Part shown: positions 1 through 64,000 of the stretch, in pieces | Layout of the letters: the number at the start of each line of letters is the position of its first letter | Numbering within the stretch: position 1 is the stretch's first letter | Translations under genes and position numbers: made by a program | Virus record (IMG/VR): IMGVR_UViG_3300044846_005229 | Span: 124,001 to 188,000 of that record | DNA length: 64,000 nt | Strand: one strand, 5' to 3' | The notes under the pieces: model-generated | Told to the model about the DNA's origin: nothing | The model's database searches: none | Seen by the model: the letters and a program-made list of their open reading frames with translations, nothing else

Positions 1-132
1 AGCACTGAATGTCCCTAACAAAACACCATCCGAACTAAAAGCAGCTGACCCCAAAGATAACATACTGTGTGGGCCCGGGATTGGCCCGTCAGTTTCAACG
101 TCGGTACTAAAATAGATTTCGTTATTGCTCAT
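1..132 (-). CDS. DEDD 3'-5' exonuclease (Rv2179c-like), 5' part only, runs off window edge
   Basis: Hand translation from ATG at 132: [32 protein letters not shown], with ExoI-type DxExxG motif; not in ORF track. Confidence 0.75.
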
Positions 133-262
133 TGGTTGATGCTGATGGGTGCTTGTTGGTTTAGATTAGTGTTGGTTGGTATTGACATGCATTGGCAGGT
201 ATTGGCAGGTATTGATAAGTATGATGGTCGTACCACAGGAAATACCAACCATCCGGCAACAA

Positions 263-589
263 TTAGCGAGGCAAAATAAGGCGGGACTCTGGTTCGTCTT
301 CGATTCGAATAGCCTCCTTGACGGTTAGATCGTTAGTCCCCTCAATCCGAGTGAATGATAAGGCATAGTTTCCTTCTTCAGCTTGAGATGCTACGGAGTA
401 GAGACCAAGTGAGCGCATGAATAATTCATCTTGGGTCAGTCCCTCTCGTTCTGAGAGCGAATTAAAAGCTTCGGCAAAGTTAGCCGGTAAATTGATTGTG
501 ACTTCGGTATGTTGTGGTTGCTGCGGTTGCTGTGGTTGCTGTGGTTGCTGTGGTTGCTGTAGCGCTTGTTCCGGGTTGTCAATTGTCAT
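263..589 (-). CDS. CopG/ribbon-helix-helix-like protein with N-terminal QQP repeats
   Basis: VTINLPANFAEAFNSLSEREGLTQDELFMRSL fits RHH beta-helix-helix; (QQP)n from 9-bp tandem repeat. Confidence 0.55.
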   Translation of the reverse strand: MTIDNPEQALQQPQQPQQPQQPQQPQHTEVTINLPANFAEAFNSLSEREGLTQDELFMRSLGLYSVASQAEEGNYALSFTRIEGTNDLTVKEAIRIEDEPESRLILPR

Positions 590-903
590 TTGCTATTTGC
601 GATTTGCGAATGGGTGTTGTTGTTGCCTAGGGTTGTTGTTGCCCAGGGTTGTTGTTGCCCAGGTAGACTACGGGTCGTAAAATAAAGGCAGGATGGCAAA
701 CTTATGTCCGTTGATGACAGTGCATATCGAAGTTCGCATTCCAGTTTGTTAGCTTTCTCCTTGACCCATGCGTAATAGTCATCTGGTGTGGGTGCTCTAT
801 CTTCATTGTCCTCCCAATAGCTTAGGAAATCATCAGTTGACCATGTGAAGTTTACTGATGTAAAGAGTTCCTGTACTTTGAATTCTGGCGTGCGACCATT
901 CAT
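586..903 (-). CDS. hypothetical protein
   Basis: ORF with ATGA stop/start overlaps at both ends (start MNGRT at 903). Confidence 0.7.
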   Translation of the reverse strand: MNGRTPEFKVQELFTSVNFTWSTDDFLSYWEDNEDRAPTPDDYYAWVKEKANKLECELRYALSSTDISLPSCLYFTTRSLPGQQQPWATTTLGNNNTHSQIANSK

Positions 904-1301
904 TTCAGGCACGCAATGTCACGAAACGTTTTAGGTCCTGCTTTGGTATCCCTGGCGTTGGCTATTGCTTCGGTCTTAGTTACCGCTGACTCCACGGCTT
1001 TTGAGATTGACTGCGTTAAAATGGCGGTTAGTTCTGCGGGAGTCAAAGCTGTCGAGCCGGAAAATATGATGGCAGGTTCAATAACAACCGGTGCGGCAAC
1101 AACCGGGCTACCCGATGCAGCCCTCATTGCGCGGATAGCATCGAGAGCAGTATTATGATCGGTGGCACCTAGGCACTCCAAAAGTTCACCATAGTTCGTC
1201 TGAATTTCCTCAGCCGCATAGCATATACTGCGAACCCACCCCATTAAGTCAAAGTTTGCATCCTCAATACGCTGAAGAATCGAATCAAAATTAATGGTCA
1301 T
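900..1301 (-). CDS. hypothetical protein
   Basis: 133-aa ORF; A-homopolymer before ATG; TTGACT-N16-TACAAT promoter upstream. Confidence 0.7.
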   Translation of the reverse strand: MTINFDSILQRIEDANFDLMGWVRSICYAAEEIQTNYGELLECLGATDHNTALDAIRAMRAASGSPVVAAPVVIEPAIIFSGSTALTPAELTAILTQSISKAVESAVTKTEAIANARDTKAGPKTFRDIACLK

Positions 1302-1357
1302 TTTTTTTTTTTGAGAAAGTCATTGTCATTACCATTGTAACTACACCTGCCACAAAG

Positions 1358-1912
1358 TCAAGGTTCGGTTTCCACCCGGCAAACAATCAGTCGCTTGCCT
1401 CTAACTGCGATGATAGATGCCCGATCTGATTTTACCAGGTCCCTAAACCATTCTTTGACTTTTGCGGTTGGTAGCTGATGAGTTTTCGCGAACGTGGTTG
1501 CATTTACCCGGTGCGGTAACCCGAAGATACCTTCAAACATAGCAGGCAAACCTTTTGCATTGACTCTAAATAGATCCTCAGGTTGCCGTATGCCTAGTAC
1601 TGAGTTATAATATCGGATGGTGCTTGGTTTTAGGTTGGGGTTCTTTAAACCTAGTCTAGCCCGGATGAGTTCAGGATATGTCGCCACTTTGGTTCTACGT
1701 GGCCCTGGCCTAAACATTCCTCCACCACGATGGAATCTAACCACATATTCATTTTCAACCAACCAATTTAATGCGCTAGGCGTATACCCCTTGAATTTAC
1801 CAATTTGATTGGCATTCAGGGTAGAGTCTGCCAGCGGTGATCTAACCCATTCGAGTAATAGCGCTAGGGGGGCTAAGGGGGCCTCTGTTATTTTTGGGCC
1901 GTCCTGCCCCAT
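1358..1912 (-). CDS. hypothetical basic protein, possibly DNA-binding
   Basis: 184-aa ORF, K/R-rich. Confidence 0.6.
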   Translation of the reverse strand: MGQDGPKITEAPLAPLALLLEWVRSPLADSTLNANQIGKFKGYTPSALNWLVENEYVVRFHRGGGMFRPGPRRTKVATYPELIRARLGLKNPNLKPSTIRYYNSVLGIRQPEDLFRVNAKGLPAMFEGIFGLPHRVNATTFAKTHQLPTAKVKEWFRDLVKSDRASIIAVRGKRLIVCRVETEP

Positions 1913-2033
1913 GCTGCTTGTTAGCCGTGCAATTAGGGTTTACCCTGCACCCTGCTTCGGGGTTGCCGTCGGGATTGATCACCGCTGGTTAGGATTCTCA
2001 TTAAGAATCAGTTTCAAGCCTTTCACAGTATAG

Positions 2034-2513
2034 TCAATCATGCTCCCCCGAAAAGTCATTCACCTGGAACCCTTCCCGTGTTGCAATTACGGTGTTGTCT
2101 GACCCGAAGGTTGCCTCCATAATCGGTTCCATAACCTTTGAGGTTAAAAGAGAAGAAAGAGATTCTGTTGAGACAGGGTCTACTCCTTCGGGGATAATAA
2201 CCTCTCCATATTTACATGTGAACGAATACTCAGACCAAATGTCCTCTTTTCCCCCGTCGTATTCACCCCACGAGGTGATATCCTCAAGATCTTTTCCTTC
2301 GGCATTCGTGAAGTAAGGATCATTCACACTAAACACACAAGCGTCCCCATCGTTGAAGTAAGGCGCGTATTGGGTCCAAGTTACAGCTTTAATAGCAGGG
2401 TTCTCTTCCCAGAATTTTAAGAAGAATTCTTTAAGTTTTTCCGTAACTAATTTCCTGAATTGCTCTTGGTAAGAAATAAAATCTTGAATAGGGGAGTCAA
2501 GTGATTGAGTCAT
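2034..2513 (-). CDS. conserved phage hypothetical protein
   Basis: WTQYAPYFNDGDACVFSV motif recalled from large-phage proteins; acidic; operonic with 2517-2879. Confidence 0.75.
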   Translation of the reverse strand: MTQSLDSPIQDFISYQEQFRKLVTEKLKEFFLKFWEENPAIKAVTWTQYAPYFNDGDACVFSVNDPYFTNAEGKDLEDITSWGEYDGGKEDIWSEYSFTCKYGEVIIPEGVDPVSTESLSSLLTSKVMEPIMEATFGSDNTVIATREGFQVNDFSGEHD

Positions 2514-2516
2514 GGT

Positions 2517-2879
2517 TTAGTCTCCGATTGGGATGAATTTAGTCTGTTTGTCTGGTGATTTGTTAGTTCCTGACATCCATGGTTGGGCAACCATATTGTT
2601 CAGGTATTTCTCGACTGTGGGAATAAACCCCAGATCCTGAATAATGTGATCCTCAGCAATGTCTCGCGGAGAGTAAGTTACTCCCGCAGAGTTGATCCGG
2701 GTGCGCCCGAACATTTGCTCGACGATGAAACACCCGAAAGAAGAGTGCAACAACGCACGGTGCCGAATGTCGGGGAACGCAATTTTACTGCTGTCGATGA
2801 AGTCGTCAATGTCAGCGTAATCGTCTGGTGATCCGCCGTACTTCTTGGCATGTTTTCGCCCATGTAGAAAAGGTTTCAT
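2517..2879 (-). CDS. DUF6915-like phage protein
   Basis: H..H.KKYGG..DDY..I..FIDSSK...DIRHRALLH pattern. Confidence 0.7.
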   Translation of the reverse strand: MKPFLHGRKHAKKYGGSPDDYADIDDFIDSSKIAFPDIRHRALLHSSFGCFIVEQMFGRTRINSAGVTYSPRDIAEDHIIQDLGFIPTVEKYLNNMVAQPWMSGTNKSPDKQTKFIPIGD

Positions 2880-2963
2880 TGCGCTTTTGAGTTTAAGGGG
2901 GGTATGTGTTTAGGTTTTTCATGGGGCCGCTCATCACGGTCTACAAAAGCAGGGGCCGATTTA

Positions 2964-3704
2964 CTACATGACCTTATACCGGGTCGGGCTAATAACCATG
3001 GGGGCACTGACCGCATCCATCGCAGCAACAAAATTGGCTATAGCCTCTTTACAATACTCAGTTACCCTGCCGATATCGCAACACCCATCGATCGTAACAT
3101 GTGGATATTCCTTAATAAAAGGTAACTTACTCGCATTATCATAACCTTCAATAACCCTATCCATAAATGGTCTTCCTTGCGATTCAAATCGATCTTTGAC
3201 ATCGGATTTCCTACCCTGTTCTTGCCTCAATTGTTTACTTCTCCTTCTCACCCTCAACGCAGCTTCATCGGCTGGAACATCAAAGTAAATCTCAAAGTCT
3301 GGATAAAACAAACCACACGCAAGTTCATGTGCTTGCTTAACGGCTTGCCACCCTAAGGCTCTACCCCACCCTTGGTAAGCCACGGTGCTAGTATAGAAAC
3401 GGTCGCATAATACCCAATTGCCTCTTTCAAGTTCAGGCTTAATTACAGTTTCCACATGTTGGGCTCGATCAGCCATCATCAATAGGAGTTCGGCTCTTGG
3501 GGTTAATGCAATGGCAGGATCTTTAAGTAGGGATCTAATAGCAGGCAAACAACCCGGCGCACGAGTTTCTACAACCTGGGCACCCTCTGGCAATAAACCA
3601 CTTGACCATAACCAATCAGCGATAGTTGCTAGTTGAGTTGTCTTTCCACAGCCGTCTATACCTTCGAAGGTTATGAATGTGCCTTTCTTTGCTTTAGTTT
3701 TCAT
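2964..3704 (-). CDS. tmk: thymidylate (dTMP) kinase
   Basis: FITFEGIDGCGKTTQ P-loop, ELLL..ADRAQH, VLCDRF..ST.AYQG, DRFE lid motif. Confidence 0.95.
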   Translation of the reverse strand: MKTKAKKGTFITFEGIDGCGKTTQLATIADWLWSSGLLPEGAQVVETRAPGCLPAIRSLLKDPAIALTPRAELLLMMADRAQHVETVIKPELERGNWVLCDRFYTSTVAYQGWGRALGWQAVKQAHELACGLFYPDFEIYFDVPADEAALRVRRRSKQLRQEQGRKSDVKDRFESQGRPFMDRVIEGYDNASKLPFIKEYPHVTIDGCCDIGRVTEYCKEAIANFVAAMDAVSAPMVISPTRYKVM

Positions 3705-3741
3705 TGCTTGTATGTTGTTGATTGGCGTTAGTTGGCGTCCC

Positions 3742-4080
3742 TCAAAGCCACTGCTTGGCTAGTTTTTCAAAGTTCTCCCCGTTCTCAAAGTCAGCCTCTC
3801 CTAGAATCTCAGACGACCCGTCACTGTAGAAGTTCACCATGATGTATCTCTGGTACCCGCAACTGATTCTCCATGAACATTCTTTAAACTCTTCAGTTTC
3901 TTTTTCGGGGTACTTTGGGGTAAAGCGACCATCATCACCCCGAGCATTACAGTCTATGTCGCCCAAAAAGTGCAAATTAACTGCTTTTCTCAGTTCTCTC
4001 TGAGTTTTATCACTAAAGCCATAGCTGATGAAGACCGGGAAGGTCCCCAATAGGGCCTTATTGCGGGGTTCAGATTGCAT
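3742..4080 (-). CDS. hypothetical protein
   Basis: 112-aa ORF in operon. Confidence 0.65.
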   Translation of the reverse strand: MQSEPRNKALLGTFPVFISYGFSDKTQRELRKAVNLHFLGDIDCNARGDDGRFTPKYPEKETEEFKECSWRISCGYQRYIMVNFYSDGSSEILGEADFENGENFEKLAKQWL

Positions 4081-4083
4081 GTT

Positions 4084-4272
4084 TTATCGAGTGATTGTCT
4101 TTAAATAGGCTTGATATCGCATAAACCTCCCAACCGATGGGTTAACACCTAGGCTCCGGCAAACTTCGCAATACGACAGGAATTCGTACCACGGGGTTGT
4201 AGGGTCTAAGGCTTCTAGGGGTCTTGGGGGACCTAAAGCTTCTAATTTCAAGATAGAGTCCAGCATTAACAC
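4084..4272 (-). CDS. conserved cyanophage small protein
   Basis: DPTTPWYEFLSYCEVC...RFMRY resembles small proteins recalled from cyanomyoviruses. Confidence 0.65.
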   Translation of the reverse strand: MLMLDSILKLEALGPPRPLEALDPTTPWYEFLSYCEVCRSLGVNPSVGRFMRYQAYLKTITR

Positions 4273-4836
4273 CTACGGCAGAATACGATGAACCCATGCC
4301 CTACCGACATCAGGTTGTACTTTCTCGGAGTAATAACGAATTGAATCCCACCGATTTGTACCAACGACGCAAGCAGCATAGATGATGCGGTCGCTATAGA
4401 ATCCGTCGAAGAAGTTTACCGATGGTTTATTATAGCTCCAGGAAGGGCCATCAAATTCACTCCAAGGGTCCTTTACATTGAAAGCGTGCCCCTTAGAAGA
4501 TGCCCCCGTGGCCTTCACTCCATCAAGAGCAATAACGTGACCACTGTCGGTGAACCAACCATGGGTAATTAGAAATTCACCATTTTTCAGGTAGCCAACC
4601 ATATCATCGATGGAAGCACTTTCATCATAGATATACTTTTCTCCTTTGTAACGCCTAAGGATCTGGCCCATATTTGACGGGTGACCTGCATCCCCTAGTT
4701 TCAGAAGCTGAGAGCGGATACCATAGATGTCATTACTGCCGATTGCCATAGCAATGCAAGTTGCTTGGCATGTGCTGCCATCGGGTTGAGATAAGTTTAA
4801 GGCCCGTACTTTAGTGCCCCATTCTGATTGTGTCAT
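4273..4836 (-). CDS. C39-like papain-fold peptidase
   Basis: SQPDGSTCQATCIAM (Gln/Cys), SGHVIAL (His), VKDPW (Asp) in catalytic order. Confidence 0.8.
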   Translation of the reverse strand: MTQSEWGTKVRALNLSQPDGSTCQATCIAMAIGSNDIYGIRSQLLKLGDAGHPSNMGQILRRYKGEKYIYDESASIDDMVGYLKNGEFLITHGWFTDSGHVIALDGVKATGASSKGHAFNVKDPWSEFDGPSWSYNKPSVNFFDGFYSDRIIYAACVVGTNRWDSIRYYSEKVQPDVGRAWVHRILP

Positions 4837-4989
4837 AGCTTGGTTATTTTATATTTGAGTATGGGTTTGAAGTCGGATGTAATTTATTGGAGGGGTTTGG
4901 ATTATTTATTTGGTGTTGCTAAGGCGGACCACCAATCACCCCACAACCCAATGGCCACCCCCAAAGAACACAACCCAATCACCTATACT

Positions 4990-5190
4990 TTAGGGGCAAT
5001 TAGGGGCAACCAGGGGACGATCACCTTTGCCCACCAGGGACTTTACCATGAGTTCAGTAAATCGCTCTTGCCTGCTGGGGCAAACTGACTGGGGGTAGCC
5101 GTCAATTGCTGCCTTTAACGAGGCAAGTTCTTGCCACTCTGCCAGGCTAATGGGGGCTGGGCCAATGGGTGCAACTTGTTGTGAATTCAT
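4990..5190 (-). CDS. conserved cyanophage small protein
   Basis: MNSQQ start, ATGA overlap with upstream gene; EW.EL..LK.AI...P.SV.P..ERFTEL pattern. Confidence 0.65.
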   Translation of the reverse strand: MNSQQVAPIGPAPISLAEWQELASLKAAIDGYPQSVCPSRQERFTELMVKSLVGKGDRPLVAPNCP

Positions 5191-5516
5191 TTTGTGGTGG
5201 ATGGTGTTAGAGGTTCGGGAGTTACCACAGCGGGTGCCATAACCTTGGGAGCATACACAGTTAGGGCACGATCTACAGCAATGATCATACCGACCGGTGG
5301 AATGCAAGCTGCGAGTTTCCACCAAAACCATGGCGCAATCGCTATCCCAGCAAACCACCATGCCAAAGTAAGTAAAGATAGGACCTTCGAGATACCGAAG
5401 TCTACCTTGAGGTTGATGGTCGGTTGGTTGGTGACAGTTTCAATTGCCTTTAATGCAGTGTTGCCATTGGCGGGTTGTCTAGATGCGGAGCTAATTGATG
5501 CGGAGCTATCAGTCAT
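5187..5516 (-). CDS. small membrane protein (two predicted TM segments)
   Basis: Hydrophobic VLSLLTLAWWFAGIAIA and WWKLAACIPPVGMIIAV; TTGACT-N17-TACAAT promoter upstream. Confidence 0.65.
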   Translation of the reverse strand: MTDSSASISSASRQPANGNTALKAIETVTNQPTINLKVDFGISKVLSLLTLAWWFAGIAIAPWFWWKLAACIPPVGMIIAVDRALTVYAPKVMAPAVVTPEPLTPSTTK

Positions 5517-5699
5517 TTTAGTGGGTGTTGTGGCTGCTGGGTTATGCCGTGAACCATGAGGCTAAAGGCAATCTGGTTCTGTTCTATTGTAGGGAGTTTA
5601 CCCCCAAAAGTCAATGGGTGTTGTGGGGGGGGGGGATTTCCGTAAGACTACCATAGGTGTTGTGGCTCCGAATGCAAGGGCCATGAACGCAAGTACACG

Positions 5700-5927
5700 C
5701 TACCAGTCACCTTCTCTCAAACAACGGACTATAACCGAACCGGGTCCCGCGAGTTCTAACGCAGTAGTAATTGCGTGAGTTGAGTTGTGGGCCATTATGT
5801 TGTGGATGTGCTGTCGGGTTAATGAGTAAGTTGAGTTTAAAGTTATTTCGGTTAGGACACGATAAGGGCGAAGTTTGCCAGGTGGTGTTGTGCTTCGGGT
5901 AGGTTTGCGGTTCGGTGAGTTGACCAT
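5700..5927 (-). CDS. small hypothetical protein, start uncertain
   Basis: C-terminus IMAHNSTHAITTALELAG...RCLREGDW looks coding; N-terminus overlaps repeats. Confidence 0.45.
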   Translation of the reverse strand: MVNSPNRKPTRSTTPPGKLRPYRVLTEITLNSTYSLTRQHIHNIMAHNSTHAITTALELAGPGSVIVRCLREGDW

Positions 5928-6078
5928 CGGGTGTGATGTTACAAAACTTAACATATCAGGGCGGGGAGTTTTACCATAATGAGTTAACTATCGGGTGGCA
6001 AGGAGTTTACCACGGGGGTAGTACACTTGTACTAGCTTACCCGGTGGCAATACCCGGTGGCAATACCCGGTGGCTAAC

Positions 6079-6282
6079 TCACTTGGAGCGGCGGCGCCTC
6101 AGCTCATCCCCGTAGGTGCAAGCCTCATCGCTATAGCGGCCCTCAGCAATCGGGTTCCAGCCACGCATGGCAGCCTCGGCCTGGCGACAATCTCTGGCTG
6201 CATAGGACAGCTCGGCATCGGTCATGCTGCTGGCTTTGGTGGCCCAGGCGGTGAAATCAGCGGCGGTAGCGGCGGTGGTCAT
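6079..6282 (-). CDS. cassette gene, conserved cyanophage small protein
   Basis: Own promoter at 6308; WNP..EG.YSDE..TYGDELRRR. Confidence 0.75.
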   Translation of the reverse strand: MTTAATAADFTAWATKASSMTDAELSYAARDCRQAEAAMRGWNPIAEGRYSDEACTYGDELRRRRSK

Positions 6283-6761
6283 GGTGCCCCTTGCTTGGTA
6301 CCTACATATTGTAGCACCCTGGCGGGGGCAATGTGGCCCTTGGTTCCTGGACTCGGGAAATCGTTACGGTTCGTCACATTGCCGCAGAAGTCGAAACCAT
6401 GGGAAAGCCCCGGAAACCGGGGCGGTGGAGTCATGCCAGGCGGATCAGCAAGTGGCAATCCATGCAGCCGCCTCGGCTTCGGTAAGGGGGCCAGCGATGC
6501 AGGTGCTGTCAACCTCAAAGCAGGAACGACGCTGCCACTCGTAGCCGAACCATGCGCCATCTTCCTGACGGATTGAGAAGCCGTAGCCGTTGCGGTCAAC
6601 TCGGCGGGTGGTGGCGGCGGTGGTCATGGTGCCCCTTGCTTGGTACCTACATATTGTAGCACCCTGGCGGGGGCAATGTGGCCCTTGGTTCCTGGACTCG
6701 GGAAATCGTTACGGTTCGTCACATTGCCGCAGAAGTCGAAACCATGGGAAAGCCCCGGAAA
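6269..6761 (+). repeat. 148-bp perfect direct repeat (6269-6416 and 6614-6761) containing a whole promoter module
   Basis: Base-by-base identity read from the sequence. Confidence 0.9.
6445..6627 (-). CDS. cassette gene, hypothetical
   Basis: Own promoter at 6653 (duplicated module). Confidence 0.7.
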   Translation of the reverse strand: MTTAATTRRVDRNGYGFSIRQEDGAWFGYEWQRRSCFEVDSTCIAGPLTEAEAAAWIATC

Positions 6762-6938
6762 TCACCAGCGGGCGGCCCAGACCTTAAGCTCAGCCAGGCT
6801 GTAGGTTGCCATGCAGCCAGCGAGGGTGCCATTCTCGACCCGGTGGACCCGGTACTGACCGAACCGGCGAGTAACCCTGACATCCGGGTGACTTGCGAAA
6901 AAATCTAGGATTTGATTGCTAGTGCTCAGGGTGGCCAT
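6762..6938 (-). CDS. cassette gene, 58-aa hypothetical
   Basis: MATLSTSNQILDFFASHPDVRVTRRFGQYRVHRVENGTLAGCMATYSLAELKVWAARW; promoter at 6965; below ORF-track cutoff. Confidence 0.65.
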   Translation of the reverse strand: MATLSTSNQILDFFASHPDVRVTRRFGQYRVHRVENGTLAGCMATYSLAELKVWAARW

Positions 6939-7207
6939 TTGCCGTTTGGTTGGTTGGCTTCGTAATTATAGCATGGTTGCCGGGGGTGCCGACGGGTTTG
7001 CCGGGGTTTTGTTACGTTTAGTAATAATGCCATGGGAGTAATACAAACGTATTAGCTCACCCGGTGAGGTTGCGCTTCGGGTGAGTTGTAACAAAACTTA
7101 ATAATCCGGTGAGTTTATTATCCGGTGGCGACACAAAACTTAACACATTGGGGCAGGGAGTTTAACGGCAATGAGTTAAGGGACCTAGTAGCAAGAACCT
7201 AGATAGC

Positions 7208-7230
7208 AAAAAGCCCCGGCGAACCGGGGC
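7208..7230 (-). terminator. rho-independent terminator, UUCG loop
   Basis: GCCCCGG-TTCG-CCGGGGC-TTTTT just after stop at 7243; near-copies at 10689-10712 and 14014-14037. Confidence 0.85.
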
Positions 7231-7242
7231 AGGGCCAGATAC

Positions 7243-7428
7243 TCAGCGGCGGTAGCAAAGTTCCCGGTGGAGTGCATTGGACCTTGCGATGCAGCCCCCA
7301 AGGCTCTCGGGGCGGATCCTGGCTTCGATGCCAAGGCGACGGATGGCCCGGTGGATTTCAGGGTCCGTCATCAGGGTGGCCTCTTTCTGCCAAGCGGTGA
7401 GATCAGCGATGGTAGCGACGGCGGGCAT
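7243..7428 (-). CDS. cassette gene, weak paralog of 6079-6282
   Basis: AT.AD.TAW...A..MTD.E shared N-terminus; own promoter at 7455. Confidence 0.65.
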   Translation of the reverse strand: MPAVATIADLTAWQKEATLMTDPEIHRAIRRLGIEARIRPESLGGCIARSNALHRELCYRR

Positions 7429-8028
7429 GGTGCGTTCCGGTGCGGTACTTACATATTATATGCCAGGGATGGATGGGTGTCAAGGCGCCGGTCGGTGAGT
7501 TTACGCCCTGTAACAATGCCGGTCGGCGAGTTTACGCTCCGGGTGTCGCGCTTCGGGTGAGTTGACTATCAGGTGGCGACACAAAACTTAACATATCAGG
7601 GCAGGGAGTTTGGCGGCAATGAGTTTACTGTCAGGTGGCGACACAAAACTTAACACACCCTGGCAAGGAGTAATACACTTGTACTAGCTTGCCCGGTGTT
7701 GCTCTCCGGTGTTGCTCTCCGATGAGTTGACTATCGGTGAGTTGACTACCGGGTGCGATGTTACAAAACTTTACATATCAGGGCAGGGAGTAATACACTT
7801 GTACTATCTCACCCGGCGGCAGTTTGACCGCAATGAGTTTACCGCGAGAGTAATACACTTGTACTATCTCACCCGGTGACAATACCCGATGGCAATACCC
7901 GATGCCAATGAGTTCGACCGCAATGAGTTTACCACGGGAGTAATGCTCTTGTACTATCTTCCCCAGTGGCAATACCCATGAAAAAACCCCGGCAAGGCCA
8001 GGGCAAGGTGGGAATTGGGCCGGAACCC

Positions 8029-8265
8029 CTAGGTAAGGGTCTCGATAGACTCGATAGACTGGCTCAGCATGCCCCTCAGCTGACGCAGGGTATCAAGGGT
8101 TTCATGGGCAGGGCGGAAGATGGCTTTGCCATCGGGGCGGTACACTTCCCTCAGGGACCCAATCAGGTTGGCCAGGGCGATTCCTTCGGTGACGGCCTTC
8201 TCCACGATTCGATCCACTTCGGCGGCGACGGGGGTGGTTACGGTGGCGGTAGTGGTGGTGGGCAT
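8029..8265 (-). CDS. cassette gene, hypothetical
   Basis: Start MPTTTT at 8265; promoter at 8293. Confidence 0.7.
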   Translation of the reverse strand: MPTTTTATVTTPVAAEVDRIVEKAVTEGIALANLIGSLREVYRPDGKAIFRPAHETLDTLRQLRGMLSQSIESIETLT

Positions 8266-8338
8266 GGGTGACTCCCGGTTGGTGACTCTGTAATTGTACC
8301 ATACGGCAGGCAGGGGGCGCAAGCCCCCCTTGGGCCAC

Positions 8339-8500
8339 TCATTCCCAGGTGGCACTAGCGACCCAGCCAGGGATCCCCCGGTCGGCAAAGCCGGAATTCA
8401 TCCGCTCTGCTTCGGCGATAGCGGCTTTCTTGTTAGGGGTCTCGTATAAGGTCTCGCGACCGGTTTCGGTGCAGAGGATGACGCGGTAGATGCGGGACAT
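8339..8500 (-). CDS. cassette gene, 53-aa hypothetical
   Basis: MSRIYRVILCTETGRETLYETPNKKAAIAEAERMN...; promoter at 8526. Confidence 0.6.
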   Translation of the reverse strand: MSRIYRVILCTETGRETLYETPNKKAAIAEAERMNSGFADRGIPGWVASATWE

Positions 8501-8662
8501 TTGCGGTTTGGTGCGGTACCTCGTAATTATAGCATGGTGCCATGGGGGTGGTCAACTCCTGGACTTTAATGGCTGGCAAGCATGGTGCCAACGGAACCGT
8601 CAACCCCATGGATTCTGCGGCAGGAAGGGGGCCCGGCAGGCAACCCCCCCCCCTAGGCACCC

Positions 8663-8797
8663 TCAGGCCTCGCCCACGACAATCCAACCCTTGGGTTTCC
8701 GGCTAAGGGGGCCAGTGTAGACGACTTGCTCAAGGAAACCTTCGCGGTTGGTGCGCTCAAGCAGCCACTGGCTGGGGGTGGTGGTTTTGGTGGCCAT
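8663..8797 (-). CDS. cassette gene, 44-aa hypothetical
   Basis: MATKTTTPSQWLLERTNREGFLEQVVYTGPLSRKPKGWIVVGEA; promoter at 8836. Confidence 0.6.
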   Translation of the reverse strand: MATKTTTPSQWLLERTNREGFLEQVVYTGPLSRKPKGWIVVGEA

Positions 8798-8870
8798 TGC
8801 GGTTCGGTGGGTGACTCCCGGTTGGTGACTCTGAGATTATAGCACGGATAGGCAGGGGGCGCAAGCCCCC

Positions 8871-9086
8871 TCAGGCAGGCATCGTGAAGTATGTATCCTC
8901 TGCGTCCCATCCTTGCTGGATAAGTTCTTCAATGCCCCGCTCCCCGTCTTCCTTGGAAGGGTGCAGCCAATTCAGCTCCCAGCTCCCATCGGAGCCAACC
9001 CGGAAAGTGGCACAGACGGTACCGGGTAGGAGGTGGTAGGGGTGGCCCTCAGGGCAGTAGCAGATGGAAGGGGTGGTTGTGGCCAT
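8871..9086 (-). CDS. cassette gene, hypothetical
   Basis: Start MATTTPSICYC; consensus promoter 9118-9146. Confidence 0.7.
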   Translation of the reverse strand: MATTTPSICYCPEGHPYHLLPGTVCATFRVGSDGSWELNWLHPSKEDGERGIEELIQQGWDAEDTYFTMPA

Positions 9087-9160
9087 GGGTGGTTGCCCTT
9101 GGTTGGTTGACTCTGTGATTATAGCATGGTTCCGGGGCAGTGTCAACCCCCTAGGAACCC

Positions 9161-9625
9161 TCAAACCGCAACCACAGCAACCTTGGCAGTCTTACGGGGG
9201 GCACGCTTGCGAGCAGGGGCAGGGGCCGGTGCAGGGGCGTCGGCGGTCGCAGAGGCCTTGGTTGCCTTGGTCGTCTTAGTCGTCTTGGCGCGGCTCTTAC
9301 GGGCAGGGGCCGGTGCAGCAGCCAGCAGGGCGATAGGGCCACTTGCGGCCATCAGGACGGGAACCTCAGCGGGCACGACAATTTCCTGGAACTCAATAGC
9401 GATGCCATCGATGGCTTCAACCGTGGCCCTAGCCAGGGCAGCCAACTGATCGTTGCGGGCATCGATAGCCTCGCGGGTTTGACAACCCAGATCATAGGCA
9501 GAGTCTGCCGTGATGGTGACCACGGCGATAGCGTAAGCGATCACAATGCCAGCAATGCGGGCAGCCTTCTCAAGGGTGGGGGCCCAATCGGCTTTCAGGA
9601 TGGTTGCGATGGTGGTGGTGGCCAT
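9161..9625 (-). CDS. cassette gene with K/A/P-rich basic C-terminal tail
   Basis: PARKSRAKTTKTTKATK...PARKRAPRKTAK; TTGACA-N17-TACAAT promoter. Confidence 0.7.
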   Translation of the reverse strand: MATTTIATILKADWAPTLEKAARIAGIVIAYAIAVVTITADSAYDLGCQTREAIDARNDQLAALARATVEAIDGIAIEFQEIVVPAEVPVLMAASGPIALLAAAPAPARKSRAKTTKTTKATKASATADAPAPAPAPARKRAPRKTAKVAVVAV

Positions 9626-10039
9626 GGGTGGCGTTTCGCTTGGGACCCCTTAATTGTAAGCCATGGGTGGCCGGGTGTCAAGGTGCTGGCGGTTTTGTTT
9701 GCATTTCGTAATAATGCCAGTGGGAGTAATACAAACGTACTAGCTCACCCGGTGAGTTTGCGCTTCGGGTGTCGCGGTCCGGTGAGTTTGCCGGTCGGTG
9801 AGTTTGCGGTCCGGTGAGTTTACGCTTCGAGTGTGATGTTACAAAACTTAACACATCGGGGCAGGGAGTTTGACGGCAATGAGTTAGCCGCCCGGTGTCA
9901 ACACAAAACTTAACATTCCGGTAGCAATTTGACGGCAATGAGTTAGCTATTGGGTGTCAACACACCATGGCAGGGAGCATGTGAAACCAGCATAAAGAAA
10001 GGCCGCCGATTGGCAGCCCTTTACTATGCGGACTTTCGT

Positions 10040-10429
10040 TCACAAAGGGTTGAAATTATCATCCACATCATCCATTCTTTCAAACGTAGGGCAATGTAGC
10101 AGATTGCCACTTTGTGCATACCCGTCGATGACATATTGTGAATATTGCTTAATGTTTTGAACAGCATCTTTGCTGTCTACTGTATCCACGAACTTGCCCA
10201 TGTTATAGTATGAAATCTGATCACCATTGTGGAAGTGATAAACCCTCTTTAGAATGAGACGCATCCCACTCACAAAGAACTCCATATCGACTTGACATTC
10301 GTCCCCCACCCCAAAGTATACGGGGAATGTATACAAATCGTTAGGGGAGGGATTAGCCCAAGGGCTGGAATTTTCCCACTGAAGGGTAACTGAAGTCGTC
10401 CCACGGGAAATGATCGAGGGGGTGGGCAT
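10040..10429 (-). CDS. cassette gene, hypothetical
   Basis: Own promoter at 10453 and downstream hairpin. Confidence 0.7.
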   Translation of the reverse strand: MPTPSIISRGTTSVTLQWENSSPWANPSPNDLYTFPVYFGVGDECQVDMEFFVSGMRLILKRVYHFHNGDQISYYNMGKFVDTVDSKDAVQNIKQYSQYVIDGYAQSGNLLHCPTFERMDDVDDNFNPL

Positions 10430-10732
10430 GGTGCGTTCCGGTTGACTCTGTAATTATAGCATGGGGCGGGAGCCTGCTGTGGGTTTCCGGGAGTTTTGTT
10501 TGCATTCCGTAATAATGCCGGGTCGGTGAGTTTACGCTTCGGTAAGTTGACTATCGGGTGCGATGTTACAAAACTTAACATTCCGGTGGCAGTTTGCGGT
10601 TCGGGTGTGATGTTACAAAACTTAACACATCATGGCAGGGAGTTTGACGGCAGGGAGTTAAACCTTGAACAGCAAAAATACCGACTACAAAAAGGTCCCG
10701 GCGAACCGGGACGGGTGGGGGGGCCAAGGCCA

Positions 10733-10963
10733 TCATGCGAAGCCGTAGCGTTGCATTAGGGCCTTAGTGGCAATGCGTTCTGCCCCCGTCATGTAGTCCA
10801 ACAGGTGTTCAGCGCCGTCTGCGGAGACCTCCTCGAATGCCTCTTCTTTCTTGATTCCATAGTGGCTGGAAATGTTGCCCAGAATGTTATCCCGGGTGGC
10901 TGCATCAATCGCAACGAGGAAAACGTAGTTCAGCCTGCCCTGGGGAACGGTGGTGGTGGTCAT
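10733..10963 (-). CDS. cassette gene, hypothetical
   Basis: Start MTTTTVPQG; promoter at 10989; UUCG terminator. Confidence 0.7.
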   Translation of the reverse strand: MTTTTVPQGRLNYVFLVAIDAATRDNILGNISSHYGIKKEEAFEEVSADGAEHLLDYMTGAERIATKALMQRYGFA

Positions 10964-11297
10964 TTGCCTTTCGGTGCGGGACCCCCTAATTGTAGCACAC
11001 TGCGGGGGCCTGCTGTGGGGTGCCGGTGGTTGTCGGTAGTTTTGTTTGCGTTTTGTTACCATTGGGAATTAGCCGCCAGGAGTAATACACTTGTACTAGC
11101 TCACCCGGTGGTATAATCCCGCAGGCACTTTACGCTTCGGGTTAGTTGTAACAAAACTTAATAATCCGGTGAGTTAACTACCGGGTGCCAACACAAAACT
11201 TAACACATCGTGGCAGGGAGTTTGACCGTAATGAGTTAAACCCCCAAACAGCAAGCCCCAGCAAAGCCAGGGCAGTAGCAACAACCTGATGCAACCC

Positions 11298-11504
11298 TCA
11301 ACCTCGCGCAACCCTGGCAAAGTCCAGATCGGGATAAACCACCAGCTCCCTAGGCAGGCTGCGGGCGCGACGGGCCCAGGCGTACTCGTCGGTGTACATC
11401 GCCTCGATGCGGGCATTATCACGGGCCACGACAGCGGTGATACGCTCACGGGCGGCAGCGCGGCGGTCGGAGGCGATCTGGGCGCGGTAGGTGGTGGGGG
11501 CCAT
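11298..11504 (-). CDS. cassette gene, hypothetical
   Basis: Promoter at 11532. Confidence 0.65.
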   Translation of the reverse strand: MAPTTYRAQIASDRRAAARERITAVVARDNARIEAMYTDEYAWARRARSLPRELVVYPDLDFARVARG

Positions 11505-11888
11505 TTGCCGTTTGGTGCGGTTGACTCTGTAATTGTAGCATATGGCCGGGGGTGCTGGGTGGTGCCGGTAGGTGCCGGGGGGTTTTGTTTACGTTTGGTT
11601 GCCATTGGGGGTTAGCCGCCAGGAGTAATACACTTGTACTAGCTCACCCGGTGAGTTTACGCTTCGGGTGTGATGTTACAAAACTTAACAATCCGGTGGC
11701 AGCTTCACGGCAATGAGTTAGCTATCCGGTGTCAACACAAAACTTAACATTTCTGGGGTAGCTTCACGGCAATGAGTTAGCTATCCGGTGTCAACACAAA
11801 ACTTAACACATCAAGGCAGGGAGTTTGACGACAAAGAGTTATCGCACCGGCCAGCAAAAAGCCCCCGGATGATGGAGGCAGTATGGGC

Positions 11889-12179
11889 TCAATCAACGAT
11901 AGCTGACCACTCGTTGGCATCAATGCCAGGGTGGACGTGTGCCTCGTAAAGACGGGTGCCGTCAGTGAGCTGGGCGACACAGAGGTAGTGATCTGTTTGG
12001 GCCATGCAACCAGCAATGTGGAGAACCGCGCCGGTTGCGGCGTGGCGAAAATCGGCAAGGTCGCTGATATAAGTGGTGCCGATGACAGCAGATTGCTTGC
12101 GCATGTACGGGGTGCTGGCACGCTCGGCAGCCTGCTCGGCGATGGTCAGAACCTCTTCGTCGGTGAGGGTGGTGGCCAT
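11889..12179 (-). CDS. cassette gene, hypothetical
   Basis: Start MATTLTDEE; promoter at 12208. Confidence 0.7.
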   Translation of the reverse strand: MATTLTDEEVLTIAEQAAERASTPYMRKQSAVIGTTYISDLADFRHAATGAVLHIAGCMAQTDHYLCVAQLTDGTRLYEAHVHPGIDANEWSAIVD

Positions 12180-12256
12180 GGGTGACTCCCGGTTGGTGAC
12201 TCTGTGATCATAGCATGGATGGGCCAGGGAACGCAAGCCCCCTAACCCCGTGGCGC

Positions 12257-12418
12257 TCAGGCGACTCTGACGTGGAGGCCCCGAGCGATCTCTTTAAGTT
12301 CGGACTCAGAGCGGAAAACCAGCATGAGCCAGAAATCTCCGGTGACTTCAAGATTGTTAGCCTTGATGACGTTCATGATGTCGTGGCGGAGGGCTTGCTT
12401 GCGTTGGGTGGTGGTCAT
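12257..12418 (-). CDS. cassette gene, conserved cyanophage small protein
   Basis: Start MTTTQRKQ; LEVTGDFWLMLVFRSESEL. Confidence 0.7.
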   Translation of the reverse strand: MTTTQRKQALRHDIMNVIKANNLEVTGDFWLMLVFRSESELKEIARGLHVRVA

Positions 12419-12468
12419 GGGTGGCTCCCGGTTGGTTGACTCTGTAATTATAGCACGGGGCCGTAGAG

Positions 12469-12702
12469 TCAGCAATAAGCGTTTAGAGATCCGTATGGAT
12501 TGGCCGAAAGATTGAAAAAACCCTCGTAGCTTTCCGCTTCAGTGCGTGCCATTGGCATCAATGGAGGGGGTGACTGAGAGGAGCCCCACTGGTGGCGATC
12601 ATTTGCTCTAGCGAGGTGATGATGATGCTTAATCCTGGAGCGTGTTTCACTCCAGTAGCAAGCGGTTCCATGAAAGTAGCCGTAGCCGGTCGAATTGGTC
12701 AT
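12469..12702 (-). CDS. cassette gene, hypothetical
   Basis: Start MTNSTGYGY; promoter at 12735. Confidence 0.6.
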   Translation of the reverse strand: MTNSTGYGYFHGTACYWSETRSRIKHHHHLARANDRHQWGSSQSPPPLMPMARTEAESYEGFFNLSANPYGSLNAYC

Positions 12703-12757
12703 GGGTGGTGATGCCGGTAGTTTGGGACTCCGCAATTATAGCATGAATGGCAGGGGG

Positions 12758-12964
12758 TTAGTCGTCGTTCCAGCATTGGCACCTAGGGTCAAGTACCCCA
12801 CAGCCCCGGCACGCCATCGAGATGAGACGCAATCGCTCGTCATCGCTTAGCTGTGCAAACTTAGCGGCAGCAGCCCCAAACTTACTTTCAACCGGCTTCC
12901 ATGACCCGTCTGGAGTGGTGCGAAACCAGAGAATGCCGCCCTCAAACTTCTCTTCGTAATACAT
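12758..12964 (-). CDS. cassette gene with C-terminal Cys cluster
   Basis: CRGCGVLDPRCQCWNDD; promoter at 12989. Confidence 0.7.
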   Translation of the reverse strand: MYYEEKFEGGILWFRTTPDGSWKPVESKFGAAAAKFAQLSDDERLRLISMACRGCGVLDPRCQCWNDD

Positions 12965-13087
12965 AGTGCCTTCGGGGTGGTGACTCTGTAATTATAGCAG
13001 GTTGGGGGCCGTAGCTGTGGGCGCTGTTGAGTTTTGTAACAATCGATGCGGAAAGGGGTCACCGGCTGGCAACCCCCCCCTTAGCAA

Positions 13088-13360
13088 TCAGCCCATCCCC
13101 GCAACCCTAGCAAGCTCTTGCATGGTGCAGGGGGAAGAACCCATCAGAGGCAAAATCGCAACTTCCATATGCGAATGCAGATTCTGCCAGCGAATAGCAG
13201 CAGCAGCAGCATCCTCAATGGACCAGCCTTCTACGGGGCCACCCTGCAGGAACCAGCGGCGCTGATGGGCTGTGGGGGTCTCAGGCTTGACGCGAGCCCA
13301 CAGGCGGTAGGTTGTTGCCGGGGCGGCGGGTTGCATCGGGGCGGTGGTTGCAGTAGCCAT
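13088..13360 (-). CDS. cassette gene, hypothetical
   Basis: Start MATATTAP; promoter at 13389. Confidence 0.65.
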   Translation of the reverse strand: MATATTAPMQPAAPATTYRLWARVKPETPTAHQRRWFLQGGPVEGWSIEDAAAAAIRWQNLHSHMEVAILPLMGSSPCTMQELARVAGMG

Positions 13361-13501
13361 CGTTGCGGTGTCGGTTGGGGACCTCGTAATTATAGCACAG
13401 GGGGCCAGAGAACACAATCCCTAACCCCTCGTGACGGCAGGCAGGGGGCCAACACAGTGTCAACCCCATGGCATTGTCAACCCTTGGGCATTGTCAACCC
13501 C

Positions 13502-13741
13502 TCAAACGGCAGCCAGGGCATCCAGGGCGGCAGCCAGGGCGGTGGAGGGGAAGTAGCGGTCCTCACCTTCGCAGATATCCGACAGGCACCAGCGGAAACC
13601 ACGACGGGTCGCATCAGCGGTCAGGATGTAGTCGGCACCTTTGAAGAAGGCACGGGATCCTTCGCTAAATTCCACACCGGCAGGGAGGCCTTTGCGGATG
13701 GCAGCGTTGATCATGGCGGAGGGGGTTGTGAGGCAGACCAT
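13502..13741 (-). CDS. cassette gene, hypothetical
   Basis: Promoter at 13768. Confidence 0.65.
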   Translation of the reverse strand: MVCLTTPSAMINAAIRKGLPAGVEFSEGSRAFFKGADYILTADATRRGFRWCLSDICEGEDRYFPSTALAAALDALAAV

Positions 13742-14064
13742 TTGCCGGGGGGGTGCGTTACCTCGTAATTATAGCACAGGGCCGAGGGTGCTGGGGGGTT
13801 GCCGGTAGGTGCCGGTGGTTTTGTTTACATCTGGTAACATTGCCGGTCAATGAGTTTGCAGTTCGGTGAGTTAACTATCGGGTGTGATGTTACATAACTT
13901 AACATACTGGGGCAGGGAGTTTAACGGCAATGAGTTTACTGCCAGGTGGCGACACAAAACTTAACACATCAAGGCAGGGAGTTTGACGACAAAGAGTTAT
14001 TGCACCGGCCAACAAAAAAAACCCCGGCGAACCGGGGCAGGGGCAGGGCAGTATCGGGGGGGTA

Positions 14065-14277
14065 TCAGCCTACGCCTTGTCCCCAGACGGTTAAGCAGCG
14101 GTCTCGGGCGACCCGGTAGGATTCAAGCTCCCTGCGGTTGAGATCCAACATGGGGCGATAACCGTTGATACCAGCCTCACATGCCGCTTTCCAAGCAGCC
14201 TCAGCACGGTCGATAGCGCATTGGGCGATATTAGCCCAAGCATCGGCGGAGATGGTTGCGGTGGTGGTGGGGGCCAT
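14065..14277 (-). CDS. cassette gene, hypothetical
   Basis: Start MAPTTT; promoter at 14302; UUCG terminator. Confidence 0.65.
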   Translation of the reverse strand: MAPTTTATISADAWANIAQCAIDRAEAAWKAACEAGINGYRPMLDLNRRELESYRVARDRCLTVWGQGVG

Positions 14278-14419
14278 TGCCGTTTGGTGCGGTACCCTGA
14301 AATTATAGCATGGTGCAGGGGCAATTGCGGGGTGCCGTTTGATGACGTTTGGTAACAATGCCGTTTGAGTAGTAGGTTTGTACTAGCTTGCCCGTGGTTT
14401 GTTTGCGGTCCGGGTGTGA

Positions 14420-14660
14420 TGTTACAAAACTTAACATTCCGATGGCAGTTTGTGAGTCTGTATTAACTACCCGGTGGCAACACAAAACTTAACATTCCGA
14501 TGGCAGTTTGTGAGTCTGTATTAACTACCCGGTGGCAACACAAAACTTAACATTCCGATGGCAGTTTGACGGCAAGGAGTTTACCATCAGGTGCCAACAC
14601 AAAACTTAACATTCCGATGGCAGTTTGACGGCAAGGAGTTTACCATCAGGTGGCAACACC
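14420..14660 (+). repeat. tandem amplification of the HLR1-like spacer unit (two 59-bp and two shorter copies)
   Basis: acaaaacttaacattccgatggcagtttg repeated four times. Confidence 0.9.
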
Positions 14661-14717
14661 ACGGCAAGGAGTAATACACTTGCACAAGTGTGTCCGGTGG
14701 TAATACCAGGTGTCAAT

Positions 14718-14793
14718 ATGGGGACTGTGGGGATCGAACCCAAACCTCCGCCGATTTATGAGATCGGAGCATTCACCAGATTGCTAAGCCCCC
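14718..14793 (-). tRNA. tRNA-Met/Ile2 (anticodon CAT), possibly degenerate
   Basis: Anticodon arm CCGAT-CTCATAA-ATCGG, GGTTCGATCC T-loop; G1 mismatch, weak T-stem, no CCA. Confidence 0.7.
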
Positions 14794-14822
14794 GTGTTTT
14801 CAGTTTGCCCTAGTTTGAGTTT

Positions 14823-14938
14823 TGTTGCGCTTCGTGATGATAGGCACGGCATGTTGCGCTTCGTGATGATGGGCATGGCATGTTGCGCTTCGTGGCGATA
14901 GGCACGGCATGTTGCGCTTCGTGATGGTAGGCATGGTG
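14823..14938 (+). repeat. 4 x 29-bp tandem repeat resembling the -10/leader module
   Basis: tgttgcgcttcgtgatgataggcacggca and variants at 14823, 14852, 14881, 14910. Confidence 0.85.
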
Positions 14939-14957
14939 CTGTTACGTTCTGCAACAT

Positions 14958-15215
14958 TCAAACCATTCTCACCATCGGGTGAAGATGCGAGCCGGTTTTC
15001 GGGTCTGGCGGATAGATTCGGAGGGTGATAACTTCGTCACCATACGCTTCGATGACATCCTCCAGACTGGGGAACCAGTCTCCAGTGTAGCCGTCTATGA
15101 CGCAGAATTCGTAGTCGTCGCCATCTGCATAACCATCGGCAAGAACCGGCGTGATATTGGCAGGCAGATCGCCCAACCTGGTGAGGATGGCATCCAGGGT
15201 AGTTGCGGTGACCAT
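14958..15215 (-). CDS. cassette gene, acidic hypothetical
   Basis: DGYADGDDYEF; promoter at 15241. Confidence 0.7.
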   Translation of the reverse strand: MVTATTLDAILTRLGDLPANITPVLADGYADGDDYEFCVIDGYTGDWFPSLEDVIEAYGDEVITLRIYPPDPKTGSHLHPMVRMV

Positions 15216-15320
15216 TTGCGGTTTGGGTAGTGACTCTGTAAGTATAGCATAGGGCCAACGGAACCGTCAACCCCTGGATTTAATCCTGCGGCAGGCAAGG
15301 GGCCAACACAGTGGCAACCA

Positions 15321-15497
15321 TCACCCAATGCCTTCCCGGTCGTATTCGCCAAAGGTTGCCTCAAATTCTGCACGGTCATCGTAGAATTCAGCCTGAGCGT
15401 CGGGATCACCGTCAGCCAGGGCTTGGAGGAATTTTAGGGTATCGCCGTCAGTGGCGGTGGTGGTGGTGGCGGTAATGGTTGTTGAAGTGGGGGCCAT
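15321..15497 (-). CDS. cassette gene, 58-aa acidic protein
   Basis: MAPTSTTITATTTTATDGDTLKFLQALADGDPDAQAEFYDDRAEFEATFGEYDREGIG; promoter at 15521. Confidence 0.65.
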   Translation of the reverse strand: MAPTSTTITATTTTATDGDTLKFLQALADGDPDAQAEFYDDRAEFEATFGEYDREGIG

Positions 15498-16094
15498 TTT
15501 TTTCTCCGGGGTGTCTGTCTATTGTAGCATAGTGCTGGGGGGTTGGGGTTTGCGGGTCGGGTGCCTCGGGATGGATGCCAGGGGTTGGATTCCAGGGGTT
15601 GGATTCCAGGGGTATCGTTGACTCCTAGGGGTGAGGTGGACAGTTTGTTAAGTGTCCATCTGACCTAAAGGAGTATCGTGCCAGGGAGTTTGGTGCCCAA
15701 GGGTTAGTGCCAGTATTAGACTTTGGGTGCGTTTTATGAGTAATGTGGAACCTCAGGGTGCTTTTTGCGAGTAATGTGGAACGCCCCAAAATAAAAATCG
15801 AAAATTCAATCCTTGAGATCGACTGCAGCGGAACGGAGTTACTCCTAAAAAAATTAAAAATTTTAGGACCTAGTTGAAATCCATCCAAAAAATTCTACAT
15901 TTGAATGCATATTATGCACCCTACTACTATAATCGCATATAAATTATTTAATAGAGTGTACTTATGTTAGTTGTACAATCAATAAGTTTTTCTTATTCTT
16001 AGGTACAATCAATGAGTTAAGGGCCAGAAGACAAAAAAAAAGGGGGGATAACCCTAAGGCAATCCCCCATTCTTTGTACTAAGTTTATCGCCAA

Positions 16095-16433
16095 TCAATC
16101 ATTCTTGGCCTTCCATGCACGCAACCGGCTAATTGCCTCCTCTACGCTGCTGGCATTAGACTTGCGGAATTTGGCCGTTTTGCTATAGGAAAACATTTCA
16201 ATCTTCCCACCCCCGATGGAAAACATTGCGTAGCGGGAATTGTGGAAGATTCCGTTAATCCATTCTTCCTTAGGGTCTAGGGATACCTTGACGATTAGGG
16301 AAGCGTTTTGCTCACCGCCAAGGGTAGACCTTTGCACAGAAGAAACCGGGAAGGTGGCATTCAGGGAAGCAGCCAGGGTGTCGCGATCGGTTTCGGTCGG
16401 GATGAAGGCAGTTGCGAGGGTTGCGGTGGCCAT
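16095..16433 (-). CDS. cassette gene, hypothetical
   Basis: TTGCGC-N17-TATAAT promoter; hairpin plus T-run at 16032-16070. Confidence 0.75.
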   Translation of the reverse strand: MATATLATAFIPTETDRDTLAASLNATFPVSSVQRSTLGGEQNASLIVKVSLDPKEEWINGIFHNSRYAMFSIGGGKIEMFSYSKTAKFRKSNASSVEEAISRLRAWKAKND

Positions 16434-16511
16434 GGGGCGCTCCGGTGGGTGACCCTGTAATTATAGCACGAAAGGGAAGGGGGCGCAAGCCCCCCAACCC
16501 CCGGCCATCAC

Positions 16512-16808
16512 TCACACAGCAGGGACCCGGCTACCGGCAGCGATCACCCCTTTGCCTTTCATCTCATCCAGCAGGGTAACGAAAGCGGCAGCGATGGCGT
16601 TCTTGGTGGCACGACCGGTTAGCTCAACCCGGAAACTCCGGCAGCTGAAGGGCAGGCATGTGAACATGCTGTAGCCGGTGCGGGTCTCTACAGTGCCCTC
16701 ACTGGCAGTAACCCTAGCAGGGCGGCCAGCGGGCTTGTAGAAGGTTACCTGGAAGACAGCTCCAGGGTTGTCAAGGCTGTTCACGTAGAAGGAATTGGGG
16801 GTTGCCAT
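16512..16808 (-). CDS. cassette gene, hypothetical
   Basis: Start MATPNS; promoter at 16845. Confidence 0.7.
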   Translation of the reverse strand: MATPNSFYVNSLDNPGAVFQVTFYKPAGRPARVTASEGTVETRTGYSMFTCLPFSCRSFRVELTGRATKNAIAAAFVTLLDEMKGKGVIAAGSRVPAV

Positions 16809-16895
16809 TGCGGTTCGGGGTGGTTGCCGTTGGTTGACTCTGTAATTGTACCATACAGCAGGCAGGGGGGCGCAAGCCCCCAACCACTCAAGGCA

Positions 16896-17228
16896 TCAAA
16901 TGGCCAGGGCTCGGACGCCTATGATCTTGCCTTCCCCGTCTCTCACTACGTTCTGGGGGCCAGTATCTGGGCGGTAAAGATCGGTCCGGTTGGGGGCTGC
17001 CTGTTGAACCAACATAGAAACAACAAAAATAGTACCCTCTTCGGGATCAGGGAGATTCTCTACATCCCCAAAAGTAGTCCGGGTGACGGGGATTCCATTA
17101 ATTTTGAATACCTCTTCTGTTACTGAAGATACCCGTGCCGCAGGAGCGGTTGGGGCAATAGTAAAGACTTCTCCGTTCTCCTTGTACAGATGAAGGGGGT
17201 GGGGGGTGAGGTTGATGATGGTGGCCAT
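16896..17228 (-). CDS. cassette gene, conserved viral NLTPH-motif protein
   Basis: IINLTPH...LPDPEEGTIFVVS...VRD.EGKIIG pattern recalled from diverse viruses. Confidence 0.75.
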   Translation of the reverse strand: MATIINLTPHPLHLYKENGEVFTIAPTAPAARVSSVTEEVFKINGIPVTRTTFGDVENLPDPEEGTIFVVSMLVQQAAPNRTDLYRPDTGPQNVVRDGEGKIIGVRALAI

Positions 17229-17311
17229 TGCGGCGTTCCGGTGTGGTTGACTCTGTAATTATAGCACAAAGGGGAAGGGGGGCAACCCTAAGGCAAACCC
17301 CAGGCCATCAC

Positions 17312-17560
17312 TCACACGGCGGGCAGGTAAATCTCTAGGGTATAGGTAACCTCAGCCTCATTATAGGCAGCCAAGGTATCGGCCAGCTCCCCAAGTGACA
17401 CATAGTCGCTGTATTCACCATCATCTACAAGGAAATCGACCTCATCGCCATCGGCAGGTTCTTCCGACAGGAAGGGAGCGCAGAACGGGCTCAGCGTAAC
17501 GGGCAAGGTGGCGAGGATTTCAGCCAGGGTAGGAGCAGTGGGGGCGGTTGCGGTAGCCAT
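17312..17560 (-). CDS. cassette gene, highly acidic protein
   Basis: EEPADGDEVDFLVDDGEYSDY; no K or R in the sequence. Confidence 0.7.
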   Translation of the reverse strand: MATATAPTAPTLAEILATLPVTLSPFCAPFLSEEPADGDEVDFLVDDGEYSDYVSLGELADTLAAYNEAEVTYTLEIYLPAV

Positions 17561-17628
17561 GGTGCGGTCTCGGTGGGTGACTCTGTAATTATAGCACGAA
17601 AGGGAAGGGGGCGCAAGCCCCCCACAAG

Positions 17629-17808
17629 TTAGAATCTGATGACGGGATGGCCGGGGTCAAGAGTGTCACATGCTTCAGTTGTGAAAACCAACTTAACTTT
17701 CTGGCCAAAATGCTCATCAATTCCCTCGTCATAAACTGTAACGTTAGAGTCTAGTTGTTCATCGGTGAATTGTTGCAGTTGCTGAAGCAGTTCCCGGTAG
17801 GTAATCAT
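17629..17808 (-). CDS. conserved cyanophage small protein (59 aa)
   Basis: MITYRELLQQLQQFTDEQLDSNVTVYDEGIDEH...TLDPGHPVIRF, hand-translated. Confidence 0.7.
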   Translation of the reverse strand: MITYRELLQQLQQFTDEQLDSNVTVYDEGIDEHFGQKVKLVFTTEACDTLDPGHPVIRF

Positions 17809-17962
17809 TGCGGTTCGGTGTGGGACCCCTTAATTATTACACATCGGTAGGCAGAACGCAAGAGGCCGGGTCGTTTGTTTGCGTTTTGTGACAGTGCCAC
17901 GCGAGTAGTATGTTTGTACTAACTGACCCGGTATCAATACCAGTAGGCAATGAGTTTGCCTA

Positions 17963-17997
17963 AGTATAAAAAAAAGAGGGGGCTGTCAACCCCCCCT
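17963..17997 (-). terminator. terminator hairpin with embedded promoter
   Basis: AGGGGGG-TTGACAG-CCCCCCT followed by T-run; TTGACA-N16-TATACT. Confidence 0.6.
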
Positions 17998-18019
17998 AAC
18001 TCAACTATCATTCTTACCA

Positions 18020-18256
18020 TCATTCGCAAACTTTCGGTAGTACGGTACCATGCACCAAATAGCCATACCTTTCGATGCCATACTTGTGCAAAATATGCAC
18101 ATTGGGCCATGATTCGCCTTGTCCCCAAGTACCTGACTGACTCATACGCTCAAAAGCACATTCAACGCTGTTACGCAGCCAGGAATGATCGATACGGGAT
18201 GCTGATGCCGCTTGGTTGCTGCGGTAGTTGCGGTACTTGGGGGCGGGGAATGCCAT
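18020..18256 (-). CDS. cassette gene, hypothetical
   Basis: Start MAFPAPK; promoter at 18286. Confidence 0.55.
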   Translation of the reverse strand: MAFPAPKYRNYRSNQAASASRIDHSWLRNSVECAFERMSQSGTWGQGESWPNVHILHKYGIERYGYLVHGTVLPKVCE

Positions 18257-19183
18257 TGTTGCCGGTGGTTGGTTGGCTCCGTAATTATAGCACATTGCCT
18301 CGGGGGTTGGGGCCCCGGATTGCTGACTCCCAAGGTGTGGTGGACAGTTTGTAAACTGTCTATTTGACTTCGTGAGTTTGACTTTTAGGGTTTGATTCTG
18401 GGGTGTGTTTTCGGGGTCAATGTGGAATCTCAGAGTGCTTTTTGCAGGTAATGTAGAATGCCTAATTTGAAAAGTCTGAAAGTCAACCGCTGAGATCGAC
18501 TGCAGGGCAACGGAGTTACTCCTAAAAAAATTAAAAATTTTAGGACCTAGTGAAAAACGATCCAAAAAATTCTACATTTGAATGCATATTCTGCACCCTA
18601 GGGTCTTTATATACACTTTTTCGCGAATATATGTATAATAAGTGTTTATTCTATGTTGTTATAGTTTGTTGTTGATGAGTCCAAGTAATAAACAACTGGG
18701 ATACGGTCTCAACAGTCTCAGTTAAGTATCGGAATGATGTCACACTTCAAGAGTAAGCAGATGGGTGCGTTTTTCCAGTAATGTAGAAACCCGGGGTGCA
18801 TTTTGCCGGTAATGTAGAATGCCCCAAATTAAAAACCTGAAATTCAATCCCTGAGATCGACTGCAGGGGAACGGAGTTACTCCTAAAATTTTTGAATTTT
18901 TTAGGACCTAATGGAAAACCATCCAAAAAATTCTACATTTGAATGCAAATTCTGCACCCTACTACTATATACTCGCGTAAAAATTATTTAATAGAAGACT
19001 CTTATCTTAATGTCTAGACAGATAAGTAATTCTTATCAATCTAATCCCCCATCAAACCGCAATGTTGTGGGCTATTCGAGGATGCTAACCGGAGTCTCAC
19101 CAAATAGCAAAGGGGCCGATGCCTAAGCACCAACCCCCAAACATTAAACTAAGGTCAATCTAAGGCCAAACCAAAGTCCGAAT

Positions 19184-19369
19184 TCAGGTATAGAAACGAA
19201 TCTGAGCCAGGAAGCACTCCCGGCGTTGCTTGCGGAGGATGGTGCGGATGCGTTTCGCCTGCGTGAGGGTCCACACTCGATTGCCAACGGGCTCAGACCA
19301 CGGTTTGCGGGTGATTTCCTGAACGGTATAAAAGATGCGGGTTTTCTTGGTTGCGATTGCGGTGGCCAT
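19184..19369 (-). CDS. cassette gene, basic small protein
   Basis: Start MATAIATKK; promoter at 19404. Confidence 0.65.
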   Translation of the reverse strand: MATAIATKKTRIFYTVQEITRKPWSEPVGNRVWTLTQAKRIRTILRKQRRECFLAQIRFYT

Positions 19370-19523
19370 TGTGGCGGTGTTGGTTGGTTGGTGACAGGTG
19401 AATTGTAGCATGGTGGCCGGGGGCTGTCAATGCCGTTGTGGCAAGGGGGCCCAGTTCTCAAAATTTTCGGAGGGGGCGTTAGCCCCTTGCCATCTGGTTA
19501 TAACCCTCTGGCTACCATCCCTA

Positions 19524-19590
19524 GGCATCAATCCCAGGGCATCAATCCCAGGGCATCAATCCCAGGGCATCAATCCCAGGGCATCATCCC
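19524..19590 (+). repeat. 14-bp tandem repeat gcatcaatcccagg (4-5 copies)
   Basis: Direct reading; related units at 38440-38500. Confidence 0.8.
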
Positions 19591-19786
19591 CTAGGCTAGG
19601 CCGTGAGAACTTCGGGTATATACCCCCTGTCCTAATCAGCCACCCAGCATCCACAAGGTCTTGGGCAGCATCGAGAACGCCCGCAACGTGGAAGTAGCCG
19701 ACAAGACCCACCGTATCAACGGATACACCTGGGCGGTTCAGGAAGTACAGCTTAAGGGACTCGCGGATCCACTCAGGGGATTTCAT
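19556..19786 (-). CDS. cassette gene, possible winged-helix fragment
   Basis: Start MKSPEW; AAQDLVDAGWL; C-terminus runs into tandem repeat. Confidence 0.5.
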   Translation of the reverse strand: MKSPEWIRESLKLYFLNRPGVSVDTVGLVGYFHVAGVLDAAQDLVDAGWLIRTGGIYPKFSRPSLGDDALGLMPWD

Positions 19787-19946
19787 GGTTGCTTGGGGTG
19801 AGACTACAGTAGTATAACACAAAGGGGCCAGGATTGCCTATGGGTGATGGCAATGGCAGTATAGCACAAAAGGCCAGGGGTACAAGCCCCCTAGCCCAGT
19901 GAATGCAACGGTTTCGTCACCCTTCTGAATTCAATAGATGGGAGTC

Positions 19947-20177
19947 TCACCAGTTCATAGCAATTTCCTGGGCAGTTGCCCCGAAAAAGTATAACACCAA
20001 CTCTCTGCGACCGCGAATATTCAGGTTCAAGATGGTGCAAGCCCGATTAAGCTCATCGCCGTCGGCCTGAACTTCCTCCACTTCGCTAGGGGCCAGGGTC
20101 CTGAGGGAAGAACTCAGGTGGGAGTCTCCGATGTAACCCGATATGCGACGGCCGGTGTTAAGGGTGACGTGAATCAT
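19947..20177 (-). CDS. cassette gene, paralog of 21031-21264
   Basis: MIHVTLNTGRRISGYIGD vs MIYVTLSTGHRISGYIGD. Confidence 0.75.
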   Translation of the reverse strand: MIHVTLNTGRRISGYIGDSHLSSSLRTLAPSEVEEVQADGDELNRACTILNLNIRGRRELVLYFFGATAQEIAMNW

Positions 20178-20265
20178 TGGGGTCCGGGGTGGTTGCCCTT
20201 GGTTGGTTGACTCTGTAAGTGTAGCATAGGGCCGACACGGTGTCAACCCCCCCCCCCTTGGGCTT

Positions 20266-20568
20266 TCAGCGACACTGACTTAGCGGTGTAGGATCAAAGT
20301 GAATATCCCGCTCGATGCGGAGCCCAGCTGGTCCCCGAGTAGCTTCTAGGTCATTCAGGTTGAAGTACCCAAGTTCTCGTGCCTGGCCGATAACCAACCC
20401 AAAGCATTGACCCGTCGCAGGGTCCATCTCGGTGAGGTACCATGTCCAATTGCCCCAGGGCGTGAAAAATTTGGCATAGGCGGTAGCCTCCATGCCTTTG
20501 CCGTCTTGTGCGTACAGGGCTGGGACCTTGGTGGCGATTGCCATGGTTAGTAGCTTGGTGTTGGCCAT
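20266..20568 (-). CDS. DUF2958 family protein
   Basis: KFFTPWGNWTWYLTEMDP...FGLV...ELGYFNL. Confidence 0.8.
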   Translation of the reverse strand: MANTKLLTMAIATKVPALYAQDGKGMEATAYAKFFTPWGNWTWYLTEMDPATGQCFGLVIGQARELGYFNLNDLEATRGPAGLRIERDIHFDPTPLSQCR

Positions 20569-20731
20569 GGTTGCCCTTGGTTGGTTGACTCAGGTATTAT
20601 AGCACGGATGGGGATGGTGCCGTTACGATCTGAAACAACAGGCATGGACCACAGGCAGGCAGGCCCCCGCCCGACAAGTTGACTTCGGTATTATAGCACA
20701 GGCAGGCAGGGGGCGCAAGCCCCCCCACAGG

Positions 20732-20917
20732 CTAGATATCAGAAGGGGGATTCTCAGTCAGCTCGAAGCTATAGGCCCCAGTGTCGTTATTGCCGTGGCT
20801 GGAAGTATACCCTTCCCTAACAAGACGCAGCGCTTCCTCTAGGGCAATTTCGATGTCATCCAGGGTTTGACCGCTGGCAGTCAATTTCAGGACAAACGGG
20901 GCGTTAAGATCGTTCAT
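20732..20917 (-). CDS. cassette gene, hypothetical
   Basis: Start MNDLNAPF; promoter at 20946. Confidence 0.7.
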   Translation of the reverse strand: MNDLNAPFVLKLTASGQTLDDIEIALEEALRLVREGYTSSHGNNDTGAYSFELTENPPSDI

Positions 20918-21030
20918 GGCGGTTCGGTGGTTGGTGACAGGGCAATCATAGCACAGGCAGGCATGGAACGCAAGCCCCTTGCCCTCCGAGCAAACAATCA
21001 AACTGGCAAGTTCCCAGTTAGCTCCGACCC

Positions 21031-21264
21031 CTAAACATCTCCACCCCAATTCATAACAATTTCCTGGGCGTTTGCCCCGAAAAAGCGGAACACACGGGTA
21101 TGAACCTTACGGTTCAATATAGTGCAACAACCGAATAATTCAACACCGTCTGCCTGAACTTCCACTACTTCACTAGGATTCAGGGATTTAAGTTCTGATA
21201 TCAGGCGGGGGTCCCCGATGTAACCAGATATGCGATGGCCGGTGCTAAGGGTGACGTAGATCAT
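21031..21264 (-). CDS. cassette gene, paralog of 19947-20177
   Basis: Shared EVQADG.EL...C.IL...FFGA.AQEI.MNW. Confidence 0.75.
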   Translation of the reverse strand: MIYVTLSTGHRISGYIGDPRLISELKSLNPSEVVEVQADGVELFGCCTILNRKVHTRVFRFFGANAQEIVMNWGGDV

Positions 21265-21330
21265 TGTGGTTCGGGTGGTTGCCGTTTGGTGCGGTACCCC
21301 GTAATTATAGCACGGGAGGCCGGGGGGGGG

Positions 21331-21642
21331 CTAGTCGGACGGTAAAGCGTCAAGCGCCAAATCCCAGATCCAGTGGGTTTCGTCGCCCAGCGGGTCGCCA
21401 GCAAACTCAAAATTGGCTACCGCCGCTTCGGCTAGTTGAGTAGCGGTTTCGTAATCACTTGCGTTTGCTCGCATCCAAATTCTAACGCTTTGTTTACTTA
21501 CCGATGCCAATTTAGTAGGTGAATAGCCCAAATTCCCATGGCGCTGCAATGATAAGGACTCAATTTCTGATTTCCTCTGATTGCGTTCTCTTGCCGCCGC
21601 CATACTGTTTCGTAAATAGCGGTTTTCGGATCTTGCGCTCAT
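21331..21642 (-). CDS. cassette gene, hypothetical
   Basis: Start MSARSEN; promoter at 21686. Confidence 0.65.
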   Translation of the reverse strand: MSARSENRYLRNSMAAARERNQRKSEIESLSLQRHGNLGYSPTKLASVSKQSVRIWMRANASDYETATQLAEAAVANFEFAGDPLGDETHWIWDLALDALPSD

Positions 21643-22149
21643 TTTTCTAAGGAAGCGAATGGGCCGGGTTTGGTCCCGATGCACTAATCATAGCACATTG
21701 CCACGGGGTTGGGGCCTTGGGTAGGGGCCTTGGGGTTGTTGACTCCTGGGGTGTGGTGGTTGCTGTGGGGTTGCTGTGGGGGTTGAGTATCTGGGGTTGT
21801 TGACTCCCAAGGTGTGGTGGACAGTTTGTAAACTGTCTATTTGCGTTGGGAGTTTGGTACCGAGGGTGTGTTTTCGGAGTTAATGTGGAACCTCAGGGTG
21901 CATTTTCCGGGTAATGTAGAATGCCCCAAATTGAAAACCTGAAATTCAATCCCTGAGATCCATTGCGGGGGAACGGAGTTACTCCTAAAAAAATTAAAAA
22001 TTTTAGGACCTAGTGAAAAACGATTCAAAAAATTCTACATTTGAATGCAAATTCTGCACCCTGGGGCTCTTTATATACACTTTTTCGCGAATATATGTAT
22101 AATGAGTGTTTACCTTATGTTGTTATAGTTTGTTGTTGATGGGTCCAAG

Positions 22150-22335
22150 TAGTCAACAACTGGGAGTGGTCCCAACAGTCTCAGTTAAGTATCGGAATGA
22201 GTCTACATCGAGTAGTTTACAGTTGGTATTAGTCCCAACAGTCTCAGTTAAGTATCGGAATGAGACCCAACCGAACAGTCAACAACTGGAATACGGTCTC
22301 AACAGTCTCGTTTCAGTCCCATAATGAGACCACAC
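22150..22335 (+). repeat. ~63-bp tandem units with GTCTCA-N14-TGAGAC hairpin (also ~18690-18745 and 25650-25880)
   Basis: cagtctcagttaagtatcggaatga recurs between paired 200-bp elements. Confidence 0.85.
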
Positions 22336-22795
22336 CTCAGGGTAAATATGGCAGGTATTTTCGGAGTTAATGTGGAACCTTGGGGTGCGTTTTGTGAGTA
22401 ATGTGGAATGTTGAGTGCAGTTTTCGGAGTAATGTGGAAACCACAAAATCAAAAAACCAAAATCCATTCCTTGAAATCGACTGCAGGGCAACGGAGTTAC
22501 TCCTAAAATTTTTGAATTTTTTAGGACCTAATGAAAAAACGATCCAAAAGTTCCACATTTGAATGCAAATTCTGCACCCTACTACTATATACTCGCGTAA
22601 AAATTATTTATAGTACACCCTTATCTAAATATCCATAATCAATAAGTTACCCTTATCTATGTACCAACCAATGAGTAATAGCGGTAAAGCAACAAAAAAA
22701 GGAGGGTCACCTTTCGGCAGCCCCCATATCAGTAAGTATTTATATTTACTGGGTGAAATTAGACCCCGGAACCAACAACCCCGGCAGCCCGACCT

Positions 22796-23119
22796 TCAAT
22801 AGCCAGCAAAGTCGTATCTATCGAAAGGTACTGGATCCCGCTTAATTTCTGATTCGATAATTTTGCGTGATTCGCTGTCCCAATGGCGCACAGTGACGGA
22901 CTCTGTAGCAAATCCCCAGTTTTCCTCAGGTTGCCGGGTATAGTGAACCTTGGCATCATCCAGGCTTGCCCATACGAAGGCTTCAGGATTAGCTACGATC
23001 TGCTCCACCGCTTCCATGGTTTGGCAGAGGGTAGTGCCATTGGCACCCCTAACAGTATAACCAGCAATGCGCTTGCCAACTTCATCGGTCGTGACATAGC
23101 AGTAGTCGATGGTTGCCAT
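22796..23119 (-). CDS. cassette gene, hypothetical
   Basis: Promoter at 23150. Confidence 0.7.
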   Translation of the reverse strand: MATIDYCYVTTDEVGKRIAGYTVRGANGTTLCQTMEAVEQIVANPEAFVWASLDDAKVHYTRQPEENWGFATESVTVRHWDSESRKIIESEIKRDPVPFDRYDFAGY

Positions 23120-23219
23120 TGGTGCGCCTCGGTTGGTTGACCTAGGTATTATAGCATGGGTTCCTGGGCAAGGTCAACCCCTTGAGTTCCCCCCTACGGC
23201 AAGCAGATGCCAGGATCAA

Positions 23220-23498
23220 TCAACCTTCGTACAAGGAAACATCATAGCGATGGGAGTAAAAATCCCCTAGCCCCCCACTATCGACCACCAACATAAAGTC
23301 AAAGTCCGGGTGAGTTAGCACCACTTGTGTGGACTCGCTTTCGTAAATATTCCCATTGGACACACCCACCTGATCAAGGAAATACCCTAAACTCTCAATA
23401 TTGTCCATGTCTGGTATTTCGTAGTCGATTATCCGATAGCTATTCTCACCTTGTTCAAACAAATCTGTGACGGAATCAGGGATTTCGTAGGTTGCCAT
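23220..23498 (-). CDS. cassette gene, highly acidic protein
   Basis: D/E-rich 92 aa; promoter at 23532. Confidence 0.7.
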   Translation of the reverse strand: MATYEIPDSVTDLFEQGENSYRIIDYEIPDMDNIESLGYFLDQVGVSNGNIYESESTQVVLTHPDFDFMLVVDSGGLGDFYSHRYDVSLYEG

Positions 23499-23573
23499 TA
23501 TTGGTCAGGGTGTTGCTGGTGTGGTCGATGGTAGTATAGCACGGATAGGCGAGTTGCCGGGGACCCCCGAAAG

Positions 23574-23792
23574 TCAATTAAAGCCGAGGATAAACTTACG
23601 TGCCGCTTCCGGCGTATTAAGTTGTCCGCCCATCATCATCATCAAGCCCAAACTGCAACCTACGTGTCCAGCTGTTTCAGGGTGCTTTTCAAGGTCGCTA
23701 AACATCGAGGAGAGGGCATTTTCTGCATCACCACGATCGCAGTATTCAAGGGCGCGTTTCTTGCACCATTCTAAGTGTTCGGATCGGTTTAT
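23574..23792 (-). CDS. cassette gene, conserved phage protein, apparent ATA start
   Basis: (I)NRSEHLEWCKKRALEY...SMFSDLEKHPET; promoter at 23842. Confidence 0.6.
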   Translation of the reverse strand: MNRSEHLEWCKKRALEYCDRGDAENALSSMFSDLEKHPETAGHVGCSLGLMMMMGGQLNTPEAARKFILGFN

Positions 23793-24001
23793 TTGGGGGG
23801 TGTTGGTGTCGGGTGTTTGACTTTGGATGTTTGTCAATGGCAGTATAGCACGGATGGTCAGGGGACCGTGGTTGCCATTATGGTTGGTGACGCTTCGTAA
23901 AGACAGGCACGGCAAGTTGCCGATGGGCTTTTGGGTTTTGTTGCATTTCGCAACAACAGGCAAGGAAGGGCCACCGGCAGGCAACCCCCCCCCCCCCAAG
24001 A

Positions 24002-24271
24002 TCATGCCATGAACTTAGCAATAGCCTCTTCGGCATCGGCACCATCGGCACCATGATTTACCATAAACTCCAACACAAGGCCAGTATCACTATCGAATCG
24101 CGTCAGAAGGGAATCCAACAGTTCATCTTGACTGACACCACCAGAGGCATTCTGAAGCTCTGACATCCTGCTGTCCATGGCTTCATTCCTAAGCTCATCA
24201 AGGCTCATCAAATCGACATAACGTTGGCAATGGGCTTCGGCGATCTCACGAATCAAGGATTGGTCGAACAT
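24002..24271 (-). CDS. cassette gene, acidic helical protein
   Basis: Promoter at 24301. Confidence 0.7.
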   Translation of the reverse strand: MFDQSLIREIAEAHCQRYVDLMSLDELRNEAMDSRMSELQNASGGVSQDELLDSLLTRFDSDTGLVLEFMVNHGADGADAEEAIAKFMA

Positions 24272-24397
24272 GGTTGCGTGTGCGGTTGGTTGACTTCGGT
24301 ATTATAGCACAGGGGGGGCCACGGTGCGAGGGATGTTACAGGGGTAACAACAGGCACGGCAAGGGGCCAGGGTTCACAACCCCGACCCCCAGGACAG

Positions 24398-24772
24398 TCA
24401 ACCAAGGGCCACAATGGCATGTAAATTGGTGCGCCACGTTCCAGGCAGCTTCTCACCACGACGACCTACGATCACGGGCAATTCCCCAACCATCTCAACT
24501 ACGGTATCAATCTCAAATACTTGCAAGGTGGCCGCCAGCCAGGTTCCAAACCAGCGAGTCCGACCCGTGGCCTTGGCAATGTAACGGCAGCCATGGGGGC
24601 CTTCCATGGCAAACTCTCCTTCCTCCAAACAAAGATCATGGGGCGCATCAGCCAGGACATCCCAGTGTCCCCACCAGCCTTTACGGACGCCACCAGGGGC
24701 CTTCTCGCAGGGCTCAGCGGTGAATGAACCGATGCGGTTGATGGGTGAGGTGGCGGCGGTTGCGAATGCCAT
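24398..24772 (-). CDS. cassette gene, hypothetical
   Basis: Start MAFATAA; promoter at 24802. Confidence 0.65.
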   Translation of the reverse strand: MAFATAATSPINRIGSFTAEPCEKAPGGVRKGWWGHWDVLADAPHDLCLEEGEFAMEGPHGCRYIAKATGRTRWFGTWLAATLQVFEIDTVVEMVGELPVIVGRRGEKLPGTWRTNLHAIVALG

Positions 24773-24866
24773 TGTTTCCGGTGGGTGCGATACCTTGAAA
24801 TTATAGCATGTTTCCAAGGGGGTCAGGGTGCATCCCAACCACAAAACTGCCTATTAGCAACAAAAC

Positions 24867-25202
24867 TTAACCCATAATGCCCCCAGGCCAACGTCCTCCC
24901 GGCGGGGTGCGCTCTGATGGGGATAGTTCGGGTGTTTCATCATAATAGCTAGGACACAATTTGGCGAGGCGCTCTGCGTCGGAGACGCATTGGCAGCATG
25001 GATTGTGCCTATTTTCCGCCATATAATTAGCGCCGCGCTTTGTTCTGAATGGTCCGATAACTGCCATGAAGTGTGGGGTATTGGCTTTGGTAGGGGTAAC
25101 TACCGATTTGAAAACCTCCAATTTACCTTGGCCGTATGGCAAACCCACATAGAATTTTGCCCGTTGGGGTGTGTTGGTGGTTGAGGGGGTTGCGGTAGCC
25201 AT
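24867..25202 (-). CDS. cassette gene, hypothetical
   Basis: Promoter at 25233. Confidence 0.65.
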   Translation of the reverse strand: MATATPSTTNTPQRAKFYVGLPYGQGKLEVFKSVVTPTKANTPHFMAVIGPFRTKRGANYMAENRHNPCCQCVSDAERLAKLCPSYYDETPELSPSERTPPGGRWPGGIMG

Positions 25203-26264
25203 CGTTGCGGTGTCGGTTGGTTGGCTTCGTAATTATAGCACATGGACGGGTCTGGATGCGGTTCGGCATGTTGGTGCGGTTCGGCATGTTGACTCCTGGG
25301 GTGTGGTGGACAGTTTGTAAACTGTCTATTTGCGTTGGGGGTTTGACTTTAGGGGCTTGATTCCAGGGTGTATTTTAGGGGTTAATGTATAATCCGGGGT
25401 GCGTTTTCCGGGTAATGTAGAATGCCTAATTTGAAAAGTCCGAAAGTCAACCGCTGAGATCGATTGCAGGGCAACGAGTTTACTCCTAAAATTTTTGAAT
25501 TTTTTAGGACCTAGCGAAAAACCATCCAAAAAATTCTACATTTGAATGCATATTTTGCACCCTGGGGTCTTTATATACACTTTTTCGCGAATATATGTAT
25601 AATAAGTGTTTACCTTATGTTGTTGGTGAGTTGAATAGTTGACGACTGGGTGTGATCTCGTCAGTCTCAGTTAAGTATCGGAATGAGTTCACATCGAGTA
25701 GTCTACAGTTGGCATCAGCCCCAACGGTCTCAGTTAAGTATCGGAATGAGACTCCACCAAATAGTAAACAACTGGGGTACGGTCTCAACAGTCTCGTTTC
25801 AGTCCCACAACAAGACTCATCCAAATAGTAAACAACTGGGGTACGGTCTCAACAGTCTCACTTCAATCTCACAATGAGATCACACTTCAAGAGTAAGCAG
25901 ATGGGTGCGTTTTTCCAGTAATGTAGAAACCCAGGGTGCATTTCCCAAGTAATGCAGAAACCCTAAAATCAAAAACCCGAAACTCAATCCCTGAGATCGA
26001 CTGCAGCGGAACGGAGTTACTCCTAAAAAAATTAAAAATTTTAGGACCTTTTCAAAAACAGCATGAAAAATTCTACATTTGAATGCATATTTTGCACCCT
26101 ACTACTATATACTCGCGTAAAAATTATTTATAGTACACTCTTATCTAAATATCCATAATCAATAAGTTATCCTTATCTATGTACCAACCAATGAGTAATA
26201 GCAGTAAGGCAACAAAAGAAAGGGGGGAATCACCCTAAGGCAATCCCTCCCCTAAAAACAGCAC

Positions 26265-26450
26265 CTATGCCCAAATGGTCTCAACACGGGCATCATGCCC
26301 TTTCATCTTCATCGCTTCGGCGATTCTCTGAGCCACGTTCCGATCATGGTAATCCGCCCTGGTGGTATAGCCAGGAGCCCCAGAACCAGGGGCAATCGAA
26401 CCAGTGGCAATCGAACCAGGGGCGATGGTGACACGGTGTAGTTGGGCCAT
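26265..26450 (-). CDS. cassette gene, hypothetical
   Basis: Promoter at 26484; hairpin plus T-run at 26213-26250. Confidence 0.6.
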   Translation of the reverse strand: MAQLHRVTIAPGSIATGSIAPGSGAPGYTTRADYHDRNVAQRIAEAMKMKGHDARVETIWA

Positions 26451-26518
26451 GGTGCGGTTTGGTGCGGTTGGTATGGACGTATCTTAGCACAGGTCCGAGG
26501 GGAACGTCAACCCCCCCC

Positions 26519-26950
26519 TTACCCGTACCACCCATACTGGCGAACCCTCTCCAAATAGGTCTCCCAAACCGACGGATCCATGGCACCTGCCGTTGTCTTA
26601 AAGTGATGGGAGAAAAACGTAATGGCAAGCTCCATATTGCGCCTACCAACAGGATTAGCAGAATGAATGACCACAGCCGGTGGAATAAACCCACCATCAA
26701 AACCATTCTCATACACAATTTGCTCAATCCACTTGCAAACATCCATGCCAGTTCCCCTAGCGTCATCCCCGAGATCATGATCCAAGGATACAACTTCGAC
26801 ATTGCCAGTCTTCAGCAATTCGATAACCTCATCAGGCCAATAGCAACGGACCCACCCATCAGGGGTAGGCCTGATATCATCGAGAAATACTTTCATTGCC
26901 TTGGGTTTAGGTAGACTGTGGGCGTGGTTGCCATTGGGGGTGGTTGCCAT
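26519..26950 (-). CDS. cyclic-phosphate-processing receiver-domain protein
   Basis: KVFLDDIR, SLDHDLG, GTGMDV..W, IHSANPVG motifs. Confidence 0.8.
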   Translation of the reverse strand: MATTPNGNHAHSLPKPKAMKVFLDDIRPTPDGWVRCYWPDEVIELLKTGNVEVVSLDHDLGDDARGTGMDVCKWIEQIVYENGFDGGFIPPAVVIHSANPVGRRNMELAITFFSHHFKTTAGAMDPSVWETYLERVRQYGWYG

Positions 26951-27445
26951 TGGGGGTGGTCCGGTGGGTGACGGTAGGGGAATTATAGCATAGGCCTGGC
27001 AGGTTAGTTGGTGGCCCCGTAATTATAGCACAGGGGGGTCAGGCTACGGGTGCCGTTACATTCCGTAACAACAGGTACGGCAAGGAGTCACTGGATGGCA
27101 ACCCCTGTAAAGAATTGGCCAGGTTGTGGGGTTATGCTTTCGCTCCTGAAGGGTAGCCAGGCGAAGAAGGGCAGCCCTGCGGCTGATAATCCTAATTCCA
27201 TTTCCCACTATTTGCCTTCACGTCTACCTGTATTTTGGGTTGTTTAGCCATTGTAGCATGGGCCTGGCAGTGTCAACTCATGGCGTTAACTGAGTTTACT
27301 GCAACATGGTTGCCGTTGGTTGGTGGCGATTGGGTTTGAACCCATTGTTTGCGGGGGGCTGGTGGGCTGGTGATAGGGGAATTGTAGCATGGCCCGGCAG
27401 GTTGGATGGTTTACTTTGGTAGTATAATACGAACCCGATAGGCAG

Positions 27446-27811
27446 TCAATCCTTAGCGGTAATCTCAGCACCTTCCAGTAGTTTGGAAGCTAGGTCAGTA
27501 TCACCCGCCTTAATTGCGTTTTGGATGCGTTCTTTCAAGGTTAGCTCGTATGACCATTTTCGGCCGTTGATGGTGCCCCTGACATTGCCCCCGACAGAGC
27601 CCTCGACAGAGCCCCCGACAGAGCCCCCGACAGAGCCCCTGACATTGCCCCCGACAGAGCCCCTGACATTGCCCCCGACAGAGCCTAGGACATCACCCAA
27701 GACACCACCCCTGACATTGCCCCCGACAGAGCCCTCGACATCATTTACCCGCCATTCACCGCTGATTCTGGTGAAAGTAACTAGTTTTTTAATTTCTTCA
27801 ATGCTTGGCAT
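27446..27811 (-). CDS. repeat protein (GSVGGNVR repeats, beta-solenoid-like)
   Basis: 12/24-bp tandem coding repeats at 27575-27740. Confidence 0.7.
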   Translation of the reverse strand: MPSIEEIKKLVTFTRISGEWRVNDVEGSVGGNVRGGVLGDVLGSVGGNVRGSVGGNVRGSVGGSVGGSVEGSVGGNVRGTINGRKWSYELTLKERIQNAIKAGDTDLASKLLEGAEITAKD

Positions 27812-28002
27812 TTCAATTTAGGGGTTTGATGATGTCATGGTGTGTCCGGTGGTTGGTGACAAAGGAATTATAGCATGGGTCCGGCAGACAGTCAACCCTT
27901 AGGGACCTGGGGCCACACCCCAAACAGCAAAAAAAAGGGGGGGGCCGATGCCAACGGCACCAACCCCCCCCCCAAGCAATCGGCCGATACCGACGGCTCC
28001 AA

Positions 28003-28260
28003 TCAGCTAGCCACTGCAAGCAGCCGATCAGCCACTGCACCCTTCGCAGTACGCTTCCCATCGAGATAATACAAGGTATAAACTCGCCCCGGCTTCACAC
28101 TGGGGGTTACCGTAACGGTCAGGGCCTTGCCGTTGATGCGGATGGCAGTTTCGGCCTTTGCGCCGGATGCTGTAGCTTGTTGCACGGTGTTGGCTTCAGT
28201 GGTATCAAGGCGGGCAAGCAGGGTGTCAAACTTACGGATGGTCAGAGGGGGAGTAGCCAT
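28003..28260 (-). CDS. cassette gene, hypothetical
   Basis: Start MATPPLT; promoter at 28307. Confidence 0.65.
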   Translation of the reverse strand: MATPPLTIRKFDTLLARLDTTEANTVQQATASGAKAETAIRINGKALTVTVTPSVKPGRVYTLYYLDGKRTAKGAVADRLLAVAS

Positions 28261-28425
28261 GGTTGTGGGTGGGTTGTGTTGTGGGGTGAATCCCCGGGAC
28301 CTTGCCATTATAGCCCAGGTGAGAGACGGTTGTCAATGCTTGACTGGTGGCAAGATCCCCCGAGGGTCACCATATTATGGCATATTGCCGGAGTTATTGC
28401 AACCTGCTGCGTTGGCGACCAGGGG

Positions 28426-28522
28426 TTGACAACCGCCGGAATCCACGCTATAATATGCACATAACCAAACGAGGGGCGAGGTAGCCCTGAAGACGAAAAA
28501 GGTCGCCACGGAACCTGCTTGC
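28426..28522 (+). ncRNA. plus-strand sigma70 promoter and putative structured RNA, copy 1
   Basis: TTGACA(28426)-N17-TATAAT(28449) then GGGGCGAGGTAGCCCTGAAGACGAAAAAGGTCGCCACGG; no ORF. Confidence 0.55.
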
Positions 28523-28638
28523 TTATAGTTATTACCGGACAGTAAAAAAAGGGGGGTTGACCCTCGGGTTTTATCCCAGAGTCATAGCCCCGGAGCCACA
28601 ACCCCGGAGTCACAACCCCAGAGTCAAACCCCACGCAC

Positions 28639-29091
28639 TCAAGAATTACGGGCAATGACTTTTTTCAGGAAGTCCAAACCATCTTCATTGGTAACAAAGA
28701 AATGGGATCCAGCCTCATCACCTAGCAATAGTTGGCCAGCTGTAGAAGGCAATTTGGAGAATCCTACTTCCCCCGCCATCACTTGGGCGGTTCCCGCGAT
28801 ACAATGGACCGTACCACATTCGTTGAAGGCTTCTTTACCCGTAGTTTCTTTGCCAAGGTCGATACGAAACATTAAGGGACCCCATGCCTGATGCCAATTA
28901 GCCATATCAAAGTTTTTCAAATCACGCTCTACAATCCAACGCGCCACATGGTGAAGGTTAGCCCTTTGTTGCTCGGGGGTGAGTTTGATGCTGAGGTTTT
29001 CAGGAATATGGGGCAACGGGGGAAGGCCGGGAGTAGTATCCAGCTTCTGGAGATTTAGGCGAGTAGCTTCAGTTAGGGAAAGGGTTTTCAT
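28639..29091 (-). CDS. cassette gene, CGT..CIAG-motif phage protein
   Basis: Start MKTLSL; CGTVHCIAGTAQ. Confidence 0.7.
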   Translation of the reverse strand: MKTLSLTEATRLNLQKLDTTPGLPPLPHIPENLSIKLTPEQQRANLHHVARWIVERDLKNFDMANWHQAWGPLMFRIDLGKETTGKEAFNECGTVHCIAGTAQVMAGEVGFSKLPSTAGQLLLGDEAGSHFFVTNEDGLDFLKKVIARNS

Positions 29092-29252
29092 GGTTTTGGA
29101 AGGGGGGGTTAGTTGCCTGGTTGGTTGGTTGGTTGACTCTGTAATCATAGCACAGGGCCAGGGGAAGGTCAACCCTTAGGGACCTAGGGCCACAACCCCG
29201 GAGTCAATACCCTGGAGTCATAGCCCCCAATCCCCAATCCCCAATCCCAAAG

Positions 29253-29726
29253 TCATGCCGCAGCAAACTGCTTATTCCGGGAATAGAAACGCTCACAGCC
29301 ATACTTGACCGCAATTTCATCCAAACTACCCGGATTGGAGCGGCTCCGGCCCAGCCCTGCAGGCTTCCAGAACCAGCATTTCCGGCCACTATGCCAGCGG
29401 CACCCCAGAGCCTTAAGGTCTTCCTTAACGGGCTTGGTATCACCCGTGACCCATACCCATAGGCCAATCAGGCTGATATCAAGGTTGGGAATCTTAAGCA
29501 ATTCCGCAATCTGATCCATGATGGCCTGCTCGGTTTTTTCCGTATAGCGGTAGGTCCGGCCATCGTCCTCTTGACCGTTGCAGGCTGCCAGGGCCTCGTG
29601 GTAGGCGGCATTAAGGGCCTTCATGGTTTCCAGATCGCCACCAAGATCAGGGTGGTGCTTGCGAGCCAGATCACGGTAAGCGCTTTTGACTTGCTCAACA
29701 GTGGTGAGGCCAGTGAAGAATGTCAT
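29253..29726 (-). CDS. J-domain (DnaJ-like) protein
   Basis: VKSAYRDLARKHHPDLGGDLETMKALNAAY with intact HPD. Confidence 0.9.
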   Translation of the reverse strand: MTFFTGLTTVEQVKSAYRDLARKHHPDLGGDLETMKALNAAYHEALAACNGQEDDGRTYRYTEKTEQAIMDQIAELLKIPNLDISLIGLWVWVTGDTKPVKEDLKALGCRWHSGRKCWFWKPAGLGRSRSNPGSLDEIAVKYGCERFYSRNKQFAAA

Positions 29727-29966
29727 TGCCGGTTCCAGGTGGTGGGTGACTTTGGTAGTGTAGCATGGTTGCCGGTGGGTCGTCAACCCCCCCCCTTTTT
29801 TAGGGGAAGGTTAAAACCGCTACCTGCTGACCCATGAATTATAGCATGTCCGAGGGCCAACTGTGGATGGCCGGAAGTTAGTGCCCATAGGCTGACAGCG
29901 GGTTCGGGGGGCCAACTGTGGATGGCCGGGAGTTAATGCTCATGGGCCGACACATTGCCGAAGGGG

Positions 29967-30064
29967 TTGACAAGACTAGGGTAGTCGCCCTATAATAAGC
30001 AAACAATCAGAGAAGGGGCGGGGTAGCCCTGAAGACGAAAAATGTCGCCACGGCCCCTACTTGC
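29967..30064 (+). ncRNA. plus-strand sigma70 promoter and putative structured RNA, copy 2
   Basis: TTGACA(29967)-N18-TATAAT(29991) then AGGGGCGGGTAGCCCTGAAGACGAAAAATGTCGCCACGGCCCCT. Confidence 0.55.
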
Positions 30065-30426
30065 AATTAAAGAGTTTATGCCATTGAGTTTATGCCATGG
30101 TGCATTTTGCGAGTAATGTAGAAGTCTAGGGTGTGTTTTCGGAGTTAATGTAGAATGCCAAGGGTGCTTTTTCTGGGTAATGTGGAAACCCCCAAATTGA
30201 AAATCGAAAATTCATTCCCTGAGATCCGTTGCAGGGCAACGGAGTTACTCCTAAAATTTTTGAATTTTTTAGGACCTAATGAAAAAACGATCCAAAAGTT
30301 CCACATTTGAATGCAAATTCTGCACCCTACTATCATATATTCGCGAAAAGTATATTTAATAGAAGACTCTTATGTATAGTTCCATAACCAATAAGAAATC
30401 CTTATCACTGCACCCTCCATTCAAAG

Positions 30427-30648
30427 TCAATCCACAGCCAACTCAAAGTCAACCTCAAAGGGGCCATCCCAATCCTGAGCCCATTGGGGGGCGCCCATGA
30501 AGCGAAGATCGTCCGACTGATGAGAGAATGGTTCAGGAACCGTGTCAACTACACAGACCCAAGTTGGAAGATTCTCCCGACGCACGGGGTGGGCAGTGTC
30601 CCCGATCCATTCTTGAGCCAGGAAGGTGCAGCGTAGGGTGTGTGCCAT
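30427..30648 (-). CDS. cassette gene, hypothetical
   Basis: Promoter upstream; 73 aa. Confidence 0.65.
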   Translation of the reverse strand: MAHTLRCTFLAQEWIGDTAHPVRRENLPTWVCVVDTVPEPFSHQSDDLRFMGAPQWAQDWDGPFEVDFELAVD

Positions 30649-30800
30649 TGTGAGGTCGGTGGGTTTCGGTTGGTATGGGCCTAGTTTAGCATGGTTGCCG
30701 TGGGAGCGTCAACCCCCTAGCTTCAAGGATTGGCAAGCATGGGGCCGGGAGTGCGTCAACCTATCGGCAACAACTCCACGGCCCCCAGCCCTGACAGCAA

Positions 30801-31184
30801 TCAGCGCCGGTACAAATATCCCCCAGCCCAATCAGCCCGCTGATAGCAACTCTCAGGGTCCTCCAACAAATTGTAACGAATTCCTTTGGCAGGAGACTTC
30901 CAATTGGCTGCCTTGTAAACGTCCCCGGTTACCCGATCGATGAAAGCATGAATAGAACGATTGCCGGACGTTGACATTATGATTTTCAGATACTTGCGCC
31001 CTTCCTCCACTGAGAATATCGGGGCATAACCCTTGCCAACCCCATCAGGATTAAACCGCGCCGAGCTATCAGCCAGAACCGCGCATAGCTTGAGGGTGGC
31101 GGTGAGAACCGGGCTAGGTGCCTTAGGGGTGGTAACCTCAGGGGCGGTAGCTTCGGGATTCGTGGCCAGTTCGGTAGCAATCAT
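30801..31184 (-). CDS. conserved cyanomyovirus protein
   Basis: KYLKI...SIHAFID..TGDVYKAANWKSPAKGIRYNL...ADWAGGYLY. Confidence 0.8.
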   Translation of the reverse strand: MIATELATNPEATAPEVTTPKAPSPVLTATLKLCAVLADSSARFNPDGVGKGYAPIFSVEEGRKYLKIIMSTSGNRSIHAFIDRVTGDVYKAANWKSPAKGIRYNLLEDPESCYQRADWAGGYLYRR

Positions 31185-31792
31185 GGCGGGTCGGGAACGG
31201 CGGTGTTTGGTTCCTTGCCATTTTACACCATTGGAACCCGGATCGTCAAGGGGCCACCAGGGGAATTGCCGAGGTATTGTCAAGGCATCGTCAAGGGGCC
31301 ATCAGGGTCCGCTAAGGAAGCCATGCGACCAAAAAACACACAAAGTCAAGGGACCCCACCGAGCCGAGGCTCAGAAACCCAGTCACTGTCAGGGATTTTC
31401 CCTTACTGTGGTTGTCTTCATTTGAGAATGCCCTAGGTGGGTGTTCCTAATTGTTGTTACCAAAGTTTCAAACCTGAAAAATTGAAAAATTTGAATTTAT
31501 TATATTTTTCTATTATACCAACACACTATAATGTCATAATGCCATAACAGTATAACACTATCGTTATATGAGCATAAAGTCATTTTGATCTTGGGGGGCA
31601 CCTTGACACTACATATCATGGCACCGTCTCACAGTAACTTCATTGCGCTAACACTATGCCATCATAACACTATCGTTATACGATTATAGAGTCATTAACC
31701 CTGGGGACTAAAGCGTGTCTGGGGGGCATAGGAGTAATGTGGCGCGGTAAGTTGCCAGTGGGCGATGATTATGGTATAGGCAGACCCGGCAA

Positions 31793-32101
31793 TCAGGCGG
31801 ATACCTCTTGTTTGGTTAGCCAGGCTTCTACGGCAGCCAGCGCCGACGGGGGGACCATGCGATGGCCGACGGGCTGCCATGAGTGACTGGCCCATCCGCC
31901 GGCAGGCTGCTCATGCCATTCAGTCAACCTGCGGAACATATAGAAAACCGCTGTTTCATTAAGCGACAGTAAATCAGGAAAATACTGATACTCTACCCGA
32001 AAAAGGAGATACCAAGAAAAAGCGTTTCTGGGCCAGGCTTGGACGGTCAAGCCGCTGGCGGGGTCAGTGTAGACGGTTGTAACGGCAAGGGTGTTGGTCA
32101 T
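31793..32101 (-). CDS. hypothetical protein
   Basis: 102-aa ORF. Confidence 0.6.
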   Translation of the reverse strand: MTNTLAVTTVYTDPASGLTVQAWPRNAFSWYLLFRVEYQYFPDLLSLNETAVFYMFRRLTEWHEQPAGGWASHSWQPVGHRMVPPSALAAVEAWLTKQEVSA

Positions 32102-32134
32102 TGGTGGTTGGCTGCAGGGAAAGAAAGGCCAAAG

Positions 32135-32311
32135 TTAAGAATTGAAGTAGTCATATTCGTAATCACCTAAATCTAAATCCTCCAAGAATTGTTTAAAAAA
32201 CTCTTCTTCGGTTAGTGGCATCACACTTTCTGGCAGCGTGGCATACGGGTTAGTTGGCCAGCTATTAAGGAGCCGATCTCTAAGCGCATGGTTGACTTTG
32301 CGTTTGCCCAT
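32135..32311 (-). CDS. hypothetical protein
   Basis: Start MGKRK after promoter near 32346. Confidence 0.55.
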   Translation of the reverse strand: MGKRKVNHALRDRLLNSWPTNPYATLPESVMPLTEEEFFKQFLEDLDLGDYEYDYFNS

Positions 32312-32402
32312 GGGGATTGCGGTTTGTGGAATCTGACTCCCATAGTCTAGCACACATGGGCCAAACTGACCCGTACTCAGTCCGATGCCAATTCATGCCA
32401 AT

Positions 32403-32603
32403 TCATGCCAATTCACAAACCGACACACAGTAACCCACACTCTCCACCCTCTCACAAACCATCCTAGCGCATTGCCTCTCAGCCTTCTCCTTAGATGTCG
32501 AAACATACATAACGGAAGCCCACGCATCGGGGTAACTCCCGTAAGCAACTACACTGTAGGTTAAGGTAGGGGCTTCATAGGCAAGAATTGAATCAGGATT
32601 CAT
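32403..32603 (-). CDS. hypothetical protein
   Basis: Promoter at 32633. Confidence 0.6.
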   Translation of the reverse strand: MNPDSILAYEAPTLTYSVVAYGSYPDAWASVMYVSTSKEKAERQCARMVCERVESVGYCVSVCELA

Positions 32604-32699
32604 TGGTTGTGCCGTGGTTGCTGACTTTCATAGTATAGCACACGGGAGACCGAACCGAACCGAACCCCCCCTATGCCAGTTGCTTAATTGTCCTTAAAT

Positions 32700-33555
32700 C
32701 TAAGATAAATCAATACCGTGGGTATCATACCACCATTCTTTTGTTTTATCTGGATGTTTATCTTTAATCTTCAAGTATCGTGAAGTTATTTTACTTTGTC
32801 GGTTAACTTCGTCAGCAAAAAATTGATGCTCAATAGTTTCCCCACTTTTGTATAGTTAGCGCAATAATTTACGCAAAACATACTCCTGTTTTTGGTTTCC
32901 AGGTTTATACCCAGACTCTATTATTTTGTAGATGGTTTCCTTTAGAGTTTCCGTTGAACTTTTTACTGGATTCCCTAAAATACTTTCAATTCTCTCTAAA
33001 CCAAACCCAACATCAATAAACTGTCCAGATGTATTAACAATGTTACCAATTTCTATTCCATTCTTATAAAATTCAGTGCAGTAACCACCGAGTTCACCAT
33101 CACTCCAAACGCATTCTGAATCGTATCTAATTTCCAGATCAGGATAATCCAAATAAAAATATTTCCAAGAGTTGTACTTATCCGGGTGCATAGTTACATA
33201 ATCTATGGAAACTTTTAGTATGTCATTAAAAAAATTTCATCCAAAAATGAATGGTTTGTTGCATCGTCAATTCACCAAAGGAAAAAAGACCCAACATATT
33301 AAAATACAATAAATGAGACCCATCACCAATTTCATCTAAATCCTGTAGGCGGATGCAAGATTGGCTATTAGCGATAGATGTATTATCTGGATTTTTAAAC
33401 TTGTCCTTAAACTGTTGCATTCCAGCAGGACAAAATAGGGTAGTGTCGTCATAAGGCTTCACGCTATCATCCACCTTAAATGAAATGTTATTACTCTCGC
33501 AATAACTCCGGTATAGATCTATTACTTTAGTCATTTTTAACGTAGGATGAGCCAT
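32700..33555 (-). pseudogene. alaS: alanyl-tRNA-synthetase-like gene broken by a frameshift and an in-frame stop
   Basis: TLFCPAGMQQFK, Q.CIR..DLDEIGD..H..F.MLG.FSFG, IDVGFGLERI, YVLRKLLR, WYDTHGIDL; extra base in A7 at 33228-33234; TAA at 32856. Confidence 0.8.
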
Positions 33556-33944
33556 TGCATTGCAAAGTGAATGGTTATGAGTAAATAGTGGTCAGCTAAA
33601 TTGTATAGGGTATCTTTAATCTTCAAAGTTATCCCCAAATTCTCTTCGCAGAACCCTATACTTTTGAAGCCGCCTTTTTCTTTCTTGGGCTGCACGTATC
33701 TCCTCCCTTTAATTCTCGCTTGATACTCAGCATCAGTTTCTTCACGTTGGAAATACGGTGTTAATCCGATGATGCACCCATCGTAGTTTTCACACTCTTC
33801 AAAATACACATACCCCTTGGTTTTCAATTCTTGAAACCTCTTAATTGCATCATCAATTGAGCCTGCTAAATGAGCAAAATAAATGCTGCTCCCACTGACT
33901 CTAACCATTTTCTTTTCAGTGTCGTTGATGTTGAACTTTTCCAT
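33537..33944 (-). CDS. hypothetical protein
   Basis: Start MEKF; TTGACG-type promoter upstream. Confidence 0.55.
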   Translation of the reverse strand: MEKFNINDTEKKMVRVSGSSIYFAHLAGSIDDAIKRFQELKTKGYVYFEECENYDGCIIGLTPYFQREETDAEYQARIKGRRYVQPKKEKGGFKSIGFCEENLGITLKIKDTLYNLADHYLLITIHFAMQWLILR

Positions 33945-34292
33945 TGGGGTTACGGTTTGTTCCGGTGATGGACTCATTGTAGCATAGGGCCAACGGCAGC
34001 GTCAACCCCCTGGCTCCAAACCCGTAGTAAAACACCGGGGCGGAAACATTTGAACGTAACGGCGAACATCAGCCAAATAAATTGACCTAGACATAACGGT
34101 TATGCCGTTCCCCCCATTTAGTCGAAATTGATAGACCAATCTGATGATGGTGCCGATGCAGGTATTATACGAGGCAGGTTAGGTGCCATTTGGGTCCGTG
34201 TGCCAGTTCTCAGGGTGTCACAAGCAATTTCAAGGGTCCCCACCGTTAATTATGCCGATGTCGGTTACTTGTACCAATTGTAACCATGACAA

Positions 34293-34493
34293 TTAAACCC
34301 AAGACTCTGAGACTATAATATCAACCACCTTCAAATCATAATCATACCTAACCTGACAAACATCATAAGATACCCCACCAATAAGAATCATTTCGCCCTT
34401 TCGCGGAATAATGCTAGAGACATAATTTATGCCCAAGATGGGGCCACCATGGGTCTTAAACCCTAATTGAAATTGGTTAACGATAGAGTTCAT
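34293..34493 (-). CDS. hypothetical protein
   Basis: ATGA overlap with 34490-35254. Confidence 0.65.
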   Translation of the reverse strand: MNSIVNQFQLGFKTHGGPILGINYVSSIIPRKGEMILIGGVSYDVCQVRYDYDLKVVDIIVSESWV

Positions 34494-35254
34494 TGGTTGC
34501 GATGAGAGTTAATTCTAGTAGTCAGACCAACGACCAGCTGATACATCATGTCACGATGCTTTGTTGTCCATTGTTCATCAGAATAAGACGTTCCGACCTT
34601 ATACACTCTCCCAGCACCAAGTTCCTTATTAAGATAATTAAACCATGCGGTGCAAAAATTCAATGCGACCCCTCGCACACATTCCGGTGATTTACTGCTA
34701 AGTAAGTAAACCTTAGAATACTCCTCAGAGAGTGGATAAGGTCTTACATATTTGTACTCGTCGCCACCACCATGCTCGGTTCTCATTGGGTTATCCTCTT
34801 CGTTCACCAGCTGCTGATACAGACTGTCAACCGAAAGGTCATCCGGTGTAATCTCAGGAAAGACATACTTTGCAAGTTCCCCCTCAATGAATGCCTCTTT
34901 GTTCCAGTTATCCTCCCTTTCTCTGCCTACTTTTTTGTATATTTTTTCCAGCTCAAGTTCCCATTCTTCTTTCTCTTCTGCTCTTTTTTTAACCTTCTCT
35001 CTCCATCGCGGCATCATCTCTTTCGTCATTTCTTCCTTATTGAAATCGGGAAACAAATGAATTGGGTACCTATCTCCAATGCCAATAGGCGACTGAGTTT
35101 CTTCATCCATCTCATAACCATTGCCGATAGTAAAGAAAATGTGATCAAGAACACTTGCAGCACTAGGGAAGATGCTGTGATATTCACCCATTTGATACGA
35201 AACAAAATTACAAATTGATTGAATTGCCATGTCAGTTTTCCAATTGCCTCTCAC
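34490..35254 (-). CDS. hypothetical protein
   Basis: 254-aa AT-rich ORF, ATGA-coupled operon. Confidence 0.75.
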   Translation of the reverse strand: MRGNWKTDMAIQSICNFVSYQMGEYHSIFPSAASVLDHIFFTIGNGYEMDEETQSPIGIGDRYPIHLFPDFNKEEMTKEMMPRWREKVKKRAEEKEEWELELEKIYKKVGREREDNWNKEAFIEGELAKYVFPEITPDDLSVDSLYQQLVNEEDNPMRTEHGGGDEYKYVRPYPLSEEYSKVYLLSSKSPECVRGVALNFCTAWFNYLNKELGAGRVYKVGTSYSDEQWTTKHRDMMYQLVVGLTTRINSHRNQ

Positions 35255-35610
35255 AAGTACAACCCGGGGTGAAAATGATCATTGCTATAGGACCTTACTT
35301 TCTGATTATCTGACATAAGAAAATAAGTCAAATTATCAATGAGATTTTTAGTAACTCTGGTAATCATCATCTGCCGATTAAGTTTGTAGTTCAAGTCCTT
35401 AAGAAGATCCCTAACAGCAACTGCAGAAAGAGTAACTTCAAAACCCCCTTGCTTACGGACTGATTCTTGCAAGTTGCTATAAACAAACTCACCTATATCA
35501 GTATAAACATAACCAACTTCTAATACAATTCTAAAGTCGGACAAAAATGCAGCCGCTTCTTGACGTTCAAGAAAAACCGTAAGAGACGATTCCCGTTTTT
35601 TGAAGTTCAT
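35251..35610 (-). CDS. hypothetical protein
   Basis: First gene of coupled operon; promoter at 35682. Confidence 0.7.
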   Translation of the reverse strand: MNFKKRESSLTVFLERQEAAAFLSDFRIVLEVGYVYTDIGEFVYSNLQESVRKQGGFEVTLSAVAVRDLLKDLNYKLNRQMMITRVTKNLIDNLTYFLMSDNQKVRSYSNDHFHPGLYL

Positions 35611-35810
35611 TGGTGGTAGGTGGTGGGGGGTGGTTGGTTGGTTGGTCCCGATTGGTTCCGGCTGGTTCCGGTGATAATCCCATTATAGCACAATGCCAAG
35701 GCAATAGCAACCATCCCACTCAAACGGGGGTAGCAGGCTCAACCCCGCCGGCAGACACAAGCTCCCGCCAGCGTAAATCTGATGCCTCACCCACAAGATA
35801 ATCCACACAA

Positions 35811-36026
35811 TCATGCCAATCCCCTTCCATAACTCCATAACTCCATAACTCCATAACTCAACAATCTCTGCAATGCCACAGCTAAAACCTCAGAAGTCGG
35901 CAACGGGCGGCCACTTTCCTTCCGAGACCTTGCCAATAAGGACACATCCCGGCAGGCTTCATTGCAAGCGGCTTCAATTTTGCGCGATTGGTTGCTGCTG
36001 GTGCGGATGGTGGCAGTAGTGTCCAT
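35811..36026 (-). CDS. hypothetical protein
   Basis: 71-aa ORF. Confidence 0.5.
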   Translation of the reverse strand: MDTTATIRTSSNQSRKIEAACNEACRDVSLLARSRKESGRPLPTSEVLAVALQRLLSYGVMELWSYGRGLA

Positions 36027-36116
36027 GGTTGTTTGTAAGTGAGTGGGGTCAGAAGGTGGCCGATGCAGGTATTATACATGACAGGTTGGCAGCCGCACGG
36101 GGCCGATGCCAGCTAG

Positions 36117-36701
36117 TCAACTGGCCAAATCAGCAAACAGCGGCACGAAAACCGGATCATCAATACCTTCAATCAGTTCATAAGTGGCACACCCGACGGC
36201 ACACCCGGCGGCATCGGCGGCGGCATCGACGGCGGTCGCTCCGGCGGCGGCGGCGGTGGCTATGGCGGCGGCGGCGGCGGCGGCACCTAAGGCACGGCAG
36301 CGGCTAGCAACTTCTTTCCATTGGCCTCCGGTAAGACCGTCCACAAACCACCAAAACTTCATAACCGCTTGGTAGTTCTTGCCGAGGTATTTCTCAGGAC
36401 TTGTCAAAACATCAGACGGGGCCCCCGGTTGACCGTCATTAATTAGACGCAGAAGAACCGAATGTGCCGCTGAAATATCCAAAAGTCTAGCAACTTCGCG
36501 ATCTGCTTTATACTGTGTAATACTACGAAGATCCTCTTCGCTATAACCGCCAATCTTGTATAATGCCTGCCCTTGGGCGCACATACAGGTTGTTGGCTCT
36601 TTACCGTCGCCAGGCGGCTCTTCGGAGATTAGTCTACGCTTAAAGGGGATATTCCGGGGATCTTCCCAAAAGGCCAGAAGTGTTTCGGCTGCGGTGTTCA
36701 T
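36117..36701 (-). CDS. phage hypothetical, paralog of the N-terminus of 61339-62715
   Basis: CMCAQGQAL, HSVLLRLIND, PEKYLGKNY..V.KFW.F.DGLT. Confidence 0.75.
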   Translation of the reverse strand: MNTAAETLLAFWEDPRNIPFKRRLISEEPPGDGKEPTTCMCAQGQALYKIGGYSEEDLRSITQYKADREVARLLDISAAHSVLLRLINDGQPGAPSDVLTSPEKYLGKNYQAVMKFWWFVDGLTGGQWKEVASRCRALGAAAAAAAIATAAAAGATAVDAAADAAGCAVGCATYELIEGIDDPVFVPLFADLAS

Positions 36702-36772
36702 TGCTGATCTGGTTGTTTACTTAGTAATGGTAACAGAGAGCGGGGTCGTTCGGTTGGCTGGGGCACCAGTTG

Positions 36773-37537
36773 TTAAAGTGTCACTTCAAACGTTCCGTGA
36801 GAATCGTCCTTTGCATTCCTCTTAAGAAAGGGCGCAATTCCTAGCCAATCGTTATGCGTTACCGGGTAGAACACATGAAGATAACTACTGATGTGCTCAG
36901 GAATTCTACTAGAAAAATACTTATCGGCTTTCACCAATTCGTAAATTTTTGCGTAGGTTTCTTGATCTGGACGAATGATAACCTTGCTGATGCATTGATC
37001 ATAATCATATTCACAGCTATAATAAGAAATGTTCTCAATTTTCAAGTCATCTTTATTAAGAACCCAGGGATGTCCTTTAAGATACTCCAAAAGTTCAGGA
37101 AGATTGAAGTATTTGTTGTTGAACTGAGAGTCAATGTAATTAAACCCACGCGGAAGAGTATAAGGAACAGCATTTGAATCAAAAAACATATGGCCAGAAC
37201 TATAAATCCAAACAAGATTCTCTTCAGAAATGTTACCTTCAAGAATCTCCTCATCACTCATTTCGTGATATTCATAGGTCCAGAACGGATTATAAGTTTT
37301 AATGAATTCAAAGAATGAGTCCCTAACTAATGCCGGTCTGCATTCTTTAAGAACTTTCAGGCTTTTATCTTTGACCGCATTGATAACTTCAACTACTGCG
37401 GAAGTCTTACCTGATGGCTCCACCGTGGTAGTCGTCACTTGAAGATAGGCAAGACTCTTATCCACACCGGGAATAATGTAAGATACAATCTCCGTAAATG
37501 TTGTGTGACGGGTATTTTCAAATGGTGCGAGTTTCAT
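36773..37537 (-). CDS. hypothetical protein, paralog of 52595-53323
   Basis: 172-bp identical core 37050-37221 = 52836-53007. Confidence 0.8.
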   Translation of the reverse strand: MKLAPFENTRHTTFTEIVSYIIPGVDKSLAYLQVTTTTVEPSGKTSAVVEVINAVKDKSLKVLKECRPALVRDSFFEFIKTYNPFWTYEYHEMSDEEILEGNISEENLVWIYSSGHMFFDSNAVPYTLPRGFNYIDSQFNNKYFNLPELLEYLKGHPWVLNKDDLKIENISYYSCEYDYDQCISKVIIRPDQETYAKIYELVKADKYFSSRIPEHISSYLHVFYPVTHNDWLGIAPFLKRNAKDDSHGTFEVTL

Positions 37538-37563
37538 GGTTGGTTGTGGGGAGCGGTTTAGTG

Positions 37564-37788
37564 TCAATCTGACCTAAGGCTACTATAGCACGGTGCTAGA
37601 GCAGGGGCAATCCCTTCCCCCACCACATCTAGCAACATATCCCTAAGACGGCTCATTTCTTCACGATCACCAGCCATAAGCCATCCATAGCAAACATAAT
37701 TGTTACTATACTCCTCATCCAAAATTGTGAACAGAACTTTAGCCGTCCTCTCTGGGAGAACAATTTTAACACCTTTAGAAACTTCCAT
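37564..37788 (-). CDS. hypothetical protein
   Basis: Promoter at 37828. Confidence 0.55.
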   Translation of the reverse strand: MEVSKGVKIVLPERTAKVLFTILDEEYSNNYVCYGWLMAGDREEMSRLRDMLLDVVGEGIAPALAPCYSSLRSD

Positions 37789-37879
37789 GAACCCTCCGGG
37801 GTTGTGATTTGAGGTTGAACAAGCACACTATAGCACAATGCTAAGGCCCTGTCAACCCCCTTGCCCTACCGGAAGAGTG

Positions 37880-38044
37880 TCAATCATTGGCGTTGCCTGT
37901 GATGATGGCCCTGATCCTGCCATGCCGCCTTCTTAATTCTCTCCTAGCGTCCTTCTCATTGGCTGCTATTACATAATCATAGCTGTGGACTCCAGGAACC
38001 TCGTTGTTATCGGCAGTAGTGAAATAAAGCAGGAAGGTTTCCAT
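37880..38044 (-). CDS. small hypothetical protein
   Basis: Start METFLL after promoter near 38075. Confidence 0.5.
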   Translation of the reverse strand: METFLLYFTTADNNEVPGVHSYDYVIAANEKDARRELRRRHGRIRAIITGNAND

Positions 38045-38136
38045 GTTGGTTGTGAGGCGACAGTTGTGATACCATCTTAGCATGGTGCTGGTGGTCATGT
38101 CTATGCGATCAAGTGTTGTTGGCTGTGTAGGATTAG

Positions 38137-38357
38137 TAAGTATTTATACTTAGTGCTTGGCCAGGGTGGGCACCACCCGATGTCGTTGACTCCTATAAGT
38201 TGGTAAGTATTTATACTTAGTGCTGGTTAGGTTAGGGGCCGTCTAGTGTCGTTGACTTCTGGGGGTTTGTAAGTATTTATACTCACTGCCGGCTAAGTCG
38301 GAGTCCCCCCGGTGTCGTTGGCTCCCCTCAAGTCAGTAAGTATTTATACTCACTGTT
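38137..38357. repeat. 4 units at 66-67 bp period, each with palindrome TAAGTAT-TT-ATACT(T/C)A (TATAAATA on minus strand)
   Basis: Starts 38137, 38203, 38269, 38336; second box TGTCGTTG(A/G)CT; single copies at 22737, 41505, 43119, 46626. Confidence 0.85.
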
Positions 38358-38512
38358 CAAAAACAAAAAACCTATAATTTTCGGAGGGGGCGTTAGCCCC
38401 CGACTGGTTCGGGCGCCGTAGGCGGTAACCCGAAGCTCAATCCCAGGGTCACCAATCCCCAGGGCTACCATTCCCTAGGCCATCAATCCCCCGGCCATCG
38501 ACCCAACAGCAA

Positions 38513-39898
38513 TCACAAAACCTCAGGTAAAACATAGCCTTTAATTTTCGCAACCCGCTTATTCAAAATAGCCCAATCATCCAAATCCTTAAACCTAAAG
38601 TGAGCAGACCCCTTCAGGAATACCTTAAACTCAAAGAATCCCCAATCTTGCCATACCCCTGGTTCCAATCGGTCTTTGCCACAAACAGGGTCCTTAACGG
38701 CATCATAATCTTTGCCAGTCAAAGTAGATAGGACCTTAATTAAGTCCGCTACCTTATAGTAATTAGTCTGATAGGATCTAACAGATACGGTCCCCCCACT
38801 CCAATCTTTCTCCGCAAAGTACGGCAAAATAAACTTCTTCCCAAATAAATACTGCTCATTGGTCTTCCATCCTTCTACACCATGTCTATTATCGTGATAA
38901 TGCTTAGTGAAAGCATCGAAAACTTGCTCTACAGTCCTATCCAATCGCTGATCCTGAGTTGCAATAACGATCTCCAACATCCTGTAGATATTCCTCATTG
39001 TAAACGGAACCTTACTTTGTTGCTCCACAAACCTGTTAATATCTTTAAGCAATTCCGTAGTTGCCAATTTCTCCATTCCCATCTTACTAAATACAAATTC
39101 CCACGCTGATCTTTGCAGGTCTTTTTGAAAGTCATTCCTTGCTTTTGCCTGGCCATTTTCCGTACAAACAAATGCGATATTTGATTTGTAAAATCCGCTC
39201 AGCACCCTATTTATACCAACTGCAGACTCAATCTGCCTATCATAAATCCTGCAGGCTTCCACGTATCGGTTGACAATATCCCTAACAAAATTATACGGAA
39301 TCAGACCTTCCCCTTCAGCTTCAATTGCATCGGGACCCATAAAGAACCCATTAAACTCAGCATCAGAACCCAAGGCAGGCTTCCTAAGGGTAACTAATCC
39401 TATTGCCACATCCGTAGAACGCTCCGCACCCTTAAAGACCTCACCCAAGTTCTCAACGTGCCCATAGTTTCTAATTAGGGTCCCCAATTGCCTACGCGCC
39501 AAAGAATATTCATTTCGTACAGTCTCCCAATTACATAATGACACAATTTGACACCCTGGCGGTGCAATCTCGAAGGCATAGTTAATATGTTTTTCGTCCC
39601 CACTGAAAGGGGGATTCATTATGATGAAGTCCACATGGCTTATTGCTTCCGGTTGAACATCCAGGAAGTCGGTGCCAATTAGTTTACATTGTTTTGCTGC
39701 CAGGATTGCCCTGAGGTTATCATCAATTTCACACGCCAGAACTTCACTAGCCCCATATTGCAAGCAACCTTCTACCAAATTGCCAGAACCTGCGGATGGC
39801 TCCAGAACAACTTTGCCATTCAAGTCGAATGGGGCTAGCATGTAGGATATTACGTGTTCCGGGGTCGGATAATAGTCTTTGTTGTTATAGGATGGCAT
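38513..39898 (-). CDS. N6-adenine DNA methyltransferase with DUF4942 domain
   Basis: DYYPTP, VLEPSAGSG (motif I), IMNPPF (motif IV), WGFFEFKVFLKGSAHFRFKD C-terminus; start MPSYNN. Confidence 0.85.
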   Translation of the reverse strand: MPSYNNKDYYPTPEHVISYMLAPFDLNGKVVLEPSAGSGNLVEGCLQYGASEVLACEIDDNLRAILAAKQCKLIGTDFLDVQPEAISHVDFIIMNPPFSGDEKHINYAFEIAPPGCQIVSLCNWETVRNEYSLARRQLGTLIRNYGHVENLGEVFKGAERSTDVAIGLVTLRKPALGSDAEFNGFFMGPDAIEAEGEGLIPYNFVRDIVNRYVEACRIYDRQIESAVGINRVLSGFYKSNIAFVCTENGQAKARNDFQKDLQRSAWEFVFSKMGMEKLATTELLKDINRFVEQQSKVPFTMRNIYRMLEIVIATQDQRLDRTVEQVFDAFTKHYHDNRHGVEGWKTNEQYLFGKKFILPYFAEKDWSGGTVSVRSYQTNYYKVADLIKVLSTLTGKDYDAVKDPVCGKDRLEPGVWQDWGFFEFKVFLKGSAHFRFKDLDDWAILNKRVAKIKGYVLPEVL

Positions 39899-40081
39899 TG
39901 GGTTCCGGTGGGTAATGGTGGGATGACCGGTAGTGGGGGTTAGTGGCGGGGGGAATAGCTGGTAATGAGGGGTAATGGGGAAGGGTGGATAGGCAGGGTA
40001 CCAGTTAGTTGCGGTGGGAATGATTGATAGCGACGATGGCCACAAGCGGTCAGACCCCCAAAGTCAACCCAAAGTCAAACC

Positions 40082-40375
40082 TCAGGCAATAACTTCTAAC
40101 AATTCTAAATCAAAACAATCGTCAGGCTTCAAGTAGCCGGTTACCTTGACAAAGGAGCCTTCCTTCAATTTAAGGATCTGGCTCTCATATTCTGTCCCCC
40201 AAAACTCGCCGCAAGCCCTGAGAACTTTAGTAGGGCGCGGGTTACGGTTGACAGTCAAATGAAAGAAGACAATATAGGTGCCGCAACTAGGATTAACAAT
40301 CAACCTACTAATTTGGCCCGTAAGGGTAAGGCGATTGAAGCAAAAGTCATCATCGTCGTTGCCGGATTGAGTCAT
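40082..40375 (-). CDS. hypothetical protein, possible OB/SSB-like fold
   Basis: LTLTGQI...F.LTVNR...FVKVTGYL. Confidence 0.5.
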   Translation of the reverse strand: MTQSGNDDDDFCFNRLTLTGQISRLIVNPSCGTYIVFFHLTVNRNPRPTKVLRACGEFWGTEYESQILKLKEGSFVKVTGYLKPDDCFDLELLEVIA

Positions 40376-40503
40376 TTTTTGGTGGGAATTGTTACCGTAT
40401 GAAAAAAAAAGGGGGGGTGACCATTTGGTTTGAACCCACTATAGCACGATGCCAGGGCATCGTTAATTCCTGGCCTAAACCAAACAGCAATATTAAAGCA
40501 AGG

Positions 40504-41370
40504 TCAAACCCAATCCTCAGCTTCTTTCCGAGTCATATAGAAATGAATACCGTTAGTACACTCAATCCGAATATCGTCATCATAACTATCTGCAACCACA
40601 ATCTCGCCTTCCTCGTATTCAAGGGCATTCCAAGTATGGATAGGGGAGTTGCCGGACCCTTCCAAGACTAAAACATGGGACGCCCTACATTTCCTACCCA
40701 CCAATGTAGAAGTTCTCTTAGCATCTTCTGGGATCAGGATTTTGATAACCCCTGTATCAACTTTTTTGAACGCAATAAATGACCCCTCCTCTGGGACTAA
40801 TTGAAAGGGGGGAAGAGTTGCACCCCGGAGATCAGCACCCTGGAGAATAGCACCCCGGAGAATAGCACCCCGAAGATTAGCATCCCGGAGATCAGCATCC
40901 TGGAGATCAGCACCCCGGAGATCAGCACCCTGGAGAATAGCACCCCGGAGAATAGCACCCCGGAGATCAGCACCCCGAAGATTAGCATCCCGGAGATCAG
41001 CTTCCTGGAGATTAGCACCCCGGAGATCAGCACCCCGAAGATTAGCATCCCGGAGATTAGCACCCTGGAGATCAGCATCCCGGAGAATAGCACCCCGGAG
41101 ATCAGCATCCTGGAGATTAGCACCCCGGAGAATAGCACCCCGGAGATCAGCACCCCGGAGATCAGCATCCCGGAGAATAGCACCCTGGAGAATAGCACCC
41201 TGGAGAATAGCACCCCGGAGATCAGCACCCCAGAGAATAGCACCCTGGAGATCAGCACCCCGAAGATTAGCATCCCGGAGATCAGCATCCTGGAGATTAG
41301 CACCCCGGAGATCAGAAAACGGCCCAATAACGTACTCAGACCCGTTGATTAGCATTGTTTTGGAAGACAT
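40504..41370 (-). CDS. pentapeptide-repeat protein with DUF5758-like C-terminus
   Basis: About 35 A(D/N/I)L(R/Q)(G/D) repeats; GRKCRAS, IECTNGIHFYMTRKEA. Confidence 0.9.
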   Translation of the reverse strand: MSSKTMLINGSEYVIGPFSDLRGANLQDADLRDANLRGADLQGAILWGADLRGAILQGAILQGAILRDADLRGADLRGAILRGANLQDADLRGAILRDADLQGANLRDANLRGADLRGANLQEADLRDANLRGADLRGAILRGAILQGADLRGADLQDADLRDANLRGAILRGAILQGADLRGATLPPFQLVPEEGSFIAFKKVDTGVIKILIPEDAKRTSTLVGRKCRASHVLVLEGSGNSPIHTWNALEYEEGEIVVADSYDDDIRIECTNGIHFYMTRKEAEDWV

Positions 41371-41546
41371 TGTTTTTGGAGAATGGGTATTGGTGGGGGG
41401 TTGATTGGGAGCGGTTTGCCCTGGCAACGGGCCCCACTATCTCACTATAGCATGGTGCCGGGGCAGTGTCAACCCCCATAGCTTCAACCCCTAGGTCAGA
41501 TAAGTATAAATACCTACCCACCCAAACAGTATAAGCACTAAGGCCA

Positions 41547-41972
41547 TCAGTCTATCCTAACAACAATAACCGCACTCTCCAGCAAGGTACCATCTGGCAA
41601 CCTGCAAACTACAGAGCTAGTATAAGCCTTGCGCTTGCGATTACCAATCGAAACCACACCTTCCAGCCGATATCCCGTAGGAAAACAACCCTGAAGTTGC
41701 CTCTCCCCGTACAACGTATAAGACTCAATGAGTCCACCCTCGCTATGGCAAATCGAAACTGCCGGAGCTTTGAATCCGATAATAGTATCATGGACTCCGA
41801 CCTTATCACAAATGCCCCGACAATCTTCTAGGTTAGGGGAAATATATTGTTGCCATTGCGATACAGTAAGGGCCAAGGCGTTTTCTTTCCAGTGGGCTGT
41901 AATCGGCGGTTTTTGCTTTCGTGACTTTGGGGGTTTTGTGGTTTTGGGGGTGCGAAGGCTAAATGTTTGCAT
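41547..41972 (-). CDS. hypothetical protein
   Basis: Start MQTFSLR; promoter at 42018. Confidence 0.65.
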   Translation of the reverse strand: MQTFSLRTPKTTKPPKSRKQKPPITAHWKENALALTVSQWQQYISPNLEDCRGICDKVGVHDTIIGFKAPAVSICHSEGGLIESYTLYGERQLQGCFPTGYRLEGVVSIGNRKRKAYTSSVVCRLPDGTLLESAVIVVRID

Positions 41973-42139
41973 AGGTGCAGGTTGGTTGCTGTTTGGATGC
42001 TGTTTGGTTATGGGCCCATAATAGCACGGTGTCAATGCAGTGTCAACTCCGCGTAGCTTTAACCAAACGGCAATCATGGTGCCAATGCAGTGTCAACCCC
42101 CATAGCTTCAACCAAACAGAAAGCATGATGCCGGGGCAG

Positions 42140-42382
42140 TCAACCCCCGGTGGTCTTACCAATTCGGTAGGCAATAATGGCAACATCAACAAGAGCTTCA
42201 CTCAAGGCATCAACATGAACCTCGTGAAAGTCTAATCTATCGCGGCCCCTACTTTTTAAGGTCGGGATACCTAATCTTTTCTTGGCAATCTGCTCTAGTT
42301 TTCTTTCTAAATTCTGAAAAAGGGGATCATCTAATGGATCGGTGTCAGGTGCCGGGTTACTTACCGAGTGAAGTTCTTCCAT
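42140..42382 (-). CDS. DUF6900-like small protein
   Basis: LEQIAKKRLGIPTLKSRGRDRLDFHEVHV..L.EAL..AY..G. Confidence 0.7.
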   Translation of the reverse strand: MEELHSVSNPAPDTDPLDDPLFQNLERKLEQIAKKRLGIPTLKSRGRDRLDFHEVHVDALSEALVDVAIIAYRIGKTTGG

Positions 42383-42457
42383 TGGTTGTTGGTTGCTGTT
42401 TGGTGACTGTTTGGTTATGAGACTATCCTAGCATCGTGCCGTGGCATTGTCAACCCC

Positions 42458-42691
42458 TTATTTTGCCATCCAGTTTTTACAATTCCAATCCCCTGGGGTT
42501 TTGATGAAAGTACCATTTGTGGCAATTCCACTTTTAACAACTAGCTTCCCATTCGGTTTACCCTTGGGTTGATTAGGAATAGAAATAACAATGGAACTAG
42601 CCCTAATGCCAGAACAATCACCAATATTGAATCCCCTATAACTCCAATACCTGCATGTTTTACATTTTTTCATTTTTCTGATCTCAAACAT
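42458..42691 (-). CDS. small Cys-motif protein
   Basis: CKTCRYW...GDC...CKNW. Confidence 0.55.
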   Translation of the reverse strand: MFEIRKMKKCKTCRYWSYRGFNIGDCSGIRASSIVISIPNQPKGKPNGKLVVKSGIATNGTFIKTPGDWNCKNWMAK

Positions 42692-43022
42692 CCAAAAGTT
42701 CTCTAATCTGTTCGGCAGTGAGCCTTGAAAGGATAAGCCCTTTTTCCTTTTCACTAAGGTTGTCAATTGTGACTTCTTTTTTCTTCCTGAGAATCTCAAG
42801 ACAAGTCAAATACTTAGGATTATCGCCGTATGGAAAGGCACTATCTAAATCTTCATCTAAATCTTCTACACCCTCAATACAATCTTGAACTTCAATATTT
42901 GGGTTCTTATCATTATTAACAATTATATCACGATTTTCGTATGCGACAAAATAGGCATCTCCAAAATCGTCCGCCATGACTATTACATCGTAAGTAATCT
43001 TTACCGAATAAAGTTTTTTCAT
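42684..43022 (-). CDS. hypothetical acidic protein
   Basis: 112-aa ORF; promoter near 43057. Confidence 0.65.
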   Translation of the reverse strand: MKKLYSVKITYDVIVMADDFGDAYFVAYENRDIIVNNDKNPNIEVQDCIEGVEDLDEDLDSAFPYGDNPKYLTCLEILRKKKEVTIDNLSEKEKGLILSRLTAEQIRELLDV

Positions 43023-43127
43023 TGGTTGTTGGTGGCTGTTTGGTTATGAGACTACCCTAGCATGGTGCCGTGGCATTGTCAACCCCTTAGAATTGTTAAC
43101 TACTGTGGGTCAAATAAGTATAAATAC

Positions 43128-44555
43128 TTACCCCGAAACCCTGACATCCCTAATCTCTATACCCTCAGCTTCCAGCAACTCCCGGAGCCTATCTGCCTCC
43201 TTAAAATCACGGTTAGCCCTTGCGATATTACGTTTTTCAATTAGTGCTTGAATACCATCGCTTTTTGGTTTTTGAGGTGCGGGAACCTCATGAACTAATC
43301 CTAAAATTCCGGCCAATTCACATAAGAGCCTCCAACGATTTAGAATTTCCCTATTTTCATCGCCCGCTGATACGATGGGGCGAGCCAAATAGAACAATTC
43401 CCCGATGGCTACAGACGTATTAAGATCATCATTGAGTGCCGAAATGAAACGATCTTGACTATTTTTTAAGTCTGTAGTTAAAATCAAGGGTTCATTCGTT
43501 TGCTGACTATCGCCATGTTGACTAATTCCATGCCGACTAACATCATGCTGACTAGCCCCATGCCAACTATCACCATGCCAACCAAACCCCAATGCAGCAT
43601 TTAATACTTTCCAACCATTGATCGCGGGCACCATTGCTTCCGAATTAAAATCTATCGGCTTTCTATAGTGGGCTTGTAATACGAATAATCTAATGGTCAT
43701 AGGGCTAATTCCTGATCCAATTAGGTCTCTGATGGTTGTGAAATTCCCTAAGGATTTAGCCATTTTCTCTTCCCCAACCGTGACAAACCCATTATGAAGC
43801 CAATACCTGGCTAGTTCAGCCCCATTGGCGGCCTCCGACTGGGCTATCTCGTTTTCGTGGTGAGGAAAGATCAGGTCGGCTCCGCCCAAATGAATGTCAA
43901 TCGTGTCGCCCAACTCCCCGCGCACCATAGCCGAACATTCAATGTGCCAGCCGGGACGGCCCCACCCCCATGGTGACGGGTACCCATGGTCAATAGGCAT
44001 TGCCCCTTTCCAAAGAGCAAAATCAAAAGGGTGGCCCTTCTTTGAGTCGCTATTAACCTGTTGTTGGCCAAGGTTGCGACCACTTAGTTTCCCGTACCCC
44101 TTAAACCCCACAACCGAGAAGTACATATCACCACCCATAGAATAAGCAAACCCTTTATCAGCAAGGTCTTGAATCATGGTGCGGATTGCATCAAGACTAC
44201 GGGTAACCCTTGGCATTTTGTCGGCAGGCAGGATGTTCAATGTGCCCATGTCTTCCTCAAAGGCCTTAATATTGCGCTCACTGACGGCCCCGATTGTTAC
44301 TCCTTCGGAGTTGGCTTTGGCTAGAATTTTATCGTCGATATCCGTATAATTTTGAACAAACGTAACCTCATACCCATGCCACATAAAATTACGCCTTAAG
44401 ACATCCCACACGATATAACTACGGGCGTGCCCTAAGTGGCATAGATCATAAACGGTAACACCGCAACAATACATCGACACTTTGCCTGGAACCAGCGGGA
44501 TAAACTTCTCTTTGGTTTTAGTTAGGGTGTTGGTTAGGGTAATGTCGTTAATCAT
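43128..44555 (-). CDS. cysS: cysteinyl-tRNA synthetase
   Basis: MYCCGVTVYDLCHLGHAR (HIGH), DFALWK, GRPGWHIECSAM, DIHLGGADLIFPHHENEIAQSE, KMAKSLGNF, DF.EADRLR. Confidence 0.97.
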   Translation of the reverse strand: MINDITLTNTLTKTKEKFIPLVPGKVSMYCCGVTVYDLCHLGHARSYIVWDVLRRNFMWHGYEVTFVQNYTDIDDKILAKANSEGVTIGAVSERNIKAFEEDMGTLNILPADKMPRVTRSLDAIRTMIQDLADKGFAYSMGGDMYFSVVGFKGYGKLSGRNLGQQQVNSDSKKGHPFDFALWKGAMPIDHGYPSPWGWGRPGWHIECSAMVRGELGDTIDIHLGGADLIFPHHENEIAQSEAANGAELARYWLHNGFVTVGEEKMAKSLGNFTTIRDLIGSGISPMTIRLFVLQAHYRKPIDFNSEAMVPAINGWKVLNAALGFGWHGDSWHGASQHDVSRHGISQHGDSQQTNEPLILTTDLKNSQDRFISALNDDLNTSVAIGELFYLARPIVSAGDENREILNRWRLLCELAGILGLVHEVPAPQKPKSDGIQALIEKRNIARANRDFKEADRLRELLEAEGIEIRDVRVSG

Positions 44556-44573
44556 TGTGTTTTGCAGTATCGA

Positions 44574-44837
44574 TCATTTGTTGATTTCCTGTTGATTTCC
44601 CGTTGATTGTTGGCATGAAAGAGCCACCCATTTCTCTAAATAAAGAATGTCTTCTTCCGTGAGAGGTTCCAATCCTTCGCAGATTTTCCTCCAATAATCA
44701 TTTCCTTGGGGGGTTTCAGACCAAAGGAAGGCATACACTAAGGATTCAAGATCGCCATTAAGAACTTTGATGGCGTCTTCCCGAGTAAGACTCGGAAGTC
44801 TTTCAATTTTGGTTTCCAGTTGTTCGTATTTTTTCAT
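44574..44837 (-). CDS. hypothetical protein
   Basis: AFLWSETPQGNDYW motif. Confidence 0.65.
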   Translation of the reverse strand: MKKYEQLETKIERLPSLTREDAIKVLNGDLESLVYAFLWSETPQGNDYWRKICEGLEPLTEEDILYLEKWVALSCQQSTGNQQEINK

Positions 44838-44941
44838 GGGGGGTCGATAGTTGGGTTTGTGGTTGCTTTGTGGTTTAGGGCCAATCGTAGACTCAATGAG
44901 GGCTCAATGTGTACCTATTATAGCATGGTTCCGAAGCAAAA

Positions 44942-45631
44942 TCAATCCCTGCCCTTAGCAAGGTACATCCGGTCAAAAATCATAAACGGCAATTCATTAT
45001 TTGCAGTACCTAAACTACCTTCCACAAACTCAATAATAAGGGCCTGCATTACTTTGGCGTACTCCGGGTGAGACTCCACAAACTTGATTGCCCCTGGTGT
45101 TAATGCCGATGCAATCGTGGATAGGGCTTCGGGTTCCAAGGAATTAGCTTCTTTCGGTGTTTGTTGTGGCCCCTGTTCGGGGTCGGACGGGCTTGGACCC
45201 TTATCTAGAATTTCAATTTCCCTAATATTACGTCCTGTAGAACAATAGTTTTCTCCATCATTGTAATAAAGCAATGTTCCCCTACCCTCCGGGTAGAACA
45301 CATACGAGTTAGTGACATATGGGCGAAGCATCCCAGTGTAAACTTCATTATGACAAGTAGTTACTTTAACTACATTATCAACATACTTAGAAAGGTCAAT
45401 CATTGGTTGAGGTTCAAGGGTTGATAGTTGGATTTTCACAATGTCATTGCGATGGGGGGTCCAGCCGTCGTTGTAACAGCCATCTATTTTATAGGATAAT
45501 CCGCTGATAGTGTAAGGATATGATTCGGAGCTATTGGCTAATAATAGGGTATTAAGAAGAATTTCCCCGTTATGAAGCTCAACATCAACTTCTTTGCCGA
45601 CAAATTGTGAGAGGTTTAGTTTCAGTGCCAT
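44942..45631 (-). CDS. hypothetical protein with two related small beta-rich domains
   Basis: LNLSQFVGKEVDV and IDLSKYVDNVVKV; start MALKLN. Confidence 0.7.
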   Translation of the reverse strand: MALKLNLSQFVGKEVDVELHNGEILLNTLLLANSSESYPYTISGLSYKIDGCYNDGWTPHRNDIVKIQLSTLEPQPMIDLSKYVDNVVKVTTCHNEVYTGMLRPYVTNSYVFYPEGRGTLLYYNDGENYCSTGRNIREIEILDKGPSPSDPEQGPQQTPKEANSLEPEALSTIASALTPGAIKFVESHPEYAKVMQALIIEFVEGSLGTANNELPFMIFDRMYLAKGRD

Positions 45632-45773
45632 AGTAAAAAAAAGGGGGGTGTATTCGGGGCCCCGTGGCCCCATTGTAGCATGGTATTAGGGGGAACGTAA
45701 ACCCGTCTCTGTCCATGCCTAGCGACTTGCTGTAGGGGGGGTTAGCGATGGGCCGTGTCGTTGGCTCAGGGGG

Positions 45774-46493
45774 TCAACTACCACGCAGCGCTAACCCACG
45801 GCTGCCACCAACCTGAGTATTCAATCCCACTCCATTGGCCGCCTGAGCACCCATTTGGGTTCCACTGCGAGTAACACAGGTACTTTTAGTTGTAGTGATC
45901 TTGCCAAAAGAACCATCGACAAAGGAATTAACTGCTTTCAATTCTCTGGCATCTTTGTCGGCTACCGTAAGTCCGGGGGTTTTAATGCCAGTGCCATAGC
46001 CATCTCTAGTTTCCTTCATATTACGCAAACGACTACCTATCGTAAGAGCAAAACCCTTTCTAAAATCAGCCTTAAATGACCGTGGCGAATAGGGATTAGC
46101 GGCTTTGGCATTATCCGCCAGCTTAGTCATAACCTCCATGATATACTCAAAGTACAATTCAATTTGAATTTGATTGCCTTTAGAAGCCACAATCTTTAGG
46201 GTAATTCCTTCGCGCCTGCCGCCAAATTGAATGAGTCTACCATTGAAGAATTTTGTAATCGAATTCAAAACCCAGGATTCGGCCTTATCCATGCGCTTAC
46301 CCCGGAGAAGATCAATAACGACAACACCATCCCTTTCCGGGTCATAATCTGCGTTGATGTCATTGGCAGTAACACCATGCTGCCTACAAAGTTTCTCAAG
46401 GAATTCCGTCGCATTGGCAGCTTCGTTTGCATTGGAGGATTCCTGCATCTTCATTACCTTAGCAATTTTGGCCTTGATTTCTGAGGAGATCAT
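45774..46493 (-). CDS. DUF2786/DUF7168-like protein
   Basis: KIAKVMKMQESSNANEAANA...L..HG; SF..GFA..I..RL. Confidence 0.8.
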   Translation of the reverse strand: MISSEIKAKIAKVMKMQESSNANEAANATEFLEKLCRQHGVTANDINADYDPERDGVVVIDLLRGKRMDKAESWVLNSITKFFNGRLIQFGGRREGITLKIVASKGNQIQIELYFEYIMEVMTKLADNAKAANPYSPRSFKADFRKGFALTIGSRLRNMKETRDGYGTGIKTPGLTVADKDARELKAVNSFVDGSFGKITTTKSTCVTRSGTQMGAQAANGVGLNTQVGGSRGLALRGS

Positions 46494-46634
46494 TTTGATT
46501 GTCGGGGAAAGGGAACGGATGGGAACGGGGCACCAAAGCAGCGCCCTCACCCCGTTATTATACCATGCTGGGGAGACCTTGGCAAGATGCTATCGGGAGT
46601 CGTTGACTGTTACGGGTGAGATAAGTATTTATAC

Positions 46635-46886
46635 TCAGTGCCGTTTCTTTGAGTTCCTACCACTGTACCCACTGACTGGGATTGGGTTACCGTTTAGTTC
46701 CCTTTCATCTGCTAAATGCCACGCTATGGCCTCTGCTATTGCGGCTAATTTTTTACGTGCTGGTTTAGTGTAGAGGTGTAATCCTTCCGTTTCTTTGTTA
46801 TTTGGGTCTCCTTCAATTTCGGATGTCAATTGGACAAGTTCCTGCTTAGAGTATCTTTTGTAGTATGTGTTTGAAGTTGGTACCAT
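46635..46886 (-). CDS. conserved phage small protein
   Basis: EL..L..EIE.DP.N...GLHLYT..ARKKL.AIA.AI. Confidence 0.7.
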   Translation of the reverse strand: MVPTSNTYYKRYSKQELVQLTSEIEGDPNNKETEGLHLYTKPARKKLAAIAEAIAWHLADERELNGNPIPVSGYSGRNSKKRH

Positions 46887-46937
46887 GTTAAGGGAAAAAG
46901 AAAGGGCCATCGCCATGTAGCAACGACCCCATAGCAA

Positions 46938-48125
46938 TCACTGATTAGCCCTGATTTGAACAGGCATCACCAGATAGGTGTATCTTGCCGTATCAATAGA
47001 ACCAATCGGGAAAAAAACTGCCGGTGTTGTCGGGGCGTTCATTTGAATTTGAACTTTATCCGCACCCATAACCTTAGTTTTCAGGACTTCAATCAGGTAA
47101 CGCACATTAAATGCGATTGTGATTTCCGGACTATTACCAATGACCGTCAAACTCTCATTAAATGACATCATTCCTTCGGCTTGAGCACTAATTGTGGCCC
47201 CAACCTCAGTAAACTCAAACTTGACTACATTATTATGGGCATTAGCCACAATGGCAGCTTGCTCAAGTGTAGTCAGCAGAGAAAGACGATCAAAGACAGC
47301 AACCGACTTGAAATTATCAGGAATCAACTGCCGATAGTTAGGGTATTGCCCATCTACCAATCGGAATTGAACCTTATAGTTACCATACACTACGGTAACA
47401 TCTTGCTTGGATACAGTGAAGGAAACCGGACTAAACTTAGGCTTAGCACCGATAATCTTAGCAATCTCTGCAAGGATCTTAGCGGGCATCGTAAAGTTAA
47501 ATTCCGTTTCCCCGGTATCAACAATATCATCCAAAGTCAAAACCGACAACCTATGCCCATCCGTAGCAGCAAAAGACAAAGAATTGCCAGCAAGTTGCAG
47601 GTTGATCCCGGTAAGGAGCACCTTAGCTTGGTCCGAACTTGCCGAAAACAGGGTACTACCCAGGCCACCAACAAACTCAGCAGGTTGCACGCCGAACGTT
47701 ATTGGATCGGTAGTAATACTGGCTGTGACTGGCAAACTCGGAAAATCGTCGGCAGGGATCGTATTGATCTTAACTGTCGCACCTTTATCTGCAGAAACCA
47801 ACAACTTATCGTCAGAATCACCAGGATCAAAACTAAGGGTGACCGCCGAAGTCTTGGGCACCCCGTTTACGATATCCTTAAGGGTGAACACCGAAGCAGT
47901 AATTGAACCTGGAGACTCCACCGATGCAGCAATATCGACTGATACTTGTTTGATGAAACCGGAATTATTTCCTAGGTCAAATACCGTGGCCACTAACTTG
48001 CCTGAAGCACCATCAGCGGTAAGCAACACATTGAAGAGAACAGGGTGCTTAGCCCGCTTATCATAGTTCCGTGCCAGATCTTTAAGAGCCTGGCTGAGAT
48101 CGGATTGGGCAACTACGGCTTTCAT
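46938..48125 (-). CDS. dnaN: DNA polymerase III beta sliding clamp
   Basis: HPVLFNVLL, ASSDQAKVLLTGINL, FAATDGHRLS, RLVDGQYPNYRQLIP, IAFNVRYL..VL, YLVMPVQIR. Confidence 0.95.
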   Translation of the reverse strand: MKAVVAQSDLSQALKDLARNYDKRAKHPVLFNVLLTADGASGKLVATVFDLGNNSGFIKQVSVDIAASVESPGSITASVFTLKDIVNGVPKTSAVTLSFDPGDSDDKLLVSADKGATVKINTIPADDFPSLPVTASITTDPITFGVQPAEFVGGLGSTLFSASSDQAKVLLTGINLQLAGNSLSFAATDGHRLSVLTLDDIVDTGETEFNFTMPAKILAEIAKIIGAKPKFSPVSFTVSKQDVTVVYGNYKVQFRLVDGQYPNYRQLIPDNFKSVAVFDRLSLLTTLEQAAIVANAHNNVVKFEFTEVGATISAQAEGMMSFNESLTVIGNSPEITIAFNVRYLIEVLKTKVMGADKVQIQMNAPTTPAVFFPIGSIDTARYTYLVMPVQIRANQ

Positions 48126-48364
48126 GTGACAGGGGGGTAGATGGTTTGGGAATGATGGACTCTGGGAGACAGCGGGCCAAAACCCGCTACTCACAAGGTA
48201 ATTATAGGGGACAGGGGGCCAAATGTCAACCCCCTTGCCCTGGGTATCGGTGTTGGTATTGCTGGCATTGCTGGTATTGCTGGAATTCGATCAACTCCTA
48301 GCCGACTCTTAGCCAACTCGTGGTCAACTATCAATCGGCCATTAGAATTAACGCATGGCCACAA

Positions 48365-48655
48365 TCAAACCGCTAGCATAGCCGCAAAACGAGCTGCTTG
48401 TTTCTGGCTACGGGCCTGCGCTTGACGGCGGTATTGGGCCTTTGCGGTTGCAGCCAAGGTAGTAGCTTCAAGCAAGTTGACTGCAAGGGAGGCAGCACCG
48501 ACGGCATCCGCTCCGATGGCATTGGCCCACTTGAGCAAGGAAGCTCGATTCATGGCAACTGTGGGCCAGCCTGGCACATTATACACCCCGTTAGCTATGA
48601 CTTCGAGTGGTTGGTTGATGATATCCTGGATTTGAGCGATCGTGGTGATTTTCAT
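48365..48655 (-). CDS. hypothetical protein
   Basis: Start MKITTI; promoter near 48715. Confidence 0.55.
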   Translation of the reverse strand: MKITTIAQIQDIINQPLEVIANGVYNVPGWPTVAMNRASLLKWANAIGADAVGAASLAVNLLEATTLAATAKAQYRRQAQARSQKQAARFAAMLAV

Positions 48656-48765
48656 GGTTGTTGCGGGGGAGGTTCTAGCAATTGGTTGGAACCGGCGCTT
48701 TGCCGATGGGTGCATTATAGGGTGGATTCCCCGAGGTGTCAACCCCCATGCCCTGGGCATCGATG

Positions 48766-49182
48766 TCAACTCCCAATCTGACCGCTAGCATGTTGGTCGA
48801 TATGGTAGTTTGCTGTTTGGTAACCTTCTCGCCATTGTGGTGACTGTTTATAATAATAGCTAAAGGTCGCTTTCCTTTTGCCTTCAAACCGTCTCCGGTA
48901 CCCTTTTTCATACTCCTTGTTGTCGGCCACATCTTCCACAAAACCAAAGTCTATGATATTATGGTTGATTACTTCGCCACAGTAATACTCACCGCCAGAA
49001 ACCAAACGCAATTTGCCATCTCCAGTTACAAAACCCTTATGGGTGCCATCACTGGGCATACCAAAGCCAGGTCCGGGTACGAGGGTATATGTGACCTTGA
49101 TAAAACTACCAGGCAACTTAGAATCTTCCCAATGGGTAATCCATTTGCCGCCAGAAATGTGGATTGTTTGGGTGGGGGACAT
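48766..49182 (-). CDS. hypothetical protein
   Basis: 138-aa ORF. Confidence 0.6.
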   Translation of the reverse strand: MSPTQTIHISGGKWITHWEDSKLPGSFIKVTYTLVPGPGFGMPSDGTHKGFVTGDGKLRLVSGGEYYCGEVINHNIIDFGFVEDVADNKEYEKGYRRRFEGKRKATFSYYYKQSPQWREGYQTANYHIDQHASGQIGS

Positions 49183-49269
49183 TTTGCTAGGGGTTGCAGG
49201 GACAGTGGTAGACTTTACTTTAGCACAGATTGGGCAGGAATGTCAAGTACCTGGGCCCCATTCGAGTCA

Positions 49270-49458
49270 CTAGCTCAATTCTTCGAACTCCCCTGATCCG
49301 TCAAAGATGCAAATCTCTAGCGAACTACACAAAAGTAAAATCGCAGCAAAAAGGAACTCACCATGCGCAGCAAGCAGGGCTACCCCAAATCCGAGCCCAT
49401 TGAACATCGTTAAAAAGCCACAGATACATGAGATAAAATTCTGCACCATTTGTAGCAT
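49270..49458 (-). CDS. small membrane protein
   Basis: Two hydrophobic stretches. Confidence 0.5.
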   Translation of the reverse strand: MLQMVQNFISCICGFLTMFNGLGFGVALLAAHGEFLFAAILLLCSSLEICIFDGSGEFEELS

Positions 49459-49506
49459 ACCAAGCTAATGCTCTGGTGGTTTTTTGATTCATTGGGGGGA
49501 TAGGGT

Positions 49507-49752
49507 TCAGGGTGCAAGTCGAAGGTAGTTAACCACATGGTTAACGAAGTAGTCATCGGTATGTCCGTTCCCGTTAATCAGAACACACTCACGAAGTCCA
49601 TTCCGAATTTCACTGTGAGTTACAGTGCCGTTATCGAGAAGATCAATCAGTTCTCCAGCGATGGATACGCAAAGTTCGTTTTCTTCACGAGCACTGAGGC
49701 ACTGGATGCTGCCGAAGGGGGTTTCAGTCATTGAAAAGAATTCGTTTTTCAT
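49507..49752 (-). CDS. hypothetical protein
   Basis: Promoter near 49760. Confidence 0.6.
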   Translation of the reverse strand: MKNEFFSMTETPFGSIQCLSAREENELCVSIAGELIDLLDNGTVTHSEIRNGLRECVLINGNGHTDDYFVNHVVNYLRLAP

Positions 49753-49816
49753 GGTCCTATCCTAGCATAGGGCGAACGCCACAGGGTGCCATAGGGTGCC
49801 GCAGCATACCAGTTAG

Positions 49817-50131
49817 TCAGGTGTCCATTAGCCTATCGACTTCCTCGGGAACATTGACCAACCAAGCCAAACGAAATCCGGCACTAAATCGGTCTGAAAT
49901 GTAAATGAGATTGTTCCCAATATTTTCAATTGATTTATAGCCGTAAGTCTCATGGCCGCTCCGATAATCATTTTCACTTCGTTGGTGATAGGACTTCATT
50001 CTTTGAAGGTATTTGCGATACTTTCTGATTTTTGAGCAAGTTACCTTGATGTCCTGGTCATTCATATCGCAATTATTGAAAACCTCTTTGAAAATAAGGT
50101 TCCAATACTTTCGGCGGATTCGGCGTTTCAT
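49817..50131 (-). CDS. hypothetical basic protein
   Basis: Operonic ORF. Confidence 0.6.
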   Translation of the reverse strand: MKRRIRRKYWNLIFKEVFNNCDMNDQDIKVTCSKIRKYRKYLQRMKSYHQRSENDYRSGHETYGYKSIENIGNNLIYISDRFSAGFRLAWLVNVPEEVDRLMDT

Positions 50132-50136
50132 TTTGG

Positions 50137-50418
50137 TTAGATATATGAAAAGTAAGGATTGATAACCGAATTAACAAGGTCTAAATGCTCTTTTACTCTT
50201 TCTCTTTCGTGTTTAAGGTCTTCTATGCTATTCCATACCCCATCAGTATGCTGATTTACCCATTGATTATACCTTCGTCGTACTGCTTCGTGTCCACCAT
50301 CAGGCTCATTAGTTTCTGGGTTGTAAGACAAACAAATGAAAGTTACCCAAGTTGGTGTTTGCCAAAGAGGAATTTGCGGCCCATCTTTGCCATTATGCAA
50401 AGTAAGATTGAGACTCAT
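50137..50418 (-). CDS. hypothetical protein
   Basis: Start MSLNL; LWQTPTWVT. Confidence 0.65.
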   Translation of the reverse strand: MSLNLTLHNGKDGPQIPLWQTPTWVTFICLSYNPETNEPDGGHEAVRRRYNQWVNQHTDGVWNSIEDLKHERERVKEHLDLVNSVINPYFSYI

Positions 50419-50419
50419 T

Positions 50420-50617
50420 TCAGGAGTCTTCCTGATAACGAAATACTTTGGCAAACTCTTCTGCAGCTTTAAATGCTGTTTCTGCAACAAACTTTAAGAC
50501 TGACCTTCGTTCTTCTTCAGTAGTGGATGTGGCATTAGTCATTGAAACTGAACTCAACCACTTAATATAGAGCGTCTGACCCAAATCAACAAAGCGGTTT
50601 TGAGAAAATTCAGTCAT
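50420..50617 (-). CDS. hypothetical protein
   Basis: Promoter at 50669. Confidence 0.6.
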   Translation of the reverse strand: MTEFSQNRFVDLGQTLYIKWLSSVSMTNATSTTEEERRSVLKFVAETAFKAAEEFAKVFRYQEDS

Positions 50618-50760
50618 TGGTTTTTGTGTATGAGGGGGGGGTTTGGGGATAATAGGTTGAACGTGTCCATTATAGCAAGAAGCGTGTTACTCCGGGGCAA
50701 TGTGCAAGTTTACCGGGTGTCATAACCACGCCGGGGTTTCAATGAGTTCTTTAACATTTA

Positions 50761-51105
50761 TTACTCCACCCAAAGGTCTAATTTATTGCAAATTTCCACT
50801 TTCGCCGCATCCATTTCAATTCTAATGTTCTCAGCAAGGCCACTAAGAATGTTTCCGACGCTCTGGAATTTTTCAGCAAAAAGTTCTTCTGCACGGAATT
50901 CAGCACTTTTGTCAAGTTTATCGTGCCAGGCCATAAAAACCTCCTCAACCGGAAGTTCAACACCATTAACCATAAGGGTTACATCGTATTCGTCAGGGTT
51001 GGGAATTTCAATCTGCTTTTCCATCGTAACTGCCATAGCCGAAAGCAAAAAGTGACCAAATACATCACCATCCATACTAACAATGCGGTTTCTGTGGACT
51101 TTCAT
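50761..51105 (-). CDS. hypothetical protein
   Basis: Start MKVHRN. Confidence 0.65.
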   Translation of the reverse strand: MKVHRNRIVSMDGDVFGHFLLSAMAVTMEKQIEIPNPDEYDVTLMVNGVELPVEEVFMAWHDKLDKSAEFRAEELFAEKFQSVGNILSGLAENIRIEMDAAKVEICNKLDLWVE

Positions 51106-51202
51106 TGGGGTTTTTCTGGGGGGGTTGTTTTGGGGATAATAGGTTGAACTTGTCAATTATAACAAGAAGAGTGTTACTCAGGGGGGGCAACGTGCCAGTT
51201 GG

Positions 51203-51463
51203 TCAATCGTCCCCATCTTCTTGAAACTCCAGTGAGCGATCCTCAACGATTTCGTGGAAATCCTCCTGACTCATAATCTTTTTGTCCGCAAGAAACTCAA
51301 GAAGGTTAGCTAGAATCTTTTGGGTAACTTCCAAACGAGTTTCAATTGTTACTTTTGCCCCATAGGAAAATCTATTCGTGGAATCATAGGCTTTTTTATC
51401 AATAAGGCACTCAATTTCAGTTCCAAAATGGGAACCCCATTCTACCCGGCTCTTGAATCTCAT
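51203..51463 (-). CDS. hypothetical protein, start uncertain
   Basis: ORF open to 51556; TGCTATGAT at about 51500 suggests MRFKS start. Confidence 0.55.
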   Translation of the reverse strand: MRFKSRVEWGSHFGTEIECLIDKKAYDSTNRFSYGAKVTIETRLEVTQKILANLLEFLADKKIMSQEDFHEIVEDRSLEFQEDGDD

Positions 51464-51556
51464 AATTGTGTAGTTCCTTTGTGGGTACGAAGTAATCATA
51501 GCATACGGCGCACCACCCCCGAAGGGGCAGTGTGCCAGTTGGTCAAGCGTCTTCAA

Positions 51557-52369
51557 TCACTTAAAGATATTATCGGAAAGTGAAAGAACGTTAGCGCCGT
51601 TAATTAGGATCTTCTGAATGCTACCATTCTTCATCGCTTCACGAAGAACTTCAAGGCGTTGATACTCAAGAGATTGTGCCGTCACAGTAGATGCTAGTGC
51701 CCTGTTTTCCTCTGCTTTGAGTTGTGCAGTCTGCGTCTTAACTTGCTGTTCTTTATTTGCAGATTGTGCGGCAACAACACGATTTACGGACGCAACCAAA
51801 TCATCAGGAAGATCTGCCTTACCAACAATAATAGAATCGATGGTAATTTTACCTTCAAGACCATTTTTCTTCAAGGCATCAGAAAGATTGGCTTTAATTG
51901 TGTCTTGAATTTGCTCAAGGCTACTATTTACCGCAAGTGCAGAGAATTCATCTACAGATTGGTTTACGGCAGAAGTAATCAGGCGAGCAATATAACTACT
52001 CATAAGTTGAACTTGGTTACCATCACCAATCGCGTGATTGGTCATATCATAACCAGTATAAAACTCATAGAGAGAAGTAGGATTGATACTGTAGGTTACA
52101 GTCACATCCATTTCCTTCATGATGGTGTTATCTTTAGTCTTGGGGCGGAGATCATTTGCCGTCACCGTAATCTTACGTGTATTGAAGACTTTGATGCTAC
52201 CAAAGCCATCATATTTAATTCCGGGTGTAAGAACTTCATTCTTCACCTGGCCATCAAAACCTACGAATAGGCCATTTTCACCAGTGCTAATTGTGGTGAA
52301 TTGTCCTGCCGTAAGTGCAAGAGCAAGAGCACCAACACCGACGCCAATACCAATTTTTGCGAGAGACAT
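51557..52369 (-). CDS. SPFH/band-7/prohibitin-domain membrane protein
   Basis: N-terminal TM, L.PG..Y, D.TV.YSI, coiled-coil A.N..VAAQ. Confidence 0.9.
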   Translation of the reverse strand: MSLAKIGIGVGVGALALALTAGQFTTISTGENGLFVGFDGQVKNEVLTPGIKYDGFGSIKVFNTRKITVTANDLRPKTKDNTIMKEMDVTVTYSINPTSLYEFYTGYDMTNHAIGDGNQVQLMSSYIARLITSAVNQSVDEFSALAVNSSLEQIQDTIKANLSDALKKNGLEGKITIDSIIVGKADLPDDLVASVNRVVAAQSANKEQQVKTQTAQLKAEENRALASTVTAQSLEYQRLEVLREAMKNGSIQKILINGANVLSLSDNIFK

Positions 52370-52594
52370 GATTAAGGGGGGGTAGTTAAGGGGGGGGTAA
52401 AGAACAATTAGTCAGATGTTACGCCTGCGTATATAAACGCAATCGCAACAAAGAGTAGAAAAGCGAGAGGAATCATCTTAAGAAAGAACAACACTGGTAG
52501 TCCTCTCAAAAGAAGAATGTAGAGTAGAGAAGCTACTCCGATAGAGACACCTATAATTCGGATTACCATTTTCAATTGTAAGTGCAGAGTTGAG

Positions 52595-53323
52595 TCATAC
52601 GGCCGCGTTCATAAGAAAGGGAGCAATTCCCAGCCAATCGTTATGCTTTTCACGGTTGAACAGATAAAGATAACTGCTGATGTTCTCAGGAATTCTACAA
52701 GAGAAAAACTTATCAGTTTTCACCAATTCATAGATTTTTGCATAGGTTTCTTGGTCTGGACAAATAAGGACACTGATATATTTATCTCTACCATCGCTGC
52801 AATTATAATAAGGAACATCCTCAATCTTCAGATCTTCTTTATTAAGAACCCAGGGATGTCCTTTAAGATACTCCAAAAGTTCAGGAAGATTGAAGTATTT
52901 GTTGTTGAACTGAGAGTCAATGTAATTAAACCCACGCGGAAGAGTATAAGGAACAGCATTTGAATCAAAAAACATATGGCCAGAACTATAAATCCAAACA
53001 AGATTCTTTTCGGAAATGTTACCTTCAAGAATCTCTTCATCACTCATATTGTGATATTCATAGTCCCAAAATGGGTTATTAGTTTTAATTCGTTCAAAGA
53101 ATGAATCTTTAACAAAAGTAGGTCTGCATTGTTTAAGAACTTTCAGGTCCCTATCTTTGACCGCATTGATAACTTCAACTACTACGGAAGTCTTGCCGGA
53201 TGGTTGCACTGTGGAAGATGTTACTTTAAGATAAGCAAGATTCTCATTTACGCCTGGAATAATATAATCTACAATCTCCGTAGATGTTTCGTGGCGAGTG
53301 ATTTTAATTGGGGTGAGTTCCAT
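52595..53323 (-). CDS. hypothetical protein, paralog of 36773-37537
   Basis: High identity; start MELTPI. Confidence 0.8.
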   Translation of the reverse strand: MELTPIKITRHETSTEIVDYIIPGVNENLAYLKVTSSTVQPSGKTSVVVEVINAVKDRDLKVLKQCRPTFVKDSFFERIKTNNPFWDYEYHNMSDEEILEGNISEKNLVWIYSSGHMFFDSNAVPYTLPRGFNYIDSQFNNKYFNLPELLEYLKGHPWVLNKEDLKIEDVPYYNCSDGRDKYISVLICPDQETYAKIYELVKTDKFFSCRIPENISSYLYLFNREKHNDWLGIAPFLMNAAV

Positions 53324-53403
53324 GGTTTGGTTTGGTTTGGATAGTTTTCTTGAGTAAGCCCAGTATAGCAGAATGCACATCGCGCAAGGCGAAGCAGAGA
53401 CAG

Positions 53404-53610
53404 TTAGCCAAGTGTCATAGCCACAATAGCCCCAACCATCTTCACAATTGAATCAGCATTGGATTCTTCTGGTGCTAAAATGACGGATGTTCTGTCGTTG
53501 GCAAGTACCAAATCGCCGTCAAAATTGAAAGACAGGTATAAGCCAGGGATCAAACAAAGTTCCCCATGGTGATCCCCGTGATTCAAAAAGTGCTCAATTT
53601 TGTCTTTCAT
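53404..53610 (-). CDS. hypothetical protein
   Basis: Start MKDKIEH after C14 leader tract. Confidence 0.6.
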   Translation of the reverse strand: MKDKIEHFLNHGDHHGELCLIPGLYLSFNFDGDLVLANDRTSVILAPEESNADSIVKMVGAIVAMTLG

Positions 53611-53661
53611 TGCTGATTTGGACGGGTAGTGGTGGGGGGGGGGGGGGCAGTGGTAGAACAA

Positions 53662-53901
53662 TTAGATGGGATCATAAGCATCATCAACCACACCCATATA
53701 CCGGTCAAATTCGTCCATGAAAGCAGTAACGTCAGCCTCGCAAGAAGAATCAGGATTCACCCAATCAAGTTCAACTTTCCGACTGACATTTTCTGAAAAA
53801 ATCAAATCAAACTTAGCTTCCCAAGATAGGTTAGAGTCGAAGATCTTCCTAGCCTCACTGTAGATTAAATGAAGCTCATCGTAGGTTGGTTGGTTTGTCA
53901 T
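53662..53901 (-). CDS. hypothetical acidic protein
   Basis: Promoter at 53943. Confidence 0.65.
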   Translation of the reverse strand: MTNQPTYDELHLIYSEARKIFDSNLSWEAKFDLIFSENVSRKVELDWVNPDSSCEADVTAFMDEFDRYMGVVDDAYDPI

Positions 53902-53983
53902 TGGTTTTGGTAGAGAATGGTTGTTGGCGGGTAGTGAACCGATCTTAGCACAGTGCCGGGGTCAGTGTCAACCCCTCATATCT

Positions 53984-54665
53984 TTAACCCGGCAGCAAGC
54001 ACGGTGCCGAAGCATCGTCAACCCATAGGGTTTCCAAATCATAGACAGAACTTGGTTTGCCTTCTTCCAAGGTAACTCCAAGGTTCCCCGTATAGTAGTT
54101 ACTGGTTACCCTAGCCACTGTGCCTATGGGCTTTACTGTCTTTTTCTTTTGCCTCCTGTAAACAGTTTGCCCCTTCAAATATGAATATCCATTAGGATCA
54201 CATCTGACAGGGCTATCACTTACTTTGGTGTACCCTTCGATATTGACCCCCCCCCTTAGTCTCACCATCGGCACGATTTGTTTGTTTATTACCCTTTCTG
54301 CACCCATAGGGCCGATCACCATTACCCTTCCTGAAATTACAGCCCGCGCACATTGGCTGAAGATTATTAAGGCCGTTACCACCCCCTTTGGACTTAGGGA
54401 TAATATGATCAACAGTCAACGGATAAAGATCATCAGTATAAACATCCCAGTGTCTCCCACCACGGCCTTTACCCAATACTAACCTAGAGCCAACTTTGCC
54501 GCAAGTTACGCAAGTACACCCTTTGTTTGCAAAAACTCTTAGGCGCGGATGGAAACTAAATGATGGCAAACTTAATTTCTCAATTGGTTCCTCTCGAATG
54601 ACCGTATAGTTAAAAATCTGGGTCTTTGCAATCCGGTTAACCCCTGTGGCCACGGCACCCATCAC
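53984..54665 (-). CDS. HNH endonuclease (54216-54665), probably continuing to 53984 across a G9 frameshift
   Basis: [31 protein letters not shown]; C9 on plus strand at 54247-54255 lies where the two reading frames overlap. Confidence 0.8.
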
Positions 54666-54919
54666 TTCACCCCCAACTTAATCAGCAGGCAAGTACGGCG
54701 AGCCCTAGCAGCCTTGGCCGCCTGTGGCTTACGTTTGCCCTTGGATTTACGACCCTTCTCACGGGGTCCTAGTTTGCTGTGGTTGCTGGTCATGGCCTTG
54801 GCGGTCCGATACTTGTGTATTATAGTATGTGGGGGCGGCTTTGTCAACCCCCTTGCCTTGACTTTGCCTTGACACCGTGGCCACAATTTGTGTTAGATCC
54901 TGCCGAGGCAAAACCACAA

Positions 54920-55669
54920 TTACATTTTCATCGTGGCATCCAGACGCAAGCCCCCAGAGAAGATAACCTTAGCCATTGTGTCAGGCAGCGTCCCCAGTAG
55001 GTGCAGAGAGTCTAAAGTGGAAAACATAAACATTTTGTTAAGCTCTTCCCTTACCCTTTCCCTGGAGACGCAAGCTAGCATTTCTACTGCCAAGTCACTG
55101 CGCAATACAGCATAAGTTTCATCATCGGGGACGAATCCTTTGGTAATTTGGAACCTGAACCCTCTTAGAACTCTGAGGCCGTCTTCTCTGATCCGGTCAG
55201 CAGGGTTCCCAACGAAACGAAGAATTTTATTCTTAACGTCGGAAACTCCCCCGAAAGGGTCAATCAGAGAGCCATCAATAGCTTTGGCGATTGCCCCACT
55301 GGTAAAGTCTCTTCTGGCCAAATCATCAAGTAAAGTCCCCGGCACCACCCAATCAGGACGGCGACCATCGGTGTAGGGGCCATCTTTGCGGGCTAGTACA
55401 AAGTCAGCGACGGTGGTGCGGGCTTCTAGCACATGGCCCTTTGGGACCCGCGCACGGATGGTTAGAAACTCACGGCGAGATTCGAAAATCTGGAAACCTT
55501 GCTCGGCAAGCTGAGCTTCCATTGCTAAGAAAGCGCTATCTGCCGTGGCGAAGACACCCTCGGGTGCAACAACGGAAAAATCAATGTCCTTGGATGGAAT
55601 CCCGAGCAAACTGTCACGGACGCACCCACCAACCTCAAAAAATTCAAATTTTTCTGCTTGGCTTGTCAC
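54920..55669 (-). CDS. cca: tRNA nucleotidyltransferase (CCA-adding/poly(A) polymerase family, class II)
   Basis: VGGCVRDSLLG...DIDF, DLARRDFT, DPFGG, RIREDGLRVLRGFRF, VSRERVREEL.K; GTG start. Confidence 0.9.
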   Translation of the reverse strand: MTSQAEKFEFFEVGGCVRDSLLGIPSKDIDFSVVAPEGVFATADSAFLAMEAQLAEQGFQIFESRREFLTIRARVPKGHVLEARTTVADFVLARKDGPYTDGRRPDWVVPGTLLDDLARRDFTSGAIAKAIDGSLIDPFGGVSDVKNKILRFVGNPADRIREDGLRVLRGFRFQITKGFVPDDETYAVLRSDLAVEMLACVSRERVREELNKMFMFSTLDSLHLLGTLPDTMAKVIFSGGLRLDATMKM

Positions 55670-55804
55670 TTTATACTCCGGGGTTGGTTACGGGTATTTT
55701 AGCGTACGGGTTGGCAAGCTGTCAAGGGGTGGTGCTTATGGGGTAGCCGAGGGTGGCCGATGCGGTTGTTTACGCCTACCTTAATACATTAAGTTTTGTT
55801 ACTG

Positions 55805-56038
55805 TCATAACCCCGTGTCAAAGTGACGTTTACAAACCTTGAGTAACACTGATTCCCCCAAATATCTATCACTGTGTTCCAAAAATGCACTCATTGCTTC
55901 CCCTTCAGAATTATAACCACCATAGGAATTTAAACGTTCACCAAACATATTCCTATCGTCAGGATCTACAAGGCGCCCTTCATCTGTCAATTCGCGCCAA
56001 ATGTAGGAAGTTGTTATTTTGGTAGGTTGTTTTATCAT
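55805..56038 (-). CDS. hypothetical protein
   Basis: 77-aa ORF. Confidence 0.6.
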   Translation of the reverse strand: MIKQPTKITTSYIWRELTDEGRLVDPDDRNMFGERLNSYGGYNSEGEAMSAFLEHSDRYLGESVLLKVCKRHFDTGL

Positions 56039-56062
56039 GGGGGGTTAATATACCGAGTACAA

Positions 56063-56821
56063 TCATATCTTAGGCAATTCAACTACTTTGCTGATAGGTT
56101 CTGGGGGTACCATGGCATCAGCCCCACCATCGGCCCCACCAATCATCTTACCGTTATCAGCCATAGCCGCCATGGCATTCACACCATAACTATGAGCAGT
56201 TTGGATAAAATGGGCTTCAACTTCTGCCTTGGCTCCTTCAACCATTTCCTCAGTTGCTTCTCTAAAGGATTCCACTGCAAAGTTAAGGTTTTTAGGTAGA
56301 TTACTAGCTTGAGACTTCAAATTAGCTACAATTCCCTTCAGTTTAACTTTACTGATAGACTTATCATTTAGTATCTCTTCCAGTTGGCCTGCAATGGCAT
56401 TGATTCCTTGCATAGCCTTATCAAGTTCAACCCCAAACTCCTTATCGAAACTATCTTTCCGGCTCTTTTCTGGGTGTTTAATCCCAGGAATAGCAACCAG
56501 TGGGCCCTCAGAAAGGCGATTCAAAGTAATTAGGGTAGCTTGACTTCTACCTGCTCCGGAGCCAAATCTCCCCCATTGGGCTTCACTCATTGAGAACTCA
56601 ACAACTTGACCCTTAGGAAATACCCAATCCCTATGCAAATCCCTTTCCAACTCCGCAGTTTGGATGGTTACCGATATGTAATGCCCATGGCTCAAGTCAG
56701 ACCCGAACAAATTAACTCCGGGTGAACATTGCGGGCGAGTAACTGTGATCACCCCGTAAGCAGGATGACTGTAAACTTGGTTGTTGTCTTTGGTGGTGAT
56801 GGTGGGGAGTTGATTGCTCAT
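56063..56821 (-). CDS. conserved phage hypothetical protein
   Basis: HPAYGVI...LFGSDL.H...I.I..AE..RDLHRDW...MSEAQW; start MSNQLP. Confidence 0.75.
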   Translation of the reverse strand: MSNQLPTITTKDNNQVYSHPAYGVITVTRPQCSPGVNLFGSDLSHGHYISVTIQTAELERDLHRDWVFPKGQVVEFSMSEAQWGRFGSGAGRSQATLITLNRLSEGPLVAIPGIKHPEKSRKDSFDKEFGVELDKAMQGINAIAGQLEEILNDKSISKVKLKGIVANLKSQASNLPKNLNFAVESFREATEEMVEGAKAEVEAHFIQTAHSYGVNAMAAMADNGKMIGGADGGADAMVPPEPISKVVELPKI

Positions 56822-56915
56822 TGTTTTTGTTGGGGTTGTTGTTGCTGGGGGTTGTTGCTGTCGCTGCTGTTGTCGCTGTCGGGTTATATGGAAAGGGCCC
56901 ATATCCACTATCTAA

Positions 56916-57371
56916 TCAACGATTGGCGGTGATTTTGGGACGACTAAAAATGGTAGCAACATAAATGCGCCCCCTTTTAGCCATAGCCGATACTGCTTTG
57001 TTGCGATTAAATACCGAAACTTTCTTAACCGTGGGTTCCATATTAGCCTTGGCAGCATCTTCTAGGGCCTTCAGTTTGGCTTTGGCAACTTCCACCGTTT
57101 GGGTAGCCTTTTGGATCTTAGCATTGCCAGAAAAATCGTATTCCTTGTCATCCCGCAGAATGAAATTACCATAAATTGTCTCAATTTTCTTAAGTTTGGC
57201 GGCATTCAGTTTTCCCACAATGGAAGCCTTAACAGCATTCTTACGCTCAGTCAGAACAGCAATACGTTCTTCCAGCGAAGATAAGCGACGGACAAGATTC
57301 TCGGTGGTTTGGGTTTGGATTGTGGTTTGGATTGTGGTTTGAGCGATGGCTATGGCTTCGGTGTGTGTCAA
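56916..57371 (-). CDS. coiled-coil basic protein
   Basis: TTG start; helical, K-rich. Confidence 0.55.
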   Translation of the reverse strand: MTHTEAIAIAQTTIQTTIQTQTTENLVRRLSSLEERIAVLTERKNAVKASIVGKLNAAKLKKIETIYGNFILRDDKEYDFSGNAKIQKATQTVEVAKAKLKALEDAAKANMEPTVKKVSVFNRNKAVSAMAKRGRIYVATIFSRPKITANR

Positions 57372-57472
57372 CTGAACCCATTATAGATGATGCCTGCCCC
57401 CTTGTCAACCCCCTAACCAAAACGCAACTAACACCAAGCATCTTGCTACGGGGGCAGCGGCGACAATGACTA

Positions 57473-57772
57473 CTAAACTAACTTGGCTTGAATTTTATCT
57501 AATTTCTCCAGTAGGATACTCATGGACTTGGCTTCCCCCACTGCAAGGTCTAATTGCCCCCTGGTCACATAAGTAGCAATACGCTCACTTTGTTTTGTGC
57601 GGAATACTGGGCAAAAAGACTCAGCACATTGTGCTAAGATGCCCCATTCTTCATTACTTAATTCAATCGAACGCTTGATCGGGTTATCTACACCATTGTC
57701 AAAATCCCCGTAATCATTAAACTTTTTTCCGAACTCGAAAGTAACCAATGGGTATTCAATTGGTGTGGTCAT
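57473..57772 (-). CDS. hypothetical protein
   Basis: ATGA overlap with 57769-58008. Confidence 0.65.
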   Translation of the reverse strand: MTTPIEYPLVTFEFGKKFNDYGDFDNGVDNPIKRSIELSNEEWGILAQCAESFCPVFRTKQSERIATYVTRGQLDLAVGEAKSMSILLEKLDKIQAKLV

Positions 57773-58008
57773 TTGGTGTTATGCAATTTATGAAGTTTAT
57801 TCAGAAAGAGGAAACCAGCGTATTTATGGAAAACTTCAACAGGTCTCCAATCATTGAAGTATTCAGATGACAGAAACCATTTGCCACTTTCCGATTTATA
57901 TACTCTGCCACACTCTGACATTGTATTTGAACTGCGGTAAACGACCAGAGACGGTTTATTTACTGAGATGTAGAGGGGGGATTGGTATTTTGTTTGGGGT
58001 TTGTCCAT
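57769..58008 (-). CDS. hypothetical protein
   Basis: Coupled operon. Confidence 0.6.
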   Translation of the reverse strand: MDKPQTKYQSPLYISVNKPSLVVYRSSNTMSECGRVYKSESGKWFLSSEYFNDWRPVEVFHKYAGFLFLNKLHKLHNTK

Positions 58009-58058
58009 GGTGGAGGCGGAAAGGGGATGAGGATGGGCTTAAATAAATGTGGAAACAA

Positions 58059-58781
58059 TCAACTAAAGATATCCACTGTTTCTTTTTTCTTAATCTGCCA
58101 GTAAGTGTCTCGTGTAGCATTATACGCAGTTAAAATACCTGAGAATACAGCCCCGGTATCAATCCCGATACGGTCATTAGTTATGTCCGGATCTTTACCT
58201 ACGATAGTATGACCATGGACAACTCTCTTTATTTTGGCGGTCCATTCATGCAGTTCAGGTCCCAGGCTAAGGAATGGTTCACGTATCCATAGTAGGTTGT
58301 CGGCCTTTTTAGTTTTAATTTGTTCAAAGGGATCATGCCCAGGAAACACTCCAGCATGAATAAACATTGTGTCCCCCACAGTCATGTAGATAGGTAGTTG
58401 TTTGATCCATTCATAGTGATTGGCCTTCATGTCTTCAAACTGTTTAAGATTGCCGCCATTCTTCACCCAAAGCGTCAAAGAATTGTATCCCCACGAGGTT
58501 TCGGATCCTACAACAACATCCATAAACATACGCTCATGGTTACCCCTCAGCACATTGAAACTTTCTAGTCCTGCACTTTCGGGGTCATCCATAAGCTCCT
58601 TGACTTTGTTAAGGACCTTCATATCTTCCCCGCCACGATCTATCAAGTCCCCCAGCAGAATCACTCGCGCCCTGGTTCCATTAAGCCACTTTAATGCGGC
58701 AGCTAAAACATCATAACGAGCGTGGATGTCACCAATGGCTACTACATCACCGGCATTTACTTTTTTCCTTAGTTTAGTCAT
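58059..58781 (-). CDS. calcineurin-like metallophosphoesterase (NinI/PphA-like)
   Basis: GDIHA, GDLIDRG, RGNHE, FIHAG, VHGHT, IDTG. Confidence 0.93.
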   Translation of the reverse strand: MTKLRKKVNAGDVVAIGDIHARYDVLAAALKWLNGTRARVILLGDLIDRGGEDMKVLNKVKELMDDPESAGLESFNVLRGNHERMFMDVVVGSETSWGYNSLTLWVKNGGNLKQFEDMKANHYEWIKQLPIYMTVGDTMFIHAGVFPGHDPFEQIKTKKADNLLWIREPFLSLGPELHEWTAKIKRVVHGHTIVGKDPDITNDRIGIDTGAVFSGILTAYNATRDTYWQIKKKETVDIFS

Positions 58782-58876
58782 TTTACTTCGGGGGTTTTAC
58801 TTTGGGGTTAATACTTCGGTATTTACCCTGTGGATATCCTATGGGTAATCTTGCGGGGTCACCATACGGGACCATA

Positions 58877-59374
58877 CTACGGACCCTTGCGGCAACCAAC
58901 ATATTCTACCATAGAAAAACCTTCCGTGTCAACCCCCCTTAAGGACGCTTGCAAGGCAGAGTGCATCTTTTCAATAACCAACTCAGGTACATTGCGACCC
59001 CTAGCTGCATTTTGCTTAAGACAAATTTCCAGGGGTGGATTCACTATGATGGCTCTAATGTTAGGGTACCCATAACTCTGGAGCAAAGCAATTGCATCCT
59101 TGCGGTATTTTGCCCTATAATGGGTGCCATCCATAATTAACACCTTACCAACATTTTCCTCTATCAGGTTTTCAATACGATCTTGAATAACCATCCATTC
59201 GCCCTGAATATTGGCATCCCCATATAATTCTGCTCGGATTTGGTCCCCGGAGAGGATTACTGCGTTTTCACGTTCAGCAAGCCTAGCAGCATAGGTGGAT
59301 TTACCGGAGCCAGGGGCCCCTACCATGATGTAGGCGTAGTTGTGGTTGCAGGTGAGGGTGTTTATAGGGACCAT
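58877..59374 (-). CDS. P-loop kinase, AAA_33/polynucleotide-kinase-like
   Basis: MVGAPGSGKST, D.IR.EL.GD, IMDGT..RAKYR, RGRNVPE.VI..M. Confidence 0.85.
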   Translation of the reverse strand: MVPINTLTCNHNYAYIMVGAPGSGKSTYAARLAERENAVILSGDQIRAELYGDANIQGEWMVIQDRIENLIEENVGKVLIMDGTHYRAKYRKDAIALLQSYGYPNIRAIIVNPPLEICLKQNAARGRNVPELVIEKMHSALQASLRGVDTEGFSMVEYVGCRKGP

Positions 59375-59484
59375 AAAAAAAAAAAGGGGGGGGGGGTTCA
59401 AGGACCAGGAGTGTAGGGGTTCAAGGACCAAGGATGCCATAACCACATCAATTACACTTAGTATAGCATACCGCCAACCAAAGG

Positions 59485-59703
59485 TCAACGCCCGAAAGTC
59501 AAAAACCTATATCTATCCAACCAATCCTTTAGCAAATCATCATCTTCGACTACTTGGGAGTTTTGATTTACAAAATCTTCAACTACCCACGCAACTTCTT
59601 TGAATTGCAATTCATTGCAATCCGGTTTGAATGAGACTTTGAGATTGGGGTATTTGGGTAGTATGGCCGCTAGTTGTGACTTTAGACTTGATGGTGTGCT
59701 CAT
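59485..59703 (-). CDS. hypothetical protein
   Basis: Start MSTPSS. Confidence 0.55.
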   Translation of the reverse strand: MSTPSSLKSQLAAILPKYPNLKVSFKPDCNELQFKEVAWVVEDFVNQNSQVVEDDDLLKDWLDRYRFLTFGR

Positions 59704-59742
59704 TTTGCAACTGCCGGGATTCAACAAACTTACCCATTATCC

Positions 59743-59973
59743 TCAAAGGTCAGTCTCTAAGGCAATTTCCCCCAAGTTAAACCTTTCCATAATGTCCAAA
59801 TAACCTGCATTCAAGATACCTTGAATAAGGTCACCGTCATCTAGTTCCTTCAGATTTGCAGTCAAGGCTTCGCAATAAACACGAATAAGTTCCTTAACTG
59901 GTGCATTTTCTGCAACACGGGACACCAAAATGTCGATCAGTTCGTTGCGATTTTCAATCGATTTAGGAGCCAT
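59743..59973 (-). CDS. conserved cyanophage small protein
   Basis: Start MAPKSIENRNEL. Confidence 0.65.
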   Translation of the reverse strand: MAPKSIENRNELIDILVSRVAENAPVKELIRVYCEALTANLKELDDGDLIQGILNAGYLDIMERFNLGEIALETDL

Positions 59974-60095
59974 TTTTTGTCTGTTTAGTTTGTTTAGTCT
60001 GTTCGGTCTGTTCGGTCTGTTTAGTCCGTTTGGTCCATCAATGTAATTATACAATTACCTTAATATAACCAAGATGTAACCCCCAGGGATTACAA

Positions 60096-60184
60096 AGGAA
60101 GAAGGGGGATTCGAACCCCCGGAGCCGCGAAAGCGACTCTGCAGTTTTCAAGACTGCTGCTATCAGCCACTCAGCCACTCTTCC
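60096..60184 (-). tRNA. tRNA-Ser(TGA)
   Basis: GGAAGAG acceptor, GCAGT-CTTGAAA-ACTGC arm, long variable arm, GGTTCGAATCC; no CCA. Confidence 0.93.
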
Positions 60185-60221
60185 AGTGGTTCATCTAATG
60201 GGCCTTCAATTGGGCCAGAAC

Positions 60222-61082
60222 CTATGACTTTATCTCACCTTGTTCTAATTCACTTGGGGTTTCTTTCTTTGGCCCCTTTGAAATTTTACGATTAGATTTG
60301 TAGCCGCACTTGCTTAATTTGTCTAGGAACAAAAATAGTCTATCTAACCAAGTTAGAGTGGGCAAGGTAGCTTTCGGTCCGAACATCGGGGTTTTTCTGC
60401 CTTTCCAATTTAGGCCGATTCCGGCTTCACTTTCGATATGAATGACCACGATTTCCGGTAGTAACTCTCTTTTTTCTCGTGGCCACTTTTTGCAATGCAA
60501 AACATCTGTGCGATCCGCAAATCCGTGCTTGCTCGGGTATTGACTTACCCCTGAACCTACTGGATTCCACATTTGGAAGTAACCGATTGGCTCATAGCCC
60601 CCTTGCCAAGTTTTGTATTCAGCAATTCTGACCCCGACCGGATACCTGTCTAAATGGATAAAAATCCAAGAATCTTGAATGGGAGATGGCTTATCTACAA
60701 ACTTTATCCAATCTTCATAACCAGGGCACATCAAACGGTCGGCACCATAGATCTTTTCCTTATCTAGGGGTAAATTCTCTAGAATTGATCGTGTTTGAGG
60801 GGGCAAGTAGATATCTGAGTCCAGGTGCAGAACCCATCCATCTAGGCTTAGTTTTTCTAACCCTGCATTTATTCCTTTGCCTTTATTAAAGGAGTCACCG
60901 TTCTCATAAAAAACATCCGTTTGAACACACTCTACATTGTAGTATTCGCATAGCTTCTTAGTATCGTTATCCTTAGTATCGGTAACGACTACGAGTTTAT
61001 CAAATTGATTTCGGGTGCTGGGCAAGGTATGGGCCAGGAAGTCAGAGTAGTTGACGCAAATAATGACGGCTTCGAGTTTCAC
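60222..61082 (-). CDS. glycosyltransferase family 2/A-like protein
   Basis: N-terminal VIICVNY, FNKGKGINAGL, LHLDSD (DxD); GTG start. Confidence 0.75.
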   Translation of the reverse strand: MKLEAVIICVNYSDFLAHTLPSTRNQFDKLVVVTDTKDNDTKKLCEYYNVECVQTDVFYENGDSFNKGKGINAGLEKLSLDGWVLHLDSDIYLPPQTRSILENLPLDKEKIYGADRLMCPGYEDWIKFVDKPSPIQDSWIFIHLDRYPVGVRIAEYKTWQGGYEPIGYFQMWNPVGSGVSQYPSKHGFADRTDVLHCKKWPREKRELLPEIVVIHIESEAGIGLNWKGRKTPMFGPKATLPTLTWLDRLFLFLDKLSKCGYKSNRKISKGPKKETPSELEQGEIKS

Positions 61083-61131
61083 GGTTGGACGGGGGGGTAA
61101 GCCTACCTTAAATTTTACCCCCCCCCGTTCA

Positions 61132-61335
61132 TTAACCTTTCAAATTAGATTTGGCAAGGTCTAATGCGATCCAGTTTTTCAGGGTTTGAAGACTGCGAAT
61201 TTTTGCCTGAAGGTGTGATAATCCTTCTTCGGAAAAAGACTCAGGACATAACTCTCGTTCAGCAATTAGTTCCCCTGCGTACATTTCAAGAGCTTCGATG
61301 GCTAGCTCTTTATCTTGTTTGGAAATTAGTGACAT
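61132..61335 (-). CDS. small hypothetical protein
   Basis: 67-aa ORF in operon. Confidence 0.6.
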   Translation of the reverse strand: MSLISKQDKELAIEALEMYAGELIAERELCPESFSEEGLSHLQAKIRSLQTLKNWIALDLAKSNLKG

Positions 61336-61338
61336 GGC

Positions 61339-62715
61339 CTATGAGTTGAAACCTTTGGGTGCGTTGAATCTTGGCTTGGACTTCTCTTTCTTGGAGCTAA
61401 CAGCCCATTCAGACCCTTCTTTCGAAGATGAATTATCTGTCTCGCAAAATCTCTTTGCCCCCACGTAGAAAGTTTCTTTTAACTTTTGGGTAAGCTCATA
61501 GAACTTGGCGTCTGCCTCTGTATTTGAACCTAGTTTTGGTACTCTAAATCGCAAAGTTCCAAAAAACCTACCCTTGCCGACCTCGTAAGTTTCTTGAATT
61601 TTGTTGTATGCTTTTCCACTTACAATGTCATCTTCCGTCAGCTCTAAAAGACCCTCAATCATCTCTTTCGTTGGAGCTTGCTTAACATTGGTGTCTTTGG
61701 ACAAATTGCTGAAGATAAGATTGTCGGTAATACGGTAGAATCTGTTCAAATTACCTAACAAAGACCGCTTGTATTCTCGGACATTCCGTTGAACTTTCCT
61801 TAGGGTGTTACCCTTGGTAGGATCATAACCGATGATTTTACAAAAGTATAGGTCTTCATAACTTTGACCTTTTTCCAGGGTCTGAATCTCATTCGTTGCA
61901 CAAGCGAGTAAGACTTGAAGGTCCAGTGAGCCCATGTGACTACGGAGGTTAGAACGGGGGTAGTCATAAGGGGCAATCCATCCAAAATACGCACGAGAGT
62001 AATCACCTACCACTATTGCTTTTTCGGTTGAACACGGTGAGTCATTAGGGTATTTCGCCAACCGATCATAGCCAGGCAGGATTTTGGGCGCATGTTGGTT
62101 GTTAGAGTAAGTAACCTTAAATGACGGGAACACTTTAGCTACCTCTTCCTCAGTTTGTCTTTCTATAAGAGCAGGGTCTAACGGTGTTGAAGAATCCATA
62201 GTATAGTACAAGTCCGGAATAATAACATCTAAGGTTTCAGTTCGGAGTTTCAGGTCTCTCTTTCTTAATTCGTACTCTTTTGTTATATTATTAATTGTCA
62301 ATTCCTCCTGCAATTTTTTACATTGCCCCTGAGTAAGGGAATCTAAAAAGTGCCAAAATTCTAAAACTTTATTCCAATTCTTTCCGAGAACTCTCTCAGG
62401 TTCATTGAGTACGATGGCCGGGTTTAGGCTTGAAAGGTCGTTGAACCTTCGTAGAAGAATTGAGTGAATAACACTAATTCCTAGGGCCTTAGCTGTGATT
62501 TTATCTAGATTAGGGATACCTATAGAGAGATGCCCCTTCGCTAGAAAAGCCTGAAAGTCCATCACTCCCATGCCCTTAGAGAGCATAATCGCTTCACTCT
62601 GGGCACAAGGGCTGAGACATCTTTCTTCTCTCACCAGTTCGTAACCCTTACCGGGCATACCCCCAGGCTGAGACCATTTTTTAGTTAGTTTGTTTATTAG
62701 TCCGGTGTTTGCCAT
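61339..62715 (-). CDS. 458-aa hypothetical with N-terminal domain paralogous to 36117-36701
   Basis: CAQSEAI, HSILLRRFND, PERVLGKNWNKVLEFW. Confidence 0.75.
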   Translation of the reverse strand: MANTGLINKLTKKWSQPGGMPGKGYELVREERCLSPCAQSEAIMLSKGMGVMDFQAFLAKGHLSIGIPNLDKITAKALGISVIHSILLRRFNDLSSLNPAIVLNEPERVLGKNWNKVLEFWHFLDSLTQGQCKKLQEELTINNITKEYELRKRDLKLRTETLDVIIPDLYYTMDSSTPLDPALIERQTEEEVAKVFPSFKVTYSNNQHAPKILPGYDRLAKYPNDSPCSTEKAIVVGDYSRAYFGWIAPYDYPRSNLRSHMGSLDLQVLLACATNEIQTLEKGQSYEDLYFCKIIGYDPTKGNTLRKVQRNVREYKRSLLGNLNRFYRITDNLIFSNLSKDTNVKQAPTKEMIEGLLELTEDDIVSGKAYNKIQETYEVGKGRFFGTLRFRVPKLGSNTEADAKFYELTQKLKETFYVGAKRFCETDNSSSKEGSEWAVSSKKEKSKPRFNAPKGFNS

Positions 62716-62801
62716 TTTTTTTATAGTTGTTGGTGTAGGTTGTTAATGAAAAGGATACAAATTTTGGTTACAAACCATGGTCATTATTACCCAAAGTCAA
62801 A

Positions 62802-62891
62802 TAGGCGCGTAGGGAATCGAACCCTAACTAGCCGGTAATCTGCCGGAGAGGTCTTCATAAGGGACCCTGTGCTACCGTACACCACACGCCC
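62802..62891 (-). tRNA. tRNA-Ile(TAT) with long variable arm
   Basis: GGGCGTG/CGCGCCT acceptor, loop CT-TAT-GA, CCGG-CAGATTA-CCGG extra arm, GGTTCGATTCC; no CCA. Confidence 0.7.
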
Positions 62892-63095
62892 GAATTTCCA
62901 GGAGTTAAACAATCGTGTTAATTACCCCGTTAGTTTCCAATTAGTTTTAATTAGGTGAAAAATCGCCCCTGGCTTTGTTAGAGCCATTGTTTAATGGTGT
63001 TTGGTTATGGACGTATCCATGGAACCATGTAGTGTATTATCAATGGGGCATTTCCTAAACGTTAATCGTTTCTACAGCGGCCAACTTAAATCAAG

Positions 63096-63245
63096 TCAAC
63101 CAGCAACATCCTGATCGTAAAGATCAAGAGCCTCTAGAACTTCTACCCCCGTCTCAGCAGCATCTAGCCGAAGAAGCAAATCTGCAGCAGCAGGATTACT
63201 TTCAGACAGTACAGCTGCCTTAGCAGCAATCAGAGCATTAGCCAT
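63096..63245 (-). CDS. 49-aa cyanophage-type small protein
   Basis: MANALIAAKAAVLSESNPAAADLLLRLDAAETGVEVLEALDLYDQDVAG, hand-translated. Confidence 0.6.
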   Translation of the reverse strand: MANALIAAKAAVLSESNPAAADLLLRLDAAETGVEVLEALDLYDQDVAG

Positions 63246-63304
63246 TTTTGTTTGTTTTTGTGAGCTTTGTTTAACACTTGGTATGGCTGCATCTCAGCAA
63301 CCAA

Positions 63305-63376
63305 CACCCTGAGAGGGATTTGAACCCCCGACCGACGACTTAGAAGGTCGCTGCTCTTCCACTGAGCTACCAGGGC
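63305..63376 (-). tRNA. tRNA-Arg(TCT)
   Basis: GCCCTGG acceptor, GCGAC-CTTCTAA-GTCGT arm, GGTTCAAATCC; no CCA. Confidence 0.93.
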
Positions 63377-63495
63377 TTGATATTTGGTTGATGGCTGCGG
63401 GTGGAAGCACCCCCGGCATCTACACCTATTATAGCACGTTTTTGGGCAAAGTCAATGGGTGTTGCCGAACGCTGCCGGTCACTACCCGATACCAA

Positions 63496-63780
63496 TCAAA
63501 TAGTATAATAATGAATTAAACTGAACGATCCAGGGAATTTTCGGGTAGCATCATCCAAGGCAGCAATCTCCTGTATCTTCCCGTAGGCCCTATCCATGTT
63601 TTCCTGAGAATCCCAAAATAACAAGACCGTAACCTGACCGCCTCTAACTGAGTCTATTTGCTTTCTGATGAACCCTTGCTGTTGTCTTAGCCATGGTTCC
63701 CAAACTTTACCGTATGTGTCAAGAAAATCTGTGATGGATTGCGATGGTATAACTTGAAATGTTAAACTTTCGATTTTCAC
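63496..63780 (-). CDS. TIGR03792-like cyanobacterial dimeric alpha/beta-barrel protein
   Basis: IESLTFQV...VWEPWL..QQGFIRK...V.LFWDSQE; GTG start. Confidence 0.65.
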   Translation of the reverse strand: MKIESLTFQVIPSQSITDFLDTYGKVWEPWLRQQQGFIRKQIDSVRGGQVTVLLFWDSQENMDRAYGKIQEIAALDDATRKFPGSFSLIHYYTI

Positions 63781-63810
63781 TTTGGGTGTAGGTGTGTTGT
63801 TTTTCTTAAC

Positions 63811-64000
63811 TTATTTGCCATCACTATCAGATCGCTTCCATTCTGTCCAATGATCTACTGGGCACCTCATGTTCGCCATTGTCGTTTTTAGTGGCATATA
63901 GCACCCACATCGCTCACAAATTGAACTCTTTTCGTTAAACGCCCCACAAGTATTACTTTCGCAAATTGCTAACCTATCCTTTGCAACTTGGCGAGGAGCA
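63811..64000 (-). CDS. DUF6171-like Cys-rich protein, 3' part only
   Basis: RLAICES..C...CERCGCYMPLKT...CPVDHW, hand-translated, open at window edge. Confidence 0.7.
   Translation of the reverse strand, partial: APRQVAKDRLAICESNTCGAFNEKSSICERCGCYMPLKTTMANMRCPVDHWTEWKRSDSDGK

What the first reader, a model, noticed from the sequence alone, without database searches (positions are those of the whole stretch)
6362..27070. Promoter-proximal TGTTAC-N5-GTAACA-like site at recurring distances, often where the -35 is poor
Seen, with approximate positions relative to the inferred start: CGTTACGGTTCGTCACA 6362 (-61 to -77), GTTACGTTTAGTAAT 7011 (-53 to -67), 7499 (-51 to -67), 9696 and 10497 (-50 to -68), 11043, 11586 and 13822 (-61 to -78), 14341, 20621, 24334, 27054. 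The two main groups differ by about 10-11 bp, one helical turn. Several of these promoters (6965, 10453) have no recognisable -35. Known: RpaB is reported to activate from sites at roughly -45 to -66. Inference: a subclass of cassettes is activator-dependent, using the same factor the spacer repeats would bind. That would give a self-limiting timer as decoy sites multiply.
Basis: partly seen in the sequence, partly recalled or inferred. Interest (0 to 1): 0.6.

Follow-up and report, generated by a model that had tools for sequence, protein, structure and literature searches.

The report
Light-regulator-like sites upstream of phage promoters
A giant freshwater phage, probably of a cyanobacterium, carries a short DNA motif at about 50, 61 or 71 bases upstream of some of its small-gene promoters; the motif looks like the binding site of the host's light-sensing regulator RpaB, so the phage may tie these genes to the host's light state, but nothing here shows binding.

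Summary
The window lies in a complete 279-kb lake-water phage. About 50 small minus-strand genes at 6-31 kb each have their own TGCTATAAT promoter. Sixteen of these promoters carry the motif upstream, and it is about tenfold commoner than chance and confined to this region. In about 38 related metagenomic arrays (65 non-redundant cases) its centre peaks near -48, -60 and -70. It goes with a poor -35: 4 of 65 with the motif have a passable -35, against 57 of 175 without (p about 1e-5).

The motif reads better as an HLR1-type direct repeat, KTTAC(G/A)TT-NN-GT(a)ACAAT, than as a palindrome, and the spacer repeats belong to the same family. In that frame the sites span -53..-70, -41..-58 and -63..-80. 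The first equals a validated RpaB-activated promoter and the second sits at the published activation peak.

Cautions:
- All these promoters have an extended -10, so a poor -35 does not show they need an activator.
- The copies are paralogous, so the statistics overstate independence.
- The 10-bp steps come from copy-number changes of a 10-11-nt unit.
- One orthologous promoter lacks the site in two relatives.
- The host is only inferred.

RpaB-type activation is the best reading (about 0.4). The "decoy timer" is untested.

The parts
6363..6380 (+). HLR1-like site GTTACGGTTCGTCACATT, spanning -62..-79 of the minus-strand promoter with -10 at 6308-6313 (gene 6079-6282)
   Evidence: It has 3 of 16 mismatches to the HLR1 consensus, and the -35 scores 3 of 6.
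6708..6725 (+). Exact duplicate of the 6363 site, upstream of the promoter with -10 at 6653-6658 (gene 6445-6627)
7011..7028 (+). HLR1-like site GTTACGTTTAGTAATAAT, spanning -53..-70 of the promoter with -10 at 6965-6970 (gene 6762-6938). No usable -35.
   Evidence: The orthologous promoter in G001 and L052 lacks this site.
7500..7517 (+). Site TTTACGCCCTGTAACAAT, spanning -52..-69 of the promoter with -10 at 7455-7460 (gene 7243-7428). This promoter has a perfect TTGACA -35 but no TG extension.
9698..9715 (+). Site TTTGCATTTCGTAATAAT, spanning -52..-69 of the promoter with -10 at 9653-9658 (gene 9161-9625). Perfect -35, no TG extension.
10499..10516 (+). Site TTTGCATTCCGTAATAAT, spanning -53..-70 of the promoter with -10 at 10453-10458 (gene 10040-10429). 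The -35 scores 2 of 6.
   Evidence: The site is identical in G001.
11045..11062 (+). Site TTTGCGTTTTGTTACCAT, spanning -63..-80 of the promoter with -10 at 10989-10994 (gene 10733-10963)
11588..11605 (+). Site TTTACGTTTGGTTGCCAT, spanning -63..-80 of the promoter with -10 at 11532-11537 (gene 11298-11504). The doubled GGTGCCGGTA unit lies between the site and the core promoter.
13026..13043 (+). Weak site GTTGAGTTTTGTAACAAT (poor left half), spanning -42..-59 of the promoter with -10 at 12991-12996 (gene 12758-12964)
13824..13841 (+). Best -70-class site TTTACATCTGGTAACATT (2 of 16 mismatches to HLR1), spanning -63..-80 of the promoter with -10 at 13768-13773 (gene 13502-13741)
   Evidence: In the G001 orthologue only non-core positions differ.
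14342..14359 (+). Site ATGACGTTTGGTAACAAT (degenerate left half), spanning -47..-64 of the promoter with -10 at 14302-14307 (gene 14065-14277)
17878..17895 (+). Site TTTGCGTTTTGTGACAGT, spanning -52..-69 of the promoter with -10 (AATAAT) at 17833-17838 (gene 17629-17808).
20622..20639 (+). Second site type (flank AACAGGCA...), GTTACGATCTGAAACAAC, spanning -33..-50 of the promoter with -10 at 20596-20601 (gene 20266-20568, DUF2958). It also lies in the leader of an upstream tandem promoter at 20690.
24335..24351 (+). Second-type site with a spacer one base shorter (GTTAC-AGGG-GTAAC), centred near -48 of the promoter with -10 at 24301-24306 (gene 24002-24271)
   Evidence: It is the only site whose RNA fold stands out (z = -2.5).
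27055..27072 (+). Second-type site GTTACATTCCGTAACAAC, the only perfect GTTAC-N5-GTAAC. It spans -40..-57 of the promoter with -10 at 27022-27027 and is centred near -87 of the tandem promoter at 26982 (gene 26519-26950, cREC_REC domain).
5938..14613 (+). Spacer arrays holding 21 copies of (GTT/AAC/GAC)ACAAAACTTAACA, all on the + strand. One is a perfect HLR1 at 7760-7777 and seven have at most 2 mismatches. Each array lies between an intrinsic terminator and a site-bearing promoter.
11553..11580 (+). Example of the 10-nt GGTGCCGGTA-type unit, doubled here, whose copy number (1, 2 or 3) sets the -60, -70 or -79 distance classes
   Evidence: An independent 11-nt duplication is seen in G001 at 41135.

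Best explanation
The site is an upstream protein-binding element of the OmpR-family direct-repeat type: two 8-nt half-sites with a 10-bp period. It most likely binds the host cyanobacterium's response regulator RpaB, as an HLR1-type site.

It belongs to a paralogous family of phage promoter modules. Each module has the HLR1-like site, then G/T-rich 10-nt units, then a conserved CCCACAGC box where the -35 should be, then TGCTATAAT. The module heads the first small gene after each terminator plus spacer array.

Bound at about -50, -61 or -71, on one face of the helix, the regulator would contact RNA polymerase and raise transcription from these -35-less extended -10 promoters while it is DNA-binding competent. 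For RpaB that means low or normal light. The arrays further upstream carry more sites of the same family. Recombination shuffles the modules between cassettes.

Shown here: the motif, its orientation, its enrichment, its distance classes, its link to weak -35 elements, the shuffling, and the absence of a recognisable phage-encoded OmpR-type regulator.

Inferred: that any protein binds, that the protein is RpaB, that binding activates, and that the host is a cyanobacterium.
For: - Enrichment and location: 16 matches against 1.6 expected, confined to the cassette region.
- Word test that does not presuppose the motif: the site's 5-mers (GTTTG, TTTAC, TAACA, GTAAC, AATGC) are the words most enriched at -40..-97 of weak -35 promoters compared with strong ones.
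- Matrix of 62 non-redundant sites: the positions that were not used to pick the sites are conserved as HLR1 predicts. Both hexamers are followed by W-W (73-89% A/T, against a rough local A/T background of about 42%), and the 2-nt linker is variable. The base a palindrome requires at -1 (T) is present in only 12 of 62.
- HLR1-consensus matches with at most 2 mismatches are about tenfold denser in the cassette region, and all ten lie on the + strand.
- The TTAACA half-site occurs in accepted Synechocystis HLR1s, for example ScpB (PMC6331805).
- Positions: spans -53..-70 and -41..-58 match the validated cas10 HLR1 (-70..-53) and the -51 activation peak. Over 65 sites the vector strength is 0.65 at a period of 10-10.5 bp.
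- The -35 association has Fisher p about 1e-5.
- Orthologous sites in G001 differ only at non-core positions.
- The phage has no PF00486, PF00072 or HTH_3 protein, and the 44 cassette proteins have no DNA-binding domain in Pfam.
- A cyanobacterial host is suggested by the phage CysRS, whose best named hits are cyanobacteria at 47-50% identity. The single top hit (58%) is a contig binned as Mesorhizobium, perhaps a misbinned phage. A pentapeptide-repeat protein and lake-water sources point the same way.
Against: - There are no binding, transcription-start or expression data.
- Proximal sites carry 2-4 mismatches of 16 to HLR1, with systematic departures: G at position 6 of the first repeat and A at position 3 of the second.
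- The -70 class and the -40 site fall outside the published activating window.
- All site-bearing promoters have TGn plus a near-consensus -10, which suffices without a -35 in E. coli (established knowledge). Other -35-less promoters in the region have no site.
- The copies are paralogous, so p-values, periodicity and column conservation are inflated by descent.
- The distance steps arise from 10-11-nt unit copy number in a region full of tandem repeats.
- Promoter 6965 keeps an identical core in G001 and L052 but lacks the site there, with only a 3-mismatch remnant one turn closer.
- The host is not identified.
Confidence: 0.4

Rival explanations
1. The site is not selected for function. It is the promoter-proximal, partly decayed end unit of the spacer repeat arrays. 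Duplication and homologous recombination carry it along with the promoter module, and its 'recurring distances' simply reflect shared descent plus slippage of a 10-11-nt tandem unit.
For: - One large homologous cluster spans -39 to -79.
- The -60, -70 and -79 series differs by 1, 2 or 3 copies of GGTTGCCGGT-like units.
- The region holds 37 tandem-repeat rows.
- Cassette joints in other lake populations fall within about 25 nt of the sites, for example 9714>11600, 10485>11581, 10518>11621 and 13805>14329.
- The orthologous promoter 6965 does without the site.
- Array copies conserve a 13-nt block that includes the linker, as recent duplicates would.
Against: - Within the sites the half-site cores and the W-W positions are kept while the linker and position 12 vary, and orthologues differ only at non-core positions.
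- Neutral slippage elsewhere in the region uses periods of 12-18, 29-31 and 58-64 nt, but between site and promoter the period is 10-11 nt, and this arose twice independently (GGTGCCGGTA in G000, GGTTTGCCGTT in G001).
- The sites persist next to otherwise unrelated flanks in many metagenomes.
- The site goes with missing -35 elements.
Confidence: 0.3
2. A phage-encoded DNA-binding protein of an unrecognised fold, not host RpaB, binds both the proximal sites and the arrays. It might switch this promoter subclass during the infection programme or organise this part of the genome.
For: - A 279-kb phage with hundreds of unannotated small proteins could encode one. Of the 44 cassette proteins, Pfam reports only five families, each hit by a single protein.
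- The phage does encode a sigma-70-family protein, so it reprograms transcription.
- The systematic departures from HLR1 (G at position 6, A at position 12) could reflect a different protein.
- The site-bearing promoters share a conserved CCCACAGC box in place of the -35, reminiscent of T4 middle promoters, where a MotA box replaces the -35 (the T4 comparison is from general knowledge).
Against: - No OmpR-type winged helix, receiver domain or Cro/CI HTH is found anywhere in the phage, and no DNA-binding Pfam domain in the cassette proteins.
- The motif's 8+2+8 architecture and half-site sequence match a known host factor closely.
- The -10 is a host primary-sigma consensus.
Confidence: 0.15
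3. The site acts negatively or as a sink rather than as an activator. RpaB-type protein bound at -70 or -40, and in the arrays, would repress, roadblock or simply titrate the regulator, and the promoters would be constitutive extended -10 promoters.
For: - The published rule says HLR1 outside -66..-45 represses. The -70 class and the 20622 site fall outside that range.
- Two sites of the second type (flank AACAGG) lie downstream of a tandem upstream promoter (20690 and 26982), where a bound protein could block it.
- TGn plus TATAAT needs no activator.
- Each genome carries about 37 sites of the family.
Against: - Sites centred at -60 to -71 do not overlap RNA polymerase, so simple occlusion is unlikely.
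- The -50 and -61 classes, which are the majority, sit exactly where RpaB activates.
- The link with a missing -35 is what activator-assisted promoters show.
Confidence: 0.1

Closest known systems
HLR1 (high light regulatory 1) element bound by the OmpR-type regulator RpaB in cyanobacteria (PMC6525291; bioRxiv 10.1101/2023.12.07.570523; PMC6331805)
   Same: Both have two 8-nt direct repeats (G/T)TTACA(T/A)(T/A) with a 2-nt linker. The array copies have 0-2 mismatches. The proximal sites share the period, the conserved W-W positions and the variable linker. TTAACA half-sites occur in accepted HLR1s. Upstream positions -53..-70 and about -51 are those from which RpaB activates. HLR1 motifs have already been reported in cyanophage genomes (PMC6525291).
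   Different: Proximal sites have 2-4 mismatches, with G instead of A at position 6 and usually A instead of T at position 12. One class is centred at about -71 and one site at about -41, both outside the reported activating window. All copies have one fixed orientation and occur in arrays, in a phage hypervariable region rather than upstream of photosynthesis genes. Binding is untested.
Class I activator-dependent promoters (E. coli CRP at -61.5, -71.5, -82.5; established knowledge, also invoked for RpaB in PMC6525291)
   Same: Site centres fall at about -50.5, -61.5 and -71.5, with one at about -80.5. This is one face of the helix, upstream of promoters with a poor -35.
   Different: The motif is a direct repeat rather than a CRP-type palindrome. 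The core promoters have an extended -10 and may not need help. The phasing may be a by-product of a 10-nt repeat unit.
PeSLs, the promoter-early stem-loop cassettes of T4-type phage hyperplastic regions (PMC2839356, PMC4122927)
   Same: Both are arrays of small, mostly unknown genes, each with a strong, near-identical sigma-70-type promoter. About 8 of the promoters here overlap a GC-rich terminator hairpin (GGGGGCTTGCGCCCCC). Cassettes are shuffled between close relatives by recombination at the conserved regulatory modules.
   Different: This phage has an extra promoter subclass with an upstream HLR1-like site and long spacer arrays, which PeSLs lack. Whether the phage is T4-type was not tested, and mini-circles were not looked for.
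Host transcription-factor sites used by cyanophages: NtcA boxes and PhoB (Pho) boxes (general knowledge, not verified here)
   Same: The idea is the same: phage promoters are wired to a host global regulator that reports physiological state.
   Different: The regulator and signal differ (light or redox rather than nitrogen or phosphate). NtcA's GTA-N8-TAC does not fit these sites. No arrays of sites are described for those cases.

Membership tests
HLR1 / RpaB binding site | Two imperfect 8-nt direct repeats (G/T)TTACA(T/A)(T/A) | tested here: inconclusive
   Array copies show 0-2 mismatches of 16, with a perfect one at 7760. Proximal sites show 2-4 mismatches for the well-formed sites and 7 for two degenerate ones (23887, 24335). 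The consensus is KTTAC(G/A)TT..GT(a)ACAAT. The W-W positions are conserved although they were not used to select the sites.
HLR1 / RpaB binding site | Repeats separated by 2 unspecified nucleotides (10-bp period) | tested here: met
   The period is 10 bp in all sites but one (24335 has 9). The linker positions carry the least information.
HLR1 / RpaB binding site | RpaB binds the site (EMSA or ChIP) | not testable with these tools
   No binding assay is available, and the complex predictor does not take DNA.
HLR1 / RpaB binding site | The organism that reads the site has RpaB, i.e. the host is a cyanobacterium | tested here: inconclusive
   The phage CysRS is closest to cyanobacterial CysRS among named organisms (47-50% identity), and there is a pentapeptide-repeat protein. 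The sources are lake water. No psbA or nblA was found, and no direct link to a host.
RpaB-activated promoter | HLR1 centre between -66 and -45 of the transcription start | tested here: inconclusive
   Met by the -50 and -61 classes, not by the -71 class or the -41 site. Transcription starts are inferred from the -10 only.
Class I activator-dependent promoter | Activator sites on one helical face, spaced by whole turns | tested here: met
   Peaks lie at -48/49, -59/60 and -69/70, with vector strength 0.65 at 10-10.5 bp over 65 sites. The sites are not independent, because the copies are paralogous.
Class I activator-dependent promoter | The core promoter is too weak to fire without the activator | tested here: inconclusive
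   The -35 is poor, but TGn plus TATAAT or TACAAT is present in all. The 6965 orthologues lack the site.
   Position -1 is T in only 12 of 62 sites, whereas its mirror position 15 is A in 48 of 62. Positions 6-8 are T-T-Y and not self-complementary. Only 27055 is a true palindrome.
NtcA box and CRP box | GTA-N8-TAC, or TGTGA-N6-TCACA | tested here: not met
   By inspection of the site consensus, the sites read TAC-N7-GTA, the opposite order, and TGT-N11-ACA, one base too long.
PeSL-type mobile regulatory cassette | Strong sigma-70-like promoter joined to a terminator stem-loop, flanking small genes, with recombination between copies | tested here: met
   There are about 50 TGCTATAAT promoters. 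A hairpin overlaps the -35 in about 8 (8293, 8836, 12207, 16460, 16845, 17588, 20690, 20945). Cassette content differs from G001, and joints lie at the modules in other populations. The site-bearing subclass itself has no hairpin.

The most novel reading that the evidence does not exclude
The phage carries about 37 RpaB-type sites per genome (16 promoter-proximal, 21 in arrays), all in one orientation, in its hypervariable small-gene region, and these do two jobs. First, they put a subclass of small takeover or anti-defence genes under activation by the host's essential light and redox regulator, from helically phased positions. Second, as the genome replicates, they titrate that regulator. 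Titration would push the cell into a high-light-like expression state, lower RpaB-activated functions (in Synechocystis these include a type III CRISPR-Cas operon), and shut the same phage promoters off again.
Probability: 0.12. Interest if true: 0.8.

Novelty: new variant of a known kind. Interest (0 to 1): 0.5.

Why it matters
If the sites are read by RpaB, a large freshwater cyanophage would be timing part of its accessory gene set by the host's light and redox state through the host's own essential regulator. Arrays of the same site would also make regulator titration by a replicating phage genome directly testable. It would add a light/redox case to the known nitrogen (NtcA) and phosphate (PhoB) cases of cyanophage promoters wired to host regulators. 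The module also shows how a regulatory site can travel with a promoter through a recombining cassette region. If the sites are only repeat debris, the region is still a clear non-T4 example of PeSL-like cassette shuffling.

Tried and rejected
- Palindrome reading: rejected as the best description, because the unselected positions do not mirror each other.
- NtcA, CRP and cyanobacterial LexA boxes: spacing or half-sites do not fit (inspection of the consensus; the LexA box is from memory).
- RNA hairpin or terminator role of the site: folds are no better than shuffles (z = -0.6 to +0.8) except for the shortened 24335 variant (z = -2.5), and no T-run follows.
- Known RNA families: only the tRNAs match.
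- Promoters inside the arrays: only weak 9-of-12 matches were found, and this was not pursued.
- Phage-encoded regulator: PF00486, PF00072, HTH_3 and a Pfam scan of 44 cassette proteins gave nothing except a sigma-70-family ORF outside the window.
- Cyanophage hallmarks psbA and nblA: absent.
- Nucleotide search against isolated phages: no match. A beta-clamp protein search gave only distant hits.
- Relatives in IMG/VR by cassette proteins: only G001 was found.
- HLR1-like hits elsewhere in the genome (252074, 79014 and others): no clear relation to a promoter.
- The published HLR1 weight matrix could not be obtained as text, so the consensus with mismatch counts was used instead.
- Read laying was run on 5,901 bases. 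All the runs were contigs, so no transcript ends could be read.

Full report
**Where the window lies.** The window is bases 124,001-188,000 of a 279,339-bp virus record with direct terminal repeats, rated complete. It is found almost word for word in many lake-water metagenomes. All genes in the window are on the minus strand. Among them are a cysteinyl-tRNA synthetase, a DNA polymerase III beta clamp, a pentapeptide-repeat protein and four tRNAs.

The synthetase's best named relatives are cyanobacteria at 47-50% identity. The one stronger hit (58%) is a contig binned as Mesorhizobium, perhaps a misbinned phage. The phage has no psbA or nblA, and no isolated phage is close. A cyanobacterial host is therefore probable but inferred.

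**Anatomy of the region.** Between about 6 and 31 kb lie some 50 small genes of 40-180 codons. Each has its own promoter of the form TGCTATAAT (or TGCTACAAT) and a similar short leader. I see three promoter classes:
- About 12 have a good -35 (GGGGTTGACA).
- About 8 have a GC-rich terminator hairpin (GGGGGCTTGCGCCCCC) lying over the -35.
- The rest have no -35.

On the minus strand, the long intergenic spacer arrays always follow an intrinsic terminator and precede a promoter of the third class. Pfam matched only five of the 44 cassette proteins, one family each: cREC_REC, DUF2958 and DnaJ, plus weak DUF5710 and SnoaL-like hits.

**Checking the observation.** I found further copies at 6708 (an exact duplicate), 17878, 13026 and 23887 (both weak) and 14941.

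GTTAC-N5-GTAAC with at most one mismatch occurs 16 times against 1.6 expected, and a looser form 31 times against 1.6. In the whole genome, 18 of 29 matches with at most two mismatches fall in the 21 kb of this region. So the motif is real and local.

**More sequences.** A 53.8-kb IMG/VR fragment (G001) is syntenic at 88-93% identity but differs in cassette content. A pattern search for the promoter leader in metagenome contigs returned 114 loci, about 38 of which are related cassette arrays. From these I took 349 promoters and reduced them to 260 non-redundant ones.

**Distances.**
- -48/-49 (11 cases)
- -59/-60 (17 cases)
- -69/-70 (13 cases)

There are a few at -39/-40, -54, -57, -67/-68 and one at -79. 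Vector strength is 0.65 at a period of 10-10.5 bp.

These promoters are paralogues, however. One homologous cluster spans -39 to -79, and the -60, -70 and -79 series differs by one, two or three copies of a 10-nt GGTTGCCGGT-like unit. A separate 11-nt duplication occurs in G001. The region is full of tandem repeats of other periods. Helical phasing is therefore observed, but selection for it is not shown.

**The -35 link.** Among promoters with the TG extension, 4 of 65 with a site reach 4 of 6 matches to TTGACA, against 57 of 175 without a site (Fisher p about 1e-5). A word test that does not presuppose the motif gives the site's own 5-mers as the words most enriched upstream of weak -35 promoters.

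The two window promoters that have both a site and a perfect -35 (7455 and 9653) are the two without the TG extension.

Every site-bearing promoter without a -35 still has TGn plus a near-consensus -10. By established E. coli knowledge that can work without a -35, so "poor -35" is not evidence of dependence on an activator.

**What the motif is.** A count matrix of 62 distinct sites gives KTTAC(G/A)TT-Yn-GT(a)ACAAT. The pentamers were used to pick the sites, so they say little. The unselected positions are informative:
- Both hexamers are followed by two A/T positions (73-89% A/T).
- The two linker positions are the most variable.
- The T that a palindrome needs before the left half is present in only 12 of 62 sites.

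This is the 8+2+8 direct-repeat layout of HLR1, (G/T)TTACA(T/A)(T/A)-NN-(G/T)TTACA(T/A)(T/A), the RpaB site (PMC6525291).

The spacer repeat GTTACAAAACTTAACA is the same family. There are 21 copies in the window, all on the + strand, including one perfect HLR1 at 7760. HLR1-consensus matches with at most two mismatches are about ten times denser here than in the rest of the genome. The recurrent TTAACA or GTAACA second half is within known variation: the Synechocystis ScpB HLR1 reads TTACAATAGTTAACAT (PMC6331805).

**Positions in the HLR1 frame.** The classes span -53..-70, -41..-58 and -63..-80. The first is identical to the HLR1 of the RpaB-activated cas10 promoter, whose mutation abolishes activity and RpaB binding (bioRxiv 10.1101/2023.12.07.570523). 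The second sits on the -51 peak of the activating range, -66 to -45. The third lies one turn beyond that range.

**Who could bind.** The phage has no OmpR-type winged helix, no receiver domain and no Cro/CI-type HTH. The cassette proteins show no DNA-binding domain. The phage does encode a sigma-70-family protein far from the window. The sites do not fold better than shuffled sequence as RNA, and no Rfam family matches. A host factor reading DNA is the simplest candidate.

**Evidence that weakens a functional reading.**
- The core of promoter 6965 is identical out to about -41 in G001 and in a third relative (L052), yet both lack the site and carry only a three-mismatch remnant one turn closer.
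- In other lake populations, contig joints between cassettes fall within about 25 nt of the sites. The sites are therefore the conserved islands at which cassettes recombine, much as PeSLs are in T4-type phages (PMC2839356).
- That would by itself explain why the site travels with the promoter at fixed distances.

**Verdict.** The site is best read as an HLR1-type, OmpR-family direct repeat belonging to a mobile promoter module, most likely bound by host RpaB and most likely stimulatory (about 0.4). Repeat debris carried by recombination is the main rival (about 0.3). The decoy-timer idea remains untested. Under the best reading, this is a new variant of a known kind: host-regulator sites in cyanophage promoters, and PeSL-like cassettes.

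Noticed in passing
window 18343-18360, 21820-21837, 25309-25326 (variant at 15639-15656): A perfect 18-bp palindrome, GACAGTTTGTAAACTGTC, lies upstream of other -35-less promoters at variable distances (-57 to -133 across relatives). It sits at the edge of an AT-rich repeat of about 330 bp. It looks like a second, distinct operator-like element.
   Followed up: partly
window 15725-16054, 18283-18600, 22383-22711, 25185-25563, 25903-26227: Several copies of an AT-rich element of about 330 bp are interspersed among the GC-rich cassettes and are also present in G001. Its nature is unknown: a mobile element, or a small gene with its own TATAGT promoter.
   Followed up: no
window 14823-14958, next to tRNA-Met at 14719-14793: A 29-nt tandem repeat (3.8 copies, TGTTGCGCTTCGTGATGATAGGCACGGCA), plus one better copy at 14941, lies directly upstream of the tRNA-Met gene. 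Each unit is a degenerate copy of the second site type (the one flanked by AACAGG).
   Followed up: partly
window, about -37..-30 of site-bearing promoters (e.g. 10476-10483, 11012-11019): Site-bearing promoters share a conserved CCCACAGC box (GCTGTGGG on the + strand) exactly where the -35 should be. It may be shared descent or a second recognition element.
   Followed up: partly
window 8293, 8836, 12207, 16460, 16845, 17588, 20690, 20945 (-10 positions): In about 8 promoters the -35 region is a GC-rich hairpin (GGGGGCTTGCGCCCCC) that probably terminates the upstream gene. This is a compact terminator-promoter unit like a PeSL.
   Followed up: partly
window 9000-14900, compared with four lake or sediment runs: Many contig joints skip or reorder cassettes relative to this genome, so cassette content varies between populations. 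One run on record as RNA holds contigs of this region, but transcription is not shown.
   Followed up: partly
window 26519-26950 and 20266-20568: Two genes under the second site type (flanked by AACAGG) encode a cREC_REC (cyclic-phosphate processing receiver) domain protein and a DUF2958 protein. This hints that the cassettes include conflict or anti-defence functions.
   Followed up: no
genome 15,927-16,502 (outside the window; L295:1438-2013, minus strand): The phage encodes a 191-aa sigma-70-family protein. Region 2 scores above the Pfam cut-off and region 4 is weak.
   Followed up: partly
window 13458-13501 and 19524-19590: Tandem repeats lie just upstream of other promoters. One is 2.6 copies of a 17-nt unit containing the -35 (GGGGTTGACA on the minus strand). 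The other is 4.9 copies of GGCATCAATCCCAG.
   Followed up: no
window 27575-27740: A 12-nt unit (GCCCCCGACAGA) is repeated about 14 times inside ORF 27446-27811, so the protein would carry a repeated tetrapeptide.
   Followed up: no

What the first reader, a model, noticed from the sequence alone, without database searches (positions are those of the whole stretch)
15740..30330. Eight ~200-bp origin-like elements, arranged single-pair-pair-pair-single
Seen: each has 2-3 direct AATGT(A/G)GAA boxes about 31 bp apart (three helical turns), a conserved GAGATC..GCAGGGCAACGGAGTTAC block, a 26-bp A/T hairpin, one inverted box TTC(T/C)ACATT, TGCA-N5-TGCA, then an AT-rich tail. First members of pairs share tail X (ctttatatacactttttcgcgaatatatg). 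The others share tail Y (ctactatatactcgcgtaaaaattatt or close variants). They recur every 3-4 kb and encode no protein. Inference: the iteron, palindrome and unwinding-element layout suggests multiple replication origins or enhancers (comparable to baculovirus homologous regions), or partition, packaging or recombination sites.
Basis: partly seen in the sequence, partly recalled or inferred. Interest (0 to 1): 0.75.

Follow-up and report, generated by a model that had tools for sequence, protein, structure and literature searches.

The report
Repeated boundary modules, jumbo cyanophage
Eight near-identical, non-coding DNA modules of about 250 bp, each a fixed-geometry cluster of protein-binding-like repeats, punctuate the early-gene region of an uncultured 279-kb lake cyanophage. 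They are real and conserved, but whether they act as promoter/operator hubs, enhancers or replication origins has not been tested.

Summary
There are eight same-orientation elements (single, pair, pair, pair, single) at window 15.7-30.4 kb. None occurs elsewhere in the 279-kb phage genome. Forty-six distinct copies occur in related lake-metagenome contigs.

The unit occurs 2-4 times directly and once inverted.

- Geometry is strict: units are 31 bp apart, and the inverted box lies 120 bp from the nearest direct box.
- The copies are fine-scale mosaics.
- No reading frame is conserved, Rfam gives no match, and the direct and inverted boxes do not covary.
- The elements therefore behave as DNA-level binding-site arrays, not as structured RNAs or genes.
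- Each lies between the terminator of one early-gene cassette and the promoter of the next. This region holds 26 of the genome's 42 minus-strand TGnTATAAT promoters.
- The tails carry palindromic operator-like sites and sigma-70-like hexamers.

Best reading (confidence about 0.35): looped, protein-bound regulatory boundary modules with a promoter in the tail. A multi-copy origin is the main rival (0.2). No initiator, recombinase or ParB was found, and no binding protein was identified. Function needs stranded RNA mapping, coverage profiling and binding assays.

The parts
15725..15960 (+). E1 (single, tail Y). Units 15725-15750 and 15756-15781; core block 15815-15845; A/T palindrome 15844-15867; inverted unit 15893-15921; tail with ATCGCATA at 15932.
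18401..18645 (+). E2 (first of pair, tail X). Units 18401-18427 and 18433-18458; core 18492-18522; palindrome 18521-18544; inverted unit 18570-18598; tail X with TTCGCGAA at 18620 and TATACA-N18-TATAAT at 18610-18639.
18763..19000 (+). E3 (second of pair, tail Y). Units 18763-18788 and 18794-18819; core 18853-18883; palindrome 18882-18905; inverted unit 18931-18959; TTGAAT-N18-TACTAT at 18939-18968.
21864..22108 (+). E4 (first of pair, tail X). Units 21864-21890 and 21896-21921; core 21955-21985; palindrome 21984-22007; inverted unit 22033-22061; TATACA-N18-TATAAT at 22074-22103.
22352..22620 (+). E5 (second of pair, tail Y). Three boxes at 22369, 22400 and 22431; core 22473-22503; palindrome 22502-22525; inverted unit 22551-22579.
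25366..25608 (+). E6 (first of pair, tail X). Units 25366-25392 (degenerate box) and 25397-25422; core 25456-25486 (3 mismatches to the consensus block); palindrome 25485-25508; inverted unit 25534-25562; TATACA-N18-TATAAT at 25574-25603.
25903..26140 (+). E7 (second of pair, tail Y). Units 25903-25928 and 25934-25959; core 25993-26023; palindrome 26022-26045; inverted unit 26071-26099.
30098..30370 (+). E8 (single, tail Y). Three boxes at 30115, 30147 and 30179; core 30221-30251; palindrome 30250-30273; inverted unit 30299-30327; TTCGCGAA at 30340.
18710..18773 (.). One 63-nt linker unit between E2 and E3.
   Evidence: family D5
22173..22363 (.). Three tandem 63/64-nt linker units between E4 and E5.
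   Evidence: D5, D10
25659..25849 (.). Three tandem 63/64-nt linker units between E6 and E7.
   Evidence: D5, D10
18343..18360 (+). 18-bp inverted repeat GACAGTTTGTAAACTGTC to the left of first members. It recurs at 21820-21837 and 25309-25326, and in degenerate form at 15639-15656. On the + strand it is followed by TATTTG, which makes it weakly terminator-like.
   Evidence: own reading
22620..22656 (.). CTTATC-N-AATAAG-N-CTTAT inverted boxes to the right of tail Y. They recur at 26140-26176 and 30369-30405, with variants to the right of E1 and E3.
29967..29996 (+). Perfect TTGACA-N18-TATAAT on the + strand, about 100 nt to the left of the first E8 unit and reading into E8.
16033..16065 (-). 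Example of the strong minus-strand intrinsic terminator (hairpin plus T9) that ends the upstream cassette just before each tail-Y element. Others lie at 19111-19138 and 26226-26247.

Best explanation
Each element is a cis-acting DNA module, not a gene or a structured RNA. It marks the boundary between two early-gene cassettes of a jumbo cyanophage.

Proposed mechanism:
- A sequence-specific protein, probably phage-encoded, binds the two-part 26/27-bp units: 2-4 direct copies and one inverted copy.
- The inverted unit lies a fixed 120 bp from the nearest direct unit. The intervening DNA is A-tract-rich. Its midpoint carries an invariant 11-bp mini-palindrome (GGAGTTACTCC), with an 18-bp pure-A/T stretch immediately to its right. 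The bound proteins therefore close a small DNA loop or wrap.
- The inverted unit overlaps a sigma-70-like promoter in the tail: TTGAAT-N18-TAYYAT on the + strand in tail-Y copies, replaced by TATACA-N18-TATAAT in tail-X copies.
- That promoter region also carries palindromic operator-like sites (TTCGCGAA; GATAAG-N5-CTTATC).
- The module would thus be a switchable operator/enhancer-promoter hub that controls transcription starting at the cassette boundary. The most likely product is an outward, antisense-direction (+ strand) transcript that helps time or shut off the neighbouring early cassette.

Shown: the anatomy, the strict geometry, conservation, absence of coding and of RNA covariation, and the position between terminator and promoter.

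Inferred: protein binding, looping, promoter activity and its direction, and the regulatory outcome.
For: - Eight copies against 0.02 expected, all in one orientation, and only in this region.
- Geometry in 46 distinct copies from related lake contigs: unit spacing is 31 bp in 42 of 48 cases; proximal box to right anchor is 133 +/-1 bp in 43 of 43; compensating A-run indels keep the length constant.
- Conservation is block-wise. Of 173 core columns, 67 are invariant in 39 distinct copies, while the 5-nt linkers inside units and a 20-nt segment vary freely. This points to selection on blocks rather than homogenisation alone.
- The A/G position of the direct boxes and the T/C position of the inverted box assort at random (my tally: about 17 matched, 15 mismatched). 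All strong mutual information is short-range. This is binding-site behaviour, not stem behaviour.
- The central 18 bp are always pure A/T but differ in sequence, with at least five forms. This suggests a structural rather than a sequence-specific role.
- Helix stability is lowest from that stretch through the tail.
- Every tail-Y copy in the window has TTGAAT-N18-TAYYAT. Across the relatives' copies (tail X and tail Y) the -35-like hexamer varies only in its last two bases (TTGAAT, TTGACG, TTGATG, TTGAGT).
- Tail X has TATACA-N18-TATAAT.
- The only two 12/12 sigma-70 promoters on the + strand of the whole genome lie in this array, and one reads into E8.
- Context: strong minus-strand terminators lie just upstream of the elements and TGnTATAAT promoters just downstream. 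Twenty-six of the genome's 42 such promoters lie in window 7-31.5 kb.
- The unit does not occur in clusters in 185,579 bacterial and archaeal genomes: 111 scattered single hits, about the chance level. The binder is therefore more likely phage-encoded.
- RNA-library contigs cover the elements while some neighbouring genes have none.
Against: - No binding protein was identified.
- Promoter-like hexamers are easy to find in A/T-rich palindromic DNA. The same bases also give a -10-like TATAGT/TATGAT on the minus strand, 4 nt before GGGTGC, so the direction is unresolved.
- 9/12 promoter matches are common here: 43 found against 20 expected.
- The tail motif occurs nowhere else in the genome, so it is not a general phage promoter.
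- The + strand carries no genes, so any + transcript must be non-coding.
- First members of pairs and E1 have no evident + strand promoter upstream.
- RNA contigs have no strand, come from related strains, cross the putative start sites, and could include DNA carry-over.
- The 120-bp spacing is about 11.4 helical turns, which is not an integral number.
Confidence: 0.35

Rival explanations
1. Multi-copy replication origins (or dual origin/enhancer elements like baculovirus hrs). An initiator binds the iteron-like units and wraps the bent core. The A/T stretch and A/T-rich tail then melt, possibly helped by a transcript from the tail promoter acting as an R-loop primer, as at T4 oriF/oriG.
For: - Iteron-like direct units on a 31-bp repeat plus one inverted unit, a pure A/T centre and a low-stability tail.
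- Promoter-like hexamers lie next to the A/T region.
- The elements lie in the early-expressed region.
- The cumulative GC skew has an extreme at the right end of the array.
- The copies are insulated from read-through transcription by terminators.
Against: - Eight copies within 15 kb of a 279-kb genome give little benefit as origins.
- The skew extreme is a maximum, which by the usual convention marks a terminus. The region is also compositionally odd, at 52-56% GC.
- No DnaB_C helicase family was found, and no initiator among the roughly 60 proteins scanned.
- The boxes are not DnaA boxes: 0 perfect, and 10 of 83 within one mismatch.
- Copy number at a given position differs between strains (single or pair) and cassettes come and go, so no individual copy is essential.
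Confidence: 0.2
2. RNA-level element. The module is transcribed with the genes, on the minus strand, from a -10-like box 4-9 nt upstream of GGGTGC. It acts as an RNA: a leader that loads an antitermination factor to read through the many terminators of the next cassette (nut/put-like), or a platform or sponge for an RNA-binding protein.
For: - RNA-library contigs cover the elements at depths similar to expressed neighbouring genes.
- No minus-strand terminator separates the element from the next genes.
- Single sequences fold better than shuffles, with z of -3.0 (minus strand) and -4.3 (+ strand).
- The downstream cassettes contain a terminator after almost every gene.
Against: - The consensus fold is only about -21 kcal/mol over 211 nt, with almost no covariation.
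- The box positions that would pair assort randomly.
- No Rfam match, even at E<=5.
- The good single-sequence folds are what any inverted DNA repeat gives.
- The 31-bp periodicity and the pure-A/T centre of variable sequence are more DNA-like.
- Each downstream gene has its own promoter.
Confidence: 0.15
3. Functionally neutral or selfish repeats. They persist through concerted evolution and matter mainly as homology patches for cassette shuffling, as a larger analogue of T4-type PeSLs.
For: - The copies are fine-scale mosaics of a few segment alleles.
- The E2/E3 pair is a single hybrid element in a relative.
- Singles and pairs swap, and cassettes differ between strains with breakpoints at the elements.
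- Contigs break at the elements.
Against: - Gene conversion alone would homogenise all columns. Instead, invariant blocks alternate with freely varying linkers, and lengths are kept by compensating indels.
- The strict common orientation and the position between terminator and promoter also argue for function.
Confidence: 0.1
4. Topological or architectural sites. Candidates are strong phage-gyrase or topoisomerase sites or domain insulators that relieve supercoiling in a very densely transcribed one-directional early region (like the Mu strong gyrase site or BIMEs), or DNA-entry pause sites like the T5 injection-stop region.
For: - The phage encodes GyrA.
- The region holds 26 strong same-direction promoters.
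- The elements recur every 3-4 kb in terminator-promoter gaps.
- They have a fixed span of about 150 bp with bent arms.
- The T5 iss region is likewise an untranslated cluster of repeats and palindromes at fixed spacing in an early region (bioRxiv 10.1101/866236).
Against:
- Sequence-specific two-part units are not needed for gyrase.
- T5 has one such region, not eight.
- The assembly is circular (124-bp overlap), so entry polarity is unknown.
Confidence: 0.08
5. Miniature transposable elements (terminal inverted units with multiple transposase-binding sites, as at Mu or Tn7 ends), or partition or packaging sites.
For: - Direct and inverted copies of a binding unit lie at the two ends.
- A transposase-like ORF exists elsewhere in the genome.
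Against: - All copies share one orientation, one region and one type of position.
- No empty site or target duplication was seen in relatives.
- The left boundary is fuzzy, with 2-4 units and degenerate half-units.
- No ParB_N was found.
- Eight clustered pac sites make no sense for headful or cos packaging.
Confidence: 0.04

Closest known systems
Baculovirus homologous regions (hrs)
   Same: Multi-copy, intergenic and non-coding. Built of repeated units containing a palindrome. Very similar within one genome. They are hot spots of rearrangement between strains. They are bound by a virus-encoded factor (IE-1) and act as enhancers and as origins in transient assays (PMC4535591, PMC2834656).
   Different: - hrs are dispersed round the genome; these elements are clustered in 15 kb.
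- hr units are tandem copies of about 60-70 bp, each with its own palindrome; here 2-4 direct units and one inverted unit flank a unique core.
- The host is a bacterium and there is no sequence relation.
- Neither enhancer nor origin activity is shown here.
Iteron-type origins and their control regions (lambda ori, P1, pSC101, RK2)
   Same: Direct repeats phased on the helix, an adjacent A/T-rich low-stability region, and an extra inverted repeat that overlaps a promoter. In pSC101 the inverted repeats serve as the operator of repA (textbook knowledge).
   Different: - There is no adjacent initiator gene, and none was found in the genome.
- There are eight copies.
- The units are two-part, 26/27 bp on a 31-bp period, rather than 17-22-bp iterons.
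- No DnaA boxes.
T5 injection-stop (iss) repeat region of the pre-early region
   Same: A large untranslated stretch inside a phage early region, full of direct repeats, inverted repeats and palindromes. The spacer length is invariant and the spacer DNA is bent. It is conserved across relatives (bioRxiv 10.1101/866236).
   Different: - T5 has one region per terminal repeat, built round eight DnaA boxes. Here there are eight separate modules and the boxes are not DnaA boxes.
- Two-step injection is unknown for this phage.
PeSLs (promoter-early stem-loops) of T4-type phages
   Same: Repeated regulatory sequences in a hyperplastic early region that flank small gene cassettes and mediate their shuffling by homologous recombination (PMC2839356, PMC4122927). 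The small genes here have just such terminator-hairpin plus TGnTATAAT repeats (D3/D4/D6).
   Different: PeSLs are short composite terminator/promoter motifs. The 250-bp modules are a distinct and far more complex layer that recurs only every 3-4 kb.
P1 parS and the GalR-HU repressosome (looped or bent nucleoprotein sites)
   Same: Two kinds of half-site read by one protein and arranged on both arms of a bend (parS). Two operators about 113 bp apart are looped with an architectural protein at an A/T-rich apex (gal). Both points are textbook knowledge.
   Different: - No ParB was found.
- The element has eight copies.
- It is larger.
- Nothing is known of the binder.

Membership tests
Iteron-containing replication origin | Several direct repeats phased on the helix next to an A/T-rich unwinding region | tested here: met
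   2-4 units at 31-bp spacing (42 of 48). An 18-bp pure A/T stretch and a tail of lowest helix stability.
Iteron-containing replication origin | A cognate initiator (Rep, O or DnaA-type) encoded nearby or in the genome | tested here: inconclusive
   None among the roughly 60 proteins scanned. No DnaB_C family was found. Most ORFs have no family match.
Iteron-containing replication origin | Replication starts there (marker frequency, nascent strands, plasmid assay) | not testable with these tools
   Only assembled contigs with flat depth were available. The GC-skew extreme at the array is a maximum in a compositionally atypical region.
Host DnaA-box cluster (oriC-like, datA-like, T5 iss-like) | Boxes matching TTWTNCACA, or the cyanobacterial TTTTCCACA (PMC4674748) | tested here: not met
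   0 perfect matches. Of 83 direct boxes, 10 are within one mismatch and the rest have 2-4 mismatches. All 39 inverted boxes have 2-4 mismatches.
Baculovirus-type hr (enhancer/origin) | Several dispersed intergenic copies of repeat units, each with an imperfect palindrome | tested here: inconclusive
   The elements are multi-copy and intergenic and contain palindromes. However, they are clustered rather than dispersed, and the unit architecture differs.
Baculovirus-type hr (enhancer/origin) | Binding by a viral transactivator, with enhancer activity | not testable with these tools
   No binder was identified.
Structured non-coding RNA | A conserved secondary structure supported by compensatory changes | tested here: not met
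   The consensus fold is about -21 kcal/mol with 2-3 doubly changed pairs. The box positions that would pair assort randomly. Mutual information is only short-range.
Structured non-coding RNA | Match to a described RNA family | tested here: not met
   Rfam at gathering thresholds and at E<=5 gives nothing on the elements.
Structured non-coding RNA | A discrete, abundant transcript | tested here: inconclusive
   Metatranscriptome contigs cover the elements. They carry no strand, come from related strains and cross the element borders.
MITE or transposon ends | Sharp ends with target-site duplication, empty sites in relatives, varied positions and orientations | tested here: not met
   The copies share one orientation, one region and a fuzzy left end. 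No empty site was seen in 18 related contigs.
Site-specific recombination sites (att, attC, dif-like) | A cognate tyrosine or serine recombinase, with crossover confined to a core spacer | tested here: not met
   No Phage_integrase or Resolvase family in the genome. Exchanges are patchy along the whole element.
Partition site (parS/sopC-like) | A cognate ParB/ParA system | tested here: not met
   No ParB_N match in the genome. ParA was not searched.
PeSL (T4-type promoter-terminator cassette) | A short composite of terminator stem-loop plus early promoter, flanking exchangeable small genes | tested here: not met
   That description fits the separate 50-nt repeats (D3/D4/D6), not the 250-bp modules. 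The modules do share the role of exchange point.

The most novel reading that the evidence does not exclude
The modules are switchable cassette boundaries, a phage counterpart of viral hr elements. A phage protein that reads the two-part units loops each module and fires its outward (+ strand) promoter. Each block of early genes is then silenced by a cassette-long antisense transcript that ends at the hairpin before the next module. The same transcript or complex may also open the A/T centre to prime replication. This would be a new mechanism for the early-to-middle switch in a large phage, and the first hr-like system in a bacterial virus.
Probability: 0.15. Interest if true: 0.8.

Novelty: new variant of a known kind. 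Interest (0 to 1): 0.6.

Why it matters
Large phages carry long hyperplastic early regions whose organisation and timing are poorly understood. Here a 25-kb early region is divided every 3-4 kb by an elaborate, strictly built, conserved non-coding module that has no relative outside one clade of lake cyanophages.

If the modules are operator/enhancer hubs, origins or both, they would give:
- a handle on early-gene timing in uncultured cyanophages;
- a new DNA-binding protein and site pair;
- a bacterial-virus parallel to the hr elements of large eukaryotic DNA viruses.

They also show how gene cassettes are swapped between co-occurring strains. The system becomes directly testable once a host-phage pair or stranded metatranscriptomes are available.

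Tried and rejected
- **Rfam:** gathering thresholds on the whole window, and E<=5 on 18.2-22.7 kb and 28.4-30.5 kb. Nothing fell on the elements.
- **Consensus RNA folding of both strands:** weak, with no covariation. A hairpin enclosing GGTGCnTTTT inside each unit looked possible, but it is complementary in only about half of 73 distinct units. I rejected it.
- **Coding:** no frame is open in all copies. The + strand ORFs across the 63-nt repeats change frame between pairs. I rejected coding.
- **DnaA boxes:** not met.
- **Recombinase, ParB and DnaB families:** absent.
- **Host-protein site:** the unit occurs only as scattered single hits in 185,579 bacterial and archaeal genomes.
- **Box-pair pattern in IMG/VR:** it found three further loci that are coding and unrelated, so chance matches.
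- **More distant relatives:**
  - the sequence model R1 found nothing in seven DUF4942-anchored loci;
  - it found nothing in four terminase-anchored fragments, which do not reach the early region;
  - in Synechococcus phage S-CBWM1 the single weak hit lies inside a homing-endonuclease gene.
- **Tail motif as a general phage promoter:** it occurs only in the elements. ACTTAAC, which both repeat families share, is not enriched upstream of other genes.
- **'Flip-flop' inversion of the A/T loop:** considered and dropped. The central TTGAA keeps its orientation while the flanking A and T runs change (my reading).
- **GC skew:** ambiguous.
- **Read laying:** gave contigs without strand, so transcript direction is unresolved.
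- **Not run:** no complex or structure prediction was run, because no candidate binder exists.

Full report
**Where the window lies.** The window is bases 124,001-188,000 of a 279,339-bp IMG/VR virus record. The record's 'terminal repeat' is only a 124-bp assembly overlap, so the assembly is circular and the physical ends are unknown.
- All large ORFs are on the minus strand.
- The phage is a myovirus, with tail sheath, baseplate J and terminase genes.
- It encodes a family-A DNA polymerase with a Pol-gamma-type exonuclease domain, GyrA and ribonucleotide reductase, Cys- and Tyr-tRNA synthetases and a beta clamp, and two sigma-70-family genes.
- Its terminase is closest to Synechococcus phage S-CBWM1 (54% identity), followed by the S-TIM5 group.
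- It carries pentapeptide-repeat and DUF1517 proteins, and it is held in many lake-water metagenomes.
- A picocyanobacterial host is therefore likely. This is an inference.

**Check of the observation.**
- The conserved block matches eight times, all on the + strand, against 0.02 expected.
- The copies align over about 300 nt and sit as single, pair, pair, pair, single.
- A sequence model built from 39 distinct cores finds only these eight copies in the whole genome.

- The 9-bp box is the right half of a 26/27-bp two-part unit: GGGTGY, 12-13 nt that start with nTTTT, then AATGTRGAA.
- The 'inverted box' is a complete inverted unit. Read on the minus strand it is GGGTGC, 13-14 nt, then AATGTAGAA.
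- Between the proximal direct unit and the inverted unit lie:
  - an A-rich spacer;
  - a nearly invariant 45-bp centre, made of GAGATC...TGCAGGGnAACGGAGTTACTCC with the mini-palindrome GGAGTTACTCC at the midpoint, followed by CCT, 18 bp of pure A/T and AGG;
  - a variable 20-nt A-tract segment.
- The 18 A/T bases occur in at least five sequence forms but always have the same length.
- The tails hold an imperfect palindrome round TTCGCGAA (or CTCGCGTA, or ATCGCATA).
- Tail X reads largely as tail Y inverted (my reading).
- To the right of tail Y lie CTTATC/GATAAG inverted boxes, and then the strong minus-strand terminator of the upstream gene.
- To the left of first members lies an 18-bp inverted repeat, GACAGTTTGTAAACTGTC.
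- Pair members are joined by one to three 63-nt tandem units.

**Relatives.** Pattern scans found the element in two IMG/VR contigs and 18 lake-metagenome stretches. This gives 46 distinct copies.
- Geometry is strict. Unit spacing is 31 bp in 42 of 48 cases. The proximal box lies 133 +/-1 bp from the right anchor in all 43 cases, so the inverted box is 120 bp from the proximal direct box. The palindrome lies 65 +/-1 bp from the anchor. Where A-runs differ in length, a second run compensates.
- Conservation is block-wise. Of 173 core columns, 67 are invariant, while the linkers inside units and the 20-nt segment vary.
- The copies are fine-scale mosaics of a few segment alleles. The E2/E3 pair is one hybrid element in a relative.
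- E8 and E1 are pairs in other strains, and whole cassettes between elements differ between strains.
- No empty site or target duplication was seen.

**RNA or DNA?**
- No frame is open in all copies.
- Rfam gives nothing.
- Consensus folds of either strand reach only about -21 kcal/mol with negligible covariation.
- The better single-sequence folds (z of -3.0 and -4.3) are what inverted repeats produce.
- The decisive test is the variable A/G position of the direct boxes against the T/C position of the inverted box. They assort at random, about 17 matched and 15 mismatched. All high mutual information is between neighbouring columns.
- The boxes therefore behave as degenerate binding sites, not as paired stems.
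- RNA-library contigs from two sediment metatranscriptomes do cover the elements, while some neighbouring genes have no cover. However, contigs carry no strand, come from related strains whose cassettes differ, and cross the element borders. Transcription is possible but unproven.

**Context.**
- TGnTATAAT occurs 42 times on the minus strand of the genome and 3 times on the plus strand. Twenty-six of the minus-strand sites lie in window 7-31.5 kb.
- Small genes there each have a terminator hairpin plus promoter repeat (D3/D4/D6), like T4-type PeSLs (PMC2839356, PMC4122927).
- Pfam names only a few of the genes: DUF2958, a cREC_REC receiver domain, a DnaJ-like domain and DUF7717.
- This is an early, hyperplastic, host-takeover-like region. 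Each module sits in the gap between a strong terminator and the next early promoter.
- The left half of the region (5.9-14.7 kb) uses a second repeat family in the same kind of gap. That family shares a GAGTT...GGTG building block with the left flanks of the modules.

**Promoter-like features.**
- All tail-Y copies in the window have TTGAAT-N18-TAYYAT on the + strand. The -35-like hexamer lies inside the invariant ACATTTGAATGCA. In relatives' copies it varies only in its last two bases.
- The inverted unit would then cover positions -45 to -12 of that promoter.
- Tail X lacks this site but has TATACA-N18-TATAAT, with the TTCGCGAA palindrome in its spacer.
- The only two perfect sigma-70 promoters on the + strand of the genome are at 28,426 and 29,967, and the second reads into E8.
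- The hairpin to the left of first members is followed by TATTTG on the + strand only.
- These points suggest regulated + strand (antisense-direction) transcription from the module boundaries. However, the same A/T-rich palindromic bases also give a -10-like hexamer on the minus strand 4 nt before GGGTGC, and 9/12 promoter matches are common here. The direction is unresolved.

**Tests of specific families.**
- DnaA boxes: none perfect, and most have 2-3 mismatches (consensus from PMC4674748 and bioRxiv 10.1101/866236).
- Tyrosine and serine recombinases, ParB_N and DnaB_C: absent.
- The unit is not clustered in any of 185,579 bacterial and archaeal genomes, so a phage-encoded binder is more likely than a host factor.
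- The GC skew has a cumulative maximum at the right end of the array and a minimum near 100 kb. This does not favour an origin at the array and may simply reflect the region's odd composition.
- More distant relatives could not be examined. Fragments anchored on the terminase do not reach the early region, and S-CBWM1 lacks the element.

**Verdict.**
- The feature is real, non-random, conserved and unusual.
- The best-supported statement is that these are DNA-level arrays of protein-binding sites with fixed architecture at early-cassette boundaries.
- I favour a looped operator/enhancer-promoter hub (0.35) over clustered origins (0.2), an RNA-level leader or platform (0.15), neutral recombination repeats (0.1), topological or entry-pause sites (0.08) and mobile, partition or packaging sites (0.04).
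- The nearest known analogues are baculovirus hrs, iteron origins with operator-type inverted repeats, and the T5 injection-stop repeat region. The feature is not a demonstrated member of any of them.

Noticed in passing
window 5900-14720: A second family of non-coding repeats of about 59 nt. It holds GGTGAGTTGAC..GGGTGyGATGTTACAAAACTTAACAT and a palindromic AGTAATACACTTGTACTAGCT block. It forms 7-8 clusters, each between a minus-strand terminator and the next TGnTATAAT promoter. GAGTT-N7-10-GGTG occurs 24 times on the + strand of the early region and never on its minus strand.
   Followed up: partly
window 7000-31500 (minus strand): About 26 repeats of a terminator hairpin plus an extended -10 promoter (TGCTATAAT), followed by a C/A-rich leader (ACAGAGTCAACCAACC..ATG) without a Shine-Dalgarno sequence. 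They resemble T4-type PeSL cassettes. A DNA-run contig joins two such promoters (18294 to 19381), which would delete the E2/E3 pair, but its anchor is only 21 nt.
   Followed up: partly
window 28426-28575 and 29967-30075 (+ strand): The only two perfect TTGACA-N17/18-TATAAT promoters on the + strand of the genome. Each is followed by a homologous 75-nt segment (79-84% identity). The first ends at a terminator-like hairpin, giving a possible + strand small RNA of about 100 nt. The second runs into E8. There is no Rfam match, and the ATG of a 24-codon ORF is not conserved between the two.
   Followed up: partly
window 38148-38348 (minus strand): Four copies of the T4-late-promoter-like octamer TATAAATA, spaced 66-67 nt apart in tandem, upstream of the gene at 36773-37567.
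   Followed up: no
whole genome (G000): Nine palindromic hexamers are completely absent although 6-24 of each are expected: ACGCGT, CCGCGG, CGCGCG, CTCGAG, GAGCTC, GCGCGC, GTCGAC, GTGCAC, TACGTA. GACGTC, GCATGC and GCCGGC are nearly absent. This is strong restriction-site avoidance. ATGCAT is depleted (11 against 38 expected), yet 4 of the 11 lie in the array region; E1, E2, E6 and E7 each carry one inside the inverted unit (GAATGCATATT).
   Followed up: partly
window 14424-14936: The tRNA-Met gene (14719-14793, minus strand) is flanked by four 58-nt tandem repeats (14424-14656) and four 29-nt tandem repeats (14823-14936).
   Followed up: no
window 27446-27811 and 19496-19593: Coding-region microrepeats. 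A 12-nt period gives a GSVGGNVR-type repeat protein (121 aa), with more copies in the relative L008. A 14-nt repeat (GGCATCAATCCCAG, five copies) lies at 19.5 kb.
   Followed up: no
genome 6445-7695 and 55274-58478 (outside the window; L031, L033): A 416-aa transposase-like ORF (phrog_506, E 2.5e-122). Two adjacent terminase-large-subunit-like ORFs of 472 and 576 aa.
   Followed up: no
genome 9748-10428 and 15927-16502 (outside the window): Two sigma-70-family genes (Sigma70_r2, E about 5e-9). The phage probably has its own promoter classes. Heptamers such as GGGTAAA and CTAAACC are enriched upstream of genes outside the early region.
   Followed up: partly
window 18882-18905 and the same block in all copies: The 18 bases between CCT and AGG are always pure A/T and always 18 long. 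They occur in at least five forms, including perfect A10T8 and A11T7 in relatives. The central TTGAA/TTAAA keeps its orientation while the flanking runs switch between A and T. Unexplained.
   Followed up: partly

What the first reader, a model, noticed from the sequence alone, without database searches (positions are those of the whole stretch)
28426..30064. The only clear plus-strand promoters drive two copies of a conserved structured non-coding sequence
Seen: consensus TTGACA/TATAAT at 28426-28454 and 29967-29996. About 20 nt later both have GGGGCG(A)GGTAGCCCTGAAGACGAAAAA(G/T)GTCGCCACGG..CCT(G/A)CTTGC, while the surrounding DNA differs and there is no ORF. It folds as a junction: AGGGGC/GCCCCT (or GGCG/CGCC) closing GGG-TAG-CCC and GAC-GAAAAAN-GTC. 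It matches no riboswitch or ribozyme I recognise. Copy 2 reads into the last 200-bp element. Inference: a new phage sRNA (protein sponge or RNA antitoxin mimic) or a primer/R-loop RNA for an origin.
Basis: partly seen in the sequence, partly recalled or inferred. Interest (0 to 1): 0.7.

Follow-up and report, generated by a model that had tools for sequence, protein, structure and literature searches.

The report
New cyanophage small RNA family
Two perfect promoters that point against every neighbouring gene of a 279-kb lake cyanophage each make a short non-coding RNA whose hairpin-and-kink core recurs in about a hundred other freshwater cyanophage sequences and in no described RNA family, so it is a new phage RNA gene whose job is still unknown.

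Summary
The sequence observation holds. The two sites are the only perfect sigma-70 promoters on the plus strand of the whole 279-kb phage, and each is followed by the same ~50-nt block with no ORF. The block is not peculiar to this phage. Pattern and covariance-model searches found about 78 distinct copies, in T4-like freshwater cyanophages (Kyanoviridae) and in relatives of this non-T4 jumbo phage. Each copy has a -10 box at a fixed distance, lies antisense to the flanking genes, and usually carries a hairpin about 60 nt downstream. None was found in Rfam 15, in 121 host-family genomes, or in marine S-PM2 and Syn9.

Covariation instead supports one hairpin, GGGGC/GCCCU with loop RRGGUA (0 of 500 shuffles reach it). 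An invariant GA lies 5' of this hairpin, and a 3-nt variable bulge plus an invariant GA lies 3' of it. That is the sequence signature of a kink-turn.

Best reading: a new family of early-expressed, structured phage small RNAs that probably act in trans by binding a protein. Expression and function are untested. An origin-primer role is unsupported.

The parts
28426..28454 (+). Copy 1 promoter: -35 TTGACA 28426-28431, 17-nt spacer, -10 TATAAT 28449-28454. Predicted start is A at about 28461.
   Evidence: (12/12). The -10 hexamer lies 16 nt before the GA in 64 of 78 homologues.
28461..28472 (+). Copy 1 leader (AUAACCAAACGA). Its last two bases, G28471 and A28472, are the conserved GA directly 5' of the hairpin (proposed non-bulged strand of a kink-turn).
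   Evidence: Alignments A3 and A4: A invariant and G in at least 90% of copies.
28473..28488 (+). Copy 1 hairpin H1: 5' arm GGGGC 28473-28477, loop GAGGUA 28478-28483, 3' arm GCCCU 28484-28488.
   Evidence: RNAalifold consensus. Covariation: 99.6% of cells paired, 3 of 5 pairs with compensatory changes, 0 of 500 shuffles as good.
28489..28493 (+). Copy 1: 3-nt bulge GAA (28489-28491), variable in sequence and constant in length, then invariant G28492 A28493 (proposed tandem G.A pairs).
   Evidence: no indel here in any copy; GA invariant.
28494..28522 (+). Copy 1 3' conserved block: variable segment YG NNAA NNN, invariant UCGCCAC (28503-28509), tail with CCUGC (28514-28518).
   Evidence: No helix is supported by covariation here.
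28551..28573 (+). Copy 1 probable 3' end: hairpin GGGGGGUUGACCCUC followed by GGGUUUUAU. It is flagged as a terminator on both strands. Predicted RNA is about 113 nt (28461-28573).
   Evidence: (sites on + and - strands).
29967..29996 (+). Copy 2 promoter: -35 TTGACA 29967-29972, 18-nt spacer, -10 TATAAT 29991-29996. Predicted start is A at about 30003.
30003..30014 (+). Copy 2 leader. A30013 A30014 precede the hairpin; this copy has AA instead of GA.
   Evidence: Alignment A3.
30015..30030 (+). Copy 2 hairpin H1: GGGGC 30015-30019, loop GGGGUA 30020-30025, GCCCU 30026-30030.
30031..30064 (+). Copy 2: bulge GAA 30031-30033, GA 30034-30035, variable segment, UCGCCAC 30045-30051, tail with CCUAC.
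30065..30347 (+). Region that copy 2 reads into: GAGTTTATGCCAT x2, then the last copy of a ~300-nt repeated intergenic element. No convincing plus-strand terminator. Only a weak hairpin at 30092-30134 with a U-rich tail, plus hairpins at 30226-30242 and 30249-30274. The 3' end of copy-2 RNA is undefined.
28523..29989 (-). Two-gene segment between the copies. It holds ORFs 28639-29094 and 29253-29727 (the latter with a weak DnaJ-domain hit), both on the minus strand with their own promoters. The segment is absent from a relative that has a single hybrid copy.
   Evidence: L041/L025 join 28426-28522 directly to 29990-30358.

Best explanation
Each site is a self-contained gene for a small non-coding RNA. 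Copy 1 is about 110 nt; the 3' end of copy 2 is undefined.

Shown or strongly implied: the genes belong to a large, previously undescribed family carried by freshwater picocyanobacterial phages of at least two unrelated lineages. A -10 box sits at a fixed distance upstream. The RNA strand is always opposite to the flanking genes. The 5' domain contains a 5-bp hairpin (GGGGC/GCCCU, loop RRGGUA) that is maintained by compensatory changes.

Inferred: the hairpin is the canonical arm of a kink-turn. An invariant GA lies directly 5' of it, and a 3-nt bulge of free sequence followed by an invariant GA lies 3' of it. The invariant unpaired blocks (GAYG, UCGCCAC, CCUGC) are contact surfaces.

Proposed mechanism: host RNA polymerase makes the RNA from consensus promoters as soon as the DNA enters the cell. 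The folded kink-turn domain then acts in trans by binding and titrating or redirecting a host or phage protein during take-over. The family has spread between unrelated phages that share a host, and it is absent from host genomes. Both points fit a host-directed function.

My odds: a real, transcribed, structured ncRNA family, about 0.85. A kink-turn, about 0.5. A protein-binding trans-acting role, about 0.35-0.4.
For: - Promoters. Both are 12/12 and are the only perfect plus-strand ones in the genome. A TAnnnT hexamer lies 16 nt (64 copies) or 14 nt (12 copies) before the core in all 78 distinct copies.
- Family size. Pattern scans gave 70-75 viral and 28 metagenomic loci. Covariance model R1 gave 95 + 48 matches, including divergent second copies.
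- Structure. Hairpin H1 is 99.6% paired. Pair types are GC/AU/CG, GC/UA and CG/AU/UA/UG. Sixteen cells carry a change on both sides. No shuffle of 500 is as good, and slid partners are far worse. RNAalifold finds only this helix.
- Strand. The closing pair is G.U in 43 of 45 sequences, which would be A.C on the other strand.
- Kink-turn signature. The GA and NNN-GA flanks are invariant or nearly so, with no indel in the bulge.
- Not coding. 1-nt and 2-nt indels occur within the block and there is no start codon.
- Orientation. The RNA is intergenic and antisense to neighbours in every context, including independently annotated phages DSL-LC03 and S-SRM01.
- Carriers. G001-G004 are T4-like (Gp23; psbA in two), whereas G000 lacks Gp23. 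G000's CysRS is 58-60% identical to Cyanobium/Synechococcus enzymes.
- Absences. No Rfam match. No credible match in 121 host-family genomes.
- 3' end. A hairpin with a U-rich tail ends a median of 61 nt after the core in 47 of 76 copies.
Against: - No direct evidence of transcription. No RNA run was listed for the small RNA. The one metatranscriptome holds only a depth-3, unstranded contig of a relative, and that contig also spans the neighbouring gene.
- Only one helix is supported. The non-canonical arm of the proposed kink-turn has no defined pairing partner beyond the two G.A pairs, and no other covarying helix was found.
- Window copy 2 has AA instead of GA before the hairpin, and the weak 'type 3' copies have CG or AG there.
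- No L7Ae-family protein occurs in five carrier phage genomes, and the cyanobacterial control genome does not ring for that family. The classical kink-turn binder is therefore missing and no partner is known.
- 29 of 76 copies lack a canonical terminator on the RNA strand.
- Homologues were first collected with exact patterns, so invariance of the anchor segments is partly imposed. The model-found divergent copies mitigate this but are few.
Confidence: 0.4

Rival explanations
1. Cis-acting transcription device. The strong promoter faces the oncoming early genes and shares a bidirectional terminator with them. It serves as an insulator, or as a source of antisense and colliding transcription. 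The conserved 5' RNA could then act on its own polymerase, as the HK022 put RNAs do, to carry it through terminators and shut off the convergent genes.
For: The RNA gene is convergent with the upstream gene in every context. The hairpin after copy 1 scores as a terminator on both strands. 29 of 76 copies have no canonical terminator on the RNA strand, and copy 2 has none for about 300 nt. There are two promoter-proximal structured copies, as with putL/putR (from my own knowledge).
Against: An insulator needs no 50-nt conserved transcript with a covarying hairpin. 47 of 76 copies do have a hairpin plus U-tail about 60 nt downstream. No plus-strand genes exist for an antiterminator to serve. There is no sequence or fold similarity to put, which has two stem-loops.
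Confidence: 0.2
2. Base-pairing regulatory sRNA. The invariant unpaired UCGCCAC and/or CCUGC act as seeds that pair with host or phage mRNAs, and the 5' hairpin gives stability.
For: Invariant stretches of 5-7 nt lie outside any supported helix. The layout of promoter, about 100 nt, then a terminator hairpin is that of classical bacterial sRNAs.
Against: No target was identified, and the seeds are too short for a meaningful genome scan. Conservation extends over about 40 nt, including the GA flanks and the loop, which is more than a seed model needs. The tail after UCGCCAC falls into G-rich and C-rich classes with the same core.
Confidence: 0.15
3. Ligand-sensing, riboswitch-like aptamer carried on a free-standing sRNA. 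A kink-turn lets the conserved loop dock on the conserved 3' block to form a pocket, and ligand binding changes what the RNA sequesters or whether it terminates.
For: Many invariant unpaired nucleotides surround a kink-turn-like element, as in the SAM-I, lysine and c-di-GMP-II riboswitches (from my own knowledge). Loop U and the purine before UCGCC are compatible in 44 of 45 sequences: U-G, U-A, and once C-G. The G-rich and C-rich tails can each displace one arm of H1, which would be a possible switch.
Against: No gene lies downstream on the same strand in any context. The loop-to-3' pairing rests on one variable column. No tail-to-terminator relationship was found, since the same terminators occur with both tail classes.
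Confidence: 0.12
4. Primer or R-loop RNA of a replication origin. The G-rich 5' RNA stays hybridised behind the promoter and primes DNA synthesis.
For: The RNA starts with G runs (GGGGCGGGG). In this phage and its close relatives, copy 2 is followed by iteron-like repeats. The genome-wide maximum of cumulative GC skew lies at window position 32329, which is 2.3 kb from copy 2.
Against: Compensatory changes keep the hairpin while lowering G content (GC to AU/UA), so selection acts on RNA folding and not on hybrid stability. T4-like carriers have the RNA without iterons, followed by a terminator. The skew turn coincides with a change in base composition between gene blocks, and the maximum is not at either copy.
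Confidence: 0.08
5. DNA-level element: a protein-binding or recombination site that marks the borders of mobile gene cassettes, with the promoter incidental.
For: A relative has one hybrid copy exactly where this phage has two copies bracketing two genes. Copy number varies from 1 to 4 between genomes. The surrounding region is full of repeated intergenic modules.
Against: Covariation preserving a hairpin with strand-specific G.U pairs and a fixed promoter distance point to an RNA. Recombination between copies is expected of any repeat.
Confidence: 0.05

Closest known systems
Kink-turn (K-turn) RNA motifs, e.g. Kt-7, box C/D and U4 snRNA K-turns, and the K-turns of the SAM-I, lysine and T-box RNAs
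   Same: A Watson-Crick helix is followed on one strand by a 3-nt bulge of free sequence and then GA. The other strand carries GA directly before the helix. These four purines are the most conserved bases.
   Different: The canonical helix here is a capped 5-bp hairpin with a conserved RRGGUA loop. The non-canonical helix is not defined. No L7Ae-type protein is found in the phages or in a cyanobacterial control. The geometry is untested.
Classical phage- or prophage-encoded small RNAs (lambda OOP, DicF, T4 species 1/2 RNAs, cyanophage S-PM2 CfrI antisense RNA)
   Same: Short non-coding transcripts made by host polymerase from phage DNA, often antisense in orientation to neighbouring genes.
   Different: There is no sequence or structure similarity. 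This RNA does not overlap a coding region. It is conserved across unrelated phage lineages and occurs in 1-4 paralogous copies.
HK022 putL/putR polymerase-utilisation RNAs
   Same: Two copies of a conserved structured RNA encoded immediately downstream of strong early promoters.
   Different: put consists of two stem-loops and acts in cis to read through terminators into genes. Here only one helix is supported, no genes lie downstream, and most copies are followed by a terminator-like hairpin.
PeSL (promoter-early stem-loop) cassettes of T4-type phages (recalled from Arbiol et al. 2010, not re-read here)
   Same: Repeated promoter-bearing intergenic modules in regions of small early genes, and sites of recombination that shuffle gene cassettes.
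   Different: PeSLs point the same way as the genes and have no conserved transcribed RNA. This element points the other way and encodes a conserved folded RNA.
Origin transcripts (ColE1 RNA II, T4 oriF/oriG RNAs)
   Same: A promoter-proximal, G-rich RNA next to repeats (copy 2 only).
   Different: Selection is seen on hairpin pairing, not on RNA-DNA hybrid stability. Most family members have no adjacent repeats.

Membership tests
Any Rfam 15 family | Score at or above the family's gathering threshold | tested here: not met
   Whole window: only 3 tRNAs. Region 28400-30250 at E<=10: one unrelated C/D-box hit at E=9.1, elsewhere on the minus strand.
Kink-turn motif | Canonical Watson-Crick helix adjoining the bulge | tested here: met
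   H1 is 99.6% paired, with compensatory changes at 3 of 5 pairs and 0 of 500 shuffles as good.
Kink-turn motif | Three-nucleotide bulge 3' of the canonical helix, sequence free | tested here: met
   Always 3 nt. Variants seen: GAA, GAU, GAG, GAC, GUA, GUU, GCU, GCG, GCC, AAU, UAA, ACU.
Kink-turn motif | Tandem G.A / A.G: GA after the bulge, and GA on the opposite strand directly before the helix | tested here: met
   G33 A34 are invariant. A13 is invariant in A3 and present in at least 90% of A4; G12 is present in at least 90%. Exceptions: window copy 2 and L055 (AA), and the weak type-3 copies (CG/AG). Only the sequence was tested, not the sheared-pair geometry.
Kink-turn motif | Non-canonical helix continuing beyond the G.A pairs; sharp kink on Mg2+ or protein binding | tested here: inconclusive
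   No covarying partner for the leader was found. The geometry is not testable with these tools.
Kink-turn motif | L7Ae/15.5K-family binding protein available | tested here: not met
   PF01248 is absent from G000-G004, and the Synechococcus elongatus control does not ring for it.
Riboswitch | Aptamer in the 5' UTR of a regulated gene on the same strand | tested here: not met
   No same-strand gene lies downstream in any context, including annotated records.
Type III antitoxin RNA (ToxI-like) or its phage mimic | Tandem array of short repeats next to, or matching that of, a toxin gene | tested here: not met
   Single units lie 1.5-5 kb apart, with no tandem array. There is no conserved neighbouring gene.
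RNA anti-CRISPR / solitary repeat unit | Sequence of a host CRISPR repeat | tested here: not met
   The 20-mer is absent from 185,579 species genomes apart from one chance hit. The model finds nothing above chance in 121 host-family genomes.
HK022 put-type antitermination RNA | Two stem-loops downstream of an early promoter, followed by terminators and genes that it reads through | tested here: not met
   The promoter-proximal position is met. Only one helix is supported, and there are no downstream same-strand genes.
tRNA / tmRNA | Cloverleaf or tRNA-like domain | tested here: not met
   ARAGORN finds only four tRNAs elsewhere in the window.
Replication-origin primer RNA | Location at the origin; persistent RNA-DNA hybrid | not testable with these tools
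   Only indirect evidence: the skew maximum is 2.3 kb away, and repeats follow copy 2 only.

The most novel reading that the evidence does not exclude
The RNA is a host-take-over riboregulator of a new kind. It would be a kink-turn-based aptamer that captures a specific picocyanobacterial factor, such as a ribosomal or RNA-polymerase-associated protein or a small ligand. Its G-rich or C-rich tail would toggle the hairpin. It would be valuable enough to have been exchanged between unrelated cyanophage lineages and kept in 1-4 copies.
Probability: 0.15. Interest if true: 0.8.

Novelty: new member of a known kind. Interest (0 to 1): 0.6.

Why it matters
Few phage-encoded small RNAs are known, and very few are conserved across phage families. 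This one is abundant in lake viromes and is shared by T4-like cyanophages and an unrelated jumbo phage. Its core is sharply defined and testable: a hairpin plus a kink-turn signature. It is driven by the strongest promoters on its strand, so it is probably made in quantity at the start of infection of freshwater picocyanobacteria. Finding its partner could reveal a new take-over or anti-defence route. The motif is also a handy marker for this group of phages, and its copies mark sites of gene-cassette exchange.

Tried and rejected
- Rfam at gathering and permissive thresholds: nothing.
- ARAGORN: nothing at the site.
- Hammerhead reading of CUGAUGA...GAAA: rejected by inspection. GUC, not GAA, follows the second element, and A31 is not conserved.
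Both are broken in divergent copies.
- Leader-tail closing helix: the same leader occurs with G-rich, C-rich and other tails, so there is no covariation.
- Minus-strand or plus-strand micro-ORF: rejected, because there is no start codon and the block has frame-breaking indels.
- Expression evidence: no RNA run was listed for the small RNA. Laying the one metatranscriptome on the window and on a T4-like locus gave only a depth-3 unstranded contig of a relative.
- Host mimicry: no match in Cyanobium PCC 7001. In 121 family genomes there were only about 20-bit hits, at the rate expected by chance.
- Cultured phages: only DSL-LC03 (a good copy) and S-SRM01 (weak copies) carry it. S-CRM01, S-PM2 and Syn9 do not.
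- Partner protein by co-occurrence: the only nearby protein shared between lineages, DUF7717, is also present in phages that lack the RNA. No L7Ae was found.
- Literature: no paper holds the core sequence in a relevant context or describes such an RNA.
- A 'relatives' search cannot be run for a virus record.
Full report
**1. What is in the window.**
The window is bases 124001-188000 of a complete 279,339-bp virus record with direct terminal repeats. Nearly all long ORFs lie on the minus strand. The region from 5 to 32 kb is GC-richer and packed with short minus-strand ORFs, each with its own sigma-70-like promoter.

TTGACA-17-TATAAT lies at 28426-28454 and TTGACA-18-TATAAT at 29967-29996, both 12/12. 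Of 21 sites in the window scoring at least 11/12, 19 are on the minus strand. Genome-wide the count is 36 minus against 3 plus, and these two are the only perfect plus-strand sites.

About 19 nt after each -10 box the same block begins, at 28473-28522 and 30015-30064. A 32-nt pattern from it occurs exactly twice in the window and in the genome, and in none of 100 shuffles. Similarity between the copies ends with this block. No plus-strand ORF follows either copy.

**2. It is a family, not a local repeat.**
A 20-mer from the block hit 9 IMG/VR contigs, 28 genuine metagenome contigs and no genuine prokaryote genome. Three hits lacked all flanking similarity and are chance matches.

Gapped patterns that freed one segment at a time raised this to 70-75 viral loci and showed that the middle of the block varies. 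A covariance model built from 60 distinct sequences (A3, R1) then found divergent extra copies:
- four copies in a 207-kb phage;
- second copies ('type 2') 1.5-5.3 kb from the first in many contigs;
- some weak 'type 3' copies.

In all 78 copies with distinct upstream sequence, a TAnnnT hexamer (4-6 of 6 matches to TATAAT) lies 16 nt (64 copies) or 14 nt (12 copies) before the core. The -35 box is good only in the jumbo-phage group.

With the motif placed on the plus strand, the believable genes on both sides are on the minus strand in every context examined. The same holds in the deposited annotation of Synechococcus phages DSL-LC03 and S-SRM01, where the match is intergenic and unannotated.

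A hairpin with a U-rich tail ends a median of 61 nt after the core in 47 of 76 copies. In copy 1 this hairpin is at 28551-28573 and scores as a terminator on both strands. The other 29 copies, window copy 2 among them, have no canonical terminator.

**3. Who carries it.**
Four other carriers searched whole (93-211 kb; two rated complete) have a T4-type Gp23 capsid gene, and two have psbA. Neighbouring genes include the Pfam families Kyano_Gp96, DUF6267 and DUF7227. These carriers are Kyanoviridae-like cyanomyoviruses.

The window's phage has no Gp23 match. Its cysteinyl-tRNA synthetase is 58-60% identical to those of Cyanobium, Synechococcus and Vulcanococcus. DNA runs that hold the region are lake-water metagenomes. 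The RNA is therefore shared by unrelated phages that probably infect the same freshwater picocyanobacteria.

The model finds nothing in Cyanobium PCC 7001. In 121 genomes of that family it finds only ~20-bit hits at the chance rate. It finds nothing in marine S-PM2 and Syn9 or in freshwater S-CRM01.

**4. Structure.**
Single sequences fold no better than shuffles, and they fold differently from one another. On the first 60 sequences no proposed structure beat the shuffles, because the search patterns had fixed the anchor segments. Adding the model-found divergent copies (A4, 45 sequences) settled the point.

Hairpin H1 is supported:
- It pairs GGGGC with GCCCU around a six-base loop RRGGUA.
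- 99.6% of cells are paired.
- Pair types are GU/GC, GC/AU/CG/GU, GC/UA, GC, and CG/AU/UA/UG.
- Three of five pairs and 16 cells show changes on both sides.
- No shuffle of 500 reaches any of four measures (one reaches the fifth), and partners slid by 1-3 columns fall to 39-64% paired.
- RNAalifold predicts this helix and nothing else.

On A4, 498 of 500 shuffles do at least as well. GGG/CCC is broken in L105:2379-2444. GGCG/CGCC is broken in the CGACAC variants. C34 faces A in about a third of sequences.

The closing G.U pair, present in 43 of 45 sequences, identifies the plus strand as the folded one.

**5. Kink-turn signature (inference).**
Directly 5' of H1 lies GA: A is invariant in A3, and G is present in at least 90% of copies. 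Directly 3' of H1 lie three bases of free sequence but fixed number, then an invariant GA.

This is the textbook arrangement of a kink-turn: a canonical helix, a 3-nt bulge, and tandem sheared G.A pairs. That description comes from established knowledge of the motif and was not tested here. I could not define the non-canonical arm. The leader is only about 11 nt and shows no covariation with any downstream segment.

One tertiary lead: loop U and the purine before UCGCC are compatible in 44 of 45 sequences, as U-G, U-A and once C-G. No L7Ae-family protein is encoded by five carrier genomes, and the cyanobacterial control genome does not ring for that family.

The remaining conserved bases (GAYG, UCGCCAC, CCUGC) lie outside any supported helix. 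The tail after UCGCCAC comes in a G-rich class (GGGGCAGCC) and a C-rich class (CCCCCUGCC) with identical cores. Each class can displace one arm of H1. I cannot say whether this is a switch or an accident.

**6. What it does.**
*Shown:* a conserved, strand-specific, folded, non-coding element with its own conserved promoter, in one to four copies, exchanged between phage lineages and absent from hosts.

*Not shown:* transcription. No RNA run was listed for the small RNA, and the one metatranscriptome was uninformative.

I commit to a trans-acting, protein-binding small RNA made early by host polymerase, with about 0.4 confidence overall. The reasons are these:
- the conservation pattern (helix plus invariant unpaired purines and blocks) is that of a recognition surface;
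- there is no gene for it to regulate in cis;
- its spread across lineages suggests a host-directed target.

The rivals are a convergent-transcription or put-like device, a base-pairing sRNA, a ligand-sensing sRNA, an origin primer and a DNA-level recombination site. They are scored separately.

The origin idea rests on three observations: iteron-like repeats after copy 2, a skew maximum 2.3 kb away at a compositional boundary, and G-richness. Against it, compensatory GC-to-AU changes show that selection acts on folding, and T4-like carriers lack the repeats.

**7. Local history.**
Relatives L005/L038 have both copies in the same order. L041/L025 have a single copy whose upstream matches window 27922-28522 and whose downstream matches 29990-30358. 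The two-gene segment 28523-29989 is therefore either an insertion or duplication bounded by the copies, or it was lost by recombination between them.

**8. Verdict.**
The sequence observation is confirmed and the proposed fold is not. 'New phage sRNA' is supported by comparative evidence, and its function remains open. This is a new RNA family within a known kind (phage small RNAs) and is of moderate to high interest.

Noticed in passing
window 15642, 18319, 18680, 21782, 22300, 25283, 25820, 30048 (each about 300 nt): Eight copies of a conserved intergenic element. Each holds GGGTGYGTTTT..TAATGTRGAA repeated 2-3 times, the hairpin CCGTTGC/GCAACGG, and an AT palindrome TCCTAAAA...TTTTAGGA whose centre occurs in two flipped versions, then a conserved 40-nt block. 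Read on the minus strand, its right end contains CTATAAATA, like a T4 late promoter. It may be a promoter plus leader for minus-strand genes. sRNA copy 2 abuts the last element.
   Followed up: partly
L041:4291-4647 and L025 versus window 28426-28522 and 29990-30358: A related phage has one hybrid sRNA copy and lacks the two genes that lie between the window's copies. The copies are therefore borders of a gene-cassette gain or loss.
   Followed up: yes
L003, L012, L050, L059, L076, L107 and others, just upstream of type-1 promoters and downstream of type-2 copies: Recurrent palindrome GTGCCA-N10-TGGCAC (with variants) in the intergenic DNA of the T4-like carriers. It may be an operator or an activator site. 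These promoters lack a -35 box.
   Followed up: no
L059:3356-3400, L055, L062, L076, L107 (after type-2 copies): The type-2 RNAs are followed by a conserved AU-rich inverted repeat, TTCTCAATAAG-loop-CTTATTGAGAA, with a variable loop and no U-tail. It could be a 3' hairpin of the RNA or a DNA palindrome.
   Followed up: no
window 27539-27752 and 40715-41390: Long in-frame tandem repeats inside minus-strand ORFs: a 12-nt period within ORF 27446-27811 and a 15-nt period with about 31 units within ORF 40504-41427.
   Followed up: no
window 43128-44555 (-), 46938-48194 (-), 38513-40045 (-); tRNAs at 14719, 60096, 62802, 63305: The phage encodes a cysteinyl-tRNA synthetase of picocyanobacterial type (58-60% identity), a DNA polymerase III beta clamp, a DNA methyltransferase-like protein with DUF4942, and four tRNAs (Met, Ser, Ile-UAU, Arg-UCU).
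   Followed up: partly
window 36820-37286 and 52609-53072: Two stretches of about 460 nt are 86-90% identical and lie 15.8 kb apart. This is a duplicated gene segment.
   Followed up: no
window 5900-14000: Further families of repeated intergenic modules, for example GAGTTGAC..GTGATGTTACAAAACTTAACATATCAGGGCRGGGAGTTT in six copies and AGTAATACACTTGTACTAGCTCACCCGGTG in four. The early region is built from shuffled regulatory cassettes.
   Followed up: no
window 32329 (genome 156329): The genome-wide maximum of cumulative GC skew lies here, and the minimum at genome position 99271. The turn coincides with the border between the GC-rich small-ORF block and AT-richer genes, although all genes stay on one strand.
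   Followed up: partly
window 30801-31283 (-): A DUF7717 protein is shared with all ten cyanophage genomes searched except one incomplete record, including phages without the sRNA. It is a general cyanophage gene carried by this non-T4 jumbo phage.
   Followed up: yes
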